Below, piece by piece: positions 1-64,000 of a stretch of 64,000 nt of DNA. Both the position numbers and the translations under genes were made by a program. The stretch is taken from the sequence record NC_022096.1; one strand, written 5' to 3'. A model generated the notes under the pieces. That model searched no databases. It saw only the letters and a program-made list of their open reading frames with translations, and was not told the DNA's origin. Every line of letters starts with the position of its first letter. Positions within the stretch are counted from its first letter, which is position 1.

Positions 1-347
1 TTCGACGAATCGATAGGTGGAGCGCAATGCTCGTCGTCCAGCACCAGATAGTCTTCAGGATTGTCGTGCCTATCCAACCACGCAGCAATCTCGTTATGCC
101 TGCCGTCAATGTGGTCGCCAGTTGACCAGTCATCATGAAGCGTGCAGAGTATCCCGCGATCCTGCAGGTGCTTCTGCATACGTTCACGCGACTTGCCTTT
201 GCGGACTGTCGAACTCACCACCACTCGCACGCGTGGTAATGCGAACAATTGATTCAAGACCGCAACAGCGACCGGGTCCGAGACCATACCCGCTAAATCT
301 GAGCGCGGGTGGACGAACACTCCATCCTGATCGAGGAAGACTATCAT
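1..347 (-). CDS. HAD-superfamily (HAD_SAK_2-like) protein, 3' end runs off the window
   Basis: Own translation from ATG at 347: MIVFLDQDGVF...VVVSSTVR...RHNEIAAWLDRH..DYLVLDD, carrying the DxDG, SSxR and LDD HAD motifs; ATGA overlap with the upstream stop. Not in the ORF track. Confidence 0.75.
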   Translation of the reverse strand, partial: MIVFLDQDGVFVHPRSDLAGMVSDPVAVAVLNQLFALPRVRVVVSSTVRKGKSRERMQKHLQDRGILCTLHDDWSTGDHIDGRHNEIAAWLDRHDNPEDYLVLDDEHCAPPIDSS

Positions 348-787
348 CTACCTAGTGCCTTTGCCATGTTCGTGAGGACGGTTTTGAAGTCGCCCTCGTG
401 GGCGTAGTTGAAATACACTACGGAGTTTCGTTCCGCAATGAAGGAGACCTTCATCTTGGGCTTCGGAACTGCTCTCACTGGACGCGGCATCCACGGCGGC
501 GGCGTAATACGCATCACCGTGGACGTCGGCCAGACCTCGAACTGGAAGGTGTAGGTACACTCGTCCTTCTGCGGCGTTGCGAATCGGAACACTACCAGGA
601 GTGCAGGACTCTTCGCCTCGAGGGTGTCCACGACGACCGCAGGCTGCTGAATCAGCGAACCTTCGATCTGGACATCCTTGAACAAGGCGTGGGCCATGTT
701 GCGGAGCGCAATCTTTTCAAAGTCTCGAATAGACGACTTGACGACCACGTCCTGAACGACGGTGTTTATTGAACTAAGGGAATACAC
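344..787 (-). CDS. hypothetical protein
   Basis: 147-aa ORF in a tightly packed minus-strand run; SD-like GGAG upstream. Confidence 0.7.
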   Translation of the reverse strand: MYSLSSINTVVQDVVVKSSIRDFEKIALRNMAHALFKDVQIEGSLIQQPAVVVDTLEAKSPALLVVFRFATPQKDECTYTFQFEVWPTSTVMRITPPPWMPRPVRAVPKPKMKVSFIAERNSVVYFNYAHEGDFKTVLTNMAKALGR

Positions 788-808
788 GGTCTACTCCATG
801 CCGTTGTT

Positions 809-1240
809 TTACGGAGCAGGCTCTTCAGGAACCGGAATGAAGAACAGGACTACGTGACCTGCACTCGCTTCGAGCACCGTGATGGTAACCGTATTGGCTG
901 CCACCACGATTTCGTCCGGCGTGAACGCCTTGCCATCCGCATCATATACGCTCACGGAGACGTTTACATTATTGCGGTTGTGAGTGATGGTCCACGTGGT
1001 CGCCGGAGTTTCCTGAACGAACGAAACGGCATCTGCACCAGTACCGCCAGCACCAGCAGCGACACCTTGCAGCACGCCGTCCTTCATACCCAGGACTTGC
1101 CCTTCACCGAGCACCACACCTTGCAGTTGACGAGGGCCCGCACCGCGACGAACGATCACGGACTCCTCTTGCACGTCTGCTGCCATCCAAGGACGCTTGG
1201 GGAGTTCCAGCTGGATGAAGTCTTCGAATGGATTGGCCAT
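809..1240 (-). CDS. probable virion structural protein
   Basis: TWTITHN...VSVYD...PDEIV beta-rich motif typical of phage tail/baseplate proteins; TAATG coupling to the upstream structural gene. Confidence 0.6.
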   Translation of the reverse strand: MANPFEDFIQLELPKRPWMAADVQEESVIVRRGAGPRQLQGVVLGEGQVLGMKDGVLQGVAAGAGGTGADAVSFVQETPATTWTITHNRNNVNVSVSVYDADGKAFTPDEIVVAANTVTITVLEASAGHVVLFFIPVPEEPAP

Positions 1241-2865
1241 TACAGGGTCTCCTCAACAAGAACTTGCAGGGTACCCGAAGTGTTGGAGCCAGCGAACGCA
1301 GCATCATTGAGGAACAGATGCGTACCGTTCGCGTCAAACACACCGCCGGAGTTGACGATGGTGAACGCAGCGGCCACGTCGGTGGTGTCCGAACGACGGG
1401 TGAGGTCGGTGCCCTGGCCGTTGTAGCGAGCACGCACTTTGGTGAAGTCCACGACGCTGGTACCAATTGCCATGAAGCGGGCGAAGGCGTCGAAGGTGAT
1501 TGCACGCTCAACGAAGCCGCCGATGGTGAAGTTGCCGTTGGCTGGGCTTTCAGCATTGGCCAGGTTGGTCAGCGTAGCGTCAACGGCAGTCACGCCGCGA
1601 GCGTCGGAGTCACGGATGAGCACCTGACGCGAGTACACGCCACCAGCGAAGCTCCAGTTGCCGGAGAACTCGCCTGCGGCGAGGACAACGACCGGTTCGC
1701 TCGCCAGTTCTTGGTTGGGCTGAACGCGCAGAGTGTACGCATTGCCAGCTTCGGAAGAGCGCAGACGCGACGGGTTGCCGAGGATGCTGATGGTTGCAGT
1801 AGCTGCGGCTTCGGCAATCTTGATGATGCCTTGACGCGAGGCGACCGCACCGTTCGACGCCTTGGTGGCCGTGACGGTGTAGTTGTTGGTGACGAAGTAC
1901 GTACCGTTGTTGAGGGTGACGTCCTTGCTGACGGCGTACACTTCCGGATCGGTGATCGACGCATCCTGGCCAGCAGCCGAGAACGAGTACGACACGCTGT
2001 CGGCACCGGTGACGGTAGCGCTGACTTGCGCGGTATCGCCGATGGTCAGTGCAGCTTGACCGTTCGGGTAGTTCACCGAGATGGTGCTGATGGTCGGTAC
2101 GGCCTGGTTCAGAGTGATGCTGTTGTCGGAGACTTTGACGGCACCGTCGGTACCCAGAGCGTTCTGTGCGGTGAGCGATACCGCTTGCGAGCCAGTACGG
2201 TTCGCCACGACAAACGTGCCGCTGAAGGTCTTGAAGCCTGCGCCTGCGCTGTCATTCGCACCGAAGGTGGAAATGTTGCCGGAGGCAGCAGCACCCGAGT
2301 TGGCGACGGCGATAGACACGGCACCGTTGGCCACGACGCCGGTGATCGGCATAACGTCGCCTGCTTTGGCTTCGGTCTGGCTGCCCGGGTAGGCGCCGAT
2401 GGTCGCAGTGGAGATCACAGGACCTTCGGTAGCTACGGTCAGGGTCACCGTGTAGGTAGCACCAGTGTCGGACTCTACGGTGATGTCACCGCTCTCAGCC
2501 ATCACGATGTCTGCCGTACCCTGGAACAGATCGTTACCGCCAGCTACGGCAGTGAAGTTGGCGATGGCCGTGCCGTTCACAGTCACGTTGGGTGCCAGGA
2601 ACAACGCACCTTGAGCGAGTACAGTCACGCGGACGTTCTCGGTGTCGGATACGGCGCTGACCAGCAGCTTGTTGGCGGGAACCGTGGGTGCGTAGACTTT
2701 CTGGGCAACAATGCCAGAACCCGACGGTACGATGTCTGCAACGAACGCGGGCTTCACAGGCGCGCGAGCGTCGAGGTCTTGAAGACGCACACCGTGACTC
2801 GGGTCGCTAGGCGCCTTAGTCAAAGTGAGGTCACCAATGACCTTGGGATTGTGGATTTCAGGCAT
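1240..2865 (-). CDS. beta-rich Ig-like virion protein (fibre/decoration type)
   Basis: 541 aa, rich in T/A/V/G/S, repeated beta-strand patterns; preceded by a GTAATTT motif. Confidence 0.6.
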   Translation of the reverse strand: MPEIHNPKVIGDLTLTKAPSDPSHGVRLQDLDARAPVKPAFVADIVPSGSGIVAQKVYAPTVPANKLLVSAVSDTENVRVTVLAQGALFLAPNVTVNGTAIANFTAVAGGNDLFQGTADIVMAESGDITVESDTGATYTVTLTVATEGPVISTATIGAYPGSQTEAKAGDVMPITGVVANGAVSIAVANSGAAASGNISTFGANDSAGAGFKTFSGTFVVANRTGSQAVSLTAQNALGTDGAVKVSDNSITLNQAVPTISTISVNYPNGQAALTIGDTAQVSATVTGADSVSYSFSAAGQDASITDPEVYAVSKDVTLNNGTYFVTNNYTVTATKASNGAVASRQGIIKIAEAAATATISILGNPSRLRSSEAGNAYTLRVQPNQELASEPVVVLAAGEFSGNWSFAGGVYSRQVLIRDSDARGVTAVDATLTNLANAESPANGNFTIGGFVERAITFDAFARFMAIGTSVVDFTKVRARYNGQGTDLTRRSDTTDVAAAFTIVNSGGVFDANGTHLFLNDAAFAGSNTSGTLQVLVEETL

Positions 2866-2905
2866 GAAAAGCTCTCCTGTCGAGGTCGTAGTGGAATACT
2901 ACACC

Positions 2906-2917
2906 AGTAAATTACGA
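2906..2917 (-). promoter_or_regulatory. putative late promoter motif GTAATTTACT
   Basis: The same 10-mer occurs at 52293-52302 upstream of another probable virion gene. Confidence 0.5.
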
Positions 2918-2926
2918 CAGGTAAAA

Positions 2927-2955
2927 CAAAAAGACCCAGCCGAAGCCAGGTCTTT
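2927..2955 (-). terminator. intrinsic terminator
   Basis: AGACCTGGC-TTCG-GCTGGGTCT followed by a T run. Confidence 0.8.
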
Positions 2956-2960
2956 TGGTG

Positions 2961-3326
2961 TTAGCCTTTCAGCGTAACGACGATGCGGATGCCGGACTGC
3001 GTGAGCTCCGTCGGAACATCCGTCAGCAGCTTGTGCAGGCTTTCTTCGACTTCGGACATCTGATCAAACAGTCGTTGGCGCTCGATCTGGGTCGTTGCTC
3101 GTTCCAGGTCCTGCTTCAACCGAAGGTTCTTTTGCTCCAGATCACGCTGCTTGACATCGCGCTGCACGATGTAGTCACCCAGGAACTGCTTTGCTTCGGC
3201 ATGCGCCAGCAGCGCTTGGAGTTCCGGGCGAGTCAGGTGGATCGCTTTGACCGTGGAGCGGGAGTTCATGCAGCTTTGCAGCAACTGGCGAAACTCCTGG
3301 CTGATGTCATTGTAGACGATACGCAT
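2961..3326 (-). CDS. hypothetical coiled-coil protein
   Basis: 121-aa ORF with heptad-like LEQKNLRLKQDLE segment. Confidence 0.7.
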   Translation of the reverse strand: MRIVYNDISQEFRQLLQSCMNSRSTVKAIHLTRPELQALLAHAEAKQFLGDYIVQRDVKQRDLEQKNLRLKQDLERATTQIERQRLFDQMSEVEESLHKLLTDVPTELTQSGIRIVVTLKG

Positions 3327-3329
3327 TGG

Positions 3330-3512
3330 CTACCTCAGGTAAGTCGAAGGGTTTTCGGAGAGATACCGCGACTTCGGCTTACCGAGGAGCGGCTTGCGCT
3401 TGACGAACATGGAGTGGCGTTGTGCGTGTACCGTACCCAGAGGATCGGATTGCTTGACACCCCAAATCAAGTCGCCGGAAAGGAAACTACGAGAACTGAA
3501 CTCACTCGCCAT
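3330..3512 (-). CDS. small hypothetical protein
   Basis: GGAG SD upstream; fills the gap between neighbours. Confidence 0.55.
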   Translation of the reverse strand: MASEFSSRSFLSGDLIWGVKQSDPLGTVHAQRHSMFVKRKPLLGKPKSRYLSENPSTYLR

Positions 3513-3822
3513 GATTTTGCTCCCAGGTTAGGCCAACTTTATCAGCCTTCTGTGTGTACACGGAACCCATGCACACGTAATCGTCTTCCACCGTGTGCGA
3601 GGAGTCGTTCCAGATTTCCTCGATCTGGAATTGCTGCAGGTCTTTAACGATGCGCAATGCCAAACCGATATGCTGCTGTTCTGGCTGCATCGTGTCAAAC
3701 ACAGCAGCGCGAATCTGTTCGTCTGTCGCTGGCCACTTATCAATCTGCCACAGACTCAGGCCTTTGCCGAGTTCGTAGTAGGTCTTCTTCGTGTGGTTAA
3801 TCGCGTAGTAGAGCACACCCAT
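3502..3822 (-). CDS. hypothetical protein
   Basis: 106-aa ORF with GAGG SD. Confidence 0.7.
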   Translation of the reverse strand: MGVLYYAINHTKKTYYELGKGLSLWQIDKWPATDEQIRAAVFDTMQPEQQHIGLALRIVKDLQQFQIEEIWNDSSHTVEDDYVCMGSVYTQKADKVGLTWEQNHGE

Positions 3823-3831
3823 GATGACCTC

Positions 3832-4530
3832 TTAGTTGTGGCAGCCTCTGGCGCACTCGTCTCCAGTGAACACAGGTCTGCCCAAGCCTGTGCGCTGCTT
3901 TGGATCACGGGCATCACACCGAGCTATGTATCCGTGGATGGCGGCGTACACGTCCGTGAACGACTCGCCGTTCGGGATTCCATTGACTCCGTACCAGTAA
4001 ACGCAGTATTCACCGCGCTCGTAGCGAAGGAACACGTAGCCGTCGTCTTTGACGTGATCCATGCCCTTGGTAACAAGGCAATGCAGAACATCACGAATGT
4101 CGGGATCGTTGGATGTCCAGGGCGTTCGTGAGATAAAGGCGCGCGTCGCTTTACGCAGTTGCTCGCTCGTCGGAGGGATCGGGCGTACCCACTTCTTCCG
4201 CCGATAGTCATATCCAACGGCAGAGTAAAATTCCCAGATAGACGAATGCACGAACATTGGCAACTGGCGTCTCGGATTGACCTCTGGGGCATATACTCGA
4301 TCCCCGCCTTGCATATCGATTTCCCACTCACTCTCTGTACGAAGAGACACACGATAGCCTTGAATCCTACCGAGGAATGCCAGCTTGGCATTCCGCTCGC
4401 TGAATGCGTTGTAGCTGCCGATTGCCCGATAATGGCTTTGCTCAGGCGTGGGCTCCATGGTGAACTTGTGGACTTCTACTTCATCACCATGCAGCCAGAC
4501 GAGTGCGTAGTACCAACGTGGCTCTATCAT
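3832..4530 (-). CDS. hypothetical protein, paralogue of 4527..4928
   Basis: Contains HSSIWEFYSAVGYDYRRKKW. Confidence 0.7.
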   Translation of the reverse strand: MIEPRWYYALVWLHGDEVEVHKFTMEPTPEQSHYRAIGSYNAFSERNAKLAFLGRIQGYRVSLRTESEWEIDMQGGDRVYAPEVNPRRQLPMFVHSSIWEFYSAVGYDYRRKKWVRPIPPTSEQLRKATRAFISRTPWTSNDPDIRDVLHCLVTKGMDHVKDDGYVFLRYERGEYCVYWYGVNGIPNGESFTDVYAAIHGYIARCDARDPKQRTGLGRPVFTGDECARGCHN

Positions 4531-4928
4531 GGCTTGAAGTCCTCACCGTCTTTCAGGAAGCGCTTGCGTTTGATGTCGTAGCGAATGGCGTGGTAGAACT
4601 CAGCAAGGTTCGCGTGCTTGAACCGCGGCAGGTCTGCGAACATGAGCGGCAGCTCCATAGCGAACACTGCGTCGACCTCTGCCCAATTCGTGCGAACGCT
4701 CTTAAACGTCGCGGGCAACTGCCACCCATTGCCTGCCTTCTGCGACTTCGCCAACTGTGCAGAAAAGGCTCTGCGCATTCGCTGACGGAACGCACTGTAC
4801 GAGCGATAAGTGTTGTTGACACCATTGACTCGCCCAAACGGAGGCAGCTCAAAGAAATGGAGTTCCTTGTGCTTACCTCCTACGGAGACTATGGCGTAGA
4901 TGGTGTTCTCGGTGAACTGTTCTTCCAT
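4527..4928 (-). CDS. hypothetical protein, paralogue of 3832..4530
   Basis: Start MEEQF chosen from the AAGGAG SD; contains HANLAEFYHAIRYDIKRKRF. Confidence 0.7.
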   Translation of the reverse strand: MEEQFTENTIYAIVSVGGKHKELHFFELPPFGRVNGVNNTYRSYSAFRQRMRRAFSAQLAKSQKAGNGWQLPATFKSVRTNWAEVDAVFAMELPLMFADLPRFKHANLAEFYHAIRYDIKRKRFLKDGEDFKP

Positions 4929-4938
4929 GTTGGTCTCC

Positions 4939-5748
4939 TTAACCGTTGGTCTCGGAGCGCGCACATTCGATCCGATGAACTTGCGCAATTTTCTCGAAGC
5001 GGTTCTTGCCAACGACCAGCATATCGTTGCCGTTGATGACAGTCTTGCGGTTGCCCTCGACAAGCATCGTCTGGTCGCCAGTGACGTGGATGTGGCGGTT
5101 ACCAGCTTGTGCTGGACCGAGCAAACCAGTGAACTCGATTTCCTTGGCAGGCTTCGGCGACAGGCGGCTGAGCACCGTATCAGGTGCGTTCAGCAGATAG
5201 CCGGAAATCAAACCCTTGGTGTCGGAGACGACGAGCTGCTGGTTGCCGACGATGTACTGGTTAACGTCACCCAGGATCGTGATGTCCACGTCGCCTGGGT
5301 TGTTGAAGAAGATTTCGTTGGTCTTTGTATCGATGATGATGTACATGCCGTTGCTGAACTTCACAACGGCGCGGTCTGGGTAGTTCTTCTTGCGTTCAGG
5401 AAGAGCCACCTGCTCATCGACGGTGTACGGACCCCAGACACACCGATGCGGGTCAGCAGTTGGGAAGCGCAGACCTACCTTGTGCTTGTTCTTCGGTACC
5501 ATGAACGTACCGGCGCGATCCGTTGCATCGCCTCCCGGGTTGTATGCACCATCAGCGTGATGATACATAGGAACAGCCCAAGGCAGATGATCGTCAGGGA
5601 TGCCATCAAACACCCCGTCAATACGAGCCTGTATGCGACCGAGTTGTCGGGGATCGTTGTTATTAACCACATGTGCTTCATAGGTCATCTTTGGGTCAAG
5701 CCCCTGTTGGGACATGAACCGAGTAATGTTGAGTGGGCCACCAGCCAT
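4939..5748 (-). CDS. baseplate central spike, gp5/VgrG OB-fold type
   Basis: YEAHVVNNNDPRQLGRIQARI...LPWAVP is the gp5/Vgr OB-fold signature; C-terminal beta-helix-like repeats; no lysozyme domain visible. Confidence 0.8.
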   Translation of the reverse strand: MAGGPLNITRFMSQQGLDPKMTYEAHVVNNNDPRQLGRIQARIDGVFDGIPDDHLPWAVPMYHHADGAYNPGGDATDRAGTFMVPKNKHKVGLRFPTADPHRCVWGPYTVDEQVALPERKKNYPDRAVVKFSNGMYIIIDTKTNEIFFNNPGDVDITILGDVNQYIVGNQQLVVSDTKGLISGYLLNAPDTVLSRLSPKPAKEIEFTGLLGPAQAGNRHIHVTGDQTMLVEGNRKTVINGNDMLVVGKNRFEKIAQVHRIECARSETNG

Positions 5749-5960
5749 TATCGCACCATTTCGACAGTGGCGATCAAGTCGTCAATGTCGCCTTTAAGGA
5801 CGTACTCTTTCAGGTTGTTGAGCACGGCCTCATACAGCGTTTGGTCGGCACGGGCAGTCTCAACGAGTTTGGCAGTTGCCAGGGAGAACTGCCCTTCCTG
5901 TATCAGGTTCGACACTTGGCGGGTGAGTTCTAGTACGGCATTCGCAGATTCAGCAGTCAT
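5748..5960 (-). CDS. hypothetical protein
   Basis: Coupled by overlapping stop/start codons on both sides. Confidence 0.65.
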   Translation of the reverse strand: MTAESANAVLELTRQVSNLIQEGQFSLATAKLVETARADQTLYEAVLNNLKEYVLKGDIDDLIATVEMVR

Positions 5961-6592
5961 GATGCTTCCAATTCCATAGCGTCACAGGTGACAAAGGCTT
6001 TTCGCCGATGCCGGACGACGTTCACGATGCACACGTCGAAGCCGTGTGCCATGCCGATCGTGTGCAACACGCGCTCGAACGATGCTCTGATCGTTGGATG
6101 CGCCAGATTGTCTGGAGTGAACTTGGCGAGTTCGCCTGTACGAATCTTCGACCGATACACGCGGTCCAGTACGTCTTCGCCCGTATGGATGATCAACGGG
6201 TTTCGGCTGGACGGTAGTTGCAAGTAGTCGCTCATTGGCTCGGAGTTCGCAGGTGTAACAAACACGCTGCGCAAGCCCGGAAGGCGCACGTCAAAGTCTT
6301 CGTAGTTCTCGCTCACGGAACCCATATACAGGCGCAAGGCATGTTTCAGGATTCGTTTCTTGTTGTGCTTTCGTCGGCACGCCAAAAACATGACGGCCAG
6401 ATTCTCAGGCAACGCCAGGAAGGACACGTTCCTGGACTGCAAATAGTCCATGATGACCTTACGGCGATGCACCATGTCGTAAAAGATGGAAGCATAGACG
6501 TCGGTCGTGACGAATATCGGTACGACCAACACATCGGCCGCCTGGAAGAGGTCGGCCGGATTGATCGGCTCGTAAATGATCTTGACCTGCAT
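5957..6592 (-). CDS. hypothetical protein
   Basis: 211-aa ORF heading the spike operon. Confidence 0.7.
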   Translation of the reverse strand: MQVKIIYEPINPADLFQAADVLVVPIFVTTDVYASIFYDMVHRRKVIMDYLQSRNVSFLALPENLAVMFLACRRKHNKKRILKHALRLYMGSVSENYEDFDVRLPGLRSVFVTPANSEPMSDYLQLPSSRNPLIIHTGEDVLDRVYRSKIRTGELAKFTPDNLAHPTIRASFERVLHTIGMAHGFDVCIVNVVRHRRKAFVTCDAMELEAS

Positions 6593-6620
6593 AGTTCTTC
6601 TCCCACCGGTCCTACTGCGG

Positions 6621-6646
6621 AGAAATTACTTGCAGGTCAAGTAATT
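6621..6646 (-). promoter_or_regulatory. GTAATTT motif inside a 9-bp inverted repeat
   Basis: AATTACTTG-caggt-CAAGTAATT; the minus-strand GTAATTTCTCCG is identical to 62654-62665. Confidence 0.5.
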
Positions 6647-6984
6647 CACGGTGCAAAGTCGGCGATTACGTTCCAGATGATGCGCCCGCGTAAGTCCAGC
6701 GGCGCGGTTGCGTAGTTCCAATAGAAGCGGTCGGACGTCTCGTCTGATCGGCACTCCTCATCGCTCAACCCTTTGTAGGTGATGATGGCGATGTCACTGT
6801 TCATGTACTTCACGTACAGGCGGCGCTGCTCCTCAGTGAGCTTCGCTTCACACCGCGCGATCAGGTTGAGGTCATACGGCGTAGGCGATTCGGTTGGCGA
6901 CAGATCGTGCAGGACGTTCGCCAGAAGCCAAGCTACCTTCTCCTCTGTGGAATATTCGTGCCACTGTGTAACTGTCGAGGTCAT
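6646..6984 (-). CDS. hypothetical protein
   Basis: 112-aa ORF with GGAG SD. Confidence 0.65.
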   Translation of the reverse strand: MTSTVTQWHEYSTEEKVAWLLANVLHDLSPTESPTPYDLNLIARCEAKLTEEQRRLYVKYMNSDIAIITYKGLSDEECRSDETSDRFYWNYATAPLDLRGRIIWNVIADFAP

Positions 6985-7373
6985 TCTTCTGTCTCCCCGA
7001 TGTCGCCAGCCAGTACGGAGATGGCCTCTTTAAAGGCACCCCAGTCCATGAGACGTTGTGTGAATCGGCGAGCAACCTGCCCGACAGTAGCGTACACCAG
7101 CAAGGCGTCAAACTCGTTGGACACATGCGACAAGGGCGTGCGATGTTTGCCTTGTGAATCGCAGCGCACCATAGAAACTTCCATGGTGAACGCAGGCCCG
7201 TCTTCCACAAACGTCACACCCACTTTGAGGGTTTCGTTCGTGGTGTTGATCAGGAACGAACACTTGTGGCGAAGTTCATCCAGAGGGATTTTCGCCATGT
7301 CTTCGATGTGGAAGCTGTCCAACGCGGCACCCAGGGTGGTCACGTTAGTTTCTGTCTCGTTTGACTTCGGCAT
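6981..7373 (-). CDS. hypothetical protein
   Basis: 130-aa ORF with AGGAG SD. Confidence 0.7.
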   Translation of the reverse strand: MPKSNETETNVTTLGAALDSFHIEDMAKIPLDELRHKCSFLINTTNETLKVGVTFVEDGPAFTMEVSMVRCDSQGKHRTPLSHVSNEFDALLVYATVGQVARRFTQRLMDWGAFKEAISVLAGDIGETEE

Positions 7374-7896
7374 AGAAGTACAACTCCTCTTGTTTCACAT
7401 GTGCCATGCGATACTTGGTAATCGCAACGCCCGGTCCTTTCTCATCGTCACGGTGCTCCATGAGCAGCTTGCCGTGGATGTTCTTACCGTCACCGTTGCG
7501 GCCAGTACCAAAATAATCGTCCCAGGGCGCGTCTTCGATCAACTTGGCGTTGCCGGTTTCAGTCAACCAACGCTGGAGTAGCGGGTTCTGATGGAACTGA
7601 TAGCGGATCGCTTCGCGCATGATGTCCTTGCGCCGAGCATCGAAGCCTTCGACAATCGGACAGCCGGATTTGGCGCTGCCAAAGTATTTCGCACGGCTGC
7701 CTTCACTGGCGTTGATGATCAGGCTACGGAACGCCTTGTCCTTGGTCTTGTGTGCTTGGTAATAGTGTTCGCGCGAACGGAACAGCACCAGCTTCTTACC
7801 CAAGGGAGCAATGAAGGGTGCTTGGAAGAACGCGCTCAACCATGCGTATTCGTACACACGGCTGTTGAAGCGAATCTCTTTAACCTTCTTGGCCAT
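7345..7896 (-). CDS. NADAR (YbiA-like) family ADP-ribosylhydrolase
   Basis: WLSAFFQAP..FRSREHYYQAHK..MREAIRYQFHQNP.L..WL.ETGNAKLIEDAPWDDYFGTG..G.GKN..GKLLM matches the NADAR pattern; start MAKK from the AGGAG SD. Confidence 0.9.
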   Translation of the reverse strand: MAKKVKEIRFNSRVYEYAWLSAFFQAPFIAPLGKKLVLFRSREHYYQAHKTKDKAFRSLIINASEGSRAKYFGSAKSGCPIVEGFDARRKDIMREAIRYQFHQNPLLQRWLTETGNAKLIEDAPWDDYFGTGRNGDGKNIHGKLLMEHRDDEKGPGVAITKYRMAHVKQEELYFYAEVKRDRN

Positions 7897-8143
7897 CGAA
7901 CGGCTCCTCGTGCGCAACGGTGAGTTTGATTTGCACATGCTCCGCAGGCTTCAACACCTGAAGTTGCGTATTGGCTCCACGAAGTGCGCGTTCGCGGTTA
8001 AACGTGCCTCCGTTGCGGGTACAGCAGCCTTGGATAAAACCCACCAGCTTGGTTTGATCACCGCTCATTTCCGCATCTACGCGAAGGCGACGAATCTCTT
8101 CCAGATCGGCAGGAGTAACATAAACAACCATTGATTCGGACAT
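7880..8143 (-). CDS. hypothetical protein
   Basis: Start MSESM after a GGAGG SD; TGTAAA motif at 8166-8172. Confidence 0.65.
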   Translation of the reverse strand: MSESMVVYVTPADLEEIRRLRVDAEMSGDQTKLVGFIQGCCTRNGGTFNRERALRGANTQLQVLKPAEHVQIKLTVAHEEPFDGQEG

Positions 8144-8183
8144 GGGGAATCCTCCTTTGTGTAGTTTTACAGTTTCGGAGGCC

Positions 8184-8216
8184 AAAAAAAGGGCGACTAC
8201 CGTTAGGTAGCCACCC
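8184..8216 (-). terminator. intrinsic terminator after the portal operon
   Basis: GGGTGGCTACC-TAAC-GGTAGTCGCCC followed by T7. Confidence 0.85.
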
Positions 8217-8225
8217 AAGTCGTAA

Positions 8226-8335
8226 GTCCCTCTCAGGACGAGCAGGCACGATCGGACGCGAAAGGAGTAACGCTCGCCGCCTTTCCGAAGCTCGCAGCAA
8301 CACCGGAAGTGGCGATTAACCGATCGTGCCTGCTC
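8226..8335 (-). ncRNA. candidate structured RNA between portal stop and terminator
   Basis: Perfect 16-bp inverted repeat (8240-8255 / 8320-8335) enclosing further stems TCGCC/GGCGA, CTTCCG/CGGAAAG and GCG/CGC. Confidence 0.5.
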
Positions 8336-8354
8336 TTACTTCACGAAATTAGCA

Positions 8355-10232
8355 TCAGAACTCGATGTGACGAGCCTTGGTGCTGTGCGTAAGCGGAGTG
8401 CGTTGGTTGCGTGTGATGTCAGCCAACTGGCGTGCAATCTTGCGGTTGACACGCTCATTCGCCAGCTTCTGGTTTGGCAACCAGCGACGTTTGCCGTCGT
8501 GTGTCTCGCCAGCAACTTCCATTGCCTCGCCGAAATTGCGTTGAGCCAGTGCTTTCATGCGACCAGTACCTTCACTGAGCACGGAGCCACGAACGCCACG
8601 GTTGTAGTTCTCGTAGAACAGGTCAGTACGTGCCATTGCAGCAGCAAGTGCTTCGTCACCCCCGCCGGCAGAGTCACCTTCAGGCATGTACTCCTTCTTA
8701 ACGTCGGCGAGACGCTTCTGGTACTTGCCGATACGCTTGAGCAGCTCGAAGTCGTCTTCCTGGTCAGCGAGCAAGGCGTCGAGGTTGAACCCGCCGGCAG
8801 CAGCCATAGCGCGAAGAGGCACAGGAACGCCTTTCTCGGTCAGAGCTTGCAGCATATCGAGATACGCCTGATCGCCTTCAGGCTTGAGCTGCTTGGCCCA
8901 GTGCACCGACGGAATCAACAGGCGAGAACCGTCCTGCAGAATCTCATGGTTGGACATCGAATCAAACTTGTCCAGCATGTTGCCTTTGATGGACAGCTTG
9001 CCGCTACGGTTCACGGTGAATCCGTGCAGCGCCGACACCAGCGGGAAGATTTTGTTGTAGAACAGCTTCGTGGTGATCGTGTCACGATACGAACGCAGAG
9101 CTTCGATGAACACGGTCAGCGACGTGTCCGCGTTGGAGTACGTGGCCTCACCGCTCAGGAAGGACTCGGAGATACCCAGGGCGCGCAGCTTCATCGCCAT
9201 GGTTTGATCCCAGATGTCCGTTACCTTCCAGAAGTCACCACCTTGGCGAATCTCCTCAGTGCTAATACCCATACGGGTTGCGATAACCGCACCCAGTGGG
9301 TCAGCGTCAGCGTTCTGGAACAGCTCCATAGCCATCTGCATATCGGCCATGGTCGGTTCCCACTGGTCACCGTCACCCAAGGTGAGGTGCAGGATACCGC
9401 GCTGACGACGGGCCGACTCCACTAGCGTCCCGCGGAACAGGTTCTTTTCCAGCAGCCAGATTGGCAGGATGCGACGGAAGTACGACACACCAGTCGAATT
9501 GGTGAACGACTTGCGTGGGATGTAGATGGTCGACAGCGGGTCCAGCTCCAGTGCATCGTTACTGATCTGCTTGACGACTTCCGCACCAAGGTACTCGCGC
9601 AGCTTCTTGATCCGTGGACTGTCGCTGCCCATAACTGCCTTGTGGCTGTCAGGGAATGCCACAGTAATCAACGGGTCCTGCGAATAGAACGGCAGCGGAT
9701 CAACCTTGCAGTTCTCATACTGGTGACAGATGAGGTCTACGAAGGTGTTCTTCTGCGGGTTGTACAGCATGTTCGCAACGAACGCGCCAGTCACCTGGTG
9801 GTCAATGGACAACTCGGGCAGCAGCGTACGGATGTTCAGACGTTCGATCACTTCCTCGAACGCTGCACTCACCTTTGGGTTCTGAATGCCGCCGATGTTG
9901 AAGTCGGAGAACGGCAATGTGGACGTCAGGTCAACGCACGATCCACCGATCGGGTCGTTGTAGTAGATGTCCTTGTACAGGCGCATGATGAGCTTCTTTT
10001 GTTCAAGGTCTTCGGAGAAGACGATGTCCTTAAGAAGCGGATCAATGTCGATTTCCAGGGGGAGCGAGGACACGCTGGTGTTTTTCAGCGGAGTACCTGC
10101 GGTAGCCTCAAACCCTTTGCCGCCTTTGCCTCGACGACCTGTATCATGGACACCAATATCGCGTGACGAGGTTGTGCCTGTACTTTGCGGCGCACCCTGA
10201 TGGATGAAACTCTGTTTGGACTTGATGCGCAT
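8355..10232 (-). CDS. portal protein
   Basis: 625 aa next to TerL; IYYNDPIGGSCVDL..LPFSDF and helical organisation as in large-myovirus portals. Confidence 0.75.
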   Translation of the reverse strand: MRIKSKQSFIHQGAPQSTGTTSSRDIGVHDTGRRGKGGKGFEATAGTPLKNTSVSSLPLEIDIDPLLKDIVFSEDLEQKKLIMRLYKDIYYNDPIGGSCVDLTSTLPFSDFNIGGIQNPKVSAAFEEVIERLNIRTLLPELSIDHQVTGAFVANMLYNPQKNTFVDLICHQYENCKVDPLPFYSQDPLITVAFPDSHKAVMGSDSPRIKKLREYLGAEVVKQISNDALELDPLSTIYIPRKSFTNSTGVSYFRRILPIWLLEKNLFRGTLVESARRQRGILHLTLGDGDQWEPTMADMQMAMELFQNADADPLGAVIATRMGISTEEIRQGGDFWKVTDIWDQTMAMKLRALGISESFLSGEATYSNADTSLTVFIEALRSYRDTITTKLFYNKIFPLVSALHGFTVNRSGKLSIKGNMLDKFDSMSNHEILQDGSRLLIPSVHWAKQLKPEGDQAYLDMLQALTEKGVPVPLRAMAAAGGFNLDALLADQEDDFELLKRIGKYQKRLADVKKEYMPEGDSAGGGDEALAAAMARTDLFYENYNRGVRGSVLSEGTGRMKALAQRNFGEAMEVAGETHDGKRRWLPNQKLANERVNRKIARQLADITRNQRTPLTHSTKARHIEF

Positions 10233-10239
10233 GATTACC

Positions 10240-10794
10240 TCAATCGCTGACCTTGTATTGCTTCTTCACTTCGCGGATGCGGTAGATGAAGAAACGACCT
10301 TGGCTCTCGGCGGCTTCGAGTTGCTTGGCGAGCTTCAAGGACACATCCTCGTAAACCCAGTGAACGTCGCTGTGGAAGACGACGTGTAGTTCCTTTGCCT
10401 TCTTGTCGAGCCAGGCGCGTGCCAGATTGGACGAGTCGATCTGTAGGACGTACAGGTTCGGATCGTTCTTGTCAGGCACATTGGAGGGCGTGCGCTTTCC
10501 CTTGCTGGATTTGACAGGAGCGTCAAGGCCACCCGTGCCCGCTTCAACAGGCACAGAACGAATCTTACCCTTCCAGCCTCTGGAGTTGTTGATAATGCGC
10601 TTGGCATCTTTTTCCTTGATCTTGAAGCGCACGTCGAGGTCGGAGCGCGCAACGACGTAGTGGTTGGCGCCGATCTTGCGATAGCCGAACTTGGCTTCTT
10701 TAACCAACTGGAGGTCGAACTCTGGATGATCAGTCACCAGCACCACATCGCGGCCCTGATACAGGAACCATTTATACCGTGAAATGTCGATCAT
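10240..10794 (-). CDS. KTSC-domain protein
   Basis: C-terminal IDSSNLARAWLD....LHVVF..D..WVYEDV......L..AESQGRFF..RIR. Confidence 0.75.
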   Translation of the reverse strand: MIDISRYKWFLYQGRDVVLVTDHPEFDLQLVKEAKFGYRKIGANHYVVARSDLDVRFKIKEKDAKRIINNSRGWKGKIRSVPVEAGTGGLDAPVKSSKGKRTPSNVPDKNDPNLYVLQIDSSNLARAWLDKKAKELHVVFHSDVHWVYEDVSLKLAKQLEAAESQGRFFIYRIREVKKQYKVSD

Positions 10795-10798
10795 GTTA

Positions 10799-12967
10799 TC
10801 ACCTACGTGCGCTGCCCATTATACCGAGGGTTCCGATGCCACCAGAGCCTCCGCCGATACCTCCACCGCCGCCAGAATATAGGCGAGACGCCGCGATTGC
10901 TACTGGGCGTGTGTTTGCTACAGCCTCGGGGGCAGCCATTAGAATGGCTTGATATTCCTCTTCCTGCAATCCACGAACTGCGAGCGACATGGCTCGGTAG
11001 GTATCGTCAGTGTACCCATCAGCTTTGTCCACCATGCGTGTGGTGTCTTTGACTGTAGCCATCTGCATCAGCAGGTGAGACACCGGCTGCCCATCGAAGC
11101 AGAGCGGGTAGTGCTCATCGTCAAACTCAATGCACTCGCGGAACGTCTGGCGCTCGGCCACAGGTAGTACCAACTCACCCTGTTGGAGAAGCGTCTTGAC
11201 TGCGAACATGTCCTTGTACTTCAAGGAATACTGCTCGGCGATTTCAAGTTCTTCCCGAAGAATCTTGGCGTCCTGCAACAACTTCACAGAGTTCCAGCGG
11301 TCGGCCAGCAGGATTCGCACGTTGCGCGCTTCCATGATGGGCATGATCACTTCGGTGAAGATGCGACTGTGGTTCAGCGGTGCGCCGCGCTCTGGGATGA
11401 TTTCAAACACGCACTCGATCTGGACCTTGTTGTAGTCGTCTAGTCGAGCACAAACACCTGCGAAAGAGTTGTTCGTGAGTCCGGCGTCCAGAGCAAGGAG
11501 TGATGGGTACTTGCTCTTTTTGAGCTTCTTGATTTCGGCCCATGTAAAGGACTCGCCTCGTTTCTTAGAGTGCTTAACACGGCGAACGAGACGGATCGTA
11601 TTTTTCTTGTCACCTTGAGCATCTTCAATCTCGGTGTGATTCTGCAGGAACGTGTTGGCCGCCAGTGGAGGCACGGCACCGTAGTCACGTTCCGCGTTAA
11701 GTGGGTCTGTGCGATACGCCTCGGAAATGACCTTGGAGTTTCGCGGCAGGGTTGGGTTCACTTCCCAAGTGGGGCGCACAACACCGTACATGATGTCCGA
11801 GTGCTCTGCACGACGTACCAGGGTCATGATCATATCGTTCCGACTCGCAGGCGACGACACGTTCATGGCGTACCCAGGGTAGACATCATCGTACCCAAGG
11901 TTGATCAGACGTTCAGCGGCACCACGAACAGTCAGCAATGAACGGTCGAGAGCGCCCGCCACTTCGTGGGCGTTGTCCTTTACCTTCTTGGTGTCACGGT
12001 TCGCATCGAAGTAGCCGATTTCGTCGATTGCGGTGAAGTAACGAGTACGACCACGGAGAACCCGCTTGTCCGGGCCAGCCGGATAGGCCATCAGACCACG
12101 GCTCGGGTAAGCCACGTAGGTATCGTTGAACTTCAGGAGCTTCTCGCCGTACTTTTCCTCGTAATGACGCAGCATGCCGTGATACTCGCGGAACCATTGC
12201 GATTCCGTGAGCGTGGCATAGAAGTTCTGCCACAAGGTGTCTTTCGCCTGCGCGTAGGTCAGCGCAACGAAGGTACAGTGAAGCATGGTGCCCGTCTTCA
12301 ACCCGTAGAATGCGTTCGGGTTTTGCAACTTGAGGAGGCGATGCGTATGGTAGGGTGCAAAGTAACCGGCGATGGACAGAGACTTACCAGAACGCTGGCC
12401 GGCACAGACCGCCAACTCCTGGATAAACTTCATCTTGCCTTTCTTGATGAGCTTCGACCGACCCCATCCGCAATGCGGGCAGACGCCGTGCTCAAGCATG
12501 GCTACCTTGCGCTCCAGTTTACGGTAGGTATCATCCACCTTGTGATCGACGTACAGATACTCTACGTCGGAACACCGTGGGCAATACTCGTTGAACGTGA
12601 TGATGCCCCAGGTCAACTGCTCGATGTACGGCTTCTCACCGTTGGTCATCGCAAAGCGGTCGTTGGTACACCATTCGTACACGTTCTTCGCTACCGGAAT
12701 GCCGGAGTCGTCAATCTTCATATCACGAGGTACGAGGATTTTGGAATCCACGACCTCGCGAATGGTGCGGGCAATGTCGATTTCCTGCTCGTCAAAATTG
12801 CCGGCAGTGATCGCGTGCGCCGCCTTGTTCATGTTCTCTGGATCGAAGTCTTGCGCGGCTACTTCACCGCCACGCAGACCACTCAAGAACTTGAACGGGT
12901 CAGCTAGGGCAACATCGTACGGATTTGCTCCTTTTAGATTCTTGCCCTTTTTGATCTTCATGGTCAC
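10799..12967 (-). CDS. terL: terminase large subunit
   Basis: Walker A CAGQRSGKS, Walker B AIDEIG, nuclease LALDAG..NNSFA; CPRC/CPHC zinc-finger-like pairs near the N-terminus. Confidence 0.9.
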   Translation of the reverse strand: MTMKIKKGKNLKGANPYDVALADPFKFLSGLRGGEVAAQDFDPENMNKAAHAITAGNFDEQEIDIARTIREVVDSKILVPRDMKIDDSGIPVAKNVYEWCTNDRFAMTNGEKPYIEQLTWGIITFNEYCPRCSDVEYLYVDHKVDDTYRKLERKVAMLEHGVCPHCGWGRSKLIKKGKMKFIQELAVCAGQRSGKSLSIAGYFAPYHTHRLLKLQNPNAFYGLKTGTMLHCTFVALTYAQAKDTLWQNFYATLTESQWFREYHGMLRHYEEKYGEKLLKFNDTYVAYPSRGLMAYPAGPDKRVLRGRTRYFTAIDEIGYFDANRDTKKVKDNAHEVAGALDRSLLTVRGAAERLINLGYDDVYPGYAMNVSSPASRNDMIMTLVRRAEHSDIMYGVVRPTWEVNPTLPRNSKVISEAYRTDPLNAERDYGAVPPLAANTFLQNHTEIEDAQGDKKNTIRLVRRVKHSKKRGESFTWAEIKKLKKSKYPSLLALDAGLTNNSFAGVCARLDDYNKVQIECVFEIIPERGAPLNHSRIFTEVIMPIMEARNVRILLADRWNSVKLLQDAKILREELEIAEQYSLKYKDMFAVKTLLQQGELVLPVAERQTFRECIEFDDEHYPLCFDGQPVSHLLMQMATVKDTTRMVDKADGYTDDTYRAMSLAVRGLQEEEYQAILMAAPEAVANTRPVAIAASRLYSGGGGGIGGGSGGIGTLGIMGSARR

Positions 12968-13746
12968 TTCCTCGATGCACGAACACCCACTGTGTTCTGC
13001 GGCATGTGCTCCATGTCAGGATCAACTCCTGACTTGGTAACAGTTGCCGCATAGTGTTTGGTCATTGCAGCGATGGCGTCTGGGATGCGCTTGCGGTTCA
13101 GAGCGAGAATCACCTCGTCGGCCGTCTTGATTGACAGGCGCATCAGCAGGGTATTCTTCATCTTCTCCGGGAGCGACATCTGGTTGACTATGGAGGTCAC
13201 TATGTTGAGGCGCGAGATTGGCACCAAAGCGTCAGGGATCGCTTCGTCCAACTCGATTTCCATGTCCAGACCATCACGCAATGCTGCTTCTACGAAATTA
13301 GAAGCATCGTGGTGTGCGAACAGAAGGGATGCCGACTCTAGCAGAGTGTTGCGCAGCACTTCCTCTTTGGCCTGTGTGCCCTCACGCACTTCGGCCAATA
13401 TGTGGTCTGGAACTTCGATTTCGTTCTCACCTTTGACCGGATACTCGGTTGGGCGATAGTTGATACCGTCGTGCATCTTGTTGTGTTGGTGCCCATCATC
13501 ATCTGGGAACTCAACTTCGATTTCCATTACCTCTGGGAAATCGTCATCGTCGTCTTGCGGAGGCACTGTGACGTATTCTGGCTCTGGAGCGACAGTCGGT
13601 TTTGGCTTAGAAACGACTGTGCCGAGAGTAGGCAGTTTCTTGGCCTTTTCTCGGCAGACAGTTGTTGGGATGGTAAGCTCAGGGTTATAACGAACCCCGT
13701 GGAAAGCCAAACTGGGGACATTGTCCCCAGTGTGGTTTTCGAGCAT
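12964..13746 (-). CDS. hypothetical protein directly upstream of TerL (possible small terminase)
   Basis: Start MLENH chosen to avoid overlapping the helicase; ATGA coupling to terL; function inferred only from position. Confidence 0.55.
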   Translation of the reverse strand: MLENHTGDNVPSLAFHGVRYNPELTIPTTVCREKAKKLPTLGTVVSKPKPTVAPEPEYVTVPPQDDDDDFPEVMEIEVEFPDDDGHQHNKMHDGINYRPTEYPVKGENEIEVPDHILAEVREGTQAKEEVLRNTLLESASLLFAHHDASNFVEAALRDGLDMEIELDEAIPDALVPISRLNIVTSIVNQMSLPEKMKNTLLMRLSIKTADEVILALNRKRIPDAIAAMTKHYAATVTKSGVDPDMEHMPQNTVGVRASRK

Positions 13747-13762
13747 TCCGAAGAGAGCCGCA

Positions 13763-15229
13763 CTAAGCGAGAGCGTAGTCTCCTGCGACTTCTTCCTCTT
13801 CGTCTCCGCTTCGTTTCTTTTTCTTGGATTTCCGAGGCTCATCGTCAGACTCGCTTCGTTTTCCTTTCTTGCCTTTCTTGGACTTGTCGCCTTTCCGTTT
13901 CTTGGAAGGCGCATCTTCTTCGTCATCCTCTGATGAGTAGTCAACCTGCGCATCGGGCATGTTCTCAGCGGTCATGATGTCGTACCGCTCAGCCAGCTCG
14001 AAGTTAAACACCTCACCGTCACGGTCTTTCTCAACCCGAATCGGCAAGATGCGCAGTTCACGTTGCTCTTGCTTGGTGTAGTTCCACTGCCACATGGTGT
14101 CGGCGTGTTCTTTGATACCCTTCGAGTAGCGCAGCTTATCTGTGGTATCGTCCAACTGAGCAAGGATAACCACAAGGCACTTGCTGCCTTCACGACTGAA
14201 TCGCTTGGACACGGCCGCAACTTCGGAGAGCTTGAACCACTGAGACTCGTGGTCCATGCCAGCGAGAAGGCCGATGTAGTCGATCATCACGATCTGGTAG
14301 CTGAACGGCTTGATCATGCGGTACACGTCGTCAATCGACATGGCTCGCGTTGGGCTGATCGTGGTGTAGACGATGCCGTGCTTCTGCCCGTGCTCACTGA
14401 ACAGACGGAAGGCTTCCTTGATCTTGTGCTTGTCGCCGGAGGTGAGCTTGTTCTCCTTAAACTTGTTGAACGGAATCTTCGTCAGGTGCGACGCAAGCCT
14501 TCGTGTCTCTTGTTCCTCGTCCATTTCCAAACTGATCCGACACACGGACTTGTTGGACTTGCGGTAGAGGTAAACACTCAGGTTCATCGCAACGGTCGAT
14601 TTACCACCGGACGTAGTTGCCGAGATAATGAACACGCCATGTTCTGGCAGGCCGCCGTTTCGCTTGTCGTACTCAGCATAGCCAGTCTTGATTCGCGGCT
14701 CGACCGTTCGGTTGATGATGTTGTCCACGATTTGCGCGGACGAGTCATTCGTACCGAAGTTGAGGAAGAACTGGTCATCGGCAAGGCTGGCGTTGGCGCG
14801 GCTCACAGCTTCCGTTACGTCGGAGAGCAGAGAATCAACGTCGATGTCTGGCTTGTCGAGAGCCGCGAAGCTGTCTTGGGCAATCGCGTAAATCGCACGA
14901 ATCTTGCGGTACCGCTCAAGTACATCCAGCAGGTTGCCTATCTGCTTTTTGTTCTTGCACGGCTTGGCCTTTTTAATCTGGGACTTCAATGCGTCCCGCA
15001 GGTCTTCATCGATTACAGGATCGGCAGCCAGGCTGTTGAAGTCAACGATTTCAAATCGCTTCTTGGCCAGGGTGTCGATCCGCTTGAATGCTTCGAGCGT
15101 AGGAGCATTGTGGAAATGCTCCTTACTCAGCTTACCGAGAAGGGTGCTGCGGACGCCAGCAGGGATGGACTCGTCGGTCAGTGTCTTGATGCACCGAACT
15201 TCGGAGTCCTGATCATATAGCAGCGCCAT
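13763..15229 (-). CDS. dnaB: DnaB-like replicative helicase
   Basis: Walker A ISATTSGGKST, ISLEM, MIDYIGL, LAQL motifs; charged K/D/E C-terminal tail. Confidence 0.9.
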   Translation of the reverse strand: MALLYDQDSEVRCIKTLTDESIPAGVRSTLLGKLSKEHFHNAPTLEAFKRIDTLAKKRFEIVDFNSLAADPVIDEDLRDALKSQIKKAKPCKNKKQIGNLLDVLERYRKIRAIYAIAQDSFAALDKPDIDVDSLLSDVTEAVSRANASLADDQFFLNFGTNDSSAQIVDNIINRTVEPRIKTGYAEYDKRNGGLPEHGVFIISATTSGGKSTVAMNLSVYLYRKSNKSVCRISLEMDEEQETRRLASHLTKIPFNKFKENKLTSGDKHKIKEAFRLFSEHGQKHGIVYTTISPTRAMSIDDVYRMIKPFSYQIVMIDYIGLLAGMDHESQWFKLSEVAAVSKRFSREGSKCLVVILAQLDDTTDKLRYSKGIKEHADTMWQWNYTKQEQRELRILPIRVEKDRDGEVFNFELAERYDIMTAENMPDAQVDYSSEDDEEDAPSKKRKGDKSKKGKKGKRSESDDEPRKSKKKKRSGDEEEEVAGDYALA

Positions 15230-15236
15230 GTGTCAG

Positions 15237-15638
15237 TCACTCATCAACCCAGATGGAAAGCTCCGGATACTTCTCGGTAACGGCCTTCACCCAGACGTTC
15301 CAAGGCGCACAGTCCTCGACAACATTCAGGTGAACTACTTGCCGCGTGTTGTTCGACGTCGGATTCATATCCGAGGCCGAGACGCTGCGTCGCTTGTACT
15401 TGTTGATCTTGAGGCGCTTGAACGGCGTCTCAAGAGCACGAACGGCTGCCTCGAAGTCGGGACGGTTGACGACGATGCGGTCGCTAACAATACCGAAGGC
15501 ACGGTTCGTGGTGATGTTTTGATTCTCCTTGACCACTTTGCTGATGTGAAGGAACAGCAGTCGCTTGAAGCTGTCCTCTGTTACACCGCTGAAACAGGCG
15601 AATGCAGCCTTTTCCAGAATCCAAGCGTCGGTACTCAT
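15237..15638 (-). CDS. hypothetical protein
   Basis: 133-aa ORF, coupled to neighbours. Confidence 0.7.
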   Translation of the reverse strand: MSTDAWILEKAAFACFSGVTEDSFKRLLFLHISKVVKENQNITTNRAFGIVSDRIVVNRPDFEAAVRALETPFKRLKINKYKRRSVSASDMNPTSNNTRQVVHLNVVEDCAPWNVWVKAVTEKYPELSIWVDE

Positions 15639-16768
15639 GCAACGCTCCTGTGCTTGATCAATTCAGTTCCAACCTTTCTCAGGAACTTAGTCAGTCTCTC
15701 TTTACACACTCCGAGGTGATCGGCGAGGTGAGGGACCACATTTTCGTGTTTGGTGCGGGAAACAAAATCCGCACAATCTTCATCCAGCTTGATGAACCCA
15801 CGCGCTCGCAGGTAGCGAGTAAAGCGCGAGTCGTCTTGGCCGCTAACGATCAGAATGGCACGACGCCGTACTCGGGACTTTCCAAGTGCGCTGACAACCC
15901 GCTCGAAGTTCAGGTCAGACAGCATCTTGCTGGAGTCGTTTTGGTTCGCCGCGTTAAGCGTACCCTCGTAACTGAAAAGCTCCTCTCCGTCGATCACGGC
16001 GAGTTGGTTCTCAGAAACACAGGTCAGGCTGAAACTCTGCCCGCCGAATCCGTCGCTCCCTGCATTGTTCATGCGACGGCGTTTGTCCGATGTCTTAGCG
16101 CTGATGATGTTGAGCGCGTGGTTGGTGCAGGTCGATCGCAGGTAGTTCAGGATGTGCGCCTGCGACTTATCGGACGGTACCATCATGTAATACGCCTTGA
16201 TGGCTTTGTACAGCAACTCGCCGTTGAAGTCCGAAAACTCCGCGTTCTCGGCGTTGACCAGGAACTTGAGCTTGCGGAAGGTCTTCTGGCGAACGTGCTT
16301 CATCAACTCAGGGTACATATCGTTGAAGTCGCGCTGCGCACGCTCTACGCTGCCTTCTTCGATGTCCTCTGGTTTCAAGGACTTGACCCTTGCGGATTTC
16401 CGCATTGACCTGCGGAACTTCGCATCCTCGAACGCACGGCGCAACAACACCGCGTCATTGCGGACAATCTCGAACGCATTGGCGAAGTGGTGGATGGTGT
16501 CCACGTTCACTGCCGACTTGCAGAGGTTGAGCGCCATGAACTTGACGTTCAAGGTGAAGTACGACTTTTCGATCAGGCTCAGGCGAAAATCTTTTGCGCT
16601 GATGTCCAGATCGCGGAAGCGTACATTGTCTTTCAGGAAATGCTGGTACGCATAAGCATCGCACACGCCACACAGGTAACGGAGCGTCTCCTGTGCAACA
16701 CGGATCGCACGCGGCTGATCCAAGTCCAACTTGAGGACGTGGCGAAGTGCAGAACACAAACTTTCCAT
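15635..16768 (-). CDS. possible sigma-factor-like transcription protein
   Basis: MYPELMKHVRQK..RKL...DFNGELLYKAIKAY....LNYLRSTCTNHALN weakly resembles sigma region 2. Confidence 0.4.
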   Translation of the reverse strand: MESLCSALRHVLKLDLDQPRAIRVAQETLRYLCGVCDAYAYQHFLKDNVRFRDLDISAKDFRLSLIEKSYFTLNVKFMALNLCKSAVNVDTIHHFANAFEIVRNDAVLLRRAFEDAKFRRSMRKSARVKSLKPEDIEEGSVERAQRDFNDMYPELMKHVRQKTFRKLKFLVNAENAEFSDFNGELLYKAIKAYYMMVPSDKSQAHILNYLRSTCTNHALNIISAKTSDKRRRMNNAGSDGFGGQSFSLTCVSENQLAVIDGEELFSYEGTLNAANQNDSSKMLSDLNFERVVSALGKSRVRRRAILIVSGQDDSRFTRYLRARGFIKLDEDCADFVSRTKHENVVPHLADHLGVCKERLTKFLRKVGTELIKHRSVA

Positions 16769-16773
16769 GTTGG

Positions 16774-17607
16774 TTAATCTCCCGATACGCTGATGATTAC
16801 GTCCCCACCGGAATCGTTGCGGCTCTTACGGGGCTTGTAGCCCTTGGCTTCACGTTCCATGTTGCGACCTTCCATCATGCCGTTCACGAGGTCAACCAGG
16901 TCAATGGTCTTCTTCTGCTTACGGCGCGGGAGTTTGTTCTCTTTGAACACCGTGTCGATGGTGGTGATCTGCCCACCTGCCGACTCGTTGGTCATGTTGA
17001 GGTCGTACTCTTCCTCACAACGCAGACGCTTGGTCAGCAACCGAGTCGTGTCAGGATCGACGAGGCGGCTCTTCGCAACCATCTTCTGGCGCAGCTCGTT
17101 GAACTCTTCCACGGTGAAAATGTGGTCTTCGTTCGTGGAGCGAGCGAAAGTGAGGTTGCACTTGCCGTCCTGAGAGGTGAGGCGGATGTACTCACTGCTC
17201 ACCGACATGATCCGCGCGATCATGAAGTTGGACAGGTAGTTGGCACCAGCAGCACCACGGTAGCGTACATAAACCTTCTGGCCGAAGTGGAACCCTGCTT
17301 TTCGAGTTTTCTTCTCGTTATACAAAAGCGAGGCCAACGCACGAAGGCCTTCTTCTGGGACCGCTTGGAATAGGGACACCAGACCGTCGAAAGCATCCCG
17401 CTTCATGAGCGGTTGTAGCGCTTTCGTGTCTGCGATGAAATGCGGGCAGGCTGCCGAGGTTGAAGTCTTGTCGATCTTCGAGCATACCTGCTTGTTATCT
17501 GCGATTAGCTTTTCACACTTGAAGCCAACGCATTCACCACAGCGGGGTTGGAGGCTTTTTAGACTTGCCTTTACCTGCTTGCGTGTGCGTGTTGTCATGT
17601 CCATCAT
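16774..17607 (-). CDS. hypothetical Cys-rich protein
   Basis: CGEC..C..C..C cluster, SH3-like FGQKVYVRY segment, C-terminal GGDVIISVSG. Confidence 0.7.
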   Translation of the reverse strand: MMDMTTRTRKQVKASLKSLQPRCGECVGFKCEKLIADNKQVCSKIDKTSTSAACPHFIADTKALQPLMKRDAFDGLVSLFQAVPEEGLRALASLLYNEKKTRKAGFHFGQKVYVRYRGAAGANYLSNFMIARIMSVSSEYIRLTSQDGKCNLTFARSTNEDHIFTVEEFNELRQKMVAKSRLVDPDTTRLLTKRLRCEEEYDLNMTNESAGGQITTIDTVFKENKLPRRKQKKTIDLVDLVNGMMEGRNMEREAKGYKPRKSRNDSGGDVIISVSGD

Positions 17608-18064
17608 TCAAGTAACCCTTTTTCTTTAGTGTCTCAGCGAGACAGAGGAGCAGAGCTTGGTCCAGATTCCGAAGCCCTGAATCGATCTTGTACAGATGCA
17701 ATGCTTTATGCACCGCGTCTGGGATGCGCGAACTTACCATCCACTCCTTACCAGCAACCGAGTTATCGATGGCCGACAGGATGGAGTTCACGAGGATTTC
17801 CAGATAGGGTTTTGCGTTTAGTTCTTCATTTTCGTTCGCCCAGTAGCGGCGTTTGATGCTCCGTCCAGTTCTCGTCCTTGCCACAATAGCCTCAGCATGA
17901 GCATGAAGCTGGTTGTGGCACTGTGCGCACAGCGGAATCTGCAGGCTATCTTTTCCTCCCAGAGCCTGCGGAACCGTGTGGTGCCAATGGAGCAAGGTGA
18001 AATACTTCGTGCAAATGAAGCAGTTGCCCGAGTCGTACTTCACCAACTTGGCTGTGTTACTCAT
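17534..18064 (-). CDS. HNH endonuclease
   Basis: CFIC....LHWHHTVPQALGG......LCAQCHNQLH. Confidence 0.85.
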   Translation of the reverse strand: MSNTAKLVKYDSGNCFICTKYFTLLHWHHTVPQALGGKDSLQIPLCAQCHNQLHAHAEAIVARTRTGRSIKRRYWANENEELNAKPYLEILVNSILSAIDNSVAGKEWMVSSRIPDAVHKALHLYKIDSGLRNLDQALLLCLAETLKKKGYLNDGHDNTHTQAGKGKSKKPPTPLW

Positions 18065-19064
18065 CTTCGTTGAGGCTAAACGGCAGCCCCCAATCAACCT
18101 CGACCGTTCGCAGTGTCAGGTCGAGGGCTTTGCGCTGTCGCTCGTCCACGATCCACGCCAACCACAGATTTGGGTTGCGTGGGTTGGGGACAAACTTCGT
18201 GCTCGCCAGTGCGTACCGAGTGTGCGATCGGCTGTTCACCTGTTCCAACAACTCGATGATCTTGTCGTTGGCTTCGGTAGCCGCGATTTCGCGCTTCGGC
18301 CCCGAGCGTTTGGCGATCTTGAATCCGCCTTTGACCTTGCGAACGCCGGAGTCGATGCCCAGCTTCTTGTGGTCAAACGCGAAGATGTACTGTTGTTCCA
18401 ACACCAGGTAACCGTCGCCAACGCGAGTCACCTTGAAGCCTGCCCGTTCGAGCTTGGAGGGGTCGATCTGTGCGCCGAGGTCTTTGAACAGCGGCGTGAC
18501 CGGCATCTGGAATGCCAAGAACGGCAGACCCTTCGTCGAATTTGGGAGTTTGGTGTAGAACTTACCGTAGGAAGCCGCCAGGTTCGCAATCGCCTTATCG
18601 GCGTCTGCGTCGGTGCCCATCTTCTTGCTGGTGCGGTGAGAGCGCACTTGAGCGATGTGGGCGTCCAAAGCGGACTTGATGTCGTCGTACGGGAAAGAGT
18701 CCATATAGCTCTGGACAAGTTCGCGCGTAGAGAGCCGATCATCACGGTCAGCGAAGATGGTGTTGTTGGCCAACTCCGTGGTAACGCGCAAGGTGCGAGT
18801 CAGGAGCTTGTTGATGCCAACCGGCACCAGCTCACGGGTTTCTTCGTTTGCACGATAGCCCTTGAGTTGCTGCTCAGCATCTTGTACGTCGGTGATGATG
18901 GAAGTGAGAGCCAAACGTAGCTGGCTCATTTTGATGGTGTTGCCCTGCTTAGTACCTTCGATCAGGTTGTTCAGCAGTGTGGTGGATTTCCACAGATCAA
19001 CGAGTGACCGCGGTAGTTCCGGATTTTCATTGCGCTCCAACTCTGCAATGTAAGAGTCGATCAT
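18057..19064 (-). CDS. hypothetical protein
   Basis: 335-aa ORF. Confidence 0.75.
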   Translation of the reverse strand: MIDSYIAELERNENPELPRSLVDLWKSTTLLNNLIEGTKQGNTIKMSQLRLALTSIITDVQDAEQQLKGYRANEETRELVPVGINKLLTRTLRVTTELANNTIFADRDDRLSTRELVQSYMDSFPYDDIKSALDAHIAQVRSHRTSKKMGTDADADKAIANLAASYGKFYTKLPNSTKGLPFLAFQMPVTPLFKDLGAQIDPSKLERAGFKVTRVGDGYLVLEQQYIFAFDHKKLGIDSGVRKVKGGFKIAKRSGPKREIAATEANDKIIELLEQVNSRSHTRYALASTKFVPNPRNPNLWLAWIVDERQRKALDLTLRTVEVDWGLPFSLNEDE

Positions 19065-19273
19065 GGCATGTCCCCTGTTGCCAGATGTGATAAGGACTTA
19101 AATTATCTAGGCCCTTATCAGGTTGCAGCGCGGGCTTGTCAGAATCCGTGTCCTGACTTCGCTAGACACGCTGGTTAATGCAGAACGCCGACCTGTAAAA
19201 GCATCGACGTTCTGGTATTGGCTAGGTGTGCAAACTTTTTGGTGATCTTCGTCACTGTGTTTACACACTTGCT

Positions 19274-19359
19274 AAACCTCAACTATCAGCGGCACCACTA
19301 TTGCAGACGCTCATCGCTGACGATGCGACATTGTAGCACGTCTACAATAGCAGAGTCAA
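19274..19359 (-). promoter_or_regulatory. sigma70-type promoter with conserved leader (copy E)
   Basis: TTGACT-N18-TACAAT with extended TG; leader ATAGTGGT..TAGTTGAGGTT shared with the copy at 36378. Confidence 0.65.
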
Positions 19360-19388
19360 GCTGGTCAAAAATTGACCAGCTAGCCAAC

Positions 19389-20894
19389 TTACTCGTCGTC
19401 CGCTTCTTCGCTGATGTCATCGGCCTGACGGCCTTTGGTGTTCTCGGCCTTGATCGCCAACTTCAGGAGCTTGTAGCCTTCGCCGGAGCGAACTTGCTTA
19501 CGGCACCATTCGTACAGGCGGAACGGCTTGACCTTGAACTTGGTGCAGCCCTTCTTGATCAGATCGGGCGAACCATCGATCAGTGCCTTGAACTCGATCC
19601 ACGACACGGTCTTGCCTTCGAGCGGACCGGTGAGGAACTTGAGCTTCTTGCGATTGCCGCCGAGCTGCCCAGTGTTCTTGAGGTACTGATAGGCGTCCCA
19701 GACTCGGCAGAAGCCTTTCGCGTTACCATCGGCATCGCTCACGCAGATGCGCAGCGAAATCTCTGCGGCTTGCGGACCGCCGAGCTTGTTCTTGTGCACC
19801 TTGCATTTCAGGTAACGGTACTTGTCAACGCCTTCACCGGTGATGGTGTCTTCTTCCTCGAACTGGCCCTTGGCGTGGGGAACGCTGACCGAGGTCATCT
19901 TGAGGCGGCAGTCAGAGTAGAAACGCAGCGCCTTACCGCCAGGCTCTTGTTCGGTCGGGCCGTACATTGCCATGGGGATGTCACGCAACTGGTTGATGCC
20001 CAGTACGATGATCCGCTTGGAACGCATTGCACCCTTCACGCGCGGCAGGTTTGCAGCGTGCATACGAGCCTGGGCGCCGAGCGACTTGTCACCCTCGTCC
20101 TTATCGTCGGTCTGCTTCGGCACCATTGCCGGGTACGAGTCGACCAGCACGACGGCTTGGGGACTACCGTCGGGCATTTCGATTCGGAACTTGTTGGTCT
20201 TGCGGAAGTATTCCTTGTCGTACACACCGGCGAGTGCTTTCTGGTTCGCTTTGGTGTTCTCGTAGACGCAGTAGAACTTCCCGTTCTCCTGGATTTTGTC
20301 CGGGAGAATCTTTTCGAGCTTGGCGAGGTAGTTGTAGAAGTCCTCGCCGACCGACGGAGCGTAGTAACGAACGCGCGGTTGGATGACCCAGCCTTTGTCG
20401 TCCTTCACGCCGAACACGTTGTCAACGCTCAGACGCTTGCCGTGGTTCATGTAGCGGAAGATGTTCTCGGCGTAGTCGGCCTGGAACGAACCTTCGAAGT
20501 CGTGCAGCGACGCCTTGCCGTGGAACGTGCTGTCGGTTGCGATTGCACCCATGCACGTCGTGGCGAGCGTAGACTTACACGACTGCTCGCCGCCGAAGAA
20601 CGTGTACCAACCACCAGGCAGCAGGCCGCCAGCGAGTGCAACGTCGATGGAAAGCAGGCCAGTGGATAGGCGATCTTCCGATTCGCTAACCGCCATGGAG
20701 GTAAGGCCGAACTTCTTTTCCATGGAATCGATTTCGGCGTCGAGGTGAGCATACGGATCGAACGCAGCTACTGCCGTGTCGCCCTTCTTGCCTTTCTTCG
20801 CGGTACTCACGTCGATTTCGACATCACCGCCCTTGCCTTTGCCGCGCTTGCTCTTTGCGGGAGCGTCGGCTTCGGCCTTTTTCTTCTTTGCCAT
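19389..20894 (-). CDS. recA: RecA-like recombinase
   Basis: YTFFGGEQSCKSTL (variant Walker A), LVDSYPAM, GINQLR, PGGKALRFYSDCRL; start MAKKKK from the GGAG SD. Confidence 0.9.
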   Translation of the reverse strand: MAKKKKAEADAPAKSKRGKGKGGDVEIDVSTAKKGKKGDTAVAAFDPYAHLDAEIDSMEKKFGLTSMAVSESEDRLSTGLLSIDVALAGGLLPGGWYTFFGGEQSCKSTLATTCMGAIATDSTFHGKASLHDFEGSFQADYAENIFRYMNHGKRLSVDNVFGVKDDKGWVIQPRVRYYAPSVGEDFYNYLAKLEKILPDKIQENGKFYCVYENTKANQKALAGVYDKEYFRKTNKFRIEMPDGSPQAVVLVDSYPAMVPKQTDDKDEGDKSLGAQARMHAANLPRVKGAMRSKRIIVLGINQLRDIPMAMYGPTEQEPGGKALRFYSDCRLKMTSVSVPHAKGQFEEEDTITGEGVDKYRYLKCKVHKNKLGGPQAAEISLRICVSDADGNAKGFCRVWDAYQYLKNTGQLGGNRKKLKFLTGPLEGKTVSWIEFKALIDGSPDLIKKGCTKFKVKPFRLYEWCRKQVRSGEGYKLLKLAIKAENTKGRQADDISEEADDE

Positions 20895-20946
20895 GTACGA
20901 ATCTCCGAAACGGGAACGGGTGGCCACATCGGCCACCCGCAGTCAC

Positions 20947-22158
20947 TTACTCGTCGTCATCATCCCAGGCAGATTTCTTGCCCTTGCCGGATTTCTTCGA
21001 CTTCTTGTCCTTGGTGGATTTGTCGGACTTGGACTTCTTGCCCTTGTCAGACTTCTTGGACTTCTTCGGAGCTTCGTCCTCGTCGTCATCAGACGATTTC
21101 TTGGACTTCTTGGCCTTCTTCTTGGGCTTGTCGTCCTCGTCATCATCGTCGTCCGACTTGGACTTGGACTTCTTGCCCTTCTTCTTGGGCTTGTCATCCT
21201 CGTCCTCGTCGTCATCATCGTCGCTGAACGCCGGCTTGGACTTTTTCTTCTTCTTGGGCTTGTCGTCTTCGTCGTCATCGTCATCGGAGAACGCTTTGGA
21301 CTTCTTCTTGCCCTTCTTGCCTTTCTTCGGCTCGTCATCGTCACCGAGACTGTAGCCGTCACCGTCGTCGTCATCGTCCGGAGTATCACCGCCGACGATT
21401 TCCATGCGCTTGAAGTCTTCCAGCGCTTGCTTGGCGTCCATGCGGCCGGTGACATCGAGCAGGGTTTCGTCGAGCTTCCAGACCAGATATGCCTTCTCGT
21501 CGTCGGTGAGCGGAGTGCGCTCGTCCTTGTCGATGGAATACTTGTCGGTACCCGGAGCCTTCGGCTTGAACTTGACACGAATGTCGCAGCCGTACTTCTC
21601 GTGCGTCACGTCGAACGCTTTCTTGGCGCCGGACTTCTTGTCCTTGGCGGTGTTGCCTTCGCCGATCTCTTGGATACGGCTCGCCATGGTGGAAGTGAAG
21701 CGGCAGACGCGCACCGGAGTCCAGGACTTCGAGCGGATGTCCTTGAAGCCGGACTTCTTCTCTTCCTTGGTGTGCTCTGCCTTCTTGCGCGGCTCATCTT
21801 CCTGCAGCTCGCGGATGATGGCGTTGCCCAGGTAGAAGAACTCGTAGCGAGCGCTGCCGTCCTTGCCGTGAGTCAGGTCGCAGTACGGGCACTTGACTTC
21901 TTTGCCCTTCGCGTCTTTGCGCGGCTCGCCTTCGTGGTTCGGGTCGAACGCGATGCAGTAGCGCGGGATGGTGATTTCTTTCTTTTCCTTACCAGCAAGG
22001 ATGCTGATCCAGTGACGCTTCACTGGCAGAATCTTGCCGGGCAGGCAACGAATCTGCGACCACTCGTCAGCCGGAAACTTGTGCAGTTCGATCACTTCAT
22101 CCAGCTTGACCGAATCCTTGTTACCGGTGCGTGGTTGGAGAGTTCCAAATCCACTCAT
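20947..22158 (-). CDS. single-stranded DNA-binding protein (gp32-like) with long K/D-rich tail
   Basis: CPYC, YLGNAIIREL and GCDIRVKF..GTDKYSI core; about 120-aa DDD/KKK tail; next to recA. Confidence 0.7.
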   Translation of the reverse strand: MSGFGTLQPRTGNKDSVKLDEVIELHKFPADEWSQIRCLPGKILPVKRHWISILAGKEKKEITIPRYCIAFDPNHEGEPRKDAKGKEVKCPYCDLTHGKDGSARYEFFYLGNAIIRELQEDEPRKKAEHTKEEKKSGFKDIRSKSWTPVRVCRFTSTMASRIQEIGEGNTAKDKKSGAKKAFDVTHEKYGCDIRVKFKPKAPGTDKYSIDKDERTPLTDDEKAYLVWKLDETLLDVTGRMDAKQALEDFKRMEIVGGDTPDDDDDGDGYSLGDDDEPKKGKKGKKKSKAFSDDDDDEDDKPKKKKKSKPAFSDDDDDEDEDDKPKKKGKKSKSKSDDDDDEDDKPKKKAKKSKKSSDDDEDEAPKKSKKSDKGKKSKSDKSTKDKKSKKSGKGKKSAWDDDDE

Positions 22159-22188
22159 GTTAGATAACTCCTGGGTTGAACACGTTAG

Positions 22189-23205
22189 TTATTGACAGTT
22201 TTCCTCTAGGGTGTGCTGGCGCATCAGTGCCAACTCGTCAGGAGTGAAGAACTCACCGATGTCAAGTGTGAGCCTAGCGACGCCTTCCCTATCTACTTCC
22301 TTGGCAAGCAACTGGACGAGCTGTTGCGACTCAAGCCGCTCGAAGTCCTCATCCATGACGTGACCGTCCGACAACGTAGAGTACAGCGTCCTCTCGTCAT
22401 CCTCGCCGGGCTTTTTCAGAGCGTCCAGAGAGACACTGAAATTAACCTCGGAGCTTTCGCCGACGGCTAGCTTACGCTTCTGCGATTGCGGCACGGTGTA
22501 CGCCACGCCGTATTCGTGATCTGCGCTGCAAGTTTGAGCATTGAGCACCCACCAGTTGATGTACGTGGTGAGCGCACCCTTGGACGAGTCGTACTTATCC
22601 AAGGCGACGACCATTGCTTTCAGGATCGATTGCTTTAGGTCGTGGAAGTCCAACTGTTGACCTTGGTTAGAGGTCATGTGGGACTTCGCTTGCGTGCTTG
22701 AGTGCCGCAAGTAGTTGTCTAGCGTCGCTGAACGGAACGCATAGAACTTTTCCAGGTAAGCCGATGCTTGAGTGACGATGCGGTACATGTCCGCACGCCG
22801 CGTAATGCCAGCACCGACATAAGCCATGTCGTCAACGGCCAGCTTGTTTTCATGGCTGGGGTCGACCATGAATCTTTGGTACGCCTGCAGAAAGCCTTGG
22901 TTGTCATCCAGAAAGCGCTTGATGAAACAATGGATGAACGAGCGTTCGATGCGGCAATCGCGGAACGTCCGAAACTTGAACGCACCGTCCGTGTGGGTGA
23001 GCACGGCGCACAGGTTCTCAACGAGTTCTTCGCGCGGGACCGACGACAGCTTGCGCTTGCGGTTCGTTGCGACGATTGTGAGGACGTGGGACACCTGTGA
23101 GTCAAACACGGAAGAGTACAGCATCAAAGGCTCAAGCGCCTTGTAGAGGAGCATGTCCATGACCTTCTGGATTTGTTCCCCAGTAAGGTTCTTGTCCATG
23201 CTCAT
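22189..23205 (-). CDS. phage RNA polymerase sigma-70-like factor
   Basis: DLKQSILKAMVVALDKYDSSKGALTTYINWWV is sigma region 2.2-2.4; downstream VSLDA...TLYSTLSD resembles region 3. Confidence 0.8.
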   Translation of the reverse strand: MSMDKNLTGEQIQKVMDMLLYKALEPLMLYSSVFDSQVSHVLTIVATNRKRKLSSVPREELVENLCAVLTHTDGAFKFRTFRDCRIERSFIHCFIKRFLDDNQGFLQAYQRFMVDPSHENKLAVDDMAYVGAGITRRADMYRIVTQASAYLEKFYAFRSATLDNYLRHSSTQAKSHMTSNQGQQLDFHDLKQSILKAMVVALDKYDSSKGALTTYINWWVLNAQTCSADHEYGVAYTVPQSQKRKLAVGESSEVNFSVSLDALKKPGEDDERTLYSTLSDGHVMDEDFERLESQQLVQLLAKEVDREGVARLTLDIGEFFTPDELALMRQHTLEENCQ

Positions 23206-23702
23206 TATCCAAGCAACTCCCGCAGTTCTTTCAACGACAGGTCGGCGTACAAGGTATCGTACAGCTTGATGTTCTGGTCAAGCGGAAGCGTTGGTTCGAT
23301 TCGTGGATCGTTACGTCGCTTCGGTGCGCCCTTTGGGGTTGGCAGGACAAACCCACCGCCGTTTCTAGTTTCAATCATCCTCGCGTAGTGATCGAAGTAG
23401 AGCATGACCCGATCGTGGCGTTCGCGCAACTGCACTTCTTCCTTGATCTTCTCGGCCAGCTTCTCTCGAAACTCCTCGACTTGTGCGCCCTTCTCCTGGT
23501 ACTGCCCGAGGAGCTTGATGTTGTTTGCGTTCACCTGTTCGAGGTTCGCGGCGACGCGCTGATTCTCGGCGATCAACGCTCGCGTCTGCTCGTTGGCTTC
23601 GGCCAGAGACGTAGCAATCCGCGCTTGACCCTCCTGCGCAATTTGCAGTTGAATCTGGAGCGCGGCAATCTTGATGTGCGGATTTTCTTGTGTGTCGCTC
23701 AT
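23205..23702 (-). CDS. coiled-coil hypothetical protein
   Basis: Long heptad region; start MSDTQE. Confidence 0.7.
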   Translation of the reverse strand: MSDTQENPHIKIAALQIQLQIAQEGQARIATSLAEANEQTRALIAENQRVAANLEQVNANNIKLLGQYQEKGAQVEEFREKLAEKIKEEVQLRERHDRVMLYFDHYARMIETRNGGGFVLPTPKGAPKRRNDPRIEPTLPLDQNIKLYDTLYADLSLKELRELLG

Positions 23703-23718
23703 GTTCGTGCATCCGTAG

Positions 23719-24375
23719 TTACAGGTTCTGCTCCAGAGCAATCTTGGCAAGCGCGATGATGTGCTTGCAGCAGCCTGGTGCCAGACGAGGGTTGGTGAAG
23801 TTGGGTGCTTCGCCGTTGGAGTAGATCAAGCGACTAGCACCGACCGATGCGTTGGCGTACTCGAAGACGTAGACGAAGTTTTCGCAGGTGCACTGTACCA
23901 GCACCTTGTTGTGTCGATTGACTGGTAGCTTGTCGTCGTCACCCATGCCGATGATGTACGTCTCGTGGACTCGGCGCACGCGATTCTGCCGCCAGACATC
24001 GTAGGTGACCATGTGGCCCATGATCACAGGACGATGCGTCTTGGTAAACTTGCGCTCAATCTTCTTGGCTTCAACGTCAACCGCATTGTTGATGAACAGA
24101 CGCGGAGTGGCACGAATCAGTTGACGCAGCGTCATGCCTTTCTTCGACGCAGCAGTCTCAGGCAGTTGTCGGACAGGCATTGCCTCCAAGCGCTTGAGCC
24201 TGTAAGGCATGCCGGACGCCAGACGTTCTTTCCCGGGCCGCTTCGATTTGAACACGACTGCCTTCTTCGACTTCATGCGCTCTTGCGTCTTCTCCGCGGT
24301 GCGCTTGGCATCGGACTTACGCCCTGAGGTGTTCTTGCGACTTTTGGCAAGCGGCTTGTACGGCTTCTTCGCCAT
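23719..24375 (-). CDS. SWIM zinc-finger protein
   Basis: VQCTCENF....CCKHIIAL (CxC..CxH); basic N-terminus. Confidence 0.75.
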   Translation of the reverse strand: MAKKPYKPLAKSRKNTSGRKSDAKRTAEKTQERMKSKKAVVFKSKRPGKERLASGMPYRLKRLEAMPVRQLPETAASKKGMTLRQLIRATPRLFINNAVDVEAKKIERKFTKTHRPVIMGHMVTYDVWRQNRVRRVHETYIIGMGDDDKLPVNRHNKVLVQCTCENFVYVFEYANASVGASRLIYSNGEAPNFTNPRLAPGCCKHIIALAKIALEQNL

Positions 24376-24376
24376 G

Positions 24377-25102
24377 CTACCTCCGGCTCTTATGCTTGAA
24401 CTTCGTCTGGTTGAAGAACGACTCGGCCTTCTTGACCGTGGCTTGCAGCAGCAACTGGTTGCCGGTCAACAGGCGCGCACGCTTGAGAGTGTCGATAGTG
24501 GTGACCTCGCCGTTGGCTGCCATGAGCGGCGTTTCCAGTTCGGCGTCGAGCGTGCCTGCGTAACGAGTCTCGGCAAGTTCTTCAACCTCGTAAACCAAGC
24601 AGCAGGTGCTCAAGTCAACGATACCGACGCTCAACATCTGCGGACGAATGTCGGTGTAATCGACAGGACCTTCCCACGAGGTAAGGCCGAAGAAAGAGGT
24701 CTCGATCACCTCAGGTTCGCCTGTTTCTGCGCAGGTCGCCTGCTCACGGGTACTGAACGTGGCTTGCTTGTCGCGCAGAATGTCATGCAATACGGCATCT
24801 GGGAAGTAAGTCATCGACTCGAAGATGCGGCGCACCAAGGCACGGTCAGGCGGCGAGAACTTGCCGTCCATGAAAATGTGCAGGAGCTTCCCGTCGAAGT
24901 GCACCAGCTTTATGTAGCGATTGAAGATCGCGGTCAACGCCATGGTCGAATTGAGGTACGCACGCTCGTTGGTGCCCTCAATCAGGAATACGCTTTCGAG
25001 TCCGCGCTTTTGGCTTCTTTTCAGAGCCTCCTCGAACATGTGGTGCGGGAGGGCGAGTTCCCACAGAAGCGGCAGACAGGAAACGTTGGTATCGGCTTGC
25101 AT
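24377..25102 (-). CDS. hypothetical protein
   Basis: 241-aa ORF. Confidence 0.7.
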   Translation of the reverse strand: MQADTNVSCLPLLWELALPHHMFEEALKRSQKRGLESVFLIEGTNERAYLNSTMALTAIFNRYIKLVHFDGKLLHIFMDGKFSPPDRALVRRIFESMTYFPDAVLHDILRDKQATFSTREQATCAETGEPEVIETSFFGLTSWEGPVDYTDIRPQMLSVGIVDLSTCCLVYEVEELAETRYAGTLDAELETPLMAANGEVTTIDTLKRARLLTGNQLLLQATVKKAESFFNQTKFKHKSRR

Positions 25103-25775
25103 CTTCTACTATCCCTACGATCTTTGAATTTGGGCGTGCTCGCTGGACCGCGTCCAGAAATATGCACGAGGTGTCGAGTATGCGAGCATCTTCTGGAACG
25201 CCGAGCCCATCGAAAAATGGCTGCAGGTCCTTTACTCGCATACGCGGCAGCGATCCGGTATTCAACCCAACGACCGCTTTGTAGACGACCCCGTCATAGA
25301 CTTCCTCTCGGAATCGCAGGGGCTCATCCTTTATTTGCACTGGAGTGAATCGGTTGTGGGTTTCAAACCCGGCCAGCTTAGCCTGATACAACACGGTAGC
25401 CAGATCGACCACGTCAACAACAAACACTGCCTGACCGTCTGGCTTCAACAGCCGAAGCAAGTGCTGGAAAATCTCCATACGCTGCGTTCGCCAACCAAGA
25501 GGTGACAGTTGGTGAGACGTGGCGAATAGGTCGTACTCAGGATACGCGAACACGAGGTCCAGTGGACGCTTCAAGTGCTCAAGCACGTCGTACAGGTTAT
25601 GGTGAATCACCTTTAGCCGATCGCCGACGAGCAACTGTCTTGGGTTAGTAACTCGGAAGCTGGTACGAGAAACGACCCAGCCGTTGTGCTCACCGCAACG
25701 AGATATTACGGGAACGTCATCGCAGGTGTAGCATCCACAGCTATAGAAGTTGCGCATCGGCCATACGTCCATCAC
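24978..25775 (-). CDS. degenerate N6/N4 DNA methyltransferase-like protein
   Basis: IHHNLYDVLEHL..LDLVFAYPEY, RLLKPDGQAVF and RILDTSC..KIVGIVED align by eye to beta-class MTases, but DPPY and FxGxG are lost. Confidence 0.55.
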   Translation of the reverse strand: MMDVWPMRNFYSCGCYTCDDVPVISRCGEHNGWVVSRTSFRVTNPRQLLVGDRLKVIHHNLYDVLEHLKRPLDLVFAYPEYDLFATSHQLSPLGWRTQRMEIFQHLLRLLKPDGQAVFVVDVVDLATVLYQAKLAGFETHNRFTPVQIKDEPLRFREEVYDGVVYKAVVGLNTGSLPRMRVKDLQPFFDGLGVPEDARILDTSCIFLDAVQRARPNSKIVGIVEDASRYQRFLSAASVGTRPPAPHVRGGSEKKPKARTRKRIPD

Positions 25776-26179
25776 TTCAACTCAGCTTCCGGCGCATCGA
25801 GGTCATGGTCTGCCGTGATGCCGCCGTCAGTCGTCATCGCGTGCGCAGGCACAACATCCGGGTTTTCTGCAACCACGTTCTTTGCGAACGGGTGCTGTAT
25901 TTCGCCGCGAGAGTACGCCTGCATCTTGGCGACAAAATCTCCGAAGGCGGCAATCACGTCAGGCTTTACTTGCTGGATGGCTTTGATTTCGATGAAGTTT
26001 GCGTCGGCCAGTGTGTAGCCGTAGCCGAGAGAGTCCAGATCGAAGGCAGCCACGAAGCAGTACGTTGGACCGCTGGGGTCTTGGAAATGGACCACTGTGT
26101 ACGTGGCCGAGCGAAACTCCTCGACTTGTGCTTTCAACTCAAGAGCTTGGGCCACCATCTCCCGATGGGTTGGAATCAT
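25772..26179 (-). CDS. hypothetical protein
   Basis: Start MIPTH after a GGAGG SD. Confidence 0.7.
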   Translation of the reverse strand: MIPTHREMVAQALELKAQVEEFRSATYTVVHFQDPSGPTYCFVAAFDLDSLGYGYTLADANFIEIKAIQQVKPDVIAAFGDFVAKMQAYSRGEIQHPFAKNVVAENPDVVPAHAMTTDGGITADHDLDAPEAELK

Positions 26180-26900
26180 GTTTTCCCTCCAAGGCGTAGA
26201 GCCTGCGAGTAGAACTTTCGGAAGAGGCTGCAAACGTCACCAGATACTGCGACGTGACGGCAGCCGCTATTTGATCGTATGCGTTTACAGTTATTGCCAG
26301 ATGCTTGGCGTCGATGTTCAGCGCCTGTGCCATAGCACTGCAAAGGGCAGTGCGCGTGACGAGCTGTGGCTTTCCGTCCTGCGGCGCAAATCCAGCAACG
26401 ACATCCAGAATTTTCTCACCCTGCGGATGGGCAAAGATGTTGCGCATGATTGCAGAGTTGGACCCATCGTAGATGAGCGACCAAGCGTACTCGTAGGCGT
26501 ACTCCAGCGGTTGAACCAGCTGGTCACCTACAGCACGATCTGGGAACATGCGCAGGCCGAGGTCGTCGATATGGTTGATCAGGGATTCGATGAAGGAGAG
26601 TTCGACACGCGCCATGTCCAAGCACGGCTGTGCGATGATAAAGCGGGCGTCTGTTTCGAGAACAAAAGCCTCGGCCTGCAACTTGTTGGCCTGAGTGTCT
26701 TTGTTGTTCTGATAGTCGCGTATGGTCGCCTTGGCGTTAATCACCTTGGCCTGTGCGCGCTTCTGCTCAGCGAAGGCAGCGGCGATGGCGAACTGTCGGT
26801 CTTCTCGAAGTTCGTGGAGAATGCGATATGCTTCATCGATGATGAAGGCTTGGCCGAAAGACACGGCGTATATTTCGTACAGCGAGTGTTTCCAGTTCAT
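26139..26900 (-). CDS. hypothetical coiled-coil protein
   Basis: Start MNWKH inferred. Confidence 0.65.
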   Translation of the reverse strand: MNWKHSLYEIYAVSFGQAFIIDEAYRILHELREDRQFAIAAAFAEQKRAQAKVINAKATIRDYQNNKDTQANKLQAEAFVLETDARFIIAQPCLDMARVELSFIESLINHIDDLGLRMFPDRAVGDQLVQPLEYAYEYAWSLIYDGSNSAIMRNIFAHPQGEKILDVVAGFAPQDGKPQLVTRTALCSAMAQALNIDAKHLAITVNAYDQIAAAVTSQYLVTFAASSESSTRRLYALEGKHDSNPSGDGGPSS

Positions 26901-26923
26901 GCTTTGGTACCCACCATAAACAG

Positions 26924-26964
26924 AAAAAGCGCGCCTACTTACTTTCGTGTTGGGCGCGCTTTTT
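26924..26964. terminator. bidirectional intrinsic terminator
   Basis: AAAAAGCGCGCCTA / TGGGCGCGCTTTTT. Confidence 0.7.
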
Positions 26965-26995
26965 CTATGCTTCAATCACCGGCGCACGCCGACGA

Positions 26996-27604
26996 TCAAT
27001 CCAGGTCGTCGAAGTCCTCGAAGTCGTCATCCGACTTCGACTTCTTGTCCGCCTTCTTGGACTTCTTGCCTTCGGCTTTTTCAGCCTTGGCCTTCTTGGC
27101 TTTCTTGTCCTTCTTGGACTCGGCCTTGGCCGACTTGTCGGACTTCTTGCCTTCGGCTTTCTCGGCCTTGGCTTTCTTGTCCTTCTTCACCGGCTTGTCG
27201 GCCTTCTCGGCTTTCTTGGACTTCTTGCTGTCGCCCTTGTCAGCCTTGGCTTTCTTGCCTTCGGCCTTCTCGGCCTTGGCCTTCTTGTCGGACTTCTTGC
27301 CTTCGCCCTTGGCCGGCTTGTCAGCCTTCTCGGCTTTCTTGGACTTCTTGCCCTCGGCTTTCTCGGCCTTGGCTTTCTTGTCCTTCTTGGCCGGCTTGTC
27401 AGCCTTGGCCTTCGCCGGAGCGGCGGCGCCGTCAGCAGTCAGCTTCTCGACGGCCTTGATCTGGGCTTGGGTGCCTTTCAGGCTTTCCTGCGCGGTCTTG
27501 AGCGCTTTCTCCAGGGCAGCAACGGTGCCCTTGGCAGCACGTTCTTCCTTACGCAGGCGGGAAACTTCCTGCTTCTTGTTGATGAGTACGTCGTTCTTGG
27601 CCAT
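26996..27604 (-). CDS. histone H1-like Lys/Ala-rich protein
   Basis: Repeats of KKDKKAKAEKAEGKKS after an N-terminal coiled coil; acidic C-terminus DDDFEDFDDLD. Confidence 0.75.
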   Translation of the reverse strand: MAKNDVLINKKQEVSRLRKEERAAKGTVAALEKALKTAQESLKGTQAQIKAVEKLTADGAAAPAKAKADKPAKKDKKAKAEKAEGKKSKKAEKADKPAKGEGKKSDKKAKAEKAEGKKAKADKGDSKKSKKAEKADKPVKKDKKAKAEKAEGKKSDKSAKAESKKDKKAKKAKAEKAEGKKSKKADKKSKSDDDFEDFDDLD

Positions 27605-27793
27605 GTTCTTCGATTCCAGATTTGGAGGAGTAAAGGGAGCTGCTTCTATGAGCACCCGACTTGTTGAGCAACTATGAATTAGCGTGCTCAGATTTTACGA
27701 CCGAGACGCAAACTTTGTTTACGCCTCGGGTGACGCTTAGGAAGGTGCGGCCGCTCGCATGTTGCTAGGCCGCGCGCCTACCGGGCCGAGGTA

Positions 27794-28246
27794 TCAGTCG
27801 AAGTCTTCTTCGTCTTCTTCGTCTTCTTCCTCGTCGTCGTCTTCTTCTTCCTCGTCGTCCTCGTCCTCGTCCTCGTCGTCGTCCTCGTCGTCGTCATCTT
27901 CCTCGTCGTCGTCTTCTTCTTCCTCGTCGTCTTCCTCGTCGTCCTCGTCCTCGTCGTCTTCTTCCTCGTCGTCCTCGTCGTCGTCCTCGTCTTCTTCTTC
28001 CTCGTCGTCCTCGTCCTCGTCGTCTTCTTCCTCGTCGTCCTCGTCTTCTTCTTCCTCGTCGGACTCATCGTCCTCCTCGGTCACGTCGGGAGCCTGCTCG
28101 GCGACGAGTGCGATGGCCTCGTCGATGGTGTCGGCACCGGCTTCCTTCATCTGTTGCAGCAGCGAGAGCAGCGCGATGGCCAGGCCGGCGGTCAGGTCGA
28201 AGTTGATTTCTTTGGCTTTGGACTTGGTGGATTTCTTCTTGGCCAT
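27794..28246 (-). CDS. hyper-acidic protein
   Basis: 56-aa head followed by a 94-residue tail that is all D/E except one S and one F. Confidence 0.75.
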   Translation of the reverse strand: MAKKKSTKSKAKEINFDLTAGLAIALLSLLQQMKEAGADTIDEAIALVAEQAPDVTEEDDESDEEEEDEDDEEEDDEDEDDEEEEDEDDDEDDEEEDDEDEDDEEDDEEEEDDDEEDDDDEDDDEDEDEDDEEEEDDDEEEDEEDEEDFD

Positions 28247-28348
28247 GATGGGCTCCAATTGAGTGAGTTGTTTCGAGTTTCACGTTCGAGCAGCCACAGC
28301 GCTCGTTGCAGTGGCTGTTTACACTTTTGTAAGACCGCAGATCAGGGC

Positions 28349-28933
28349 TTAGTCGTCCAGATCGTCGTCGTCTTCGTCGGCCTTTTTCTTCTTGCCCTTC
28401 TTGGACTTCTTGCCTTCGGCTTTCTCGGCCTTGGCTTTCTTGTCCTTCTTGGACTTCTTGCCTTCACCGCCGGCAGCGGCTTCGTCTTCGGCGCGAACTT
28501 CGATGCGAACATCGTCGCGTTGATACAGCTTCACAGTTTCACCGGAAGCGGTCTGGATGGTCATGATGCCACCCTTGTCTTCGACCAGGCGACCGACAAC
28601 TTCGCGGATGGCGACTTCGCGGAACACGGTCACAGCGGAGACTTCGCCGACGGCGCCGAACACTTCGACGACATCGCTACGGGAGAAGCGGCTGACCACA
28701 GTCTTCTGCGAAGCGCTGGTACGCTTGTGGCGCAGCATGACCGCGTCGGTGCCGTCTTGAACCAGGAAGCCACCGATTTCGACAGCTTGGCGAGCGAACA
28801 CGGTGAACGTGAACATCGCGGACTTGGCCTTGAAGCTGGTCTTGGCGCTGATGTTCTTCAGGCGCTTGGCGATCTTGTCGGTACGGGACAGGCGATTCGC
28901 GGTATTGCGCTTTTTCGTTTTGTCTTTTGCCAT
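28349..28933 (-). CDS. hypothetical beta-rich protein with K-rich/acidic tail
   Basis: Tail SKKDKKAKAEKAEGKKSKK shared with 26996..27604. Confidence 0.75.
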   Translation of the reverse strand: MAKDKTKKRNTANRLSRTDKIAKRLKNISAKTSFKAKSAMFTFTVFARQAVEIGGFLVQDGTDAVMLRHKRTSASQKTVVSRFSRSDVVEVFGAVGEVSAVTVFREVAIREVVGRLVEDKGGIMTIQTASGETVKLYQRDDVRIEVRAEDEAAAGGEGKKSKKDKKAKAEKAEGKKSKKGKKKKADEDDDDLDD

Positions 28934-28941
28934 GGTGTGTA

Positions 28942-30012
28942 TCACTCACCTTCTTTTTCGAGAGAGAAAGCGACGAGGAAATCGCCGCCGTTAAACAGGG
29001 CATCAGCGTAGTCTTCACGCTCGAAGCCCGGGGCGCCTACGAACTCGCCACCTTCAACCGCGTTGCGGTAGCTGAGGATTTCGGCTTCCGGATCGTTGCT
29101 ACGAATCCAGTTGAACGCATCCAGCACCGATTGCTTCATCAGGTCCTGGCTGTAGAAGCCGACGTACACTGCGGACGGCATGCCCGCCTTGATGCCAGCC
29201 TGTTCGAGGTACTTGAAGTGGGTCTTCAAGGTCTTCTCGAACTTGTCCGACGCTTCACGCAGCAGCAGCGGGATGCGCAGGTGTACGATGAACTTCACAG
29301 TAACCGAAACGGTCTTGGTCTGCGCAGTCGGCTCGCCGGTCTGGTTGACCGACAGCAGCGGACGAACGCGGATGTACTCGTCCGCCGGCAGCATCACGGC
29401 ACCGTCTTCGCCAGCCAGTTCGATGTAGTGCTGACCGTCGGCGCTCGGGAAGTTCGCGTACAGGGTGCTCTGCGCAGCCTTCAGGTGTTCTTCGATCAGG
29501 TTCTCGACGACCAGGGCACCGGTGTCAGCAGTAACGACCAGACGTTCTTCGTTGGCCATCAGCTTGCTCAGCACGCCGACGAACTCGCGCAGCGGTTCAC
29601 GCAGGACGCCGATACGGCCGGAGCGTTCGTTGAGCTTGGAGAGCGACTGGATCAGGTTGAGCTTCTGGTCGTTGAACTCGAAGTTCGCGGTATCGATCAG
29701 CGCGTCCTGCACTTCGTCGTGGAACAGGTTGACCACGAAGTTCAGCTCGGGGTTGACGACCAGGCGCACGATGCCTTCGACACCTGCGGTTTCCTGCAGA
29801 ATCTGCGAGAAGCTGCGCGGCTGGTATTCGTCTTCGACGTCCACACCGTCGGCACCATCGACATCGGCCATTTCGACTTCTTCGATGTTGCGGGTCGGCT
29901 CGACCGCGATGCCGGCCGGGGCGCCACGTTCTTCTGCGGACGGTGCGGCTTCGCTGGCGAGTTGCTGGCTCTGACGCTCGGCATCGCCGATCAGGTTTTC
30001 TTGGTTACTCAT
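28942..30012 (-). CDS. hypothetical acidic protein
   Basis: 356-aa ORF with GGAG SD. Confidence 0.75.
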   Translation of the reverse strand: MSNQENLIGDAERQSQQLASEAAPSAEERGAPAGIAVEPTRNIEEVEMADVDGADGVDVEDEYQPRSFSQILQETAGVEGIVRLVVNPELNFVVNLFHDEVQDALIDTANFEFNDQKLNLIQSLSKLNERSGRIGVLREPLREFVGVLSKLMANEERLVVTADTGALVVENLIEEHLKAAQSTLYANFPSADGQHYIELAGEDGAVMLPADEYIRVRPLLSVNQTGEPTAQTKTVSVTVKFIVHLRIPLLLREASDKFEKTLKTHFKYLEQAGIKAGMPSAVYVGFYSQDLMKQSVLDAFNWIRSNDPEAEILSYRNAVEGGEFVGAPGFEREDYADALFNGGDFLVAFSLEKEGE

Positions 30013-31388
30013 GGTTTGTCTCCTTTAGACTTCGTGTACGAGTAGCAACGCTTGATGTTCACACTTTCTGCGTATGGCCGAATGGTGAGTCCGGTCACGG
30101 TGTACTGATCATCGTAGGCTGCCTCGAACTTGGCAATGATATTATCGAGTGCAGATTTAGTAATCGCACCAGACGTATCTACCTCGTATCCGAGAATGTC
30201 AACCAACGGATGGCTCAGAGAGCGGAACCCAAGCGACTGCAAGTGAACCGCCGGCTTGATCCGCATCTGCGGACCCATGAGCTTGCCACGCTGGTACACA
30301 AACATACCGGTCGCAACAAACTGCAGGTAGTGCTCAGGCAGTGTCTTTACATACTCCGCCCGGGCCGCTTCGCGCTCTGCATTGCCGTTGGCGATTCGCG
30401 CCTCGAGCTTTGCTTTACGCTTTTCCAACTTACTGATCTTCTCGGCAAACTTTGGCTTCGCGCTGCGAGACGCATAAGATTCCAGCTTGCGAACTGTGGA
30501 TTGCAGCTCCTCCTTCATATCGGCGATAACAAAGGTGAAGTCATCGATACGGTTGCGGTCGACAGTAGCCATGTACTCGCGCAGCATATCGCTGACCGTT
30601 TTCGCATTCGGGAAGTGCTTGCGCAACTCCGAGCGCATTTTCTTCGGCACCGCCAAGGTGCCTTGAACCACGAACAGCTCGGCGCCGTGGCCGAATGGCG
30701 TGTAGTTCTGAATTACCTTGCGATAACCATTGTGCTGACCAAACTCCAGGGGAATGCCCAGGTGCCGTAGCTGGTCAAGCGTGTAGACAATCTTCTCGCC
30801 AATATGCAGGAAGGCCGCATACAGGTGAGCGTGCGTATTGCCTTCGACCTCGTATGCGCGATACACGAGGTTGATGCGAACACCGGAGAGCTTGGGTGTG
30901 ATGCACACGCCTTTTTCCAGCTTCTGGTCGGTGTACGCTTTCGGGCGGTTGCACTTGCGCAAAACTTCGTCGATGGTCTGTTCGATGGATTCCGGCCACA
31001 CCAAGCCGTCACGGGCACGCAACGCGCTTTCTCGGCGATCAGCCTTGAGTTGCTTGATCGCATCCTCGTAGGTCACGTTGTCGGCAGCATTCAAACCGGC
31101 AAACGCAGCCCATGCCTCGGCATGGGTTTGGCATTGCGGGAGACAGAAGCCAGAGTTGTACATCAGGCTTACGGTCGCCATGTCGGGCAAGTTGCCATTG
31201 ATGGCGCCCAGTACGATTTCGTCGAGCGCCTTAACGGTAAGGGCAGGCACTACGTCAATCTCCTCATCCGACAGGCGACCGTGCAGTACGAACCTGCAAT
31301 GGTAAAGCGTGTCGATGTTCGTGGAGCGTACCAGTCGATTGCGCTGGTACAGGTTGTTCAAAACTGCGTTCAGTGCGTCACTATTCAT
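30009..31388 (-). CDS. degenerate DNA-ligase adenylation-domain-like protein
   Basis: TPKLSGVR (KxDG variant), VVQGTL, LQFVATG, LQSLGF and YTVTGLTIR occur in ligase motif order; no OB, HhH or BRCT domain. Confidence 0.55.
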   Translation of the reverse strand: MNSDALNAVLNNLYQRNRLVRSTNIDTLYHCRFVLHGRLSDEEIDVVPALTVKALDEIVLGAINGNLPDMATVSLMYNSGFCLPQCQTHAEAWAAFAGLNAADNVTYEDAIKQLKADRRESALRARDGLVWPESIEQTIDEVLRKCNRPKAYTDQKLEKGVCITPKLSGVRINLVYRAYEVEGNTHAHLYAAFLHIGEKIVYTLDQLRHLGIPLEFGQHNGYRKVIQNYTPFGHGAELFVVQGTLAVPKKMRSELRKHFPNAKTVSDMLREYMATVDRNRIDDFTFVIADMKEELQSTVRKLESYASRSAKPKFAEKISKLEKRKAKLEARIANGNAEREAARAEYVKTLPEHYLQFVATGMFVYQRGKLMGPQMRIKPAVHLQSLGFRSLSHPLVDILGYEVDTSGAITKSALDNIIAKFEAAYDDQYTVTGLTIRPYAESVNIKRCYSYTKSKGDKP

Positions 31389-31408
31389 AACCACCTCCTG
31401 AGCGCAAT

Positions 31409-31753
31409 TCACACTTTATCCGGGTCTGGCAGAAGTTTGCTGACCGCGTCGGCGCCGTAGGCGTTGAGCACACTGGCGAGCGGGGAGCAGAACATACGCA
31501 CCAGCTCGATCTGGGTATCATCCAACTCGACATCGAGTTTGAGGATGAGCATGCCGTAAACTTCACTCAGCACGGACGGCACGACAACCAGATTGTCATT
31601 GGCCAGTACGGTATTTAGTTCGTGAATCTTGGCTACAACGTCCGGCTGAACAGCATGTTCGGGCGGAAACGGGTCGAGGCCAAGCATTTCGTGCGGAAGA
31701 ATGGCAAACGGCATTTCGTTATCTGCCATCACCATACGGATTTCTTCATTCAT
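31409..31753 (-). CDS. hypothetical protein
   Basis: 114-aa ORF, coupled. Confidence 0.7.
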   Translation of the reverse strand: MNEEIRMVMADNEMPFAILPHEMLGLDPFPPEHAVQPDVVAKIHELNTVLANDNLVVVPSVLSEVYGMLILKLDVELDDTQIELVRMFCSPLASVLNAYGADAVSKLLPDPDKV

Positions 31754-32273
31754 CAGATAAGGCCTCTACGGATGCGTTTCGCATCGCAGCGAAAGTGGTA
31801 TGGTTGCCATTACTGACAGCCAGCACGAATTCCTTTACAGCATTCTGGTCGAACCCTCCGACCAGCGGAACGACGGCGTTCTTCTCCATCAAGAACCCAA
31901 ACCACAGGTCACGTTGGTAGGTTTCTTCGTGCTTGATCAGGAGTCCTAGCTCTTGATCGATCACTCGGTATAGCTGGTCAAGCTCGGCAGGGTCGCTTTT
32001 GACCAAGGTAGCGTGCCGAGTCCATTCGACCGTGTTGCCATTGTGCAGCAGCACGGACGCTTTGTTTGCATCGAGCGAATGGCGTAACAGCAACATGGTT
32101 TGCACCTGACCGCTGACAACAAAGCGGAGCAGTTCGATCTTGGCGCCATTGATAGTCACGGCAATCGACTCAACCGCACGATCCCACGTCGGATGTTCCG
32201 CTTCACGGTGCACCTTGATGCGGGTGTACGGCAGCTCGCTCAGTTCAAACAGACGTAGAATCTTGTCGTGCAT
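31746..32273 (-). CDS. hypothetical protein
   Basis: 175-aa ORF with GAGG SD. Confidence 0.7.
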   Translation of the reverse strand: MHDKILRLFELSELPYTRIKVHREAEHPTWDRAVESIAVTINGAKIELLRFVVSGQVQTMLLLRHSLDANKASVLLHNGNTVEWTRHATLVKSDPAELDQLYRVIDQELGLLIKHEETYQRDLWFGFLMEKNAVVPLVGGFDQNAVKEFVLAVSNGNHTTFAAMRNASVEALSDE

Positions 32274-32327
32274 AACAACCTCTCGGGTGAGAGCAGGGTG
32301 AGCGAACTACGCCCACCCTGCTGCGGC

Positions 32328-33650
32328 TTACTCGGCCTCGACTTCTTCCATGCGGGCGACGTCGGCGATGGACTTGCTGCGGAACTTCAGGCTGTCCAGG
32401 TTGAGCAGCTTGACAGTTTCGTCGGCTTCGTCGTAACCAACCAGCAGGAACTCATGCTTATCTTCCTTGCCCTTGAGTACGGTCTGGCCGGGCACCATGT
32501 CGTCACCGAACTTGTCCTCGATTTCATCGCTGGCGAGATACGCCTCGACAAAACCGCGAACTTTGCCTTCGCTCAGGTTCGGAGCACGCTCGCGGATGGC
32601 GTTGACCATGTCTTCGACGCTGACGGCGTCTTCGGACTCATCTTCTTCCTCCTCGTCGTCCTCGTCCTCGTCTTCGGACTCATCGTCCTCGTCGTCTTCC
32701 AGCTCACCATCGTCATCGCCGACTTCATCTTCGTCCTCGTCGCCAGCCTCCAGTTCGACGCCAGCCTCATCTGCGGCTTCGCGGATGGCGTCATCGTCGT
32801 TGTCGTCGTCTTCGCGGATGAGGGCGATAACCGCCTCGGCGTCCATCGACTTCTTGGTGGTCAGGCCGAGCTTGCGCGCGATCTTCTTGAGGTCGGCCAC
32901 GTCGAGGTCGCCGAGAAGTTCGTCTTCCAGGCCTTCATCGTCCTCGTCGTCATCGTCCAGACCTTCATCGTCCAGGCTGTCGTCGTCCTCGTCGTCATCA
33001 GGTGCGACGTCGGTGGCTTCGCGGTGTTCGCGGATGTACGCCTTGATTTCCTTGTCGGACTTGCTGCCCGGCATCAGGGTGATGGTGACACGGAGCGCGT
33101 TCTCGTTGAACTGCGCACCTACAGCGACCGGTACCACGTCGTACACGCCGCTGGCCGACAGTGCATTGCCAAGCAGTGCAAACGCATCGTTGCTGATCGC
33201 TTCGGCGTTACGCTGATCGAACGCTTCGACCAGTTTCTTCTTGGCAGCCTTCGGCTTGGACTTCGGCGCTTCGGGCTCGTCTTTCTGCTTGGAGGTACGC
33301 GCACGCTTGCCAGCAGGTGCACCTTCTGCCTCGGCTGCTTCGCGCTTCAAGCGACGGCGACGCTGGCGTGCGGTTTCACCGGCGGGTGCATCGTCATCGT
33401 CTTTCACCTTACGGTTGCGGGCGCGAGCCGGCTTGGTCGGCTCTTCCTTGGCGGCTTTCTTGCCTTTCTTCGGAGTGTCGAAGAAGAAGCCGGGGCCGCG
33501 CTTGTAGATGCCGTCGATGTGGACGCGAGTGCCGTCCTCGGTGATAGCTTCGCCAGTCTTCACCACGATCTTCTCGACGCGGTGACGCTCACCGTCGATG
33601 GTGATGCGCTTGCCTTGCATGCCTTTCAGGTCGTCTTTAGTGATAGCCAT
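32328..33650 (-). CDS. large acidic/basic low-complexity protein
   Basis: K/R-rich N-terminal third and several long D/E tracts separating small domains; behind promoter copy A. Confidence 0.75.
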   Translation of the reverse strand: MAITKDDLKGMQGKRITIDGERHRVEKIVVKTGEAITEDGTRVHIDGIYKRGPGFFFDTPKKGKKAAKEEPTKPARARNRKVKDDDDAPAGETARQRRRRLKREAAEAEGAPAGKRARTSKQKDEPEAPKSKPKAAKKKLVEAFDQRNAEAISNDAFALLGNALSASGVYDVVPVAVGAQFNENALRVTITLMPGSKSDKEIKAYIREHREATDVAPDDDEDDDSLDDEGLDDDDEDDEGLEDELLGDLDVADLKKIARKLGLTTKKSMDAEAVIALIREDDDNDDDAIREAADEAGVELEAGDEDEDEVGDDDGELEDDEDDESEDEDEDDEEEEDESEDAVSVEDMVNAIRERAPNLSEGKVRGFVEAYLASDEIEDKFGDDMVPGQTVLKGKEDKHEFLLVGYDEADETVKLLNLDSLKFRSKSIADVARMEEVEAE

Positions 33651-33665
33651 GTTCTGAGTCCTCAT

Positions 33666-33752
33666 TAACCTAAACTAAGTTTGTAACCGTAATGCTGGAT
33701 GCAGCGTGTCGAACACGCAACCATCATAGCATACGATCAGGGTTCGACGCAA
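33666..33752 (-). promoter_or_regulatory. sigma70-type promoter with conserved leader (copy A)
   Basis: TTGCGT-N18-TATGAT (TG-extended), hairpin GCGTGT/ACACGC, then GGTTACAAACTTAGTTTAGGTTA. Confidence 0.7.
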
Positions 33753-34614
33753 TGGCCACTTGCTCAAACAGCAGCGAGCTAAGCTCCGGTAGCGTCTTCT
33801 GGGTGTTGATGAGAGTGTGGGTGATTGCCTCAGCCACGTTCTTGGGCATTTTCGCGTTCTGGCCAGCGACGGTGTTAGCGTACTCGACGAATTTCTGCCA
33901 AAACTCGCCGACAACGGCCTGTACATTTCCTCGGGAAAGCGCGGCATTGGATTTCTGCACTTCCACCACAGGATGGCTGCTATGGCGAAACGGCTTCCGA
34001 ATATGGAGGGTCGTCTCGCCGCGCAACACATGCTCACGCACCTTGTCGAAAGTCTGCGCAGGCAGTTGAAGAATCGCACAACGCGGTTGATCCCCTGCCA
34101 AGTAGACGATCGGCATACCTACGGCAGCGTGCTTGTTGTCCTGTACGGACAACGCATCCTCAGCACTCCCATTTATCAGAATGGGAGGCAGGCGGAAGGC
34201 ACGACGCTCAATGCCGTGAAGCCAGATGGTATTTTTCAACACCACCGTATTTGCACCGAGGCCCAGAGCGAACAGCGGTGCAAATTGTTTGACATCGGAG
34301 TAGGCAGCCTTGTTGTCCGCGTAAAACGGCGGGTCACGCAGGAAGCTCGGGATCACATGATCCACTCCGTTGCCGATTGTTTGGATTGTGAAGTAACCGC
34401 GCTCGTCCAGAACGAGGTTCTTTGCCCGAGACATCAAGGCATACGCAAACACCAAGCTTCCGCTTATGCCTGCCATGATGTACAGAGCCTCGACTATGAT
34501 TGCCAACTCGCTGAACGTCAAACGGCGACGTTCCTCGAACGAATCGATCTGCTTGTTGGCGTAAACAATCGCCGGGGTTATTTCGTGGTCACGCTTTATG
34601 CGCTGGGCATTCAT
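33724..34614 (-). CDS. hypothetical protein
   Basis: 296-aa ORF. Confidence 0.7.
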   Translation of the reverse strand: MNAQRIKRDHEITPAIVYANKQIDSFEERRRLTFSELAIIVEALYIMAGISGSLVFAYALMSRAKNLVLDERGYFTIQTIGNGVDHVIPSFLRDPPFYADNKAAYSDVKQFAPLFALGLGANTVVLKNTIWLHGIERRAFRLPPILINGSAEDALSVQDNKHAAVGMPIVYLAGDQPRCAILQLPAQTFDKVREHVLRGETTLHIRKPFRHSSHPVVEVQKSNAALSRGNVQAVVGEFWQKFVEYANTVAGQNAKMPKNVAEAITHTLINTQKTLPELSSLLFEQVAIASNPDRML

Positions 34615-34625
34615 AGATTCACCTG

Positions 34626-34997
34626 TTAGGTTTTTCGCCCTAACTCAGAAGGGTCCGTCCCCTCAGTTATCAGCATGTAAGGACCCTTGTTGTAAGCGGG
34701 CGCTAGCATTTTCCGTTTACGTTCCTTTTCCTTCTGCGCCAAGGCTTCGCGGCGCACCATTTCTGGATCGTCCAACTGGACGCATTTACTCGGTTTGGTT
34801 TTCCTGGCAGCTTGCGCCGACGGAATAGTTCGAGCTTTGACTGGGTCGTCGTACTCGTATGTTGGTATTTTGTTTACGGAGATTTCCTTGTCACTCGGCT
34901 TGTCGCGCTTACGCAGCGCTTTCGCCAGCTTCGCCTGTTCCTGCTCCTCACGGAGTCGTTTGGCTTTCGCTTGTGCTTTGGTCAGTCTCTTGGTCAT
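34626..34997 (-). CDS. basic hypothetical protein
   Basis: C-terminal LAPAYNKGPY, a motif I recall from other phage proteins of unknown function. Confidence 0.65.
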   Translation of the reverse strand: MTKRLTKAQAKAKRLREEQEQAKLAKALRKRDKPSDKEISVNKIPTYEYDDPVKARTIPSAQAARKTKPSKCVQLDDPEMVRREALAQKEKERKRKMLAPAYNKGPYMLITEGTDPSELGRKT

Positions 34998-35310
34998 GCC
35001 CTGTCTCAGCCATGATGGTAGAAAAACACGACGGTGCAAAGCCGCCGCATTGTTTACGCAACGACTCCTTCTGCTTATGGCTAATAGCGATGATGTCGTG
35101 TGCGTGCTCCAGGTACGTCGCAACATTTGGCGAGTTGTCTGCGATGAAGCCCCAGAGCTTCCCGTGCTCTACTACAGCTTCCGCTGGAGCGGGAAGATCG
35201 TTGACCAGCACCAGTTTTGCCATGGTGTCGGTCGGAATGCTCAGGTAATACTGGTCGGCGAGAGCAGGCTGTGCTGAAACAATCGCCAGTGCAATAATCA
35301 GATTGCGCAT
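34948..35310 (-). CDS. secreted/periplasmic protein
   Basis: Signal-peptide-like MRNLIIALAIVSAQPALA. Confidence 0.65.
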   Translation of the reverse strand: MRNLIIALAIVSAQPALADQYYLSIPTDTMAKLVLVNDLPAPAEAVVEHGKLWGFIADNSPNVATYLEHAHDIIAISHKQKESLRKQCGGFAPSCFSTIMAETGHDQETDQSTSESQTTP

Positions 35311-35375
35311 GTTCGAGTCCTTGAAACGATGAGTGGACCTCTCGGTCCACTCGGTTGAGCCTTTCGGCCGCTAAC

Positions 35376-35588
35376 TTAGCCCCACGTGGTGCGTCGTCCG
35401 GAACTGCCCAGTTGGGTCAGTTTGTCGTTCATGACGACGCGGTTCGCATTACGAGGTGCCTTCTTTACCTTGGACGAAGTACCTTGAGGTACCTGCCCGG
35501 TAGTTTGTCGAATGTGCCTCTCAAGGAGAAGAATCTCCCGTTGAAGTTCATCGAGCGTTGGGTCCGCCACAAACTCATCGGCACTCAT
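35376..35588 (-). CDS. hypothetical protein
   Basis: 70-aa ORF with GGAG SD. Confidence 0.6.
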   Translation of the reverse strand: MSADEFVADPTLDELQREILLLERHIRQTTGQVPQGTSSKVKKAPRNANRVVMNDKLTQLGSSGRRTTWG

Positions 35589-35645
35589 ATCGTCTCCCCA
35601 TGACGGTTGTGGAGAGGCGAGCCTTAACCCGCCTCTCGTGGCGGA

Positions 35646-36071
35646 TTAGTTTGCAGCTTGCTTCGACGCGGCCTTGGCTGCCGGCTTGGCAGTTGGCTTG
35701 GTGGCTTTGGCCGGCAGCGGCTTGGCCACGGTCTTCTTGCCGACGCTCGGCTTGGCTGCCGGCTTGGTGGCTTTAGCCGGCAGCGGCTTGGCTACTTTCT
35801 TGGCTTCGGGCTTGGCAGCCGGCTTGACTGCCGGAACCTTCTTCACCGGCTTGGCAGCCACGGTGTTCGCGGCCTTGGTGGCAGCTTGTGCCTTGGTCAG
35901 CACGGCTTGCACGCCGTTGATGGCCTTGTCGAGTTCGTGCTGGGCGGCAACCAGTTTCTTCTCCAGTGCCGCCACGTTCTTCACGGCGCGAGTGTAGTTG
36001 CGACCGGCGGCGTCCAGTTCTTTGCGGACAGCTTTCGCGGAGGTCAGAGCTTGTTCGATTTTCTGAGTCAT
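35646..36071 (-). CDS. histone H1/AlgP-like protein
   Basis: Coiled coil followed by KPAAK and a duplicated AKPLPAKATKP. Confidence 0.75.
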   Translation of the reverse strand: MTQKIEQALTSAKAVRKELDAAGRNYTRAVKNVAALEKKLVAAQHELDKAINGVQAVLTKAQAATKAANTVAAKPVKKVPAVKPAAKPEAKKVAKPLPAKATKPAAKPSVGKKTVAKPLPAKATKPTAKPAAKAASKQAAN

Positions 36072-36150
36072 GTTCGATGTTCCTTTATGTTGGTATTCAA
36101 ACTGTGCGCCACATGCACACATCGAGTGGCACCCGAAGATGCCACTGAAT

Positions 36151-36375
36151 CTATGCAGGCTGGGCAATCGTGTCCGCTGCGGCGAGAACCGCGTCTACAA
36201 ACTTTTTGCGTGCCCGTTGTTCAAGCAGGTTTCTCTTGGCGTGGGTGGTGTCCAACTTCTGGAGTTCCTCCAACTTCACCAGTTGTGCCCAAAGAAACGT
36301 GGCTTGTATAGGTCCGAGTTGGCATCGCACACTTCCGTTGGTGCTATCGAACGTCACTGTTACATGCTGCGTCAT
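36151..36375 (-). CDS. hypothetical early protein
   Basis: First ORF after promoter copy B. Confidence 0.65.
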   Translation of the reverse strand: MTQHVTVTFDSTNGSVRCQLGPIQATFLWAQLVKLEELQKLDTTHAKRNLLEQRARKKFVDAVLAAADTIAQPA

Positions 36376-36377
36376 CT

Positions 36378-36465
36378 TAACCTCAACTAAGTCCGTAACC
36401 ACTATCGCTACAGCACATGCTGCTAACGTGATGTCATTATAGCATACCGGCGGTACCCACGTGAA
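36378..36465 (-). promoter_or_regulatory. sigma70-type promoter with conserved leader (copy B)
   Basis: TTCACG-N18-TGcTATAAT, hairpin, then GGTTACGGACTTAGTTGAGGTTA. Confidence 0.75.
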
Positions 36466-36485
36466 GGCGTTTAGTGGTTATGTTT

Positions 36486-37367
36486 TTAGCTCAGGTATTT
36501 GACGTACCGACTTACGGTGCTGCGAATCGCGTTGGCTTCTAATGCTTTACAGATGAAGTGGATCATCTTGGTATCTGGTTTCCCAGGCACCAGCTTCGAC
36601 AACTTGATCGGCATGATGTCTCGATGAATCGTAACCAGACGCCGGATGAGGCGGAACCGTTCGCGTGCTGCCTCGAAGTTTGCGCGTTGGGTCTTGTTGA
36701 GCACTGAGAGGTCAGCGTCCTCGATACGCTTCGACGTAGCCACGAGTTTGACGATAGCCGCAGGGCCGATTGCTTCGACGCCTGGAATGTTGTCCACCTT
36801 GTCACCTTGCATCATCAACATGCACGGGATGCGGCTTGGCTTAACCAGATAGTGCTCAGCGCAATTCTTGCGCGTGATTTCCAGGTAGTCTTTAGTGTCC
36901 TGCTGGTATTTCAGCAGAGTCACCTTGCCCTTGTCGAGAAGCTGGGCCATGTCCTTGTCGTTGCTGACAATCTCGACCTCCATGTCAGCTTCAACACCCA
37001 GGCGAGTCAACGTGCCGATGATGTCATCCGCCTCGACGCCAGCTTTGTGTACCACCTTGATCCCCATTGCGGTCAGCAGATCATACATGGGCTTGCGCTG
37101 CGGTATCAGGCGAGCTTGCTGCTCAGGGTCTTTCTCTCGATTGCCCTTGTATGCCTTGAATATCTTGTGGCGGTGCGTCGGTGCTTTGCGGTCCATGACG
37201 AACGCAATGTGCGTTGGTTGGCGAGCCAACACGACACTCACCACGATGTTGACGACGCCTTTGATTGCGTTGGTGTGGAACCCTTTCGAGGTCACCAGCT
37301 GAGGTACGGCAAAGAAGGCACGCATCAACACGTTCGAGCCGTCGAAGATCAGGAGCTTCTGTTTCAT
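36486..37367 (-). CDS. 5'-3' exonuclease (Pol I N-terminal/FEN family)
   Basis: LLIFDGSN, EADDIIGTL, SNDKDMAQL, GDKVDNIPGV motifs. Confidence 0.92.
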   Translation of the reverse strand: MKQKLLIFDGSNVLMRAFFAVPQLVTSKGFHTNAIKGVVNIVVSVVLARQPTHIAFVMDRKAPTHRHKIFKAYKGNREKDPEQQARLIPQRKPMYDLLTAMGIKVVHKAGVEADDIIGTLTRLGVEADMEVEIVSNDKDMAQLLDKGKVTLLKYQQDTKDYLEITRKNCAEHYLVKPSRIPCMLMMQGDKVDNIPGVEAIGPAAIVKLVATSKRIEDADLSVLNKTQRANFEAARERFRLIRRLVTIHRDIMPIKLSKLVPGKPDTKMIHFICKALEANAIRSTVSRYVKYLS

Positions 37368-37654
37368 TGGATGGTGTACCACTTTGGTATGTACATGCGC
37401 CGACGTGCGTTCGCCTCAATCAGGAAGAAGTCTCCGTCATCGGAGAGCACTTCTATCTCACCGAGAAAAGCTGGAACGCACCGTTGGGATAGGCGGATGT
37501 TGCGGATGGTGTTGTTGTCGCTCTCAGCGATTGCGCGTGCATACTCCACCCAATGCTCAGGTGTTTTGCACGCGAATCCCTCGACAGTGATCACCACTGG
37601 CTGCGGTGGTTGAATTACGACAACCATCAACAGCGCAACCAGAAAGAGTCTCAC
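37364..37654 (-). CDS. small secreted/membrane protein
   Basis: Hydrophobic N-terminus MRLFLVALLMVVVI. Confidence 0.65.
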   Translation of the reverse strand: MRLFLVALLMVVVIQPPQPVVITVEGFACKTPEHWVEYARAIAESDNNTIRNIRLSQRCVPAFLGEIEVLSDDGDFFLIEANARRRMYIPKWYTIQ

Positions 37655-38064
37655 GGCTGAGCCTGCAAGGCACGCTCCCAGAGCAACGTCTGCGGGCCGG
37701 CCTTATCGAAATAGTTGGGAGAGCTGTACATGACCTTGGCGTCCTGTACGAACTCGATCACGAACAGCGTGCCGTTGAGGGTGCGAATAGGCGCATACCC
37801 GAGAACGTCGAGCGGGTGGGTGTTGTTCAGGAAGCGGCAGCGATTGGCCTTTCGGGCATCACGCACGAATTGCACAAACTCTGCGCTCTGGTTGTTGCCG
37901 GCGAGAGCAACGATGGCTTTGGCGTCCACAGAGGCATCACACACGATGGCATCGGGATTACCCGTGTCGGCAAAGGCAGGTATCGGCGTGAAAGACGAAT
38001 CGCCTTTGGGTTGAGTAGCGCAAGCAGCAAGCGCAATGGTAGCAAGCAAAGCCAACTTTTTCAT
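37651..38064 (-). CDS. lipoprotein
   Basis: MKKLALLATIALAAC lipobox. Confidence 0.75.
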   Translation of the reverse strand: MKKLALLATIALAACATQPKGDSSFTPIPAFADTGNPDAIVCDASVDAKAIVALAGNNQSAEFVQFVRDARKANRCRFLNNTHPLDVLGYAPIRTLNGTLFVIEFVQDAKVMYSSPNYFDKAGPQTLLWERALQAQP

Positions 38065-38065
38065 G

Positions 38066-38287
38066 TTATTCCTCGTCCGAATGTTCTGCAATTGTTTGTG
38101 GCGTGATCATGGCCACCTGCACCCAATGAGCGATGACCAGAGTAACGACCAGAGCTGCGCACAGTGCGAGCCTTGGAACCGACGGGTCGGGCGTCTGTTC
38201 AAGCACGCCGAAGATAATCAGTAACGCCATCAGGTACATCATGGCGTAGTAGCGGTGTACGATAAACTTCAGGCTTGGTCGGTTCAT
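38066..38287 (-). CDS. small two-TM membrane protein
   Basis: Two hydrophobic segments. Confidence 0.65.
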   Translation of the reverse strand: MNRPSLKFIVHRYYAMMYLMALLIIFGVLEQTPDPSVPRLALCAALVVTLVIAHWVQVAMITPQTIAEHSDEE

Positions 38288-38300
38288 GTTCGTGTGATGC

Positions 38301-39110
38301 CTAGAGAATGTTCCATATACGATCGTGGATAGACCACAGGGCGAAAGCCTCGGGTTTGGCTTTCTTTCTGTGCCTGTTGATCACTGCTGGGATGTGAGGC
38401 ACGTTGCGTTTCGAGTGAGCGCGTCGCGCCTCTTTGTAGCTATTGTATTCACGGCTCGGCGGGTAGCCATCGAGTTCGATGGTGTACGTCGCCTTGTCCT
38501 TCTTGTCGAGCCGATCCTGTGCGTCGTCATGCAACGTCGTGAAGTAGTTGAGACGGTTGCGGTAGCGACCACGAGTTGCAGCCACGCGAGCCTCGTATTC
38601 CCGCTCCAGCGAATCGAGCTCCTCGATCATCTGCGCGTGCAGGTCAGCCTTCAGGTTGGTCAACGTCTTCGGATCGAGCGCTGCAATGTACTCAGCAAAC
38701 GCCAGATCAAGTTTGCGCTGGTTGGGCTTGCACCAGTGAGCCAGTGCATCAGAGAACGAGCCGACAAACAAGCCGCCTGCAAACTCACCAGACATTCGGA
38801 AGACCCCGACTGCCCACTGGGTGGCTGCGTTCTTGATCGGCAGGTCGAAGCCCTGTGGCGGGGCATTACCGCGGAACAGGGCGAACACCAGGTCGCTGTC
38901 GAACGGCCGCAGCTTGAACACTGGGCTCGGCTTACCGCGCTGCGCAAACACAGCATCTACGCACACGGAAAACGGCTCGTCTAAGCGAAGGTCTTCCCAG
39001 TAGTTGTTTGGCCAGTCAAGCGGAGTTCGCGCCTTGAGGAGAGCACTCTGGCCGAGCCTGTTCAACAGGGCGGAGTGCGTTTGCGCAACCGAGAGAGACT
39101 TGAGTTTCAT
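38301..39110 (-). CDS. hypothetical protein
   Basis: 269-aa ORF. Confidence 0.7.
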   Translation of the reverse strand: MKLKSLSVAQTHSALLNRLGQSALLKARTPLDWPNNYWEDLRLDEPFSVCVDAVFAQRGKPSPVFKLRPFDSDLVFALFRGNAPPQGFDLPIKNAATQWAVGVFRMSGEFAGGLFVGSFSDALAHWCKPNQRKLDLAFAEYIAALDPKTLTNLKADLHAQMIEELDSLEREYEARVAATRGRYRNRLNYFTTLHDDAQDRLDKKDKATYTIELDGYPPSREYNSYKEARRAHSKRNVPHIPAVINRHRKKAKPEAFALWSIHDRIWNIL

Positions 39111-39121
39111 TCGTAACCCTC

Positions 39122-39143
39122 AAAAGGCGACCCGAAGGCCGCC
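39122..39143 (-). terminator. intrinsic terminator
   Basis: GGCGGCC-TTCG-GGTCGCC-TTTT; same stem as at 61377 and 61886. Confidence 0.8.
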
Positions 39144-39153
39144 CAAGCGTATG

Positions 39154-40077
39154 TTAGAAGAGGAGTGTCCAGACGCAGCGCTCGGCGTCATACGTGGCGT
39201 ACTTGTGCCAAACGCCAGCGCCGTCTACGTCTGTCTCTTTTACAGTCCACAAGATCGTGGCGTCGATCATGCCGTGCTCACGTTCGTGGCGAGCCATCAG
39301 GCCGCGCACGCTCTTGACCGCAGTTGTGCGCAGAGGCGTCTTGTCATTGTTCGATCCGAGCACCAGACCGTACACGCGCGTGGCGTCATTCTCTTCCTGC
39401 CACTGCGCCTCTTCCGCATGAATCAACTGCGCCTGTTGTGCGGCCCACTGTTCGATCAGCTTTTTCCGCTGGGTGCGCCACTCCTCATCCAGCTTCTGGA
39501 GTTTGTGGTCACGATGCACGGTCACCGACTTGTTCATCTTTGGTAGCAAGCCCGAAGTCTCTTCGGCCATTTGTTTGCGCACCAGCTTTATCAGGTCAGC
39601 GTGCGAGGCGTTGATGAACTCGTACAGGCAATGGTCCCAGTCGCCCATGAAAACGTGGGCTTGTTCGTTGTTGTTGCTTACGTCAACCACAACCCAGCCG
39701 TACTCATTCATGTTGGTACTGTTGGGATTGACACACATGGTGGGCGCCAATGCAGCGCGCTGGTGAAGTGAGTCACTCCACGGAAACACGGAAGCGGCAC
39801 CACGAAGTTCGCAGTTGCTCGGCATCAGGTAGCGAGTGTGCGACCAGAGCGAACGCCAGAAGGCGTGGACAATGTCGCCGTCGATGTTGTACCAGCGGTC
39901 CCGCGTTGGGAAGCCGATTGGGGTACGCAGGTCGAAAGCCGCCTGCTCTGGTGCTTTCGTACCGTGGTAGCCTGCACGAACCAGATTGCCGTCAGGCAGT
40001 GCGAACACTCCCATCAGCTCGCACAGGCTTTCCGGAGTTTCGTAACCGCTAGTGTCTACAGTCGCACGTTCAGTCAT
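39154..40077 (-). CDS. hypothetical early protein
   Basis: First ORF after promoter copy C. Confidence 0.7.
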   Translation of the reverse strand: MTERATVDTSGYETPESLCELMGVFALPDGNLVRAGYHGTKAPEQAAFDLRTPIGFPTRDRWYNIDGDIVHAFWRSLWSHTRYLMPSNCELRGAASVFPWSDSLHQRAALAPTMCVNPNSTNMNEYGWVVVDVSNNNEQAHVFMGDWDHCLYEFINASHADLIKLVRKQMAEETSGLLPKMNKSVTVHRDHKLQKLDEEWRTQRKKLIEQWAAQQAQLIHAEEAQWQEENDATRVYGLVLGSNNDKTPLRTTAVKSVRGLMARHEREHGMIDATILWTVKETDVDGAGVWHKYATYDAERCVWTLLF

Positions 40078-40080
40078 ATC

Positions 40081-40167
40081 TAACCTCATCTAAGTCCATA
40101 ACCAATATACAATACAAGCATGATGCTTGCCCGTGCTCAGTATAACACACCGGCGGATGAGTGTCGA
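40081..40167 (-). promoter_or_regulatory. sigma70-type promoter with conserved leader (copy C)
   Basis: TCGACA-N17-TATACT (TG-extended), hairpin CAAGCA/TGCTTG, then GGTTATGGACTTAGATGAGGTTA. Confidence 0.75.
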
Positions 40168-40202
40168 TGGAGATAGCGGTTATGTTTATAGCGCAGGTAA
40201 CG

Positions 40203-40231
40203 ACAAACCCCGACACTAGGCCGGGGTTTGT
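40203..40231. terminator. intrinsic terminator
   Basis: ACAAACCCCG / CGGGGTTTGT followed by T-rich tail. Confidence 0.7.
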
Positions 40232-40235
40232 TTGA

Positions 40236-40394
40236 TCACAGTTCGCGCAGTTCGCGCTGGATTTCACGATCAGCAATGCGGCGCTCCGCTCTATGGCAGA
40301 GGGTCTTGAGTTCGCGCCCGTAGCCGATGCTACTGAACGGGCGACGACTCCAGAACTCGCCGGGTTGTTTGCTGCCGTGTTTGGTTCTGCTCAT
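40236..40394 (-). CDS. small basic protein (52 aa), not in the ORF track
   Basis: Own translation MSRTKHGSKQPGEFWSRRPFSSIGYGRELKTLCHRAERRIADREIQRELREL; GGAG SD. Confidence 0.7.
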   Translation of the reverse strand: MSRTKHGSKQPGEFWSRRPFSSIGYGRELKTLCHRAERRIADREIQRELREL

Positions 40395-40421
40395 GGTGGT
40401 TCTCCGAATATGACGGGAATG

Positions 40422-40448
40422 TCATATTCGGATAGTACGGTTGGTCAT
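40422..40448 (-). CDS. putative leader peptide MTNRTIRI
   Basis: Strong AAGGAGGT SD; stop codon lies in the 5' arm of a 12-bp hairpin covering the next SD. Confidence 0.45.
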   Translation of the reverse strand: MTNRTIRI

Positions 40449-40465
40449 AGCGGACCTCCTTGGTG

Positions 40466-40951
40466 TTATATCACGTTGCCGACATCGATGTTCTTCTGCG
40501 ACGCGAAGTCAGCAGGTCGCTTGTACTGTTCCTGCGGAATGTGACGGCCGTCTTCGTCGAGGTAACCCCACTCGTACTCTTTGGGCTTGCGTGGATGAAC
40601 GATGATCGTCCAGACGCCGCCCTTGGGGATACTGATGATGCGATGATAGCGCAGCCGTGCGATGTTGCACCAGCGGAACGCGGTGTGCAGCACCTCGCGA
40701 GTCACAGGCTTTTGACAATCGCAGTCGGGCACAGTGACGACCTGCTCCTCGACATACCAGCCTTTGACAACCATCGACTTGAACCCGTACGGGTGGTTGT
40801 GATGGATGCGAGTGTCGACCATCTTGATGTGGTGCAGCCGCACGCAAAACGGCAGATTCCACTCAGGCGGTACGATGTACCAGCGGTCCATGTAGCGACC
40901 GATGTTACGGTTGCGGTGCAGACCAATCAGTGCTTTGAATTTTTGCAACAT
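40466..40951 (-). CDS. cupin-fold protein
   Basis: VRLHHI....HHNHPYGFKSMVVKGWYVEE...YHRI...VWT cupin motifs. Confidence 0.65.
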   Translation of the reverse strand: MLQKFKALIGLHRNRNIGRYMDRWYIVPPEWNLPFCVRLHHIKMVDTRIHHNHPYGFKSMVVKGWYVEEQVVTVPDCDCQKPVTREVLHTAFRWCNIARLRYHRIISIPKGGVWTIIVHPRKPKEYEWGYLDEDGRHIPQEQYKRPADFASQKNIDVGNVI

Positions 40952-40956
40952 TCTGA

Positions 40957-41475
40957 TCACCCCAGGTAATGCGCTTTGCCGCAGTTGCACGGCTTTGGCG
41001 ACACGGCCTTCTTGACTTCGGTGAACAGCTTGTTGGTGGAAGACACGGAGAAATACGCATCGGTATTCACGCCGTTCTTCTCGCGGTAGCGGCGGTTCAC
41101 ATCCGCGCTGTTGAACATCGCGCCGTACGGCCACGATTGCTGATTCGCCTTTTCCCACATCGGGATGTCGAAGGCTTCCCGCTCGATTGCGCTCAGTTGG
41201 CTGGGTGCAACCTTCTGGTCGACCTTGGCACGGTTGGCTTTCAGCAAGCGGCCGTTGTCGGAGACCATCATCATTGCAGACATTTCGATCTTGCTATTGA
41301 TGATGGTGTACGAAACGCTGTCTCTCGACTCCTTGCGGATTGCAGGAACCTTGAACCAGGTGTCGCCGGTGAATTGGTGCTCAGGAATTTCCGGGCAGTA
41401 CCAGTTACGCATGAACACATACAGGACGGAGTTGAACTCCAAGCCCTGCGGATTGTCGTGTACATAGATCATCAC
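40957..41475 (-). CDS. hypothetical protein
   Basis: 172-aa ORF with GAGGT SD. Confidence 0.7.
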   Translation of the reverse strand: MMIYVHDNPQGLEFNSVLYVFMRNWYCPEIPEHQFTGDTWFKVPAIRKESRDSVSYTIINSKIEMSAMMMVSDNGRLLKANRAKVDQKVAPSQLSAIEREAFDIPMWEKANQQSWPYGAMFNSADVNRRYREKNGVNTDAYFSVSSTNKLFTEVKKAVSPKPCNCGKAHYLG

Positions 41476-41981
41476 GTTACCTCAAATGGGAGGAAGACAG
41501 GCCGACGGCCAGCTCCGATAAAGAGCGCGCACGGGTCCATTGAATAGGAGTAGTGCGCGTAGTTCGTGATGCGTCTAACTTCAAGCACTTCCAAGTGGTC
41601 GTACTCTTTGACGCCGTTGTTGAAACGCAGGCCGTTGTACACCTGGCACGGCTGCACTTCGATCAGATGGTGAGAGTTCAGGCGGACGTGGCGTATCGAG
41701 GTCATGAACGACACGATCTGCCCATTCGACTCCCGCATCCGAAGCGCGTAGGCTTCACTGCCGAACGCGCCTATCTGGATACGCACAGCAATCTCGCCGT
41801 CTGGCCCAAGCACGCGATGGACGTGGTTGTTGGGTTTCGACATAGCGAGTTCGCTGACACGAATCGGTGTGCCATTCGGGCGGAGCACGAAGCATCCGCC
41901 GCAAATGGTGTTCTGACTCAGAGGCATCGGGCGCAGCGATTGCAGGTTTACGCCTTTGTTGAAGCCATTGGTGAGCGGCAT
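41472..41981 (-). CDS. hypothetical protein
   Basis: Start MPLT chosen to avoid overlapping the topoisomerase A gene. Confidence 0.55.
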   Translation of the reverse strand: MPLTNGFNKGVNLQSLRPMPLSQNTICGGCFVLRPNGTPIRVSELAMSKPNNHVHRVLGPDGEIAVRIQIGAFGSEAYALRMRESNGQIVSFMTSIRHVRLNSHHLIEVQPCQVYNGLRFNNGVKEYDHLEVLEVRRITNYAHYSYSMDPCALFIGAGRRPVFLPFEVT

Positions 41982-41985
41982 GATG

Positions 41986-43602
41986 TCAGGCAAACTCCAG
42001 GCCAGACTTGTTCTTGTCAGGGTTCTTGAGGTACGACTTGACGCGAGCTTCGGTGTCACGCGCTGCTCGGGCACCCGGGGCCTTGAGGTCTTTGGCGAGC
42101 TGCTTCAATTCGTCCTTGAGCTCCTTGATCTTCTCCTTGAGCGCGGCCGCTTCCAACTTGGCAAGCTGGCGAACTTTTCGGTCGAGGATGATGATCGCGT
42201 CTTCGACCGGAATCTTCAACGCCTTGGCGAGTGCTGCGTTCGGGTCGTTGCTCACCAAAACTTTCGGCAATGCCTTGAGCAGTTGCTCCATGTTCTCGAC
42301 GGCGAACAGGTAGACCTCGTTGATGTGCAGGTCACGCTCAGCGCGCTTGGTCAGATACTTGATCAGCCGCACTTCCAGCTTGGTGCGATAGTTGATCCAC
42401 TTGGTGAAGAAGTCCACGTAGTTCAGGTACTTGAACTCGTTCGCCTCTTCCGCCTTACGGATCGTGACACCCAGGCGGTAGTTCACGGAGCTGGTGGTTG
42501 CCTTCTCAACGGCTTCCACGATGTCAGCGAAGCGATCCTCGCCGACGTTGCGACCGCACTCGACGATGAACAGGGCGCCGTACGGACCAGAGCCCTTCGA
42601 CTTCTTGCCCTGCTTGGAAAAGGTCTTCTTCACGCCGTTGATGGCGCTCAACTTCTCCAGGGTCTTGTCGATGGTCTTGGTCGACGACAGGCCTGCGGGT
42701 ACGAACGAGCGAATCTGGATCGTGCGGGTTTTGAAGTCCGCATTCATCAGCGGTGCGTACACGATGTTGCCGCGGCCGGTCTTGAGCATTTCGGCGAACT
42801 GGCTGCCGGCAGTGATGTCCTCGCAACCGAACGGGTGCTGAATCTTCAACACCTTGGCGAGTTGCTTGGCGTTGAACTCCTTGCCGTTCAGCATATCGAT
42901 GACGACGCGCGCCACAGACTTGAACGAGAAGCTCGGGTTGCCAGCGCGCACGCCGTACGCAGGTGCAGGCACGTTGCCGTTAAACAGCACGTACGGGAGC
43001 AGCGCAGGCAGGAACAGCGGGATCACGTCGTCGCCGGAGAAGTTGGGGACTTTCGGCACGACTTCCAGGTACTTGGTGTCCAGCAGGAACATGTGCGAGA
43101 ACTTCGACATCCGCGCTTCGGTGTAACGCTGTGCGGCTGCCGGGTTGATCGGAGTACCCCAGTTACCCTGACCATCGACAGCAGGCGGCATGGTGTTCGC
43201 AATCGTCACCATCGCACCGTATGCTGCGGCGTCGCCGTGCGGGTGGTACTTACCGATGGTGTCACCGACAGTACGTGCCGACTTCTTGTAGCCGCTCGAC
43301 GGACGCAACGACAGACCAGCGAGCGACCAGAGCAGCGAACGGTGAACTGGCTTCAACCCGTCACGGATGTCAGGCACAGCACGGTCTTCAACCACGTAGC
43401 TGCCGTAGGTGAACATGGCTTCGGCAGTGTACTGATCGATGGTGGTGGTCTGCACGGTGTTTGCTTTCAACGGAAAGCGGTCTTCGGCATGCAGTACCTT
43501 GCCTTTGCCTTTCTTCACCTTCTTGTTGCTGACTTCAATCTGCACGTCAGCAGCAGCAGCGCCGCGGGTTTTTTCTTTCTTGGTTTTCTTGACCTTGGCC
43601 AT
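41986..43602 (-). CDS. gyrA: type IIA topoisomerase subunit A (GyrA/ParC family) lacking the C-terminal pinwheel
   Basis: RAVPDIRDGLKPVHR, KSARTVGD.IGKYHPHGD, AAQRYTEAR; only 538 aa. Confidence 0.92.
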   Translation of the reverse strand: MAKVKKTKKEKTRGAAAADVQIEVSNKKVKKGKGKVLHAEDRFPLKANTVQTTTIDQYTAEAMFTYGSYVVEDRAVPDIRDGLKPVHRSLLWSLAGLSLRPSSGYKKSARTVGDTIGKYHPHGDAAAYGAMVTIANTMPPAVDGQGNWGTPINPAAAQRYTEARMSKFSHMFLLDTKYLEVVPKVPNFSGDDVIPLFLPALLPYVLFNGNVPAPAYGVRAGNPSFSFKSVARVVIDMLNGKEFNAKQLAKVLKIQHPFGCEDITAGSQFAEMLKTGRGNIVYAPLMNADFKTRTIQIRSFVPAGLSSTKTIDKTLEKLSAINGVKKTFSKQGKKSKGSGPYGALFIVECGRNVGEDRFADIVEAVEKATTSSVNYRLGVTIRKAEEANEFKYLNYVDFFTKWINYRTKLEVRLIKYLTKRAERDLHINEVYLFAVENMEQLLKALPKVLVSNDPNAALAKALKIPVEDAIIILDRKVRQLAKLEAAALKEKIKELKDELKQLAKDLKAPGARAARDTEARVKSYLKNPDKNKSGLEFA

Positions 43603-45618
43603 TTAGTCCTCCAGACCCAGCAGACGGCGACGGTATACAGCATCTTCTGCAACGACGCCACGGAACCAGAGTTCTTGCTCGTGGTTGGCGAACGGATTGA
43701 TGCGAATGAGATTGCGGTGTTCAGGCGAGAACGCGATCGGTTCTAGGAAAGTCTCATCGACCTCACCCCAGCCCTTGATGCGAACGATGTCCTTGTCCTT
43801 GACTGCCTTGGGTGCGGCTTTACGGCACTCATCGAAGGTCATGCCACCGTAGAGTTTGCCGTCATGGAGCACAGCATACAGCGGAGCCTTGACGCACCAG
43901 ACGCGGCCTTCTTTGAACAGGTCTGGCAGCAGTCGGTAGATCGCCGCTAGGAACAGTACGGCAATGTGCCCACCATCCGGGTCCGGATCGACCAGGAAGA
44001 TGATGTTGCCAGTACGCAGATTGTCGGTCGACAGACGCGGGTTCTCAGCTTTCGGATCGAGCGTCTTGATGTCGGCGCCCAGGCTGATGAGCATGTTCTG
44101 GATTTCTTCGTGACCCAGAATCTTCGCCAGGGTCGCTTTCAGTGCGTTCAGTGGCTTACCGCCAGCACCCAGCACTTCCTGATAGTTCGCGTCTCGGGCG
44201 TCGATTGCAGTACCTGCGGCCGAGTCACCCTCAACGATGAACAGCTCGCGCTCATGTGGCTTGGCCTTGTCGGCGACAGCAAGTGCGCTCGGCAGACTGG
44301 AGCCCTTGATCGACTTCTTCGCGTCAGCCATGGACTTGACGACAGCAGCGAGTTCTTCACGGCCCTTGTTCATCACCAGTGCGCGCTTGATGATGGTCTT
44401 CGCAACGCGCTGGTTGGCTTTGAAGTACTCCTCGAACACTGGCAGCATTGCCTCGTGAACTTCGCGGTCGACCTTCGAAGCCAGCTTGTCTTTCACCTGC
44501 GAGGTGTACTGGGCGCCGTGCATACGCCAGTCAAACATACCAACCAGACCGATCAGCAGGTCAGAACCAGAGAATCCATTGCCGCCTTTCTTCTTGCCCT
44601 TGGGCTGAGTCATGTACGGCTTGATCGCAGCCATCAGGGCGCTGGTAAATCCGGTGACGTGCCAGCCACCATCGACAGTCGGCGACGTGTTCACGAACGT
44701 CAGGAAGTGGTCGGCATCCGGATGGTCAGCCCACACGACAGAGCAACTGATGTTGTCGGTCTTGAACGTCATGGGCTTGCCGATCATGCCCAGTTCGCGT
44801 TCCTCACACATTGCCTTGGGTACCCAAGCCAAGTCCTTCTTGTTCAGGAAGGTAAACGCTTTGGTCTTGCCGCCCTTGATGACCTTGAAGCGAATCTCCA
44901 GACCTGGGTTCAGGTTCGCCATGTTCTTCAACCACATGGCAATCGGCTTGGCCTGGGGCGAGGCATGCACATAATCTTTCGGCAGGGCCTTACCACGACG
45001 GGCAGACTCAGACACGACGGTCTGGTCGAGCTTGCCCGCGATGATGGTGCCGTACTTGCTCTGCTTCATCGACAGGCGCGAGGCCACGTCCTTGTCGATG
45101 CTCTTGACCTTGATCGGGTCTTTACCCTTGGTTGTGATTTCGCCTTTCGAGAACGACTGGAAGGCGCACTTGCCGTTGTACATACTCCAGACACGCAACT
45201 CCTCGCACACGGCGTTCACCGCCGCAACACCAACGCCGTGAGTACCGGCCGAAGTCTTGTACGAATCGGAGTTGAACTTGCCACCTGCGTGGGCGCGAGA
45301 GAACGCGGCCGTCATGATGGTCTCTTTCGTCCCGTCTTTCAACTTCTTGTAGTCGGTCGGGATACCGCCAGCAGCGTCGGCGACGATGTGGAAGTCGGCG
45401 TCGTAGTCGAGGATGACCTCGATCAACTTGTTACGACCGGCGATGGCCTCGTCGTATGCGTTGTCTACCTCTTCCTTGATGACACGGTACGCCATGTCAT
45501 GACCGAGGTTACCCAAGTACATCGTGGGGTTTATACGGATGCCTTGGAGGCCCTCCGCGATGACGAAGCCCTCCTGAGAGGCAGACTTCTTCCCCTTCTT
45601 GATCTTTTCCTTAGCCAT
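43603..45618 (-). CDS. gyrB: type IIA topoisomerase subunit B (GyrB/ParE family)
   Basis: EEVDNAYDE, SAGTHGVG, LFIVEGDSA, VDPDPDGGHI, RIKGWGE. Confidence 0.92.
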   Translation of the reverse strand: MAKEKIKKGKKSASQEGFVIAEGLQGIRINPTMYLGNLGHDMAYRVIKEEVDNAYDEAIAGRNKLIEVILDYDADFHIVADAAGGIPTDYKKLKDGTKETIMTAAFSRAHAGGKFNSDSYKTSAGTHGVGVAAVNAVCEELRVWSMYNGKCAFQSFSKGEITTKGKDPIKVKSIDKDVASRLSMKQSKYGTIIAGKLDQTVVSESARRGKALPKDYVHASPQAKPIAMWLKNMANLNPGLEIRFKVIKGGKTKAFTFLNKKDLAWVPKAMCEERELGMIGKPMTFKTDNISCSVVWADHPDADHFLTFVNTSPTVDGGWHVTGFTSALMAAIKPYMTQPKGKKKGGNGFSGSDLLIGLVGMFDWRMHGAQYTSQVKDKLASKVDREVHEAMLPVFEEYFKANQRVAKTIIKRALVMNKGREELAAVVKSMADAKKSIKGSSLPSALAVADKAKPHERELFIVEGDSAAGTAIDARDANYQEVLGAGGKPLNALKATLAKILGHEEIQNMLISLGADIKTLDPKAENPRLSTDNLRTGNIIFLVDPDPDGGHIAVLFLAAIYRLLPDLFKEGRVWCVKAPLYAVLHDGKLYGGMTFDECRKAAPKAVKDKDIVRIKGWGEVDETFLEPIAFSPEHRNLIRINPFANHEQELWFRGVVAEDAVYRRRLLGLED

Positions 45619-45708
45619 GTTCGATTGAACTCCGTTGGTTCGGTATGAGGACTAGAGCGAAAGTGTTGGACCTGATTGCAGGCCGTACGTAAGCTGTTTA
45701 CACTTACG

Positions 45709-46041
45709 TCATTTTCGAGTTGTGGTTTGTTTGGCCTTGTCGAGTTTTGCTTTTTCCTTCTTCGCCCAGGTGTAACCAGAGTCGCCGCCCCAAAGCAGCC
45801 ATGCGATATAGCCGTTGCTGGGGTTGGCTCGATTGCCAAAATTTGCCGCACGTTTGTCCACTTCATGGCGGGCGAAGAAGGAGACCATGCGACGTATCAC
45901 AGCATCGCTGACGGTGCGACCCTGCGACAACTGGCGGGCGCGTGCCCAGCCAACCTTCGTACCTCCCCTCTTAAACTCTTTGTGCAAAGTCAAGCCAAGA
46001 GCGGCAGCACGTCGAACGGATGCAGGTGCAGTGCGAGACAT
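45709..46041 (-). CDS. conserved phage protein of unknown function
   Basis: GGTKVGWARARQL..RMVSFFARH..GYIAWLLWGGD pattern, recalled from many phages. Confidence 0.7.
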   Translation of the reverse strand: MSRTAPASVRRAAALGLTLHKEFKRGGTKVGWARARQLSQGRTVSDAVIRRMVSFFARHEVDKRAANFGNRANPSNGYIAWLLWGGDSGYTWAKKEKAKLDKAKQTTTRK

Positions 46042-46085
46042 AGCGAGTAGTCCTTTGAGGTGAGAGAAAAACGACAAACCCAGCA

Positions 46086-46469
46086 CTAGGCTGGGTCGGT
46101 CTGTTGGCGTATGAATATTGGATCGATGTGGCCTTCGATGTACCAGCACACGTCATCTGGTCGGTGTGCGGGATCGTCGTTGTCGTAACTTCGCCACTCT
46201 GGGTCCGGCCGTAAGGTTGACTTGAACAGCGAAACGTCCACTTCAAGAACGACAGCATCAGGGCCTTTGAAGAAGGCGGCGTTCAACGTATCGTCGGTCA
46301 ACACGTCCGCATCGAGCGCGAGAAACACGCGCCCTGCAACTTCGCCGCCGTCTGTGGCGCGCGGCATGTTCGGCAGTAAGCCGTCACGCAGAATTGCGCT
46401 CACGTTGTCACGATGCGTAACGTGAACAAGCACGTCTGGGATATGGTCCATGAGAGTCTTCGCCGTCAC
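46086..46469 (-). CDS. ADP-ribosyltransferase-fold protein (Tpt1/KptA/DarT-like)
   Basis: LVHVT..NV.AIL.DGL.P, VFLA, VVLEVD, WY..GHIDP..I: the H-x-T ART pattern. Confidence 0.65.
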   Translation of the reverse strand: MTAKTLMDHIPDVLVHVTHRDNVSAILRDGLLPNMPRATDGGEVAGRVFLALDADVLTDDTLNAAFFKGPDAVVLEVDVSLFKSTLRPDPEWRSYDNDDPAHRPDDVCWYIEGHIDPIFIRQQTDPA

Positions 46470-46768
46470 AGGTCTATGATGGCGCCGACAATCGGCATTT
46501 GGAGTTCGTCGTCTTCGTGGCAGCCCATGCTAGCCATCCAGTCGAGAACTTCTTCCTCGGTCAGGATGCCAGGCTCAGATGCGCCCGTTTCACGCAGCAG
46601 GTCAGGCAACACAGCCGCAGACAACGCCTCAGTTACATGCTTGCCATTCATGACTTCGGCATTGCCGTCAGCCAGTTCAGCCGTCAGGTGCAGAATCAAG
46701 CTGGACGGCAACAGGCCATCGACATCACCAGACTCCAGTGCCGCTTTGACGTGTTCGTAGTTGGACAT
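46466..46768 (-). CDS. hypothetical early protein
   Basis: First ORF after promoter copy D; AGGAG SD. Confidence 0.7.
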   Translation of the reverse strand: MSNYEHVKAALESGDVDGLLPSSLILHLTAELADGNAEVMNGKHVTEALSAAVLPDLLRETGASEPGILTEEEVLDWMASMGCHEDDELQMPIVGAIIDL

Positions 46769-46786
46769 GTGCAAACTCCTTAAACG

Positions 46787-46867
46787 TAACCTATGAGCGT
46801 AACCAATATAGTTGACACAATCTAGGTGTCACGCATCCAGTATATCACACCAGACACACGCAGACAA
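46787..46867 (-). promoter_or_regulatory. sigma70-type promoter with conserved leader (copy D)
   Basis: TTGTCT-N17-TATACT (TG-extended), hairpin TGACAC/GTGTCA, then TATATTGGTTAC..AGGTTAC. Confidence 0.7.
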
Positions 46868-46899
46868 GCGCCTTAATGGTTACGCCCATAGTTGACGTA

Positions 46900-47778
46900 T
46901 CAGGACTGCTGGGCCACACCGTAAACGATGTCGTCGATCACGTCGCTGAGGTACTGGCCAGGTTGCAGTACCACATGCACGCAGCCCTGTTGCTTGGCAC
47001 ACGACTCCAGGAACTTGTCCCAGTTGGTGTACATCAAATCGAGGAAGGCTTTCGGGCTACCGCGGTTCAGATAGCGCAGCATGTAGTCATCCTTCTGATC
47101 TGCGGTCGGGTAGACCAGGATGAAGTCGAAGCCTTGTTCTTCCAGCTCGTCGCGCACCTCGAAATGGCTGGACACCAGAGTCACATCGTTCTTGGGTGCA
47201 ATCTCCCGAATGTGGGCAATGTAGTTGTTCGGGAAGTCATCCTTCGGGAACTGCGACGAATCACTGTCGGAACAGACCAGGCCCTTCAGGTGACACAGTG
47301 CAGACTTGCCAATGCCAGGAAAGCCGCTGATGATCACCGGGCCTTTTCCAGCAGCAGTAGCAGCCAGCCGGCGGATGCGACGCTTGCCAGAAGTGAGCTG
47401 ATTGCTGCGGCCGCCAGCACTTGCAGCAGCCTCTTCGGAGTCTTCGGAGTCTTCGTCCTCTTCTTCGCCTTCATCGGATTCGTCTCCGGAATCGGCGTCT
47501 TCGTCAGAGTCATCCTCTTCTTCCTCTTCCTCGCTGTCATCGCCGCCGCCGAGGTCTTCATCTTCCTCTTCGGCATCACCGTCGGCTTTGGGCTTCTCTT
47601 TTTCCTTGACCTTTTTCTTGGCCAGTTCGAGTTCCTCAGCCTTGCGGTTCTTTTCGATCTGCTCCAGTTCTTCGTCACTGGGTAGCAGTTGTTGGGCGCC
47701 ACGACCAGCAGTTTGATCGACAGTGCCGTACATGTTGGAATTGGCCTCGGCGGAACTGAGCGGTACGTTGATCTTCAT
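46900..47778 (-). CDS. acidic disordered N-terminus fused to a P-loop nucleotide-kinase-like domain
   Basis: IISGFPGIGKS, DSDSS, LVSSH, VYP..DYM.RY..RG in the C-terminal half. Confidence 0.8.
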   Translation of the reverse strand: MKINVPLSSAEANSNMYGTVDQTAGRGAQQLLPSDEELEQIEKNRKAEELELAKKKVKEKEKPKADGDAEEEDEDLGGGDDSEEEEEEDDSDEDADSGDESDEGEEEDEDSEDSEEAAASAGGRSNQLTSGKRRIRRLAATAAGKGPVIISGFPGIGKSALCHLKGLVCSDSDSSQFPKDDFPNNYIAHIREIAPKNDVTLVSSHFEVRDELEEQGFDFILVYPTADQKDDYMLRYLNRGSPKAFLDLMYTNWDKFLESCAKQQGCVHVVLQPGQYLSDVIDDIVYGVAQQS

Positions 47779-47786
47779 TGGAACTC

Positions 47787-48836
47787 CTACGCGCGTGCGA
47801 TGATTTCGGGTTTGACCTCATCAGGCATCCGCGCTATCAACTTGTCGCGGGCCTCGTCGGTGTATTTGATTTCCTTGAGCAGCTTCTTGAGTTCGATGTC
47901 CAGGCCAGGCTTGAAGCAGATGCCGAGCAGCGGGCATTCGTCGTAGAAGTTGATTTCGTCCTCGTACTGAGCCAAGCAACTGCACGGCTTGGCTTTGATC
48001 GCGGCTTTTGGATCACGGGAGAAGAACGACTGCACGCCAGCGCGGAATTTCTTCTTCTCGTCCTTGATGACCTGGGCGATGCGGCGATCCCAAGTTGGCG
48101 ACCAGTGCTCGGCGTACTCGAAGAACTCGAATGGGTTGTCGCGGCTCAGGTACAACAGGCTGAACCCTTTGACGTCCATCTTGTACTTCTTCTTGAGGAC
48201 ATAGCAGTACGTCGGAATCTGCTTAAGGTGAGCCTTGTGCGGCAGATGCCCTTTCTTGTTTATCTGGAACTTGGTTGTGGTCTTGTAGTCAGCCACCCAC
48301 CAGCCGCCGCCATCGAGTTTGACGATGGCATCGATGTGGCCCTTAAGGCCTTTGTACTTGATGCACTTCTCGACGTATTCCATCGGGTGAGAGCACTTCG
48401 GGCATTTGTTGTTCACCGTGTTCTTACGGGTCAACTTACCTTTGCGCCAGCACACGCCGTTTTCGTCGAACAGGTCCTGCGCGTCGTGCCGCTTCTGGCA
48501 GGTCGGGTTCTTGCACTTCCAGTCACCCCACACCTTGCCGCTTTGGCCGATGTAATACTGGATGTTCTCATGCGCGGCCGTCCCGACTGAGGTGAAGTAG
48601 CCGCCACTAGTGGACATACGCCCCTCGAAGTAACCCAGGTGAGCACCCTTCGCAAGACGGAGCATCGTGAGAATCGAGCAGGTCGGGAACGAACTGGGTC
48701 GATATTCCGGACCGCGCCCATAGCTAACAGTGACCGACTCATCCATTGTCTTCTGGTACAGACGGCCGAACATCGAGGCAATCGTACCCTTTGGCTGGAG
48801 GTCGAATGCCTTTTTAGGTTTTAGGTTTGCGAACAT
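47787..48836 (-). CDS. Cas4-like PD-(D/E)xK exonuclease
   Basis: RPSSFPTC, GTAAHE, GHIDA..ADYKT, Q..TY, C-terminal Cys cluster; inserted zinc ribbon. Confidence 0.8.
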   Translation of the reverse strand: MFANLKPKKAFDLQPKGTIASMFGRLYQKTMDESVTVSYGRGPEYRPSSFPTCSILTMLRLAKGAHLGYFEGRMSTSGGYFTSVGTAAHENIQYYIGQSGKVWGDWKCKNPTCQKRHDAQDLFDENGVCWRKGKLTRKNTVNNKCPKCSHPMEYVEKCIKYKGLKGHIDAIVKLDGGGWWVADYKTTTKFQINKKGHLPHKAHLKQIPTYCYVLKKKYKMDVKGFSLLYLSRDNPFEFFEYAEHWSPTWDRRIAQVIKDEKKKFRAGVQSFFSRDPKAAIKAKPCSCLAQYEDEINFYDECPLLGICFKPGLDIELKKLLKEIKYTDEARDKLIARMPDEVKPEIIARA

Positions 48837-48892
48837 TTGCCTCTGCCTTATCTGTAAACAGAGAGAAATTAGACGAATTGCTGGCGATTCAC

Positions 48893-49954
48893 ATGGCAAA
48901 CAAATCAATCACGAAAGCGCGCAGCCCGCTTGCTACCAAAGGTGACAAGAACAAGGTCGTGGAAAAAGACCCGGGCATCATTGTCGATGACCTGACTCAC
49001 GTCCTTGAAGAGTTGCAGGAGTACGGAGGCCGCACGAAGCAGATGGGCTCTAACGTCCATGTGCTCTGTCCATTCCACGGCGAGAAGACGCCGTCATGTT
49101 CAATCAACCTGAGTCGCGAGGCTGACGTTCCGATCGGTGCGTTCTTCTGCTTCGGTTGCGGTGAGAAAGGCGCCTGGAACAAGTTTGCCAACCAGACTGG
49201 GTTGAAGAAGCTCAAGAAGTGGCAGCAGTTTGAATCAAACACCGACGGCGGAAAGCTGCGATTCTCGAAGCGGCAGATCGAGTTGATGGGCGCGAACAAC
49301 ATGTCCATCCAACGGTTGTTCGATGAGGTCGGTAACGCTGTAATCCCGTGGCCGCCTGAGCGTAAATGGCGTTCGTACTCAGGGAAGTTGATCAGCCGCA
49401 TCGGTGGGTATTGCTACAACGACGACCATCGCGATGAGCTGATGTTGGTGTTTCCTGTTTACACTAACGGCAGGTACCGTGGCGGTGTTCGGGCCTTCTT
49501 TGAGAAGCAAGACAATGGCTTGTCGTACCTGACGACCAAAGGCGACTGGGTAAAGTCGTACGGGCTGCTTGGGTACGACTACATGATGAAGAAGGACCTG
49601 TGGGGTTGCAAGAGCATCGTCCTTGTTGAAGGTCCGCGTGACTGGTTGCGCCTTGTGAAGAACAAGATTCCGTCTTGCGGTATTCTCGGTTCCAACATGT
49701 TTGACGCGAAGAAGTTGCAACTCCTCGTGGCGTTGGGAATCAAGAAAATCTTCGTCATGCCGGATAACGACAGAGCAGGCAAAAAGATGGCGAATCTGGT
49801 GAAAGGGTTCGCCAAGGAATTTGGCATAGACTGCGAGTATCTGAAACTGCCTCGTCCGATCAACGAGAAAGGCGAAGTGGTAAAACTCGACCCAGACAAC
49901 TGCGACCAGAAGATCATCGACAAGGTGAAAGAGCTGGTGTACGCGGTACGGTGA
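48893..49954 (+). CDS. dnaG: DNA primase (DnaG-like)
   Basis: CPFHGEKTPSC..FCFGC zinc finger; TOPRIM VEGPRD and PDNDRAG. Confidence 0.9.
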   Translation: MANKSITKARSPLATKGDKNKVVEKDPGIIVDDLTHVLEELQEYGGRTKQMGSNVHVLCPFHGEKTPSCSINLSREADVPIGAFFCFGCGEKGAWNKFANQTGLKKLKKWQQFESNTDGGKLRFSKRQIELMGANNMSIQRLFDEVGNAVIPWPPERKWRSYSGKLISRIGGYCYNDDHRDELMLVFPVYTNGRYRGGVRAFFEKQDNGLSYLTTKGDWVKSYGLLGYDYMMKKDLWGCKSIVLVEGPRDWLRLVKNKIPSCGILGSNMFDAKKLQLLVALGIKKIFVMPDNDRAGKKMANLVKGFAKEFGIDCEYLKLPRPINEKGEVVKLDPDNCDQKIIDKVKELVYAVR

Positions 49955-50229
49955 CGAAAGTGATTGAGCTAGTAGGCGTAGAGCAGTTGCACATTGGAAA
50001 GTTGACACCTGCGGAGATTAAGCGTGACTACCACCGTTACCTGATCGAGGACGTGTCGTCGCTGTTCTACGAATACCGCAATCGCCAAGTCGCACGCGAC
50101 GAAGTGCAAGAGATTAGACGACGAGTGGAGTTTCTTGAGGAAGCGTACCACAGCATCAACGGCAGGACATTCGGAATCATGTTCAACACGCATGACGGAT
50201 ACTTGGATATGTTGCTGTACCCACTGTAA
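49951..50229 (+). CDS. hypothetical protein
   Basis: GTGA coupling to primase; followed by a terminator. Confidence 0.65.
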   Translation: MTKVIELVGVEQLHIGKLTPAEIKRDYHRYLIEDVSSLFYEYRNRQVARDEVQEIRRRVEFLEEAYHSINGRTFGIMFNTHDGYLDMLLYPL

Positions 50230-50234
50230 TACTG

Positions 50235-50257
50235 GGGAGTCTTCGGACTCCCTTTTT
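50235..50257 (+). terminator. intrinsic terminator
   Basis: GGGAGTC-TTCG-GACTCCC-TTTTT. Confidence 0.85.
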
Positions 50258-50297
50258 ATGGCCTGCGGAAAGTCCACAAACTATTCGGTGGAGACCT

Positions 50298-50328
50298 AAA
50301 AAAGGGAGAGCACATGCTCTCCCTTTTT
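50298..50328. terminator. bidirectional intrinsic terminator
   Basis: A6-GGGAGAGC-ACAT-GCTCTCCC-T5 between convergent genes. Confidence 0.85.
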
Positions 50329-50346
50329 GTTTGGCGCTGGATGGGA

Positions 50347-50988
50347 TTACTGGCCTTCGGGGCGAGTTTCTTCTTCCAGCTTCATTTCTTCCAGCTGCTC
50401 GGCAGCGTAGGTCTTGATTTCGGCATTGCCGGCGTGCTTGCTGATGTACTCCAGATCAGCCAGAGTCAGCGTGTGCAGCTTGCCGTCGATTTCGCTGATC
50501 AGGTCAGCGGCATCTTCATCGCCTTTCGAACGGCCGACGATGTTCTCGACGAACGGGTTCTCGCTGCCGGCGCCCAGCTTCTCGCTCAGGCTGCGAGCGT
50601 GCGAGTCGTCGATGTTGGCTTCGGCGCCCAGGATCGGATCGTTGCCTTCTTCGATGACCTCGTAGATACGCTTGGTCTCGGAGATACCGCGCGGATCGGT
50701 CTCGATGAACTTCTGGGCTTGATCCGGATCGACCAGCTTGAACAGACCCTTGGCCACCAGGCGGCGGAAGGTCGGGTCGCGCAGGACGGAGGTCTTCTCG
50801 GCGAAGTTGGCGAGGTCGACCGGTGCGCTGGTGACGGGCACAGTGATGACCTGGCGCTGACCGGCGCTGTCGGTGATGTTGAAGTTGACGTTGGCGCTCG
50901 GATTGCTGCGATTCAGCACGAACAGTCGGCTGTCTTCGGATACTTCGGCGTCACGGATGGAAATGAGAGTGAACTTAACCTTGGCCAC
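50347..50988 (-). CDS. hypothetical protein
   Basis: GTG start (MAKVKF) after AGGA SD; strong codon bias suggests high expression. Confidence 0.7.
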   Translation of the reverse strand: MAKVKFTLISIRDAEVSEDSRLFVLNRSNPSANVNFNITDSAGQRQVITVPVTSAPVDLANFAEKTSVLRDPTFRRLVAKGLFKLVDPDQAQKFIETDPRGISETKRIYEVIEEGNDPILGAEANIDDSHARSLSEKLGAGSENPFVENIVGRSKGDEDAADLISEIDGKLHTLTLADLEYISKHAGNAEIKTYAAEQLEEMKLEEETRPEGQ

Positions 50989-51532
50989 GATGAGAGGTCC
51001 TCGTTTTGGTGAAAGCATCGACCACTGTCTCCAACTCCTTTGGCGTCCACCTGAACAGCAGATGAATGGCGAAGCGATTGAAGTCTGGGACGATTCGGTT
51101 TGCGTACTCAGGGTTGAGCACAAATGGGAGCATCCAGACTTGAATGTCCAAATGCTTTATACGGAACAGCTTACTGCGGAAGGACTTCTTCAACAACTGC
51201 TTGGCTTCGCTCGGAAGCTGCCGCATCATGTGAGAGTTTAGTCCATGCTCAGGCCGCTCGTTATTCTGAACGTGCCGAACAACTTGGTTGAGCGCAAGCA
51301 CTGCCTGCACTCGACTTACTGCTCGCTTCCGTATGGAAGCGACTTCCCGTTGGCTGTGGTTCGGGAACTTAAAGATCACCAGCTCGGCGTCGCTCATGCT
51401 CTTGTCATTTGCGGCAAAGCTGGTGTCCATACTCAGGCAACGACTCGGTGTCTTCTCGTTGTACATCTTGCACGTGGCGATTCGACACTGGGTCTTGAAG
51501 CGGTATGCGTCGTGAAGTGGGCATTGTTTCAT
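50975..51532 (-). CDS. hypothetical Cys-containing protein
   Basis: 185 aa; CTGTAAA motif at 51572-51578. Confidence 0.7.
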   Translation of the reverse strand: MKQCPLHDAYRFKTQCRIATCKMYNEKTPSRCLSMDTSFAANDKSMSDAELVIFKFPNHSQREVASIRKRAVSRVQAVLALNQVVRHVQNNERPEHGLNSHMMRQLPSEAKQLLKKSFRSKLFRIKHLDIQVWMLPFVLNPEYANRIVPDFNRFAIHLLFRWTPKELETVVDAFTKTRTSHRGQG

Positions 51533-51594
51533 GGCAAATCTCCATAGACACCTTGGTGTCCCTGGGATGCCTTTACAGTTTGCCTACAAACTCC

Positions 51595-52233
51595 TTAGGA
51601 CTTCCGCCGGCGCTTCTTGGTCTTTTTCTGCTTGGGTAAATGCGCAGGCAGAAAGTTGATCGGAGGTGCAGAGGACAATGCCTTGAGTAGTTTCGCCTCT
51701 TTCTCGCGTGTATCGATGAAGGAGAAAGGACGCACACCCAGCAGCTTGCAGCCGACGTAGATGCCGAGCAACATCGAATCCAGTTGGTGGATGGCGATCT
51801 TGGTCAGCTTCTCTTTACGCAGGTCAGCAAGGTCAAGGTACATTTCCTTCAGGTCGGCGTATCGATTGAACTCGTTCTTCCACACACCTGCCGTGATGAA
51901 GTCGGCGTTCTTGATGTGGTTAGACTGCTGAGCCATGCAGCCCAACATGCAGTTCACGGACTCAATCGTTGGACCTTTACCGCCACGAGCTTGGAAGCGC
52001 TCTGCTACAAACGCATCCAGATTCTCAACCTCGAACAACGGTTGGACGTAATCGCGGAACGTATTCAACGAACTCCGCATGGTCTTCATATCTTTCAGCA
52101 GACGCTGCGGATCAAGCATCGTCGTGCCTTCGCACTTGAACTGGAATCGGTTGTTTGCCCATCGCAAGCGCATGATCGACACTGCGAAATTGGATGTTCC
52201 TGGGTCCATTGCGAGAATGCGCAGATCAGTCAT
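51595..52233 (-). CDS. ruvC: RuvC-like Holliday junction resolvase
   Basis: ILAMDPGTSNFAVS, FVAERFQ, HQLDSML; AGGAG SD. Confidence 0.85.
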   Translation of the reverse strand: MTDLRILAMDPGTSNFAVSIMRLRWANNRFQFKCEGTTMLDPQRLLKDMKTMRSSLNTFRDYVQPLFEVENLDAFVAERFQARGGKGPTIESVNCMLGCMAQQSNHIKNADFITAGVWKNEFNRYADLKEMYLDLADLRKEKLTKIAIHQLDSMLLGIYVGCKLLGVRPFSFIDTREKEAKLLKALSSAPPINFLPAHLPKQKKTKKRRRKS

Positions 52234-52324
52234 TGCATCACTCCTTCGAATATGAGGGCAAATAACTATCTCATGGTTCGCAGCTCGGTCGTGTAATTTA
52301 CTCACAGATTCGGAGGAACAACCA

Positions 52325-53446
52325 ATGGCAATCAAACGAGGCACGAACACGATCCGCCGCGAACACGCTCGGAACTACACGCACGTTCAGGCGCAAAAGA
52401 GGCTGGATGAGGCAGTGGCTCCGTTCAATCGGCAGGTCGAAAACTCGCTGGCTGTGGATGCAGTAGAAATCGACTACTACCACATTCAACAGAAGACAGG
52501 CATCCCGTGCACCTGCGAGAAGGTGGCACTTGAGCCGCTGATCGACGACCTGGAAGAAACCAACATCCCGCCGATCATCCCAACGGCAGACGATGACAAC
52601 ACAGGCATCAAGGTCAAGTTTCAGGACGACGAAATCTTCGGTGACAGCATCGCCGAGAAAATCTTCAACGACGGGCCTGATACCATTATCGATGTCACAG
52701 GAGACAGCGGCCGTTCGACGTTCCAAGAACTCAAGGCCATGGGTGAGGACAACTTCGCCGATGGGCTACTCGGCGGAGGAAGTGTCGATTGTGGCGTGTG
52801 TTACCGTACAGGCTTCCAACCGCCGTACAAAGCATACGGCAAGCAGCGTTTCATCTTCACCAATTATCAGATCGAAGGTGCTAGTGGGTACCGAGTAAAC
52901 ACCACAAAGCAACCTCACACAATCGAGCGGCATTCGCCGAGCACGCCAGGCTACGTCATGTTCAAGACGCTGGTGCCGAAGTATTTCGTGTCGTTGACCT
53001 ACAGCATCCGAGATAACCTCGTGTATCTGGTCAGCGACAAACTGTTCCGTACCGACGGCGAGCCGTTGCGTGCAGAAGACGTGCGGTCGTTTGCCGGACG
53101 TGAAATGGAGTTCTTGGTCAAGGCTGAGTGCTTCACGCACATTGTCCTTGAGTTTGAACTCGACGTACCAAAGCTGCTGGCGAATATCAGCGGGGAAGTT
53201 GCGGCCCTTGACTACGAGCGGCTGGTGACCATCGGAGACATCAACGTCATCCTACCGCCGTCACTCGCCGAAGTCGAGAACGGGGACATTCTCATAATCA
53301 AGAAACGCAACCTGGCATTGAAGGTGCGCGATAAGGACCGCAAGATCACGGCAGACAAACGTCGGCTGGAGTGGAGCGTTTCTACTCGCGTGCTGCAACC
53401 AACAGAGGCACTGCGCAACATTGCCGCAGGCTTCAAGCTCTACTGA
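52325..53446 (+). CDS. probable virion neck/head-tail protein
   Basis: CTC...CGVCYRTG pattern as in head-tail adaptors; GTAATTTACT motif and GGAGG SD upstream. Confidence 0.55.
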   Translation: MAIKRGTNTIRREHARNYTHVQAQKRLDEAVAPFNRQVENSLAVDAVEIDYYHIQQKTGIPCTCEKVALEPLIDDLEETNIPPIIPTADDDNTGIKVKFQDDEIFGDSIAEKIFNDGPDTIIDVTGDSGRSTFQELKAMGEDNFADGLLGGGSVDCGVCYRTGFQPPYKAYGKQRFIFTNYQIEGASGYRVNTTKQPHTIERHSPSTPGYVMFKTLVPKYFVSLTYSIRDNLVYLVSDKLFRTDGEPLRAEDVRSFAGREMEFLVKAECFTHIVLEFELDVPKLLANISGEVAALDYERLVTIGDINVILPPSLAEVENGDILIIKKRNLALKVRDKDRKITADKRRLEWSVSTRVLQPTEALRNIAAGFKLY

Positions 53447-53454
53447 GGTGATGT

Positions 53455-53706
53455 ATGGGAATCACAGTGATTGTAGTGCGGCAAGACGGACGTAGCGTCG
53501 CATCGTCTCTTGCGACCAACAACACGGTGGTTGTTGAAAATCTTGGAGGCCTGCGCCACGTTGTTCGAGGACGTAGCGTCTCCAAGGTCATACTGGTAGA
53601 CCTGAAACGCAGCGAGCTGAATGGCGAACTGGCAGATACGATTCAGGCCGGCACCAAAACACACGAACTCGAAACTGGGGCTCCTGTCCCGTACCTGGAG
53701 GTTTGA
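53455..53706 (+). CDS. hypothetical protein
   Basis: GAGGTG SD. Confidence 0.7.
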   Translation: MGITVIVVRQDGRSVASSLATNNTVVVENLGGLRHVVRGRSVSKVILVDLKRSELNGELADTIQAGTKTHELETGAPVPYLEV

Positions 53707-53708
53707 CA

Positions 53709-54152
53709 ATGGACCAACGTGACATCAAAATCATGGGCAACATGGTTGCTCTCGCCCGTCGAGGCAAAGGCAAAGGTGCCGGGTCGAAGCGTAGCCTGAT
53801 GCTGCGCACCATTCTGCCGCACCTGTCGAAAGAAACTGGCGACCTGTTGGCGAACGCGATTCAGCAGGGCAACACAGCCAAGTTCAACAACATCTGGAAC
53901 AAGGTACGCGACGAAATCTCCACGAAGATTGCTCACCGTCACGCTGCGCACGCAGGCAACGAGGAGTACGAAGGCCTGGGTATCGCTTTGGCGGGCGAGT
54001 CTGGCTTCTTCAAAGTCTTCGGCGAAGAGTTCGGTCGCATGATGGACGAAATCAACGCCAAGCGTAACGAGGAAATCGCACAGGGCCGTATTCATCCGAA
54101 GGGCAGCCCGCTCTATCGAGCAGAGGATGACCCGATCGCTCACCTGCCGTAA
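53709..54152 (+). CDS. hypothetical protein
   Basis: GGAGGT SD; followed by a terminator. Confidence 0.7.
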   Translation: MDQRDIKIMGNMVALARRGKGKGAGSKRSLMLRTILPHLSKETGDLLANAIQQGNTAKFNNIWNKVRDEISTKIAHRHAAHAGNEEYEGLGIALAGESGFFKVFGEEFGRMMDEINAKRNEEIAQGRIHPKGSPLYRAEDDPIAHLP

Positions 54153-54160
54153 TTCCTGCG

Positions 54161-54197
54161 AAAACCCGAGTAGTGCTCTGTGCCTGCTCGGGTTTTT
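54161..54197 (+). terminator. intrinsic terminator
   Basis: AAAACCCGAGTAG / CTGCTCGGGTTTTT. Confidence 0.8.
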
Positions 54198-54199
54198 CA

Positions 54200-55600
54200 T
54201 TTTGGGCGTCATTGGCGATTTCTGGTACAAGACGCCATTAAGATAGCGCAGACCCAGTGATCTGCGGAAACGTCCTAGAGGATGCGATTCAAGGAAACGC
54301 GCCGCGATGACCCCGTACGCCTGACAAGGCATAACGTAGGTTCGTTTCTTCGCAAAGTGCCCTGCTTTTCCTGTGTCAGTCACACTCGTTCAAACGCCCG
54401 TTTGAAAATATTTTTCGTCGATTGATCACTTTTTGTACAGCATTTTTGTGACCACGGATTTGGTAAAATGGCAGGTCCTACGCAGCGGGGCGCCATCAGG
54501 TTACAACCTTCCGTACGTTTTTCGCAAAGGTGCAAGGTTTGACTACTGATTGCAGTAGCGGACGATTCCGCAAAACACGCATTCTATGCGAAGGACCTAG
54601 TGAAACTTGCGAAGGACCTGCCGTTCTGCGGAAACGCAAAAATCGGAGCACTCGTTTTGACTACTGATTGCAGTAACAGATTCGTGTGGGTAGCATGTGA
54701 CCGAAAAAGGACCCACCTAAAGTCGAGACCTTTTGCACATAGGATTACCACGGGGCGGTCCTACGGCATGGCATTTCCCGTGACCATCGACCTCGCTGGA
54801 GAGCGCGTAGAATCTAGCTTCCAGAGCGGTTGGTGAAAAAATGTCCAACCTGTCCAAAAAATAACCAAAAAGCAGGGAAATCGAAAAAATGGATAGTGTC
54901 AAGTACCACGAAGTTACTTCGCATCTTCTCCTTCCAGTCTCTTCCAGTCAAGCTGACAAGCTCGTCTCGTCCCTCGCCTCCCTCTCGTACAACTTCGTCG
55001 CTCACCAGTGTGGTTAACTCGCATCACAGGATTACTCCAAGCGGAGCGTTAGCGTAGCGCAGGAGAGAATTGAAGAAGGCTTTCGCCGCAGGCGAAACGC
55101 GCAGAGCGCCAGCGATGCGCCTTACGCCTCTGCAATTCCCTGTGCGCAATGGCGACGATTAAAGAGCGCGGATGCTTACTTTGCCTCATTTAGCAGTGAT
55201 GCAACGTAAGCGTCTTCGCTCAAGTATCTGGGTACAAGTCTGCTTCCTTACCTCACGGAGTGAGCAGGTCGCCTGCGAAACGACGTTTTCCGAAATTTTC
55301 TGGATGAACAGGACACACTGGATGGGAGCCTTGGGAGTCTGGGTCGTCGCACATAGACACTTAGGAGTTCGCTGGCGCTCACTCCTTGTGAGCTTCGCTC
55401 ACGGAATTTCTTTAGCCTACGGCAGGAGTCGCTGCGCTCCTCTGGTTCGCTGGCGCTCACGGGTGACGCTCATAGACTACCGGACGTTCAAACGGCGAAG
55501 CGAGCTGGCGCTCAAACGCCAAGAGCATATTCCGCCCCGCCCGCCGCCGGATTCCCGCCGGAAACTGTGAAAATAGTTTGCACGCCACAATAAACGCCGG
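54200..55600. repeat. long non-coding region with several direct-repeat families (origin candidate)
   Basis: 20-mer TTTGACTACTGATTGCAGTA x2; 12-mers TGCGAAGGACCT x2 and TCTGCGGAAACG x2; 16-mer GTTCGCTGGCGCTCAC x2; no credible ORF. Confidence 0.6.
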
Positions 55601-55629
55601 GCGAAAGCCTCGCAATAAGGACATCGAAC

Positions 55630-56436
55630 ATGGGAATCTACCTTCGCGTCACCGATCAGGCGCTGATCGACGCTGTTTCAAACATGAGAGGGAACACCAC
55701 CCTCGTTCAGGACAAGACTCTGCTGGAGCTGTGCAAGGCTGCCAGCCATGTGCATTACGAGAATGGCGAGCCAGTGGGTTTGCTGGTCGATCACACCATG
55801 CGAAAATCGGAGCTGACTGCGCACAGCCTGGAAGGGCTTGTGTTGCGACGTGACGACGTTCCGTGTTTCGGCCGTTTGTGCTCGCTGTACGTTCCGAATC
55901 GCAGGACGATCATCGGAAAAGAGATTGCGTCTATCATGGATGCAATCTCCCAGTCGTCTCGCGTTGCGCGCTACGCTGTTGACTTGGTTGCGCCCAGGAT
56001 CAAATCCAAAATCGCCATCGATGACTTCCAGTTCGACTACCGCGCCCAGGCCCGCGTTCACTTCATCGCCGGCAACCTGTACATCGGCATGGCGGGTGTC
56101 AGCATCGTTAAGCATGTGTATGACGTTGGGCATGGTGTGGAGTTGATCGAACGTGCCGAGTATCGCGCCGCAGTGAAGCAACATCAGGTATCCGCACACA
56201 ACCATCTGTTCAACGAGAACGACAGTCTGGTGCACCGTGCGAAAGCCGCGCTCGACCCATTCCTGCCGCTTGATTTGGCTGTGGTTAGTTCGCTGCTGAC
56301 CGACATCTATCAACGGGTGATCGTCAAACCAAAGGACATCGCCCATTACATTCCGCATGTGTTGCTGGAGCGCGAGCTGATGTATGTCTACGCCTCGCTC
56401 GTTGCGATACTGCATGCCTTCTACGGGGTGGAGTGA
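55630..56436 (+). CDS. hypothetical protein
   Basis: 268-aa ORF with AAGGA SD. Confidence 0.75.
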   Translation: MGIYLRVTDQALIDAVSNMRGNTTLVQDKTLLELCKAASHVHYENGEPVGLLVDHTMRKSELTAHSLEGLVLRRDDVPCFGRLCSLYVPNRRTIIGKEIASIMDAISQSSRVARYAVDLVAPRIKSKIAIDDFQFDYRAQARVHFIAGNLYIGMAGVSIVKHVYDVGHGVELIERAEYRAAVKQHQVSAHNHLFNENDSLVHRAKAALDPFLPLDLAVVSSLLTDIYQRVIVKPKDIAHYIPHVLLERELMYVYASLVAILHAFYGVE

Positions 56437-56777
56437 TGAACACCGTACTGCTTCTGGGCTTGGCAGTTTTCCTGTTCTTCTGGCTGACCGTCATCTGGAG
56501 CCGCTTCGTCACTGACGTGTATCTGAATGTGGCGCAAGCGGCAATCGATGCCTCTCGGTGCTGCATGTTGTTCGACCAGATCACTGCCGGCGATTGGGAT
56601 TTCTCTACGGTCTGCAACTCCTGCGAGTTTGACCTTCCATTCGTTGACTTTGCCTCGCAGCCTATCTCTTGGTGGCCTGCTGTCTGGGTGTGGGATTTCA
56701 TCGGACGGCAGATCGTCATGGAGCACAGCGCCAGCAACATGGAGCTCGATTGGGCTGGCGTGGAGTTCTCGGTATGA
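56433..56777 (+). CDS. membrane protein
   Basis: Hydrophobic N-terminal helix and Trp-rich C-terminus. Confidence 0.65.
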   Translation: MMNTVLLLGLAVFLFFWLTVIWSRFVTDVYLNVAQAAIDASRCCMLFDQITAGDWDFSTVCNSCEFDLPFVDFASQPISWWPAVWVWDFIGRQIVMEHSASNMELDWAGVEFSV

Positions 56778-57451
56778 CTGAGCATCAGGTATTGCCTGAG
56801 GAAATCGCCAATAACCAACGGCTGCTGCGCATCCACATTTCGCTGACGTCCGAAGAACTGCGTGAGTATTTTGCCATGCGCTCTGCGTGCCGAGAGCTTC
56901 CAGCAGGATCGGAAGCCCAACGTGCTCTCGTTGGCAATTTCACCCAACGCTTCTCTGATTTCGTGGCTGACTGGAAGACGTTTGGTGTTACGCAGTACCC
57001 GACGCCGCTGCTTCCGTCGCTGCCGTACAACTACTTCGCCACGATCGACCGTGAGCACGCATCTGGTGCCGTGCTCTTTCTGCTAGCGAACCCGTCGCCG
57101 CAGAGTCGCGCAATCTACGCCCATTGGGCGACGTGGAGAGCAATGCTGGCTGCGGTTGGTTTAGGTTCGTTGCATGACGATCTGTGCCAGTGGAGTTCGT
57201 ACTTGCAAGTCATGCGCAAGGTCTGCTCGCAGAAGACGTTCCCGCGTCAAACCCTCTGGGCTGAACTGATTCCGCAACTGGTGATGCGCCGCGACTTGGT
57301 AGACGGCCGCGTAACTGGCGTCGTTGCTTATGTTGCCCGCTGCATCCGAGACTGCCTTGGGTTGGATCGTAATTCCGATCGTCTGATAATCAGCGACACC
57401 GGTCTGGTAGTTGACGGACCTGCCCTTACCATTGAACGGAGACTCCCATGA
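56774..57451 (+). CDS. hypothetical protein
   Basis: Start MTEHQ by ATGA coupling. Confidence 0.7.
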   Translation: MTEHQVLPEEIANNQRLLRIHISLTSEELREYFAMRSACRELPAGSEAQRALVGNFTQRFSDFVADWKTFGVTQYPTPLLPSLPYNYFATIDREHASGAVLFLLANPSPQSRAIYAHWATWRAMLAAVGLGSLHDDLCQWSSYLQVMRKVCSQKTFPRQTLWAELIPQLVMRRDLVDGRVTGVVAYVARCIRDCLGLDRNSDRLIISDTGLVVDGPALTIERRLP

Positions 57452-58098
57452 TGGAAAACTTCCTCACGCACGACGACATCGTAACCTTCTTCTCGGACAT
57501 GGATGTCAGCGTGCAAATCCTGCAGCAACACCAGGGTTCGCAGTACACCGACATCAACGGCCAGCAGGCTGTCGCTGCGTTCGCAGAGTTCAGCGGTCAC
57601 ATTCCTTTCCCGAACACTGACGGTGATCTGCGCGAAGCGGCCGCAGCGCTCAAGCGCAAACTGCGCGAAGCTCGTGGCGACGCCAACACCGTACTGGTTC
57701 GTTCCATGGTCGCCACCTCGGCACCCACAGGCGTGTCCTTGTTCGCACACTGCGCCTTCGTCAAGGCCTTCGTCGAAGTCGATCCGCGCACTGAGCGCGT
57801 TCGTCGTTTGGTTGAGCGCGGCGAGTGCTGCAACGTCGGCGATGTGGCTCACGCTCTGATCCTCGGCTATCGCTGCGCCCGACCTACGTGGGAGAACGAT
57901 GCGTTCATCTACCTGCAGAACGCGAGCGAGTTCAAGGTCAATCGCGCACCTCTGCTCGGTATTTTCCCCGAGGGCACCAACATCAAGTTCGAGGCGCACA
58001 TCGATCAGTACCAAGACGACGGCAGTGTTCGCGTCTGGTCGCCGAGTGTTGCCGACATCCTGGCCACCGACTGGATCATCCTGGCTCACGAAGTGTGA
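57448..58098 (+). CDS. DUF2829 / Tad2-like domain protein with an extra N-terminal domain
   Basis: AL..G.RCARPTWE....IYL..VNRAPLLGIFPEGT.I....HID....DG....WSPSVADILATDW follows the DUF2829 pattern. Confidence 0.75.
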   Translation: MMENFLTHDDIVTFFSDMDVSVQILQQHQGSQYTDINGQQAVAAFAEFSGHIPFPNTDGDLREAAAALKRKLREARGDANTVLVRSMVATSAPTGVSLFAHCAFVKAFVEVDPRTERVRRLVERGECCNVGDVAHALILGYRCARPTWENDAFIYLQNASEFKVNRAPLLGIFPEGTNIKFEAHIDQYQDDGSVRVWSPSVADILATDWIILAHEV

Positions 58099-58227
58099 CA
58101 GCCGAAGTCGAAAATGCTAATTGACTAAGCACTGAAAAGTGTAAACAAAGTTCACTGGTCACTGCGAGTGCGTCGGAAGTCCCCCGACATTCAACCGATG
58201 CCCACACTCCTCGCAGTGATCCTTTTT

Positions 58228-58303
<76 letters not shown>

Positions 58304-58325
58304 TATTCTCTGGAGATACACGAAC

Positions 58326-58799
58326 ATGCCGCAAGTTTCTGCGCCAGAAGGCGATGCGCTACTCGACCTCGCCAACATGCCTGATCCTGCCATCGACGAT
58401 GCGTTCGATCTTCACCTGATCGAGGCGAATGACGGCGTATGTCGTGCGGTCGCGCCGATCTTCAAGTCCCTGCAACTGGCGCTGTCCGATATGAGTTACA
58501 CGGACAACGGTGCGCAGTACAAGGAAGAAACTGGACATCGCGGTGCGCTGACGCTGGAGTTCTTCAACAACGTCGGTGGTCAGCAGTGGATCGACGGTTG
58601 CGACGCGCTCATCGCCGAACTCGATGCCGTTGTATTCCACGTGTACCATGCCAACGGCGAGCTGTACAGCGAACTCCGCTTCTCTGGCTTGACCGAGCCG
58701 GAGTTCACCCGCGAGTTCTCGCACAGCGATCCGACAGTGCAGGTCCTGCAGTACGTCTGGCTGTTTGCCGACGTCAAGGAAACTGTGAAAGAGCAGTAA
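58326..58799 (+). CDS. hypothetical protein
   Basis: 157-aa ORF with GGAG SD. Confidence 0.7.
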   Translation: MPQVSAPEGDALLDLANMPDPAIDDAFDLHLIEANDGVCRAVAPIFKSLQLALSDMSYTDNGAQYKEETGHRGALTLEFFNNVGGQQWIDGCDALIAELDAVVFHVYHANGELYSELRFSGLTEPEFTREFSHSDPTVQVLQYVWLFADVKETVKEQ

Positions 58800-58805
58800 A
58801 GAACA

Positions 58806-59045
58806 TCCGACCGCCGATTGCGTGCTCGTCCCACGTGATCGACGGTTTTGGCAGCGACTCCGCTAAGCTGCCGACCAGATGGGTGTGCGGAAGGGTTCGG
58901 CGGAGGTAGCAACTTCGCCGTCGATTGGCCAGTGCAGCGCGTCCTCAGCGTACTCGTCCTACGCAGTCCTCAGCGCTGTACCGCCGTTAGCGTTTACCAA
59001 GCGCCTGCCGAATGCCTGCTCGTCCCAGGATTGGCTGGCCAAAAG
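58806..59045 (+). ncRNA. candidate ncRNA with three CUCGUCC-loop hairpins
   Basis: Identical loops at 58825-31, 58953-59 and 59019-25 on different stems; G-U pairs favour the plus strand. Confidence 0.65.
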
Positions 59046-59111
59046 ACGCAAAGCCCTGCTCGACTTTCCGGTGGAGTAGTAACCGGCTCGATTACTTGAA
59101 GGAGAACAGGC

Positions 59112-59348
59112 ATGTTCCTTTCGCTTTGCCTTGGGCTTGCTCTGGTGTGCGTTGAGCCGACTGCTCCGCCTACACGACCAGATGTCGTGTACTACCAGAC
59201 AGAGACCCGCATGGTTGCTGTTCGGGAATACACCGAACCAAAAGAAGTCGCCGCACTTCCGGAACAGAGTGGCGGTGCGCCCTATCCACGATCAGCGCCT
59301 AACGACCGCGGTCGTGAAGGCCACCGATGTACCATCGGGGTTGCCTAG
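59112..59348 (+). CDS. small protein with hydrophobic N-terminus
   Basis: GGAG SD; MFLSLCLGLALVC. Confidence 0.5.
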   Translation: MFLSLCLGLALVCVEPTAPPTRPDVVYYQTETRMVAVREYTEPKEVAALPEQSGGAPYPRSAPNDRGREGHRCTIGVA

Positions 59349-59564
59349 CTGTCCGGAGCTTCCGCGATCCCGCCCCAAACCGAAACACCACATCGCTAGG
59401 CTTAACGGCCAACAAAATCGCTGAGAGCGAATGAAGTGCGCGAGAAATCGTAGGCACTAAGAAAGGGCAAGGCGGCACGTTAGAGAACAAGGCAAGAGGC
59501 TGACTCGCTGGATTTAGCGACCAGATGCGCCGGGAAACAAACCTCTGCCGCCTGCCAACCTAAA

Positions 59565-59641
59565 GCGGACTGATGAGTGGTTCAAGTCCACATGGCGAAA
59601 GCCTCGGGTGAAAGGCCCACGAAACTCAAACGAGTATCCGC
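59565..59641 (+). ncRNA. type I hammerhead ribozyme
   Basis: Stem I GCGGA/TCCGC, core CTGATGA, stem II GTGG/CCAC, GAAA, stem III CTC-aaac-GAG, GUA cleavage triplet (predicted cut after 59636). Confidence 0.85.
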
Positions 59642-59916
59642 ATGAACGCCGCTCCTGGATGAGCGGTGGGTTCAAGTACACCGACCCACTAATCGGGTCG
59701 TTTCTCGGAGCTGCTTCTGCTGAGATTTCTGTGCGTAGTGAGAAGCCATAGGAGCCTTCGGATACCTGGTCGGCTCATGCCGATAGCGCTTTTTCATCGG
59801 CGCTATCGTACAGGGTTATGGTGGTCATGTGAAACACAAGCACATGCACGCTGCACTCGTTCCCGCCCGCGAGTTCCACCATGCCTGCGGTGAAAGCCAC
59901 AGGTGCAGCCTATTTA

Positions 59917-60081
59917 TGCCATCACGCTCGGCAACGTGCTGAGAAGAAAGAAACGATAAGGCGAGTCTACATACGCCGATCGGCCGCATAGCAGCCCATT
60001 GTGGCAGCCGCATAGTGCCGATTGCCGTTGCGACCAAGCACTTGGACACAAACGCTTCTTGAGTCGTCGAGCGTGATGGCA
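59917..60081 (+). ncRNA. candidate long-stem structured RNA
   Basis: 14-bp perfect closing stem TGCCATCACGCTCG/CGAGCGTGATGGCA, inner stems GAGAAG/CTTCTT and CGATCGGC/GCCGATTG around a central bubble. Confidence 0.5.
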
Positions 60082-60105
60082 CCCTATTGAACAGAGGTAA
60101 CACGT

Positions 60106-60288
60106 ATGTGTATTTGCCGCCGTGCATGGTTCCTGATTGTCGTCAGCGCATTGTACCTGTTGGGTTGCGTTGTCGCATGGTCCATGGGTTGTCTGAATGT
60201 TTACGTCAACCCGGCACAGCTGGTATACGTTGCCGTTCTCTCTGTTCCGCTGTGGTGCAAGTCAGTAGGACGTTTGCTTCACATGTGA
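60106..60288 (+). CDS. small two-TM membrane protein
   Basis: GAGGT SD; two hydrophobic segments. Confidence 0.6.
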   Translation: MCICRRAWFLIVVSALYLLGCVVAWSMGCLNVYVNPAQLVYVAVLSVPLWCKSVGRLLHM

Positions 60289-60294
60289 GTCTGT

Positions 60295-60388
60295 GACCCA
60301 GTAGCTCAGTTGGTAGAGCGCGTGAACGCCTGCGCCGATAGCGGGAGTAACGTCATAGAGGTCGAGAGTTCAAATCTCTCCTGGGTCT
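60295..60388 (+). ncRNA. tRNA-like RNA with expanded anticodon arm
   Basis: Acceptor GACCCAG/CTGGGTC, D arm GCTC-agttggta-GAGC, T arm GAGAG-ttcaaat-CTCTC; 27-nt insert in place of the 7-nt anticodon loop; no CCA. Confidence 0.75.
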
Positions 60389-60405
60389 GCCTATTTCTGT
60401 AAAGG

Positions 60406-60615
60406 ATGTACACGATGTTGCCGTCAATGCACTTTCCACTAAAGCGTCCTGTGCTTACTCCAGAAGAAGCCAGTGCGTCGCGTGCCAGAACCCTTGAGGC
60501 TATTCGCAAATGCCGCGAAGCCCAAGCTGAACTGGAGCGAGTTTGCCGTGAGAAAGGCATTGAGATTCCGGTGATGGTCTGTCGTTCTAGTTTCCGAGTT
60601 CGTTCGGGTCGTTAG
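60406..60615 (+). CDS. hypothetical protein
   Basis: 69-aa ORF between the tRNA-like RNA and tRNA-Lys; end overlaps the tRNA 5' end. Confidence 0.5.
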   Translation: MYTMLPSMHFPLKRPVLTPEEASASRARTLEAIRKCREAQAELERVCREKGIEIPVMVCRSSFRVRSGR

Positions 60616-60681
60616 CTCAGTTGGTAGAGCATGGCGCTTTTAACGCCGTGGTCGTTGGTTCGAGTCCAACACGACCCACCA
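60606..60681 (+). tRNA. tRNA-Lys(UUU), copy 1
   Basis: 76 nt, TGGCG-CTTTTAA-CGCCG anticodon arm, CCA. Confidence 0.93.
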
Positions 60682-60689
60682 GTTTCATA

Positions 60690-60765
60690 GGCCCCATAGT
60701 CGAGCGGTTAAGACGCTTGCCTGTCACGCAAGAAATCGCGGGTTCGATTCCCGCTGGGGTCGCCA
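60690..60765 (+). tRNA. tRNA-Asp(GUC)
   Basis: 76 nt, CTTGC-CTGTCAC-GCAAG anticodon arm, CCA. Confidence 0.95.
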
Positions 60766-60766
60766 T

Positions 60767-60843
60767 AGGACGTTAGCTCAGTTGGTTAGAGCATCTGACT
60801 TTTAATCAGAGGGTCCTGGGTTCGAGTCCCAGACGTCCTACCA
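60767..60843 (+). tRNA. tRNA-Lys(UUU), copy 2
   Basis: 77 nt, TCTGA-CTTTTAA-TCAGA anticodon arm, CCA. Confidence 0.95.
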
Positions 60844-61128
60844 TATAAATGCCGCCGCCCACATTCTAGCTTGGTCGCCTGATTAGGCGGAGGCAACGCA
60901 GCAGCTTGTTCAGTTTCGTCACGGCTTCTGAACTACCTTGCAGCCAAGAGCGGGAAGAGCGCTCACCTATCCTGGCCTGTAGTCCGGAACACTCGGGCTC
61001 GACGGTGCACTCCTCGACAAGTGCGCTGTGACTGTGATTAGACTGACCGGTGTCGAGAGGATCGCCAGTGGCCGGTATATCTTCAGGGAGTGGAAGGAAA
61101 AACTCCCTTAGCCTTTTTGGAGATTGTG

Positions 61129-61326
61129 ATGCTTGCCCAATTGTTGAAGACGGCACGTAGAAAGTGGTACGACTTCTGGGATTACCAGATCGTTCGCGTT
61201 TGGCACCAAGACAGCCCTGGTGTTCGTGTGTACGTCAGTCGAAATTGGTTGCAGCGCATGATCTACAGCAAGGAGTTCTCTCACGTTGGTGAGAGGCACC
61301 TTGAACAGAATCAACCTGCCAGTTGA
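61129..61326 (+). CDS. hypothetical protein
   Basis: GGAG SD, start MLAQL. Confidence 0.6.
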   Translation: MLAQLLKTARRKWYDFWDYQIVRVWHQDSPGVRVYVSRNWLQRMIYSKEFSHVGERHLEQNQPAS

Positions 61327-61375
61327 TGCCTGCTTTGTTGCATAGCCCAAGTCTACGGAAAGACATCTACCTCAG

Positions 61376-61400
61376 CGGCGGCCTTCGGGTCGCCGTTTTT
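61376..61400 (+). terminator. intrinsic terminator
   Basis: CGGCGGCC-TTCG-GGTCGCCG-TTTTT. Confidence 0.85.
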
Positions 61401-61427
61401 GTTTGGTTCAACCCAAGGAGATACCCA

Positions 61428-61880
61428 ATGGCGTCTAACGTCTTTTCCAACTTCGACACGCGCCAGCTGGAGCGTCGTCTGTACATGCTGCTGGATGAGT
61501 TCTCCGCAGTCGATCCTGTGTTCGGCAAGATCACCGCGGCGAAACACTTCCTGACCAACTACGCCTCCATCGACATCTTCCACAACATCTGGCTGTTCGT
61601 GTTCTACGCGCTGCTCGCCGACTACGGTGACAAGTCCGCCACGATCCACGACTGGCTGTACTCCGGATATGGCATCACGCAGGCTGACGGTAGCATCTAC
61701 TACCCGACGCGCAAGGAATGCGACCAGATCATGTATCGGCTACTTCGTGCTGAGGGTGTCGCCCGATGGCGAGCGTGGATGTTCTACGCAGGTGTCCGTA
61801 TTGGCGGCAATAGCCACTACACGCAATTCGCAGATCGCGCCATGATCGAAGTGCGCGCTGCTGACTATATCGACGCATGA
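61428..61880 (+). CDS. DUF1353-like protein
   Basis: F.TNYASI, SATIHDWLY, R.ECD.I..R.L..EGV..WRAW.FYAGVRIGG; AAGGAG SD. Confidence 0.8.
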   Translation: MASNVFSNFDTRQLERRLYMLLDEFSAVDPVFGKITAAKHFLTNYASIDIFHNIWLFVFYALLADYGDKSATIHDWLYSGYGITQADGSIYYPTRKECDQIMYRLLRAEGVARWRAWMFYAGVRIGGNSHYTQFADRAMIEVRAADYIDA

Positions 61881-61885
61881 ATCTA

Positions 61886-61908
61886 GGCGGCCTCCGGGTC
61901 GCCTTTTT
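61886..61908 (+). terminator. intrinsic terminator
   Basis: GGCGGCC-TCCG-GGTCGCC-TTTTT. Confidence 0.85.
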
Positions 61909-61948
61909 CATTTCTGTAAATGAAGCGCAACAACATGGAGGCTTCGCA

Positions 61949-62419
61949 ATGAAGTGCAACATCAAGATTATGTGGCAGGACATCTTCGCCCGCGATACTT
62001 TGTTTGAGGCGCTGACGCCGCATACGAAGAAATTCAGCGTCTCCACGGAAGTGGATGATGGAGTTTACTGGCTTGGTGCCGATGCGGTGCAAGAGCGGAT
62101 CAGCGTGAACGTGTACGCAGCCTCTTTGGGCCGAGACAACGATGCCGTGGCCGACCGCATTGTCGAACTCTACCGAACTCGCAACGTGCGTTACGTGGCG
62201 CTCGACACTCGACACGTCAACCAAGACGTGTACCACGCCTGGCTGGAGAAACTGCAGGCGCGACTGCCCGATCCGATATACGTCTTCGACCCGTCAGTCG
62301 GCGGGCCTTACTTCGATCAACTCATTCAGGACATGAACGATGGTGTCACACGAATCCCAGAAAGAGCACTTCCAGACGCTTCGGCAACTGGCCGCGACAA
62401 TGGGGAAGAACATTGGTGA
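61949..62419 (+). CDS. hypothetical protein
   Basis: GGAGG SD, start MKCNI; CTGTAAA upstream. Confidence 0.7.
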   Translation: MKCNIKIMWQDIFARDTLFEALTPHTKKFSVSTEVDDGVYWLGADAVQERISVNVYAASLGRDNDAVADRIVELYRTRNVRYVALDTRHVNQDVYHAWLEKLQARLPDPIYVFDPSVGGPYFDQLIQDMNDGVTRIPERALPDASATGRDNGEEHW

Positions 62420-62621
62420 GTTCGTCAACAGCGGCAACGTCTTCCATCGGCCGTGTGCTGATTATCAAGGTAAAGGCGCAACGCTGACGATTACTGCCCG
62501 CGGGACCATACGCGCAAGTGTCCACACGCCAACACCCACAGGCATCGAGACTTTCTGGGGATGGACCTACATGGACGATCAACCCGGACTCAAGCGCCTG
62601 ATCAAGCGCATCGCACTCTAG
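62400..62621 (+). CDS. hypothetical protein
   Basis: Overlaps the upstream stop; start inferred. Confidence 0.55.
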   Translation: MGKNIGEFVNSGNVFHRPCADYQGKGATLTITARGTIRASVHTPTPTGIETFWGWTYMDDQPGLKRLIKRIAL

Positions 62622-62688
62622 GGAGCCAATGGCTCCCTTTTCCTTTGGCCGTGGTAATTTCTCCGAATCGAACATGAGGAGATTTGCC

Positions 62689-63192
62689 ATGCTTGGATTA
62701 TTCGGCAACGTGACTGTGAAGAAAGGCAAGCGGAAACGCAAATTCAAGAAGTACCGCCAGTACGAATACGATTTCTACGGGCGCAAGCTGGTGCTGCAAG
62801 GCTACGAAGCACAAGCGCTTGAGTACCTTGTCGAAGTCGGCGGGTTCGATCCTGCGGACATCAAGACCGAGTGCGAGTTCGGCGACGCCCTGAACATCCG
62901 TTACAAGTATTCGGGCAAATGGCGTTCCTACATGCCTGACATTTTCATCCGCAACCACAACATCATCGTCGAAGTGAAGTCGAAATCCACGATGGGCTTG
63001 TTGAACAACAAGAAGCGTGGTTGGTCGATGAACCAAGCCAAGGCGAAGGCGTGCCATGCCCGCGGTTTCAAGTTCTGCGTGCTTCTGATGACCGACTCAG
63101 GCAAGCGCATTCCGCTGCCGAAGAACTGGCCGCTGATGAAGAAGGCGGAGTGCCTGCGCATCATGCGTGAGGAGCTTGGAGTTCGCATCTAA
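62689..63192 (+). CDS. PD-(D/E)xK nuclease (TnsA N-terminal / restriction-endonuclease-like)
   Basis: QGYE..AL, Y.PDIFI....IIVEVKS, N.AKAKAC...GFKF; basic N-terminus. Confidence 0.75.
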   Translation: MLGLFGNVTVKKGKRKRKFKKYRQYEYDFYGRKLVLQGYEAQALEYLVEVGGFDPADIKTECEFGDALNIRYKYSGKWRSYMPDIFIRNHNIIVEVKSKSTMGLLNNKKRGWSMNQAKAKACHARGFKFCVLLMTDSGKRIPLPKNWPLMKKAECLRIMREELGVRI

Positions 63193-63231
63193 ACTGTAAA
63201 CTCCAGCTATACCAACACAGAGCACACGGAC

Positions 63232-63879
63232 ATGAGCATTACCTACAAGTACGGAAACGGCAAGTTGATCGGCTACCGTTCCGTAGACAAGTTTCATGGT
63301 GGCCTGTCGTTCAAGTTTCATCCAGACGGCGGAGACTCGTTCGATCGGTTCATCGACAAGGGTTTGATTCTCGAAATCAAAACTCAGTACGGTGAGCAAA
63401 CGATCGCGCTGAAACGGAACGACTACCGCGTAGTTCCCGAGCTGTGGAACTGCACCACGCTGATTTTCCAGAGTAACGAGTTGGCGCGCTCGCTCCACCT
63501 TGCTCTCGACGTTGAAGGCTTCCTGCACGTTTCGACACACAGCACGGCGACCCTTGCCGCTGAGTTGGCGAGCACCATCACGCACCAGCTGGCAACACCG
63601 TTCATGAAGCGCAAGCAGATTGACGTGCATCTGCGTAGTGAGCCCAGCGTCATCGCGCATTCCATTCTTCGGTGCATCGGGCTCAACCGATTCGCACCCG
63701 GCATGGACGTCAAGACGTTCTACCAACAGCATACGCCAGAAGCAGCCTACTCTGCGCTGTGTGCGTGGCTGAGCAACAAAGACCTTCGCGTGAACTTCCT
63801 GCCGCATGATGGCACGAAGCGCGCCGCATTCGTTTCTCGCATTGGCGAGAATGTTTTGGAGTTCGCCGAACAGGCGTAA
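63232..63879 (+). CDS. hypothetical protein
   Basis: 215-aa ORF; CTGTAAA 32 nt upstream. Confidence 0.7.
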   Translation: MSITYKYGNGKLIGYRSVDKFHGGLSFKFHPDGGDSFDRFIDKGLILEIKTQYGEQTIALKRNDYRVVPELWNCTTLIFQSNELARSLHLALDVEGFLHVSTHSTATLAAELASTITHQLATPFMKRKQIDVHLRSEPSVIAHSILRCIGLNRFAPGMDVKTFYQQHTPEAAYSALCAWLSNKDLRVNFLPHDGTKRAAFVSRIGENVLEFAEQA

Positions 63880-63895
63880 GCAAATAGGACCCATC

Positions 63896-64000
63896 ATGGC
63901 AGCCGTACGTAAACTATCCGACCTGAAAGAAGCTGGCTACAACCCGCGCGTCATCAGCAGCAAGCGCCTCAGCAACCTGCACAAGTCCATGACGACCTAC
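63896..64000 (+). CDS. ParB/Srx-like N-terminal domain protein, truncated by the window
   Basis: Own translation MAAVRKLSDLKEAGYNPRVIS..RLSNLHKSM matches the L....YNPR.....L..S ParB-N pattern. Confidence 0.65.
   Translation, partial: MAAVRKLSDLKEAGYNPRVISSKRLSNLHKSMTTY

What the first reader, a model, noticed from the sequence alone, without database searches (positions are those of the whole stretch)
13763..52233. Lys-rich and acidic disordered tags on many DNA-processing enzymes
Seen: otherwise ordinary enzymes carry added charged termini. Examples: helicase C-terminus (DDEEDAPSKKRKGDKSKKGKKGKR..KKKKRSGDEEEE), RecA N-terminus (MAKKKK..KSKRGKGKG..KKGKKG), SSB tail (about 120 aa of alternating DDDD and KKGKK blocks), GyrA (MAKVKKTKKEK..KKVKKGKGK), GyrB (MAKEKIKKGKK), RuvC C-terminus (KQKKTKKRRRKS) and the kinase's acidic N-terminus. 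Outside this span, TerL (MKIKKGK) and the PD-(D/E)xK nuclease (KKGKRKRKFKK) have them too. The same genome encodes hyper-acidic and histone-like proteins. Established: blocky polyampholyte disordered regions promote liquid-liquid phase separation, and bacterial homologues of these enzymes generally lack such tags. Inference: a charge-based addressing system that concentrates the replisome and packaging machinery in a condensate-like phage replication compartment. No shell protein was recognisable in this window.
Basis: partly seen in the sequence, partly recalled or inferred. Interest (0 to 1): 0.8.

Follow-up and report, generated by a model that had tools for sequence, protein, structure and literature searches.

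The report
Charged tails on phage replication enzymes
In the jumbo phage PaBG and its whole clade, most enzymes that handle DNA carry conserved, disordered lysine-rich or alternating acid/lysine end-pieces. These most likely act as electrostatic tethers that gather the replication machinery on phage DNA; a droplet-like compartment is possible but unproven.

Summary
The window is Pseudomonas phage PaBG, record positions 62001-126000.

- **Not chance.** Across 315 PaBG proteins, a terminal K/R-dense patch occurs on 10 of 28 DNA-processing proteins but on 1 of 59 structural or metabolic ones (p = 3e-5). Shuffling each protein's own residues predicts about 3.
- **Conserved as a trait, not a sequence.** All 120 listed SSB homologues have a long blocky acid/lysine tail. 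Of 120 topoisomerase II-A homologues, 108 have an N-terminal extension of at least 20 residues (median K/R 28%). The RuvC tag sits at the C-terminus in PaBG's subclade and at the N-terminus elsewhere.
- **Conserved cassette.** A three-gene group travels with the enzymes: a K-tailed beta-rich protein, a hyper-acidic protein and an H1-like protein.
- **Protein-level feature.** Lysine codons in the tags follow normal genome usage.

Best reading: non-specific electrostatic tethers to DNA or other polyanions, plus a gp32-type SSB whose disordered polyampholyte tail serves as a recruiting hub. Lysine-rich tails on DNA enzymes are a known kind; tagging of a whole enzyme suite appears unreported in the papers I searched. 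The condensate "addressing" idea is compatible but untested, and nucleotide-metabolism and transcription proteins are untagged, which favours direct DNA contact.

The parts
13763..15229 (-). gp110, DnaB-like replicative helicase. Its C-terminal tail (residues 426-488, nt 13763-13954) is a near-neutral blocky polyampholyte ending in a short acidic/aromatic tip.
   Evidence: Pfam DnaB_C covers 180-415 of 488. It extends about 50 aa beyond DnaB structures. Charge segregation z = 7.4. Lu11 and HRDY3 orthologues also carry K-block tails.
19389..20894 (-). gp116, RecA/UvsX-like recombinase. It has an N-terminal K-rich tag (nt 20775-20894) and an acidic C-terminal tip (nt 19389-19427).
   Evidence: Pfam RecA. 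Only the core, residues 247-337, aligns with RecA structures. The K-rich N-terminus and acidic tip are present in Lu11, HRDY3, Yoloswag and fHe-Yen9-02.
20947..22158 (-). gp117, gp32-type SSB. The core is residues 1-255. The 148-aa tail (nt 20947-21393) consists of alternating acidic and lysine blocks and ends with an aromatic residue plus an acidic tip.
   Evidence: PHROG 15004 SSB. AF2 gives pLDDT 82-93 for the core and 43-56 with no secondary structure for the tail. Foldseek matches RB69/T4 gp32 cores at E = 1e-5. Tail composition is f+ 0.32 and f- 0.34, with z = 11.4. A 63-nt degenerate repeat occurs about 3 times. All 120 listed homologues have such tails.
23719..24375 (-). gp120, of unknown function. 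The first 52 residues are K/R-rich (nt 24220-24375).
   Evidence: Orthologues Lu11 gp169 and HRDY3 XDJ15122 carry the same kind of N-terminus. PHROG 18980, function unknown.
26996..27604 (-). gp124, with an N-terminal helical segment of about 60 aa, then about 130 aa of well-mixed K/A/E repeats (31% K) and an acidic/aromatic tip. H1-like.
   Evidence: Its charges are well mixed rather than blocky (z = -0.3). Orthologues are Lu11 gp165, HRDY3 XDJ15126 and Yoloswag gp323, in the same gene order.
27794..28246 (-). gp125, the hyper-acidic protein. It has a K-rich N-terminus, a short helical segment, then about 105 residues of almost pure D/E ending with an aromatic residue.
   Evidence: Orthologues are Lu11 gp164 (67% D/E), HRDY3 XDJ15127 and Yoloswag gp322. 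No family hit.
28349..28933 (-). gp126, with a basic N-terminal helix, an all-beta core (residues 41-150), a K-rich linker and an acidic tip with one leucine that is invariant or nearly so (nt 28349-28486 for tail plus tip).
   Evidence: In alignment A2 of 32 homologues, D190, D191 and L192 are invariant and D193 and D194 are at least 90% conserved. AF2 pLDDT exceeds 90 for the core and falls below 50 for residues 153-189. No significant PDB fold match.
32328..33650 (-). gp131, of unknown function, with a basic block (about residues 58-140) followed by long acidic blocks (205-352).
   Evidence: Charge segregation z = 11.1. Lu11 gp157 and HRDY3 XDJ15134 resemble it at the N-terminus.
35646..36071 (-). 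gp136, with an N-terminal helical part and an A/K/P-repeat tail (nt 35646-35861). H1/AlgP-like.
   Evidence: Only weak coiled-coil hits. Orthologues are Lu11 gp154 and HRDY3 XDJ15136.
41986..43602 (-). gp146, type IIA topoisomerase subunit A (ParC/GyrA-like, without the GyrA C-terminal domain). The N-terminal K-rich tag is about 45 aa (nt 43468-43602).
   Evidence: Pfam DNA_topoisoIV covers 74-507. It extends about 42 aa beyond GyrA and about 47 aa beyond the T4 medium subunit. Of 120 homologues, 108 have an N-extension of at least 20 aa, with median K/R 0.28.
43603..45618 (-). gp147, type IIA topoisomerase subunit B (GyrB/ParE-like). Its short N-terminal K tag is nt 45568-45618.
   Evidence: Pfam DNA_gyraseB, Toprim and HATPase_c. 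The tag is longer (about 45 aa) in Lu11 and HRDY3 and about 20 aa in Yoloswag.
A K block followed by a long acidic block occupies residues 38-125 (nt 47404-47667).
   Evidence: PHROG 4182, function unknown. No PDB or NCBIfam support for a kinase.
48893..49954 (+). gp153, DnaG-type primase. It has a mildly basic N-terminal extension of about 25 aa (nt 48893-48967). Lu11 and HRDY3 orthologues instead carry C-terminal K tags.
   Evidence: Pfam Zn_ribbon_DnaG and Toprim. Termini compared.
51595..52233 (-). gp156, RuvC-like Holliday junction resolvase. The C-terminal K/R tag is nt 51595-51639.
   Evidence: PHROG 18317 covers residues 1-192 only. The tag is C-terminal in the PaBG subclade and N-terminal in the Lu11 subclade and beyond, across about 15 loci.
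10799..12961 (-). gp108, large terminase. It has a very short basic N-terminus (first 7-11 residues, nt 12929-12961).
   Evidence: The same short basic start is present in Lu11 and HRDY3 TerL. This is the weakest example.
62689..63192 (+). gp312, a TnsA/Vsr-like PD-(D/E)xK endonuclease. The N-terminal K/R tag is nt 62710-62760.
   Evidence: Pfam DUF7487 and Tn7_TnsA-like_N. It has 10 K/R in one 15-residue window.
60606..60843 (+). Phage tRNA-Lys(ttt), tRNA-Asp(gtc) and tRNA-Lys(ttt). These may supply the residues that the tags over-use (circumstantial).
   Evidence: ARAGORN and the record's annotation. Lysine is 6.1% of the phage proteome.

Best explanation
The lysine/arginine-rich termini are disordered, position-independent electrostatic tethers. 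The PaBG/Lu11/Erwinia-Dickeya jumbo-phage clade keeps them on the proteins that work directly on DNA.

Two classes can be told apart.
- **Class 1, purely cationic tags.** These sit on topoisomerase II A and B, the RecA N-terminus, RuvC, nuclease gp312, gp120 and, outside the window, ParB, SbcC and Pol I. They most likely bind DNA or other polyanions non-specifically. That would raise the enzymes' local concentration and dwell time on phage DNA, as the lysine repeats of actinobacterial TopA and Ku do.
- **Class 2, near-neutral tails with segregated charges and an acidic tip.** These sit on SSB, the helicase and gp126; K-rich gp124 also ends in such a tip but is net-positive and well mixed. The gp32-fold SSB carries a 148-residue linker of alternating acidic and lysine blocks ending in an acidic/aromatic tip. 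I read this as a much more highly charged counterpart of the bacterial SSB linker-plus-tip and of the gp32 acidic domain. It would act as a multivalent hub whose acidic blocks and tip bind the cationic tags or basic patches of partner enzymes.

Shown here: presence, terminal position, enrichment, predicted disorder, charge patterning, conservation and swapping between termini. Inferred: DNA binding, the hub function and any higher-order assembly.
For: - **Enrichment.** 10 of 28 DNA-processing proteins are tagged against 1 of 59 structural or metabolic ones (p = 2.8e-5). Within-protein shuffles predict 3.0.
- **Position.** K/R-dense windows are 6.2 times denser at termini.
- **Untagged classes.** None of 20 metabolic and none of 4 transcription proteins are tagged, which points to direct DNA contact rather than a general address.
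- **Conservation without sequence conservation.**
  - SSB: 120 of 120 tails are at least 60 aa; 117 have at least 25% K/R and at least 20% D/E.
  - Topo II-A: 108 of 120 have an N-terminal extension of at least 20 aa.
  - RecA, helicase, topo II-B and gp120 are tagged in Lu11, HRDY3 and the Erwinia/Yersinia phages sampled.
- **Terminus swaps** in RuvC and primase show selection for having a tag, not for a particular structure.
- **Protein-level selection.** Tag lysine codons are mostly AAG, like the genome (73% AAG).
- **SSB.** gp32 fold, tail predicted disordered, charge segregation z = 11.4. Tips are acidic plus aromatic in 53 of 120 homologues and end in Pro-Phe in 12. Pro-Phe are the two most conserved residues of the bacterial SSB tip (PMC10018359).
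- **gp126.** The acidic tip is invariant or nearly so, as expected of a short linear binding motif.
- **Precedent.** Lysine-rich low-complexity regions in DNA proteins bind DNA non-specifically (PMC6821194). Lysine repeats give Streptomyces TopA high processivity (PMC5714199), and lysine repeats modulate DNA binding by Ku (PMC3553676).
Against: - No binding, localisation or expression data exist for any of these proteins. All mechanistic steps are inferred from sequence.
- DNA-binding proteins tend to be basic in general, and my functional classes come from the record's annotation.
- Two of the ten 'tagged' DNA proteins (DprA-like, MmcB-like) have arginine-rich patches that may be part of a fold.
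- Some DNA enzymes are untagged: the 5'-3' exonuclease, the clamp, and Cas4-like gp152 in PaBG.
- 29 of 120 SSB homologues end in a basic stretch, not an acidic one, so a tip-based hub cannot be universal.
- Hyper-acidic gp125 carries a K tag although it should not bind DNA, which simple DNA tethering does not explain.
- K-rich N-termini also occur on about a quarter of distant phage topo II-A proteins, so the trait is not exclusive to this clade.
Confidence: 0.55

Rival explanations
1. The tags are address labels that partition the replisome and packaging machinery into a charge-driven, membraneless condensate, a shell-less replication compartment. The scaffold would be the polyampholyte SSB tail, the H1-like proteins (gp124, gp136), hyper-acidic gp125 and phage DNA.
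For: - The SSB and helicase tails are blocky and near-neutral (z = 11.4 and 7.4).
- E. coli SSB forms condensates through its disordered linker and concentrates its partners (PMC7584906).
- A syntenic cassette of K-tailed, hyper-acidic and H1-like proteins is conserved from Pseudomonas to Erwinia phages.
- gp125 is a polyanion carrying its own K tag, which fits a polyelectrolyte network better than plain DNA binding does.
- No shell-protein family was recognised in the window or among 9 large hypothetical proteins.
- The phage relies on a sigma factor and hence on host RNA polymerase. Its DNA must therefore stay accessible, which is compatible with an open compartment.
Against: - No compartment has been described for PaBG or its relatives in the papers searched.
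- None of 20 metabolic enzymes and none of 4 transcription proteins carry tags, and the TerL tag is only 7-11 residues. A general address label would be expected more widely.
- Tag length varies from 8 to 77 residues within one orthologous group.
- Everything seen is equally explained by DNA tethering.
- Charge blockiness predicts only a propensity to demix, not demixing in a cell.
Confidence: 0.22
2. The cationic tags are ligands for acidic proteins rather than for DNA. They would dock onto the acidic blocks of the SSB tail, onto gp125, or onto acidic tips, forming fuzzy polyelectrolyte complexes like a linker histone with its acidic chaperone. Recruitment would then be protein-protein only.
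For: - Acidic tips are invariant or nearly so in gp126, and acidic tips are frequent on SSB.
- Hyper-acidic gp125 is conserved next to K-rich gp124 in four phages.
- The bacterial SSB tip recruits at least 17 partners (PMC10018359).
Against: - 29 of 120 SSB homologues end basic.
- Known SSB-tip partners use folded pockets, not disordered tags (PMC10018359).
- Lysine tails on TopA and Ku act on DNA.
- The two modes are not mutually exclusive.
Confidence: 0.12
3. The tags have no function of their own. One possibility is neutral low-complexity expansion by replication slippage. Another is an mRNA-level or expression effect, such as A-rich codons after the start or a solubility-enhancing 'bristle'.
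For: - The SSB tail contains a degenerate 63-nt tandem repeat, and gp124 contains 42-51-nt repeats, so slippage or duplication built them.
- Eleven PaBG proteins start with Met-Ala-Lys.
- AAA is enriched in codons 2-10 genome-wide (48% against 27%).
Against: - The tags persist in composition across homologues down to about 46% core identity, while their sequence and length change.
- They are enriched by function.
- They move between termini.
- They use AAG like the rest of the genome: 41 of 48 Lys codons in the SSB tail and 6 of 6 in the gp147 tag.
- Many are C-terminal or 40-150 residues long.
Confidence: 0.05
4. The tags are signals for packaging the proteins into the capsid, or for ejecting them with the DNA.
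For: The 1969-aa helicase-like protein is a virion protein (Table 1 of PMC7412058), and it has a weakly basic C-terminus.
Against: None of the tagged enzymes or gp124-126 is among the 14 virion proteins identified. That list covers only abundant bands, so the evidence is weak.
Confidence: 0.03

Closest known systems
Lysine-repeat tails of actinobacterial topoisomerase I and Ku, and lysine-rich low-complexity regions of DNA-binding proteins in general (PMC5714199, PMC3553676, PMC6821194)
   Same: - Lineage-specific, disordered, lysine-rich terminal extensions on otherwise ordinary DNA enzymes.
- Composition is conserved but sequence is not.
- The documented role is non-specific DNA binding and higher processivity.
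   Different: - Here the trait covers a whole suite of proteins in one virus clade: helicase, recombinase, both topoisomerase II subunits, resolvase, nucleases, ParB, SbcC and Pol I.
- The tags sit at either terminus and swap between termini.
- They co-occur with polyampholyte tails and a hyper-acidic protein.
- No biochemistry exists for the phage proteins.
Bacterial SSB tail: disordered linker plus conserved acidic tip, a hub for partner proteins and a driver of condensates (PMC10018359, PMC7584906)
   Same: - A DNA-binding core followed by a disordered tail and an acidic tip containing a hydrophobic or aromatic residue.
- 12 of 120 homologues end in Pro-Phe, as the bacterial tip does.
- Tail length and sequence vary while disorder is kept.
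   Different: - The core is a gp32 fold, not the bacterial OB tetramer.
- The linker is about 66% charged and strongly blocky, whereas bacterial linkers are described as 'none highly charged' (PMC10018359).
- About a quarter of the homologues end basic.
T4/RB69 gp32 (core plus acidic C-terminal domain)
   Same: - The core fold matches (Foldseek E = 1e-5, probability 1.0).
- From my own knowledge, gp32 has an acidic C-terminal domain that binds replisome partners.
   Different: - The PaBG tail is about three times longer and alternates acidic with lysine blocks, so it is net neutral.
- Sequence identity to gp32 cores is only 13-15%.
Histone H1-like proteins of bacteria, such as P. aeruginosa AlgP (PMC9239181)
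   Same: - gp136, gp124 and the out-of-window protein at record 139631-140629 have A/K/P- or K/A/E-repeat tails of the same compositional type.
- AlgP associates with a polyanion (polyphosphate granules) and with the nucleoid.
   Different: - No detectable homology.
- The phage proteins carry an N-terminal helical segment.
- gp124 carries an acidic/aromatic tip.
- Any link to polyphosphate is untested, and the 'polyphosphate kinase' annotated in Lu11 has no family support.
Chimallin-bounded phage nucleus (Chimalliviridae)
   Same: A jumbo phage of Pseudomonas that may organise its replication spatially.
   Different: - No shell-protein family was recognised.
- PaBG is placed far from the phiKZ-like phages and uses a sigma factor instead of phage multisubunit RNA polymerases (PMC7412058).
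- The chimallin survey paper's main text does not mention PaBG, Lu11 or Yoloswag (PMC12625630).
- From my own knowledge, import into that nucleus does not use simple charged tags.
Linker histone with a hyper-acidic chaperone (prothymosin-alpha or nucleoplasmin type polyelectrolyte pairs). This is a resemblance from my own knowledge.
   Same: A K-rich disordered protein (gp124) and an almost pure D/E protein (gp125) are encoded side by side and are conserved together.
   Different: The resemblance is in composition only. No homology or interaction has been shown.

Membership tests
Lysine-rich low-complexity DNA-binding tails (actinobacterial TopA/Ku type) | A lysine-rich, low-complexity extension at a terminus of a DNA-processing enzyme, outside the catalytic domain | tested here: met
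   Domain limits against tags. K/R-dense windows are 6.2 times denser at termini.
Lysine-rich low-complexity DNA-binding tails (actinobacterial TopA/Ku type) | Lineage-specific: absent from orthologues in other lineages, with composition conserved and sequence not conserved | tested here: met
   GyrA, ParC, the T4 subunit and DnaB structures lack the extensions. Of the clade's topo II-A homologues, 108 of 120 have the extension, with variable sequence. The basic-patch frequency falls from 10 of 14 above 40% identity to 33 of 129 below it.
Lysine-rich low-complexity DNA-binding tails (actinobacterial TopA/Ku type) | The tail binds DNA non-specifically and raises affinity or processivity | not testable with these tools
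   This needs biochemical description of the purified proteins.
SSB linker-plus-acidic-tip hub | An ssDNA-binding core followed by an intrinsically disordered C-terminal linker | tested here: met
   The core has the gp32 fold. Tail pLDDT is 43-56 with no secondary structure. All 120 homologues have tails of at least 60 aa.
SSB linker-plus-acidic-tip hub | A conserved acidic C-terminal tip with a hydrophobic or aromatic residue | tested here: inconclusive
   Among 120 homologues, 53 tips are acidic plus aromatic, 12 end in Pro-Phe, 7 are acidic only, 29 are basic and 19 are other. The feature is met in PaBG itself.
SSB linker-plus-acidic-tip hub | The tip or tail recruits partner enzymes | not testable with these tools
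   No interaction data are available.
Blocky polyampholyte disordered regions that drive phase separation | A high fraction of charged residues, near-zero net charge and strong segregation of opposite charges | tested here: met
   SSB tail: f+ 0.32, f- 0.34, z = 11.4. Helicase tail: z = 7.4. gp124 does not meet the feature (z = -0.3).
Blocky polyampholyte disordered regions that drive phase separation | Demixing observed in vitro or in cells | not testable with these tools
   No imaging or biophysical data exist for PaBG or its relatives in the searched literature.
Chimallin phage nucleus (Chimalliviridae) | A shell protein (ChmA) is encoded | tested here: inconclusive
   No such family was hit among the window's proteins or 9 large hypothetical proteins. 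I could not confirm that the libraries hold a chimallin model. The main text of PMC12625630 does not mention this clade.
Chimallin phage nucleus (Chimalliviridae) | Phage multisubunit RNA polymerases that make transcription independent of the host enzyme | tested here: not met
   The window encodes a sigma-70-type factor (gp118). PMC7412058 describes sigma factors only and places PaBG far from the phiKZ-like phages.
   gp146 is 538 aa and aligns only with the N-terminal part (to about residue 400-480) of GyrA chains of about 880 aa. Its best matches are ParC and the T4 medium subunit.
Polyphosphate-based organisation (phage polyphosphate kinase plus K-rich clients) | A phage-encoded polyphosphate kinase | tested here: not met
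   Lu11 gp158 ('putative polyphosphate kinase') and its HRDY3 counterpart hit no Pfam family. No clear PaBG counterpart was seen.

The most novel reading that the evidence does not exclude
The clade builds a shell-less, charge-driven replication compartment. Phage DNA, H1-like polycations (gp124, gp136), a hyper-acidic polyanion (gp125) and the polyampholyte SSB tail would form a complex coacervate. The lysine tags would be the partition signals that admit phage enzymes, and possibly exclude untagged host nucleases. This would be an electrostatic alternative to the chimallin nucleus.
Probability: 0.2. Interest if true: 0.85.

Novelty: new variant of a known kind. Interest (0 to 1): 0.6.

Why it matters
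Lysine-rich tails on single DNA enzymes are known. Here a large, widespread clade of jumbo phages keeps such tags on nearly a whole replication, recombination and topology suite. I found hundreds of relatives on metagenomic contigs, many of 200-316 kb. The tags are kept even though their sequence, their length and sometimes their terminus change.

The clade also keeps three other things:
- an unusually highly charged, blocky SSB tail;
- a conserved cassette of K-rich and hyper-acidic proteins;
- in PaBG, its own tRNA-Lys (two copies) and tRNA-Asp.

That pattern means the charge itself is under selection at the level of the system.

If the tags turn out to be only DNA tethers, this is a clean natural example of modular affinity tags evolving in a virus. 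If they organise a membraneless factory, it would be a second, independent answer to how jumbo phages compartmentalise replication. It would also come with a simple sequence signature that can be searched for in metagenomes.

Tried and rejected
- **mRNA-level or translation-enhancer explanation: rejected.** Tags use AAG like the genome, and many are C-terminal or long.
- **Neutral slippage: rejected as a sufficient cause.** Degenerate repeats exist, but the trait is conserved and tied to function.
- **Polyphosphate link through a phage kinase: not supported.** The Lu11 'polyphosphate kinase' and its HRDY3 counterpart have no Pfam hit. gp127 has no family hit either.
- **'Kinase' identity of gp151: not supported.** The only signal is PHROG 4182 of unknown function. 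There is no PDB or NCBIfam match beyond low-complexity noise.
- **Fold of the gp126 core: no result.** The AF2 model is confident but has no significant PDB match. The best hit has E = 0.012 and TM 0.23-0.31, to a tandem SH3-like cell-wall-binding domain.
- **Shell protein: not found.** Pfam scans of 9 large hypothetical PaBG proteins gave nothing relevant. This is not conclusive.
- **Single-protein scan of viral contigs with RuvC: too narrow.** It found only close relatives, so an alignment query was needed.
- **Literature: nothing found.** The PaBG genome paper, a jumbo-phage comparative-genomics paper and a 2026 jumbo-phage review do not mention charged tags, histone-like proteins, disorder or condensates for this clade. 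A full-text search on phage, phase separation, replication compartment and lysine-rich found nothing on it either.
- **Annotation 'DNA topoisomerase' for gp113: no Pfam support**.

Full report
**Identity of the window.** The window is 100% identical to Pseudomonas phage PaBG (Baikalvirus, 258,139 bp), record positions 62001-126000. From about 8.3 kb to 52.3 kb it carries, on the minus strand, the packaging and replication module. The genes in order are portal, TerL, DnaB-like helicase, RecA/UvsX-like recombinase, SSB, a sigma factor, a run of unknown genes, a 5'-3' exonuclease, the two topoisomerase II subunits, a Cas4-like nuclease, primase (plus strand) and RuvC. Pfam and PHROGs confirm the enzyme identities.

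**The observation.**
- The DnaB_C domain ends at residue 415 of 488. DnaB structures end about 50 residues before the phage protein does.
- Topoisomerase subunit A has about 42 extra N-terminal residues relative to full-length GyrA chains and about 47 relative to the T4 medium subunit. It lacks the GyrA C-terminal domain, so 'gyrase' is a misnomer.
- The SSB has a confidently modelled core (pLDDT 82-93) that matches RB69/T4 gp32 cores (Foldseek E = 1e-5). Its 148-residue tail has pLDDT 43-56 and no secondary structure.
- The tail is 32% K/R and 34% D/E and is net neutral. Opposite charges are far more segregated than in 2000 shuffles (z = 11.4). The helicase tail behaves the same way (z = 7.4), whereas K-rich gp124 is well mixed (z = -0.3).

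**Is it more than chance?** I translated all 315 annotated PaBG proteins that lie whole within one fetched piece of the record, piece by piece. A protein counted as tagged if any 15-residue window within its terminal 40 residues held at least 7 K/R.
- DNA-processing proteins: 10 of 28 tagged.
- Structural plus metabolic proteins: 1 of 59 tagged (Fisher p = 2.8e-5).
- All other proteins: 18 of 287 tagged (p = 2.7e-5).
- Shuffling each protein's own residues predicts 3.0 +/- 1.5 tagged DNA proteins, and none of 300 shuffles reaches 10.
- In that class, K/R-dense windows are 6.2 times denser at termini than in interiors.
- Tagged DNA proteins also occur outside the window: ParB-like, SbcC and, more weakly, Pol I and the giant helicase. 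The effect therefore follows function, not genome position.
- None of 20 metabolic enzymes and none of 4 transcription proteins are tagged.

**Conservation.** It is not met.
- **SSB.** All 120 listed homologues, down to about 46% core identity and many on 200-316 kb contigs, have tails of at least 60 residues (median 150). Of these, 117 have at least 25% K/R and at least 20% D/E, and all have at least four alternating charge blocks.
- **Topoisomerase II-A.** Of 120 homologues, 108 have an N-terminal extension of at least 20 residues (median 44, median K/R 0.28), with no sequence conservation and lengths from 8 to 77 residues.
- **Outgroup trend.** Among cluster representatives, a basic N-terminal patch is present in 10 of 14 at 40% identity or more, but in 33 of 129 below that. 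The trait is characteristic of the wider clade and only sporadic beyond it.
- **Other enzymes.** Lu11, HRDY3, Yoloswag and fHe-Yen9-02 carry the same kinds of tags on RecA and topoisomerase II (the latter not checked in fHe-Yen9-02). Lu11 and HRDY3 also carry them on the helicase and gp120.
- **RuvC.** The K/R tag is C-terminal in PaBG's subclade and N-terminal in the Lu11 subclade and beyond. Every one of about 15 distinct loci examined has a tag at one end or the other.
- **Primase.** It shows a similar switch. PaBG has a mildly basic N-terminal extension, whereas Lu11 and HRDY3 have a C-terminal K tag.
- **Cassette.** The three genes gp126 / gp125 / gp124 keep their order in Lu11, HRDY3 and Yoloswag. 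They encode a K-tailed beta-rich protein, a hyper-acidic protein and an H1-like K/A/E-rich protein.

**What the tags are not.**
- They are not an A-rich start-region effect. Lysine codons in the tags are mostly AAG, like the genome (73%), although codons 2-10 genome-wide do favour AAA.
- They are not mere slippage debris. Degenerate 63-nt and 42-51-nt repeats show how the tails grew, but the trait is maintained over long divergence.
- Nothing supports a packaging signal, because none of these proteins is among the 14 abundant virion proteins. Nothing supports a chimallin-type shell. The phage uses a sigma factor and is placed far from the phiKZ-like phages.
- A link to polyphosphate through a phage kinase is not supported.

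**Most likely mechanism.** Two classes can be separated.
- **Purely cationic tags.** These sit on topoisomerase II A and B, RecA, RuvC, the gp312 nuclease, gp120, ParB and SbcC. They match a documented kind: lysine-rich low-complexity tails that bind DNA non-specifically and raise affinity or processivity (PMC6821194; PMC5714199 and PMC3553676).
- **Near-neutral tails with segregated charges and acidic tips.** These sit on SSB, the helicase and gp126; K-rich gp124 also ends in such a tip but is net-positive and well mixed.
  - They resemble the linker-plus-tip design of bacterial SSB, whose acidic tip recruits at least 17 partners and whose linker drives condensation (PMC10018359, PMC7584906).
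  - Among the phage SSB homologues, 53 tips are acidic with an aromatic residue. Twelve end in Pro-Phe, the two most conserved residues of the bacterial tip.
  - The acidic tip of gp126 is invariant or nearly so in 32 homologues.
  - The difference is the charge. Bacterial linkers are described as 'none highly charged', whereas this tail is about two-thirds charged.
- **Inference.** I infer a multivalent electrostatic network. Cationic tags would bind DNA and the acidic blocks or tips, and the SSB tail would act as the hub. Whether this network stays a set of tethers or demixes into a compartment cannot be decided from sequence.
  - The absence of tags on metabolic and transcription proteins favours direct DNA contact.
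  - The K-tagged hyper-acidic protein and the conserved cassette keep the condensate reading alive.

**Novelty.** The component, a lysine tail on a DNA enzyme, is known. I found no mention of the following in the PaBG genome paper, a jumbo-phage comparative paper, a 2026 review or a full-text search:
- clade-wide tagging of a whole enzyme suite;
- switching of a tag between termini;
- the extreme polyampholyte tail on a gp32-type SSB;
- the K-rich / hyper-acidic cassette.

I rate the finding a new variant of a known kind.

**Limits.**
- Functional classes rest on the public annotation.
- Two of the ten tagged DNA proteins are borderline arginine-rich cases.
- N-terminal tags in metagenomic loci depend on the choice of start codon.
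- No experimental data exist for any of these proteins.

Noticed in passing
window 58228-60843: The phage tRNA cluster holds Thr(tgt), Ala(tgc), Lys(ttt), Asp(gtc) and Lys(ttt). Two tRNA-Lys and one tRNA-Asp match the residues the charged tails over-use, and the phage proteome is 6.1% Lys.
   Followed up: partly
window 28349-28933 (gp126) and alignment A2: The family has a C-terminal acidic tip with one leucine. Three columns are invariant and two are at least 90% conserved in 32 homologues. The confidently modelled all-beta core has no significant PDB fold match. It looks like a short linear binding motif on a protein of unknown function.
   Followed up: partly
L005 8316-10826; L006 8292-11795; L011 41027-43957; L012 6216-9113: The RecA-like genes of Yoloswag (836 aa) and fHe-Yen9-02 (1167 aa) are much longer than PaBG's 501 aa. 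The TerL genes of Lu11 (976 aa) and HRDY3 (965 aa) are much longer than PaBG's 720 aa. These are probably inteins or inserted domains.
   Followed up: no
L012 39079-40670: HRDY3 topoisomerase II subunit A is annotated as two overlapping CDS. The gene is either split or frameshifted, or there is a sequencing error.
   Followed up: no
L002 28631-29629 (PaBG record 139631-140629): This 332-aa protein of unknown function has K-rich regions at both ends and an A/K/P-repeat C-terminus. It is a third H1-like protein, outside the window.
   Followed up: no
window 20975-21327: The SSB tail contains a degenerate 63-nt (21-aa) tandem unit, about 3 copies at 77-81% match. Each unit encodes one acidic block plus one lysine block, so the tail grew by unit duplication.
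   Followed up: partly
window 16774-17406 (gp113); window 47787-48836 (gp152): gp113 is annotated 'DNA topoisomerase' but hits no Pfam family. gp152, annotated 'CRISPR/Cas system associated', is a PD-(D/E)xK nuclease. It lacks the C-terminal K tag that its Lu11 and HRDY3 orthologues carry.
   Followed up: partly
window 23719-24375 (gp120): The basic N-terminal 52 residues are followed by a conserved C-terminal region with a Cys/His pattern. The pattern is shared with Lu11 gp169 and an HRDY3 protein. It may be a zinc-binding nucleic-acid-binding protein.
   Followed up: no
L002 37541-43450 (PaBG record 148541-154450): The 1969-aa 'DNA helicase' is listed as a virion protein (band 1) in the PaBG proteome table. 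Such a protein may be ejected with the DNA.
   Followed up: no
L023-L032 (RuvC loci): The N-terminal RuvC tags of the Lu11 subclade have two basic clusters separated by about 10 residues. That layout resembles a bipartite nuclear localisation signal, but this is a resemblance only.
   Followed up: no

Follow-up and report, generated by a model that had tools for sequence, protein, structure and literature searches.

The window analysed here, a stretch of 64,000 nucleotides, corresponds to positions 62001-126000 of the genome of the Pseudomonas jumbo phage PaBG (whole genome 258,139 bp). The features considered within it are the following:

16774..17607, minus strand: gp113, 277 aa, with four invariant Cys and a possible SH3/Tudor-like barrel (weak fold matches, 46 homologues)
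16777..16809, minus strand: motif copy GGDVIISVSGD at the C-terminus of gp113 (from the sequence)
19389..20894, minus strand: RecA/UvsX-like recombinase gp116 (Pfam PF00154; RefSeq start)
20763..20894, minus strand: Lys-rich N-terminal tail of gp116, predicted disordered by AF2, with GGDVEIDVST (motif 20805-20825)
20947..22158, minus strand: SSB gp117, adjoining RecA, with a 160-aa tail of Lys/Asp blocks; a candidate partner
41986..43602, minus strand: topoisomerase II subunit A (GyrA/ParC-like) gp146 (Pfam PF00521, residues 74-507)
43468..43602, minus strand: Lys-rich N-terminal tail of gp146 with AADVQIEVSN (motif 43528-43548; from the sequence)
52325..53446, plus strand: gp157, 373 aa, with an internal motif DTIIDVTGD (52679-52705) in an acidic variable loop

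The original prediction had held that a peptide of the form DVxIxVS is common to the recombinase, the topoisomerase subunit and gp113, and all three copies were found where they had been placed, on the minus strand: GGDVEIDVSTAKKGKKG near the N-terminus of gp116 (20805-20825, minus strand), AAADVQIEVSNKK near the N-terminus of gp146 (43528-43548, minus strand) and the C-terminal copy of gp113. In a six-frame translation of the complete 258,139-bp PaBG genome the pattern DV.I.VS matched exactly 3 times, each time in a real protein, as against a mean of 0.087 matches in the residue-shuffled PaBG proteome, and for the pattern [GA]D..I[DES]V[ST] the count observed in PaBG was reached by 0 of 2000 proteome shuffles; chance can therefore be excluded as the origin of the motif. 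The gene caller behind the proteome shuffles was crude and replaced topoisomerase A by an ORF on the opposite strand, so that these counts are conservative. Five PaBG copies of the motif differ by synonymous codons, with Ser encoded by both TCN and AGY, which argues for selection on the peptide and not on DNA or RNA. The same differences rule out a repeat or regulatory element at the DNA level.

As to its definition, the peptide is shared as proposed, but the core that is conserved in it reads I-D-V-S-G and not DVxIxVS. More broadly, the core can be written as hydrophobic-[D/E/S]-V-[S/T]-G, with G-D-x-x-I-x-V-S as its form in PaBG and G-D-x-x-I-[D/E/S]-V-[S/T]-G-D, ~6-10 residues, as the fuller form in the PaBG clade. 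A PSSM was trained on non-PaBG orthologue instances only, with the gp288, gp157 and gp304 families absent from training, and was scanned against the six-frame PaBG translation. It scored gp113 at 25.6, RecA at 24.6, gp288 at 20.9, gp157 at 19.7 and gp304 at 15.9, with the next match at 12.4. Three carriers turned out to be too few: PaBG has at least seven, of which gp116, gp146, gp113 and gp157 are encoded inside the window and gp304, gp288 and gp293 outside it. Matches in gp224 (VVDVSGTLVA, conserved in the related genome G002), gp218 and gp216 scored only 11-12, lie in large structural proteins and were excluded from this count. The look-alike GDVLIAVAGD in gp82 is not conserved in G001, Lu11 or JA29 and its setting reads as a folded stretch; it was put down to chance.

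Where the motif sits within these proteins agrees with the earlier suggestion that it lies outside the catalytic folds. The start of gp116 is an ATG yielding MAKKKK, every orthologue starts with MAK, and the RecA core begins only at about residue 60, leaving the motif outside it. The gp146 motif likewise precedes the PF00521 domain, which starts at residue 74. In AF2 models built from deep alignments, residues 1-52 of the RecA monomer and residues 254-277 of gp113 were predicted with pLDDT below 50 (31-38 for the RecA tail), with no secondary structure and undocked on the core of their own protein, as expected for a motif needing a partner in trans; we infer that it does bind in trans.

The copy in gp113 forms the extreme C-terminus, following a variable basic linker (...GGDVIISVSGD-stop), and nearly all of the 46 homologues terminate in I-[D/S/A]-V-S-G-[D/E]-stop. 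The ribosome-binding site of gp112 shares nucleotides with the final gp113 codons. Fold searches with gp113 returned weak matches only, SH3/Tudor-like barrels among them, and the label 'DNA topoisomerase' that it bears in RefSeq and PHROG found no support in Pfam, PDB or fold searches.

Many metagenomic orthologues keep the motif at the same positions within tails that are otherwise hypervariable, gap-rich and Lys-rich, and it is conserved across orthologues that are 40-97 % identical. The proteome and the relatives were scanned, and the motif is present in orthologues, whose tails are far richer in it than shuffled tails: [IV]DVS occurs in 18 of 88 distinct RecA orthologue tails (0.2 in shuffled tails), and the motif in 8 of 104 topoisomerase A tails (0.2 in shuffles) and 17 of 46 gp113 tails (0.3 in shuffles), these being related sequences in all three families, so that independence is overstated. 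Among the topoisomerase A tails, KIDVSG, GIDVSS, VVIDVTGG and similar peptides were seen. The site in gp157 is occupied at the same place by KPIDVSGT in Lu11 and by VRDVSGS in HRDY3. In some orthologues the tail or the motif is gone, for example in RecA proteins P0026-P0032 and, in G001, in gp304, an HExxH peptidase, so that at least some clients can do without the motif.

Of the remaining carriers, gp288, gp293 and a gp107-like protein of HRDY3, whose gene falls between those for portal and terminase, belong to morphogenesis gene blocks and adjoin the virion proteins gp295 and gp284. The gp288 protein is highly charged, with a faint, sub-threshold coiled-coil match. Family, PDB and fold searches with gp113, gp288, gp157, gp293 and their neighbours retrieved only families of 'unknown function', besides the weak gp113 matches; annotation of the relatives offered no structural labels, and scans of IMG/VR found no relatives of gp304 or gp157.

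When the copies were compared between phages, it was found that each lineage has a form common to its unrelated proteins, which is IDVSGD in the PaBG clade, V-R-G-G-D in Lu11/HRDY3, IELGDL in NCTB, IELSD in JA29 and AVDLSDL in Yoloswag. The forms at the gp113 C-terminus, the gp288 N-terminus and the gp293 N-terminal region, in that order, are:

PaBG: IISVSGD; RIDVSGV; QISVDG
Lu11: LTVRGD; ISVRGG; IEVRGG
HRDY3: VRNVREG; VRTVRGG; VREVRDG
NCTB: DDIELGDL; EEFELGDL; DDIELGDI
JA29: PIELSDY; AISLDDF; AIELSDIKTG (and GIEVADIKTG in topoisomerase A)
Yoloswag: AVDLSDL; AISLDDL; AVDLSDLKG

Unrelated proteins thus change their motif in concert in each lineage, which points to a short linear motif that docks to a single common site and evolves together with it. 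Lu11 and HRDY3 carry at least two forms per genome, V-R-G-G in gp113, gp288 and gp293 and [I/R]DVSG in gp304 and gp157, and for this reason there may be more than one receptor.

The peptide has the properties by which short linear motifs are recognized, with 3-10 conserved residues in a disordered, fast-evolving region that recur in unrelated proteins. Judged from the sequences, the proposal of a common docking motif is strongly supported as far as a strand-like motif on disordered tails of unrelated proteins is concerned, by its conservation in position, its conservation at the protein level and its concerted change between lineages. We consider it probable, with modest confidence, that the peptide is a docking motif on flexible tails and loops which pairs as a strand with one phage-encoded partner. 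The motif would consist of a short strand in which hydrophobic side chains alternate with others, and of a turn of small or acidic residues after it; its carriers, at least seven PaBG proteins with no other relationship, would present it on flexible tails or loops, most of them rich in Lys. Most likely this strand would line up along a sheet edge or a groove exposed on the partner, tethering the tagged proteins to the same place, while the basic tails may strengthen the contact by binding unspecifically to DNA or to the acidic tails that other phage proteins have. On a loose ranking, a DNA-transaction platform (the SSB core, the beta-type clamp gp279, the RecA core, DnaB or the giant helicase gp284) would come before a prohead component as the partner. 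A single functional context is not obvious, since the clients mix DNA enzymes with morphogenesis-block proteins. As a tentative extension, which is possible though on balance unlikely, the peptide could be an address label that sorts the recombinase, the topoisomerase subunit, the metallopeptidase and several morphogenesis-block proteins to one destination built by the phage, either the prohead or a membrane-less replication compartment, with label and receptor co-evolving. Such co-evolution would amount to a private code for each phage lineage, and if the destination were the prohead, RecA and topoisomerase would travel in the virion and be injected along with the genome.

Other readings of the motif were weighed against docking to a phage-encoded partner. 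A prohead or capsid targeting signal, in which the tag would bind scaffold, portal or the inside of the capsid and its carriers would be built into the head, possibly to be injected with the DNA, would suit the position of gp288, gp293 and the HRDY3 protein in morphogenesis blocks beside gp295 and gp284, and the charge and sub-threshold coiled-coil match of gp288 can be read as scaffold-like. The terminal position after a flexible linker and the extended peptide with alternating hydrophobics also resemble encapsulin cargo peptides. We nevertheless regard this reading as unlikely. The virion proteins proper, gp295 and gp284, lack the motif, the C-terminal copy in gp113 and the internal copy in gp157 do not fit a cleaved N-terminal signal of the T4 type, and no phage is known to us to package either RecA or a topoisomerase. 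Fourteen virion proteins of PaBG have been identified from gel bands, a shallow list, and 0 of the 7 clients are among them (PMC7412058). Copies of the motif might instead pair with each other as homotypic strand 'stickers', co-assembling the tagged proteins, perhaps in a polyelectrolyte-rich replication factory of Lys-rich and Asp/Glu-rich tails. PaBG is rich in blocky charged tails, and the copies that unrelated proteins of one genome carry are closer to each other than to orthologous copies in other lineages, as like-with-like pairing demands, down to an identical seven-mer AVDLSDL in two Yoloswag proteins. A co-evolving receptor accounts equally well for such concerted change, however, a strand of 5-7 residues with charged residues and dense Lys flanks would be a poor self-associating segment, and Lu11 and HRDY3 hold two distinct forms within one genome, which together leave self-pairing rather improbable.

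Recognition by a host machine, as a chaperone site of the DnaK type or as a terminal degron for ClpX or Lon that sets when the tagged proteins act or are turned over, appears very unlikely, even though a terminal position, a hydrophobic core and basic flanks are known from DnaK and ClpX motifs. From Pseudomonas to Erwinia and Dickeya the host chaperones and proteases show high conservation, whereas the motif shifts sharply between phage lineages; moreover, DnaK disfavours the conserved acidic residue within the core, and the gp157 copy is internal with acidic flanks. That the motif has no function at all, being either an accident of tail composition or a trace left by a signal in the DNA or RNA, might be argued from the low complexity of these tails and from the overlap of the gp113 end with the translation signal of gp112, but can practically be dismissed in view of the shuffle controls, the synonymous codon variation, the conservation in orthologues of 40-97 % identity and the concerted change.

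In cells, the replication and repair of DNA are organised by hubs for peptide motifs, with clamp-binding motifs and SSB tips as examples, and cargo loading in T4 heads and encapsulins is organised likewise. No comparable network has been described for the large and little understood jumbo-phage group comprising PaBG, Lu11, NCTB and the Dickeya and Erwinia 'Lupandier' phages, and no description of this tag was found in the literature on short linear motifs in jumbo phages. The tag joins seven proteins, four of them with no assigned function, into one putative interaction set and gives a direct experimental handle on these function-less carriers, by peptide pull-downs and tag-reporter fusions, with the lineage-specific versions serving as a natural specificity experiment. 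If the receptor were a component of the prohead or of a compartment, the tag could be used for directing foreign proteins there.

Beta-clamp motifs (QL[SD]LF, QLxLxL) share with the tag a short extended peptide with alternate hydrophobics, located at a protein end or in a loop of many different DNA enzymes, and PaBG encodes its own beta-type clamp, gp279, together with a clamp loader. Unlike these motifs, the tag has D, G or a variable residue at position 1 in place of Gln, and its anchors are V/I/V with no aromatic. The clients differ as well, RecA, topoisomerase II and morphogenesis-block proteins being the ones that carry the tag. The motif is absent from the termini of Pol I gp281, gp275, LigA gp268, the 5'-3' exonuclease gp137 and the clamp loader gp301, where the PSSM gave no match either, and the idea of the clamp as the hub is weakened because DNA polymerase, ligase and flap nuclease do without the motif. 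An SSB hub is another case for comparison, RecA/UvsX being a classic SSB partner in T4. The likeness to the SSB tip DDDIPF and the T4 gp32 interactome lies in the SSB gene beside RecA and in the long charged SSB tail in PaBG, but the polarity is reversed, with the peptide on the clients and not on SSB.

The T4 capsid targeting sequence, the P1 Dar signals and the encapsulin cargo peptides, the last of which are extended and follow flexible linkers at either end of the cargo, resemble the tag in being short terminal peptides common to unrelated proteins that have one assembly as their address. The tag differs from the T4 sequence in that no sign of an adjacent protease site is seen and its clients include a core recombinase and a topoisomerase.

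In the RecA-NT motif of UmuC/ImuB and the BRC repeats of BRCA2, the partner copies the segment that joins RecA/Rad51 subunits (PMC11791113). The tag I-D-V-S-G-D loosely resembles RecA's own strand beta-0, M-A-V-S-E-S-E-D; however, RecA-NT comprises ~28 residues with a helix as against ~8 residues of bare strand in the tag, and RecA itself is among the tagged proteins. Mimicry of beta-0 was rejected, as changes of the tail motif across lineages are not matched by changes of the strand.

SUMO-interacting motifs, which belong to a eukaryotic system, bind by strand addition. Type b of these (hydrophobic-hydrophobic-D-L-T) has the same pattern as the PaBG-clade core [V/I]-[V/I]-D-V-[S/T] followed by acidic residues. 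This pattern occurs in the PaBG clade only (for example VAIDVSGD, VVVDVST and IIDVSGE) and not in Lu11, NCTB or JA29, and tags of other lineages, such as VRGGD and IELGDL, depart from it.

The peptides that the original prediction had described in gp113, RecA and topoisomerase II subunit A are all present where it placed them, and a scan of the complete PaBG genome, translated in six frames, for DV.I.VS returned exactly these three copies, against a mean of 0.087 matches in the residue-shuffled proteome. The window corresponds to positions 62001-126000 of one contig of 258,139 bp, identified as Pseudomonas jumbo phage PaBG (KF147891 / NC_022096; 100 % identity over RecA). Most genes of the window lie on the minus strand. 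The three tagged proteins are:

gp113, four-Cys protein: ORF 16774-17607, minus strand, 277 aa; tag at the C-terminal end, ...GGDVIISVSGD*
gp116, RecA/UvsX: tag GGDVEIDVSTAKKGKKG, about 25 residues past the MAKKKK start
gp146, topoisomerase II subunit A (topo A): tag AAADVQIEVSNKK, residues 17-29

The tails had also been proposed to be disordered and outside the catalytic folds, and this holds: the Pfam catalytic domains begin downstream of the tails, and in AF2 models built from deep alignments RecA 1-52 shows pLDDT 31-38 with no secondary structure and gp113 254-277 shows pLDDT of about 40, while both cores are confident. RefSeq starts gp113 internally (210 aa, genome 78774-79406) and thereby cuts off four invariant cysteines in the first 60 residues (C23, C26, C42 and C54); the conserved 277-aa ORF restores them. 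The 'DNA topoisomerase' label of gp113 (RefSeq, PHROG) found no support in Pfam, PDB or fold searches. A 596-aa open frame antisense to the topo II-A gene (window 41956-43746, plus strand) was rejected as a composition artefact.

Relatives were collected by word searches (for RecA 370, for topo A over 3,700 and for gp113 46, mostly metagenomic). Within each of the three families, tail length and tail sequence are hypervariable, yet a small island is kept at the same place. RecA orthologues carry VAIDVSGDKP, AVIDVSGD, AVDVSGD or TEIDVSGT, with KKLDLSPK and VVDIKTARKKK as more distant forms; topo A orthologues carry TKIDVSGD, KIDVSD, GIDVSS, GVDVSGT or VVIDVTGG, and those of Erwinia and Dickeya phages AVELSSLKKKK, GIEVADIKTG and AVAVDDLPKKKKKK. 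Nearly all gp113 members end in a gapped basic linker followed by I-[D/S/A]-V-S-G-[D/E]*, the Val being at least 90 % conserved. The possibility that the motif is missing from orthologues, or no commoner there than in shuffled sequence, is contradicted by the occurrence of [IV]DVS in 18 of 88 distinct RecA tails, 8 of 104 for topo A and 17 of 46 for gp113, where shuffled tails gave means of 0.2, 0.2 and 0.3; relatedness inflates these counts, yet the flanking tail sequence is not conserved. The whole tail is missing in the RecA orthologues P0026-P0032, and the tag is therefore modular. Several metagenomic orthologues contain intein domains (PF14890), namely RecA P0094 and P0121 and topo II-A P0168 and P0211. 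In phage HRDY3, topo II-A is spread over a pair of neighbouring open frames, of 315 aa and 250 aa, overlapping by a few residues (loci L011/L012); the gene may be split or frameshifted, or the sequence may contain an error.

Looser scans of PaBG detected four additional tagged proteins:

gp304, HExxH peptidase: genome 130476-131537 (locus L007:177-1238), plus strand, outside the window; tag KKKKGDVKIDVTVEKKKK, 5' of the annotated ATG
gp288: N-terminal tag ...KGDRRIDVSGVD
gp157: in the window; tag DTIIDVTGD, within an acidic loop
gp293: tag AADVQISVDG, nearly identical to the topo A version

The true start of gp304 is probably GTG 130476, which has a good ribosome-binding site and directly follows the gp305 stop, rather than the annotated ATG at 130572; the resulting 32-residue extension constitutes the Lys-rich tag, and orthologues in phages Lu11, HRDY3 and NCTB and in contig G001 also have a long Lys-rich N-tail. 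A position matrix trained only on non-PaBG instances from RecA, topo A and gp113, and run on the six-frame PaBG translation, ranked gp113, RecA, gp288, gp157 and gp304 highest, in that order (scores 25.6 to 15.9; next match 12.4). Since the families of gp288, gp157 and gp304 were absent from training, these are independent detections. Synonymous codons differ at every conserved position among the five best PaBG copies (Ser as TCG, AGT or AGC; Val as GTA, GTC, GTG or GTT), ruling out both a DNA or RNA signal and a recent duplication. Double use is confined to the last codons of gp113, where the coding end overlaps the ribosome-binding site of gp112.

Complete or large genomes of PaBG, the IMG/VR contigs G001 and G002, Lu11, HRDY3, NCTB, Dickeya phage JA29 and Erwinia phage Yoloswag were compared. 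The proteins gp113, gp288 and gp293 are mutually unrelated, yet each lineage has one version common to all three.

Table. Tag versions by lineage (gp113 C-end; gp288 N-end; gp293 N-region)
PaBG: IISVSGD*; RIDVSGV; QISVDG
G001: KIDVSGE*; FDVSGD; KIDVTEG
Lu11: LTVRGD...; ISVRGGD; IEVRGGS
HRDY3: VRNVREG; VRTVRGGD; VREVRDG
NCTB: DDIELGDL*; EEFELGDL; DDIELGDI
JA29: PIELSDY*; AISLDDF; AIELSDIKTG
Yoloswag: AVDLSDL*; AISLDDL; AVDLSDLKG

The topo A forms are GIEVADIKTG in JA29 and AVALDTIKKK in Yoloswag, and the gp304-like, gp157-like and gp107-like KTSC proteins of HRDY3 all carry RDVSG, their Lu11 counterparts IDVSG. This change in step is the strongest result of the analysis and is most simply explained by a common binding site drifting along, or by copies pairing with each other.

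If there is a common partner, the beta-type clamp gp279 might be considered, being a classic motif hub for which the alternating hydrophobics of the tag recall QLxLxL; however, the tag is absent from polymerase, ligase and flap nuclease. The SSB gp117 might also be considered, as it adjoins RecA and bears a 160-aa Lys/Asp block tail, and T4 offers a parallel in gp32, to which UvsX binds, as do the mediator protein and the helicase loader. The RecA core might itself receive the tag, for which the RecA-NT motif of UmuC/ImuB is a precedent (PMC11791113); the tag faintly resembles RecA strand beta-0, but this resemblance fails to co-vary with the tag and AF2 left the tail undocked. A prohead component might also be involved, given that morphogenesis blocks contain gp288, gp293 and the gp107-like protein of HRDY3, with the virion proteins gp295 and gp284 next to them, although proven virion proteins lack the tag and none of the tagged proteins is in the published, shallow list of 14 virion proteins (PMC7412058). 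A host partner is unlikely, given how sharply the motif differs among phages of closely related hosts. The helicase gp284 (1969 aa; genome 148541-154450, plus strand, outside the window) forms the largest band in the published virion proteome, and its position beside the gp288 family is also kept in Yoloswag. It could act as a large scaffold and is a candidate partner for the tag.

In kind, the tag system is a short-linear-motif (SLiM) network and fits the general SLiM definition. Known parallels include clamp-binding motifs, SSB tips, SIMs, RecA-NT and BRC mimics, and capsid or encapsulin targeting peptides. The defining features that were checked for clamp-binding motifs, the T4 capsid targeting sequence and RecA-NT are not found in the tag, whereas the SIM type-b pattern is matched in the PaBG clade only. 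No description of the tag was found in the literature searched, the PaBG paper making no mention of it.

Almost every PaBG DNA-transaction protein has a Lys-rich terminal tail, including clamp loader, topo II-B, primase, RuvC, SbcC, DnaB, ParB, Pol I and the giant helicase, and the tag is a specific element atop this general polyelectrolyte theme. PaBG also encodes Lys-rich histone-like proteins, and long acidic runs occur in others, among them SSB, gp82 and gp125; its two tRNA-Lys(UUU) genes and one tRNA-Asp gene (window 60228-60843, plus strand) may serve this composition. The C-terminal part of SSB gp117 (window 20947-21430, minus strand) consists of 160 residues in which poly-Lys blocks alternate with poly-Asp blocks, each repeat containing a small S/A-F/L-S-D element, and has a terminal W-D-D-D-D-E, an architecture also seen in Lu11, HRDY3, NCTB and JA29; it looks like a multivalent polyampholyte and possibly forms condensates. 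The histone-like gp124 and gp126 (window 26996-27604 and 28349-28933, minus strand) consist of repeated GKKSKKAEKADKP-type units with short acidic tips (DDFEDFDDLD and DEDDDDLDD) and adjoin an acidic-tail protein.

Follow-up and report, generated by a model that had tools for sequence, protein, structure and literature searches.

In the genome of the Pseudomonas jumbo phage PaBG, several sites on the minus strand join a sigma-70-type promoter to a conserved leader, which raises the question of whether they form a regulon with a shared operator, read either as DNA by a phage repressor or on the RNA during translation, or rather copies of a mobile promoter cassette. The window analysed here comprises 64,000 nucleotides (genome positions 62001-126000, NC_022096.1; coordinates below are those of the window). 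PaBG belongs to the Baikalvirus group, which is unrelated to the T4-like phages. The phage carries sigma-like genes and no RNA polymerase genes, and its genome paper contains no promoter analysis.

Promoter-leader cassettes of PaBG

A whole-genome nhmmer search found nine homologous cassettes, each spanning about 130 bp of the minus strand, where the sequence-only reading had seen five. Most copies begin with a 22-bp arm, the reverse complement of the leader block, which ends 10-11 bp short of the -35. Next comes the promoter, with a near-consensus -35 separated by 17-18 nt from a TGn-extended -10, then about 30 nt of fast-evolving and usually hairpin-forming sequence, and finally the conserved block ATAnT-GGTTAYGnnnTTAG-nTn-AGGTTA with a start codon 2-50 nt 3' of it. 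The operon behind each cassette consists of small ORFan or DNA-metabolism genes, and terminators often lie 5' of the cassette. Judged by these comparisons, the five sites in the window are homologous control modules, in which putative host sigma-70 early promoters are combined with a shared leader element specific to the phage lineage.

All five were present where first described, with the -35, the spacer, the extended -10 and the block 33-35 nt further on (33, 34, 35, 35 and 34 nt in cassettes A to E), and a whole-genome scan with TGn-TA-[TCG]-[AG]-[ACT]-T found a near-consensus -10 plus a -35 at these five sites only. The exact block GGTTA-N3-ACTTAG-N3-AGGTTA occurs three times in the window, in cassettes B, C and D (expected 0.03; none of 100 shuffles gave three), and nowhere else in the 258-kb genome. 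Several details of the earlier description had to be revised: the spacer after GGTTA, given as three or four nucleotides, is always three in full copies; E is indeed partial, but D is full and A is partial instead; and the 18-nt GGTTA period assigned to A, B and C is found in B, C and D.

Cassette A carries a degenerate block (GGTGCC...ATAGTTGAGGTTT; 19274-19296, minus strand as for all blocks, promoters, 5' hairpins and arms below; nhmmer E 4e-10) behind a promoter at 19330-19359 (-35 TTGACT at 19354-19359, spacer 18, TGC plus TACAAT at 19330-19335). Its initially transcribed region forms a weak hairpin (19309-19326, -5.9 kcal/mol, z -0.4), a terminator-like hairpin (about 19360-19380) adjoins the -35 and there is no inverted upstream arm, a layout identical in the orthologous copies of the relatives G001 and G003. 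In cassette B, the exact 23-nt block (33666-33688) follows a promoter (33723-33752; TTGCGT at 33747-33752, spacer 18, TGC plus TATGAT) that overlaps the 3' end of gp132, with a 6-bp stem at the transcript 5' end (33704-33718, -9.2 kcal/mol, z -2.0) and no clear upstream arm. The repeat had been said to overlap the Shine-Dalgarno sequence in B and C; this fails for B, where gp131 (start 33650, downstream of the cassette) uses its own GAGGA, and applies to C and also to D.

Cassette C comprises an exact block (36378-36400), a 5' hairpin (36406-36428), a promoter (36436-36465; TTCACG, spacer 18, TGC plus TATAAT) and an inverted upstream arm (IR-L, TACCTGAGCTAAAAACATAACC; 36476-36497), which overlaps gp137, a 5'-3' exonuclease gene, at its stop and the four codons before it. 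An unannotated 74-aa ORF (36151-36375), found at 45% identity in relative G002, uses the GAGGT of this block as its Shine-Dalgarno sequence. Cassette D likewise has an exact block (40081-40103), a 5' hairpin with a 7-bp stem (40114-40130, -8.5 kcal/mol, z -2.3), a promoter (40139-40167; TCGACA, spacer 17, TGT plus TATACT) and an arm (40178-40199) preceded by an intrinsic terminator (about 40205-40232); here, GAGGT serves gp141 (ATG 40077). Cassette E combines a variant block (GGTTACGCTCATAGGTTACGTTT; 46782-46804) with a hairpin (46813-46832, -6.1 kcal/mol, z -1.9), a promoter (46839-46867; TTGTCT, spacer 17, TGA plus TATACT) and an arm (46878-46899) directly 3' of the gp151 stop codon, while gp150 (ATG 46768) has a separate AAGGAG.

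The hairpin described after each -10 was thus recovered in B to E (about -6 to -10 kcal/mol, z -1.9 to -2.3), but is weak in A. Over 23 cassettes, the mean z is -1.3 and 12 reach -1.5 or below; orthologous cassettes place a hairpin at the same position with different stems, at C even in unrelated sequence.

Conservation at orthologous gene junctions

In four IMG/VR relatives, the cassette occupies orthologous junctions: it follows UvsX, the 5'-3' exonuclease and gp142 and precedes gp131, although the flanking proteins are only 46-85% identical. Complete relatives carry 7-8 cassettes each, e.g., eight on one strand in G001 (nhmmer). At these junctions, block and promoter are conserved and the sequence between them is unalignable, and GGTTA, TAG and AGGTT are near-invariant over about 30 cassettes from five or more genomes. 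Since the block is kept where the adjacent leader is scrambled, it is under selection. The nine PaBG copies, the 7-8 in each complete relative, their position before ORFan and DNA-metabolism operons and the selected block support the proposed early-type operons with a common promoter-plus-leader element. As uncultured relatives hold the module at identical junctions, we regard the cassette as a selected early-gene switch.

Outside this lineage, the block gave only 18 scattered single matches in 596 Gb of bacterial genomes and was absent from Lu11. No Rfam family matched, and the public runs containing the cassette sequence were wastewater contigs only, which are uninformative on RNA ends. The distant relative G006 has seven cassettes, all with two 18-nt units GGTTC-N6-TAGTTAA replacing the PaBG block; the distance from -10 to block stays at 33-36 nt even there, despite unrelated intervening sequence.

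These observations bear on whether the cassette could be a miniature inverted-repeat element with a built-in promoter that spread through the genome. Correia elements of Neisseria are about 100-150 bp long and bounded by inverted repeats of some 22-26 bp, with TA ends, an internal promoter and a possible hairpin RNA. The PaBG cassettes resemble them in size, TA-ended repeats, internal promoter and possible hairpin, as about 120 bp lie between 22-bp terminal inverted repeats with TA at both ends (TACCT...AGGTA), and they are multicopy. However, no sign of transposition was found, and copies are positionally conserved over deep divergence: the identical junctions at such low protein identity, with neither empty sites nor target-site duplications nor presence/absence differences among the compared genomes, speak against recent mobility. 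Moreover, A-type and B-type copies hold the block without the left arm, and the left arm at gp137 is woven into the last codons of that gene in every relative, each time with another sequence. Such an origin is consequently very improbable.

A second model is provided by the promoter-early stem-loops (PeSLs) of T4-like phages (Arbiol et al., 2010; Comeau et al., 2014, PMC4122927). Like the PaBG cassettes, PeSLs are short repeated modules that combine a strong early promoter of the sigma-70 type with a stem-loop and end 3' in a Shine-Dalgarno sequence and a start codon, and both are scattered through early ORFan-rich regions next to genes that differ between relatives. Indeed, the PaBG cassettes do border replaced genes, as PeSLs do: the gene right after the cassette is replaced or unrecognisable at D, at C (vs. 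G001) and at cassette 20580, with upstream synteny intact. The cassettes could accordingly serve recombination and expression with no dedicated regulator, the repeats being mainly homology patches for early-gene shuffling and their likeness reflecting common descent plus ordinary constraints (strong promoter, UP-like A-rich upstream sequence, unstructured AU-rich leader, Shine-Dalgarno). The frequent terminators before cassettes and an A-rich arm middle at -50 to -60 would fit. However, the stem-loop of a PeSL precedes the promoter and is a terminator, whereas the PaBG hairpin lies downstream of the -10, and neither a conserved leader block nor an inverted flanking repeat has been described for PeSLs, whereas PaBG has a 23-nt leader block and its mirror copy flanking the promoter. 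Generic constraints leave the near-invariant GGTTA, TAG and AGGTT beside a scrambled leader unexplained, as well as the inverted copy and the concerted block change in G006, and gene conversion confined to 23 nt is unlikely. We consider this explanation improbable, if less so than a mobile element.

An inverted copy of the block upstream of the promoter

The inverted upstream copy was missed by the sequence-only reading and bears directly on the choice between a DNA repressor site and a translational or RNA operator. It lies 10-11 bp upstream of the -35 in 16 of the 23 cassettes and encloses the promoter in a 22-bp inverted repeat with a loop of 73-75 bp; the other seven have the downstream site alone. 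Between the arms, 73% of cells pair in register versus 25-40% with the partner columns slid. The arms appear to covary modestly (score 0.132 vs. 0.095 ± 0.012, reached by 2 of 500 shuffles in a test that, by the tool's own warning, is inflated by sequence relatedness), and duplexes of same-cassette arms are predicted to be more stable than those of different-cassette arms (-17.9 vs. -15.3 kcal/mol, permutation p = 0.002). Double changes occur in cassette E (G:C to C:G, giving ACGT in both arms) and in cassette 4410 (A:U to U:A), and the arm flank of E places TCCT opposite AAGGAG. On the other hand, the arm variants TATCC, TCACC and TTTCC break pairs rather than leaving wobbles, one C.A mismatch is nearly constant, and complementarity outside the block did not reach significance in the PaBG clade as a whole (p = 0.22).

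Action on RNA or on DNA

We tentatively favour action on RNA, to which we assign a probability of roughly 0.4: the block would be a ribosome-loading or operator leader that the arm masks in read-through transcripts. Because PaBG lacks polymerase genes and has its sigma gene gp118 placed behind cassette promoters, the host sigma-70 polymerase would start these promoters immediately after infection. Transcripts would begin about 7 nt past the -10 and carry a stabilising stem-loop at the 5' terminus, followed by the block as a single-stranded ribosome-loading segment, the AGGT of which provides the Shine-Dalgarno sequence in most copies. Own-promoter transcripts would lack the upstream arm, while read-through from the preceding operon would include it and hide the block by pairing, so that each gene would depend on its own promoter alone for expression and regulation. 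As pairing alone leaves the conservation of the block sequence unexplained, a trans factor must be assumed as well: the block could also be the recognition site of a phage-lineage-specific factor exerting post-transcriptional control over the whole early set.

This logic recalls the T4 lysozyme gene e and the "fold-back inhibition" of IS10, where the promoter lies between complementary segments and read-through RNA can hide the ribosome binding site, which stays free in internal-promoter transcripts lacking the 5' arm. Those, however, are single loci with gene-specific stems, whereas PaBG-type phages share a conserved arm sequence at 7-9 loci per genome, and the masking predicted for PaBG is partial. 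In models, the Shine-Dalgarno part has an accessibility of 0.53 in own-promoter RNA and of only 0.36 in read-through RNA, with a mean block-arm pairing probability of 0.48; block accessibility falls modestly (0.42 to 0.34), and some cassettes show no masking. In the PaBG clade, moreover, the arm is missing from B-type cassettes despite their exposure to read-through.

The constant arm positions relative to the promoter suit a DNA mechanism equally well, and twin DNA operators are nearly as likely as action on RNA. Block and inverted copy would then be double-stranded sites for one phage protein, centred near -60 and +39 and about 96 bp apart, which bridges or roadblocks the promoter and shuts off early transcription. 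Promoter-flanking operator pairs that loop DNA are known as gal OE/OI and lac O1/O3, and the PaBG arrangement, with two copies at about -60 and +40 around a sigma-70 promoter, is comparable; its candidate sites are, however, asymmetric direct-repeat units in inverted orientation. Consistent with protein sites, equal positions are conserved in both arms (GGTTA, TAG, T, AGGT), the arm and loop distances are fixed in the 16 two-armed cassettes, and the -10-to-block distance is kept, in G006 too, while that from block to start codon varies. In addition, five cassettes retain the arm despite a preceding terminator, where transcription through it would be rare, and the concerted change in G006 is expected if the block co-evolves with a phage protein. 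A candidate is gp184, with an Arc-like ribbon-helix-helix domain (Pfam E 2.9e-20); G001, whose block is the same, has a 60% identical counterpart, and none was detected in G006 or Lu11, although this link is circumstantial.

Covariation and compensatory double changes between arms would not be expected for protein sites, nor would cassette L150 of G006, where complementarity extends over about 32 nt through a separate Shine-Dalgarno sequence to the AUG; twin operators therefore need gene conversion between arms as an extra assumption. Moreover, the distance by which the arm precedes the block in G006 varies (104, 111 or 120 nt) in steps that do not correspond to full helical turns, the 18-bp direct-repeat period would put successive units on different helix faces, and the seven cassettes with a downstream site only fit poorly.

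Action on RNA might also take another form, in which the block of the nascent transcript modifies the polymerase as an antitermination signal of the nut/put type; alternatively, it could be a later promoter read by the phage sigma factor gp118. The order of promoter, hairpin and conserved single-stranded box is reminiscent of rrn and lambda nut leaders, terminators occur between cassettes, and a -10-like CATAnT stands immediately 5' of the block. Both options are nonetheless highly unlikely: they leave the inverted copy unexplained, and the block resembles no boxA and, as noted, no Rfam family. In C and D, start codons follow 2-3 nt past the block, so a promoter there would give no leader, and it is a different motif, GTGTAAAC, that resembles the annotated middle/late promoter motif of Lu11.

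Promoter cassettes of PaBG

The window is 100% identical to the genome of Pseudomonas phage PaBG (NC_022096, 258,139 bp, genus Baikalvirus), with window position 1 corresponding to genome position 62001. According to the PaBG genome paper, the phage has a sigma-70-like gene, gp118, and possibly a second sigma gene but lacks an RNA polymerase, so that early transcription must use the host polymerase. The paper contains no promoter analysis, nor did we find a publication dealing with PaBG or Baikalvirus transcription. For PaBG-like jumbo phages, which rely on the host polymerase, the cassettes described here provide a first concrete map of probable early promoters (nine in PaBG).

The five minus-strand sites at about 19.3, 33.7, 36.4, 40.1 and 46.8 kb (cassettes A–E) all lie within a long array on that strand that is made up of ORFans and of genes for replication and recombination. 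As the sequence-only reading had described, their promoter boxes are separated by spacers of 17–18 nt, TGn precedes every -10 and a conserved leader block starts 33–35 nt past it; its naming of D and E as the partial copies had to be corrected, as the degenerate blocks are those at 19.3 and 46.8 kb and the full ones those at 33.7, 36.4 and 40.1 kb. The window contains three copies of the full block, GGTTA-N3-ACTTAG-N3-AGGTTA (23 nt), where 0.03 would be expected, and the rest of the genome contains none. In all -10 hexamers the second base is A and the sixth is T (TGn followed by TAYNAT or TATGAT), and the TG at -15/-14 is found in 21 of the 23 cassettes covered by the family tests. The -35 hexamers, 17–18 nt from the -10, read TTGACT (A), TTGCGT (B), TTCACG (C), TCGACA (D) and TTGTCT (E) on the minus strand. 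When the whole genome was scanned for TG-extended -10 elements, a near-consensus hexamer and a -35 box coincided only at sites A–E, and within an 18-kb stretch a consensus promoter scan gave its top ranks to C, D and E. Starts of transcription, their timing and any binding factor are inferred. A search for RNA data sets from infected cells returned none; the public runs containing the region are only wastewater metagenome contigs labelled 'RNA-Seq', which probably derive from DNA and whose fragments (90–100% identity) are uninformative on RNA ends. For window 36000–41000, PaBG-like sequence at 90–100% identity was seen in several wastewater metagenome runs from 2024–2025, so close relatives circulate in sewage.

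Alignment of the five sites revealed homology extending about 75 nt upstream of the -10. A profile built from the copies yielded nine PaBG cassettes, every one of them on the minus strand. In genome coordinates, their blocks begin at 81296 (A), 95688 (B), 98400 (C), 102103 (D) and 108804 (E) within the window and at 4410, 12742, 20580 and 255093 outside it, the latter four preceding arrays of small hypothetical genes. Located in minus-strand ORFan and replication arrays, the nine copies form a repeated module of sigma-70 promoter, Shine-Dalgarno sequence and start codon. A terminator lies upstream of A, D and several cassettes in relatives, but not of B, C and E. Pfam returned no significant family for the genes behind the cassettes, with one protein giving weak coiled-coil-type matches below the curated cut-offs, and gp131 and gp141 were matched in the phage collection by PaBG alone. 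Among Rfam 15 families, only tRNAs passed the gathering threshold in the window, and cassette C had no credible match at E <= 10.

The approximately 30 nt following the -10 fold better on average than shuffled sequence (mean z -1.3, 23 cassettes); z was -1.5 or lower in 12 of the 23, and about one third showed no convincing stem. Orthologous C-type cassettes carry quite different stems at the same place, which looks like the pattern expected of selection for structure. If transcripts begin about 7 nt past the -10, the stem would occupy their very 5' terminus, where stabilising stem-loops classically lie, and it is proposed to stabilise the mRNA. Such a cassette, combining a strong promoter, a presumably stabilising hairpin at the 5' end and a leader of defined sequence, is a candidate portable part for use in Pseudomonas.

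Conservation in related phages

A scan of IMG/VR for the exact pattern gave eight loci; PaBG-like contigs, several with two matches, account for seven of these. The complete relative G001 (277.6 kb) contains eight cassettes on one strand, and the fragments G002–G005 two to four each; one further distinct cassette came from a metagenome scan. The cassettes occupy orthologous junctions, where the neighbouring proteins show identities of 83–85% (after UvsX), 59–69% (after the 5'-3' exonuclease), 54–59% (after gp142), 59% (before gp131) and 46% (after gp39). Between orthologous cassettes the roughly 30 nt from the -10 to the block cannot be aligned, in contrast to the block itself, the -35 and the extended -10, all of which have been retained. 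As neutral DNA is scrambled at that divergence, this retention shows that the block is under purifying selection.

Orthologous junctions at such divergence also indicate that the cassettes are old, positionally stable and not recently mobile. The sequence-only reading had considered a mobile promoter cassette, which does not agree with the orthologous junctions in PaBG, G001, G002/3 and G005; the presence/absence differences and target-site duplications of a MITE or Correia-like element were not seen there. A mobile element is very improbable.

A more distant relative, G006 (259.6 kb; exonuclease 45% identical), has seven cassettes of the same plan with a different block in all of them: two 18-nt units in tandem, GGTTC-N6-TAGTTAA, with the Shine-Dalgarno sequence lying separately behind them. 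The PaBG block corresponds to one whole G006-type unit and the five opening bases of a second, and the spacing between -10 and block is about 33 nt in G006 too, despite unrelated intervening sequence. In Lu11, the nearest cultured relative, no cassette was detected by pattern or by model. Across 596 Gb of bacterial genomes, the block pattern gave 18 scattered single matches, below the chance estimate, which excludes the block as a complement of host rRNA or tRNA or as a host element. Together, the divergent block of G006, the lack of a cassette in Lu11 and the scattered bacterial matches show the element to be specific to this phage lineage. The concerted change in G006 points to a lineage-specific partner rather than the universal translation machinery, and what emerges is a compact regulatory code, i.e., one 23-nt element, placed as an inverted pair about a promoter and altered in concert in a sister lineage.

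An inverted copy of the block upstream of the promoter

Upstream of the -35 lies a conserved segment (consensus TACCTGAnCTAnAAACATAACC) that is reverse-complementary to the block, and the profile search itself returned this arm as reverse-strand self-matches. It is present in 16 of the 23 cassettes (in the window in C, D and E, not in A and B), ends 10–11 bp from the -35 and leaves a loop of 73–75 bp in all cassettes that carry it. Standard pairs, including ACCU with AGGU, make up 73% of cells in register, compared to 25–40% when the partner columns are slid, and both sides have changed in 10 of 25 pairs. Two rare variants are each present in both arms of the cassette concerned, AGGT to ACGT in E and TAG to TTG in 4410.

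The covariation score of the arms was 0.132 against 0.095 ± 0.012 after shuffling, a value reached by 2 of 500 shuffles without correction for relatedness. Duplexes of arms from the same cassette were more stable than those from different cassettes (-17.9 versus -15.3 kcal/mol; permutation p = 0.002, and p = 0.03 by simple identity, both uncorrected for relatedness). Since these tests do not account for relatedness, we rate the covariation as suggestive only; the sequences derive from about five lineages, which makes the statistics fragile. Some arm variants break pairs, and complementarity of the flanks beyond the block is not general (p = 0.22). In G006, an inverted unit is found upstream in three of seven cassettes, ending 104, 111 and 120 nt before the block, and in one cassette (L150) complementarity spans about 32 nt, taking in the Shine-Dalgarno sequence of the gene itself and reaching the bases that precede the AUG.

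Two possible mechanisms: leader fold-back or operator pair

The reading we prefer, at a probability of roughly 40%, is that the block acts at the RNA level, as a leader which is masked by the upstream arm in read-through transcripts. The block lies in the 5' UTR, its AGGT serves as the Shine-Dalgarno sequence in most copies and the arm opens with ACCU opposite to it. Where the Shine-Dalgarno sequence is outside the block (E and L150 of G006), the flank of the arm reaches over it, and the free arm-block distance in G006 and the covariation of the arms also speak for pairing in RNA. In modelled read-through RNAs, the mean block-arm pairing probability was 0.48 and Shine-Dalgarno accessibility fell from 0.53 to 0.36, an effect of modest size. 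Further points against fold-back are the broken pairs, the lack of general flank complementarity, the retention of the arm behind terminators and its absence from the B type, which is exposed to read-through. Moreover, pairing by itself leaves the conserved sequence of the block unaccounted for.

That sequence is conserved in both orientations and at fixed positions about the promoter, as would be expected if block and inverted copy formed a twin DNA operator around it. Such an operator pair would leave unexplained the covariation of the arms, the extension of the arm over the Shine-Dalgarno sequence and the unphased distances in G006 (the constant loop being a feature of the PaBG clade), and we consider it somewhat unlikely. 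The sole candidate for a cognate DNA-binding protein, and only a candidate, is gp184, which is encoded in the early region and contains an Arc domain (Pfam E 2.9e-20); a counterpart exists in G001, and none was detected in G006 or Lu11. The 'putative DNA-binding protein' gp148 was rejected as regulator, as it has no counterpart in G001, although G001 shares the block.

In a more far-reaching reading, which we consider unlikely, each early promoter of this jumbo-phage clade would lie inside a conserved long-range inverted repeat, whose downstream arm would serve as a ribosome-loading leader and as the target of a phage-specific factor, and whose upstream arm would silence the leader in any transcript begun elsewhere than at the promoter of that cassette. 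Translation would then be subject to a genome-wide 'transcript-origin licence', by which a single sequence code would impose the temporal shut-off of 7–9 operons. Should all early operons indeed be gated through the element, whether in translation or in transcription, it would offer a handle on early-to-middle switching in a large, poorly known group of phages. It is hardly probable at all that the block represents a later promoter or an antitermination site.

Relation to PeSL cassettes

The closest described objects are the PeSL (promoter-early stem-loop) cassettes of T4-like phages, repeated modules of sigma-70 early promoter, stem-loop and Shine-Dalgarno sequence that border variable genes (PMC4122927). 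The PaBG cassettes resemble them as repeated promoter and Shine-Dalgarno modules and in the replacement of the gene just downstream, seen at three junctions. However, the conserved hairpin of PaBG is located downstream of the -10, whereas the PeSL terminator stem-loop lies immediately upstream of the promoter, and the PaBG cassettes additionally carry a conserved leader and an inverted flanking copy. That they are PeSL-like cassettes without a dedicated regulator appears quite improbable. The PaBG cassettes carry the idea of modular promoter cassettes beyond T4-like phages.

Further motifs and reading frames

The CATAnT preceding the block was dismissed as a second promoter or sigma-dependent pause, being promoter-like only in E and not conserved in G006. 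The motif (A/G)TGTAAAC, usually behind A-rich sequence, is repeated in intergenic DNA, at window positions 19266, 28324, 45703 and 49464 (minus strand) and 58139 (plus strand) and at genome positions 6978, 34522, 187679 and 247190. Because it resembles the annotated 16-nt 'putative middle/late promoter' of Lu11 (aaCTGTAAATa), it may be the promoter type used by the phage sigma factor; its occurrence inside the leader of cassette A would make a tandem of early and later promoter.

An unannotated 74-aa ORF directly behind cassette C (window 36151–36375, minus strand), in the 414 bp separating gp137 from gp136, is probably genuine, as a 45% identical counterpart occupies the same place in G002. 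A further open frame of about 264 aa (window 24978–25775, minus strand), without a Pfam match, takes up the unannotated 669 bp from gp122 to gp121.

Outside the window, a decayed cassette at genome 4955–5230 has kept the -35 and the characteristic spacer ACTGATTGCAGTTATG and lost the -10, with only the truncated block-like TGGTTCGATAGG left of the block. The spacer ACTACTGATnnCAGTnnTG is conserved in a subfamily (e.g., PaBG 4410, 20580, 255093 and G001 copies) and absent from C, D and E; it holds a small palindrome, ACTG-N4-CAGT, between -35 and -10, which could be a further operator.

Shortly past the block, several cassettes share the short motif AAAGTTTGCACA, before, across or after the start codon (window 19222–19233 and 46771–46780, minus strand; genome 4380–4390 and 20520–20535; cassettes L013, L025 and L028 of relatives), and there are three minus-strand occurrences of AAGTTTGCAC, compared with 0.2 expected. 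The start-codon context CGAACATG is over-represented in the whole PaBG genome (39 occurrences, about 7 expected; e.g., window 35311–35318, 36072–36079 and 45619–45626), with 26 of the 39 forming the start of an ORF of 50 aa or more. In two leaders, its ATG is followed by TAA, at once or one codon on, overlapping TAAGGAG and thereby forming a start-stop mini-ORF.
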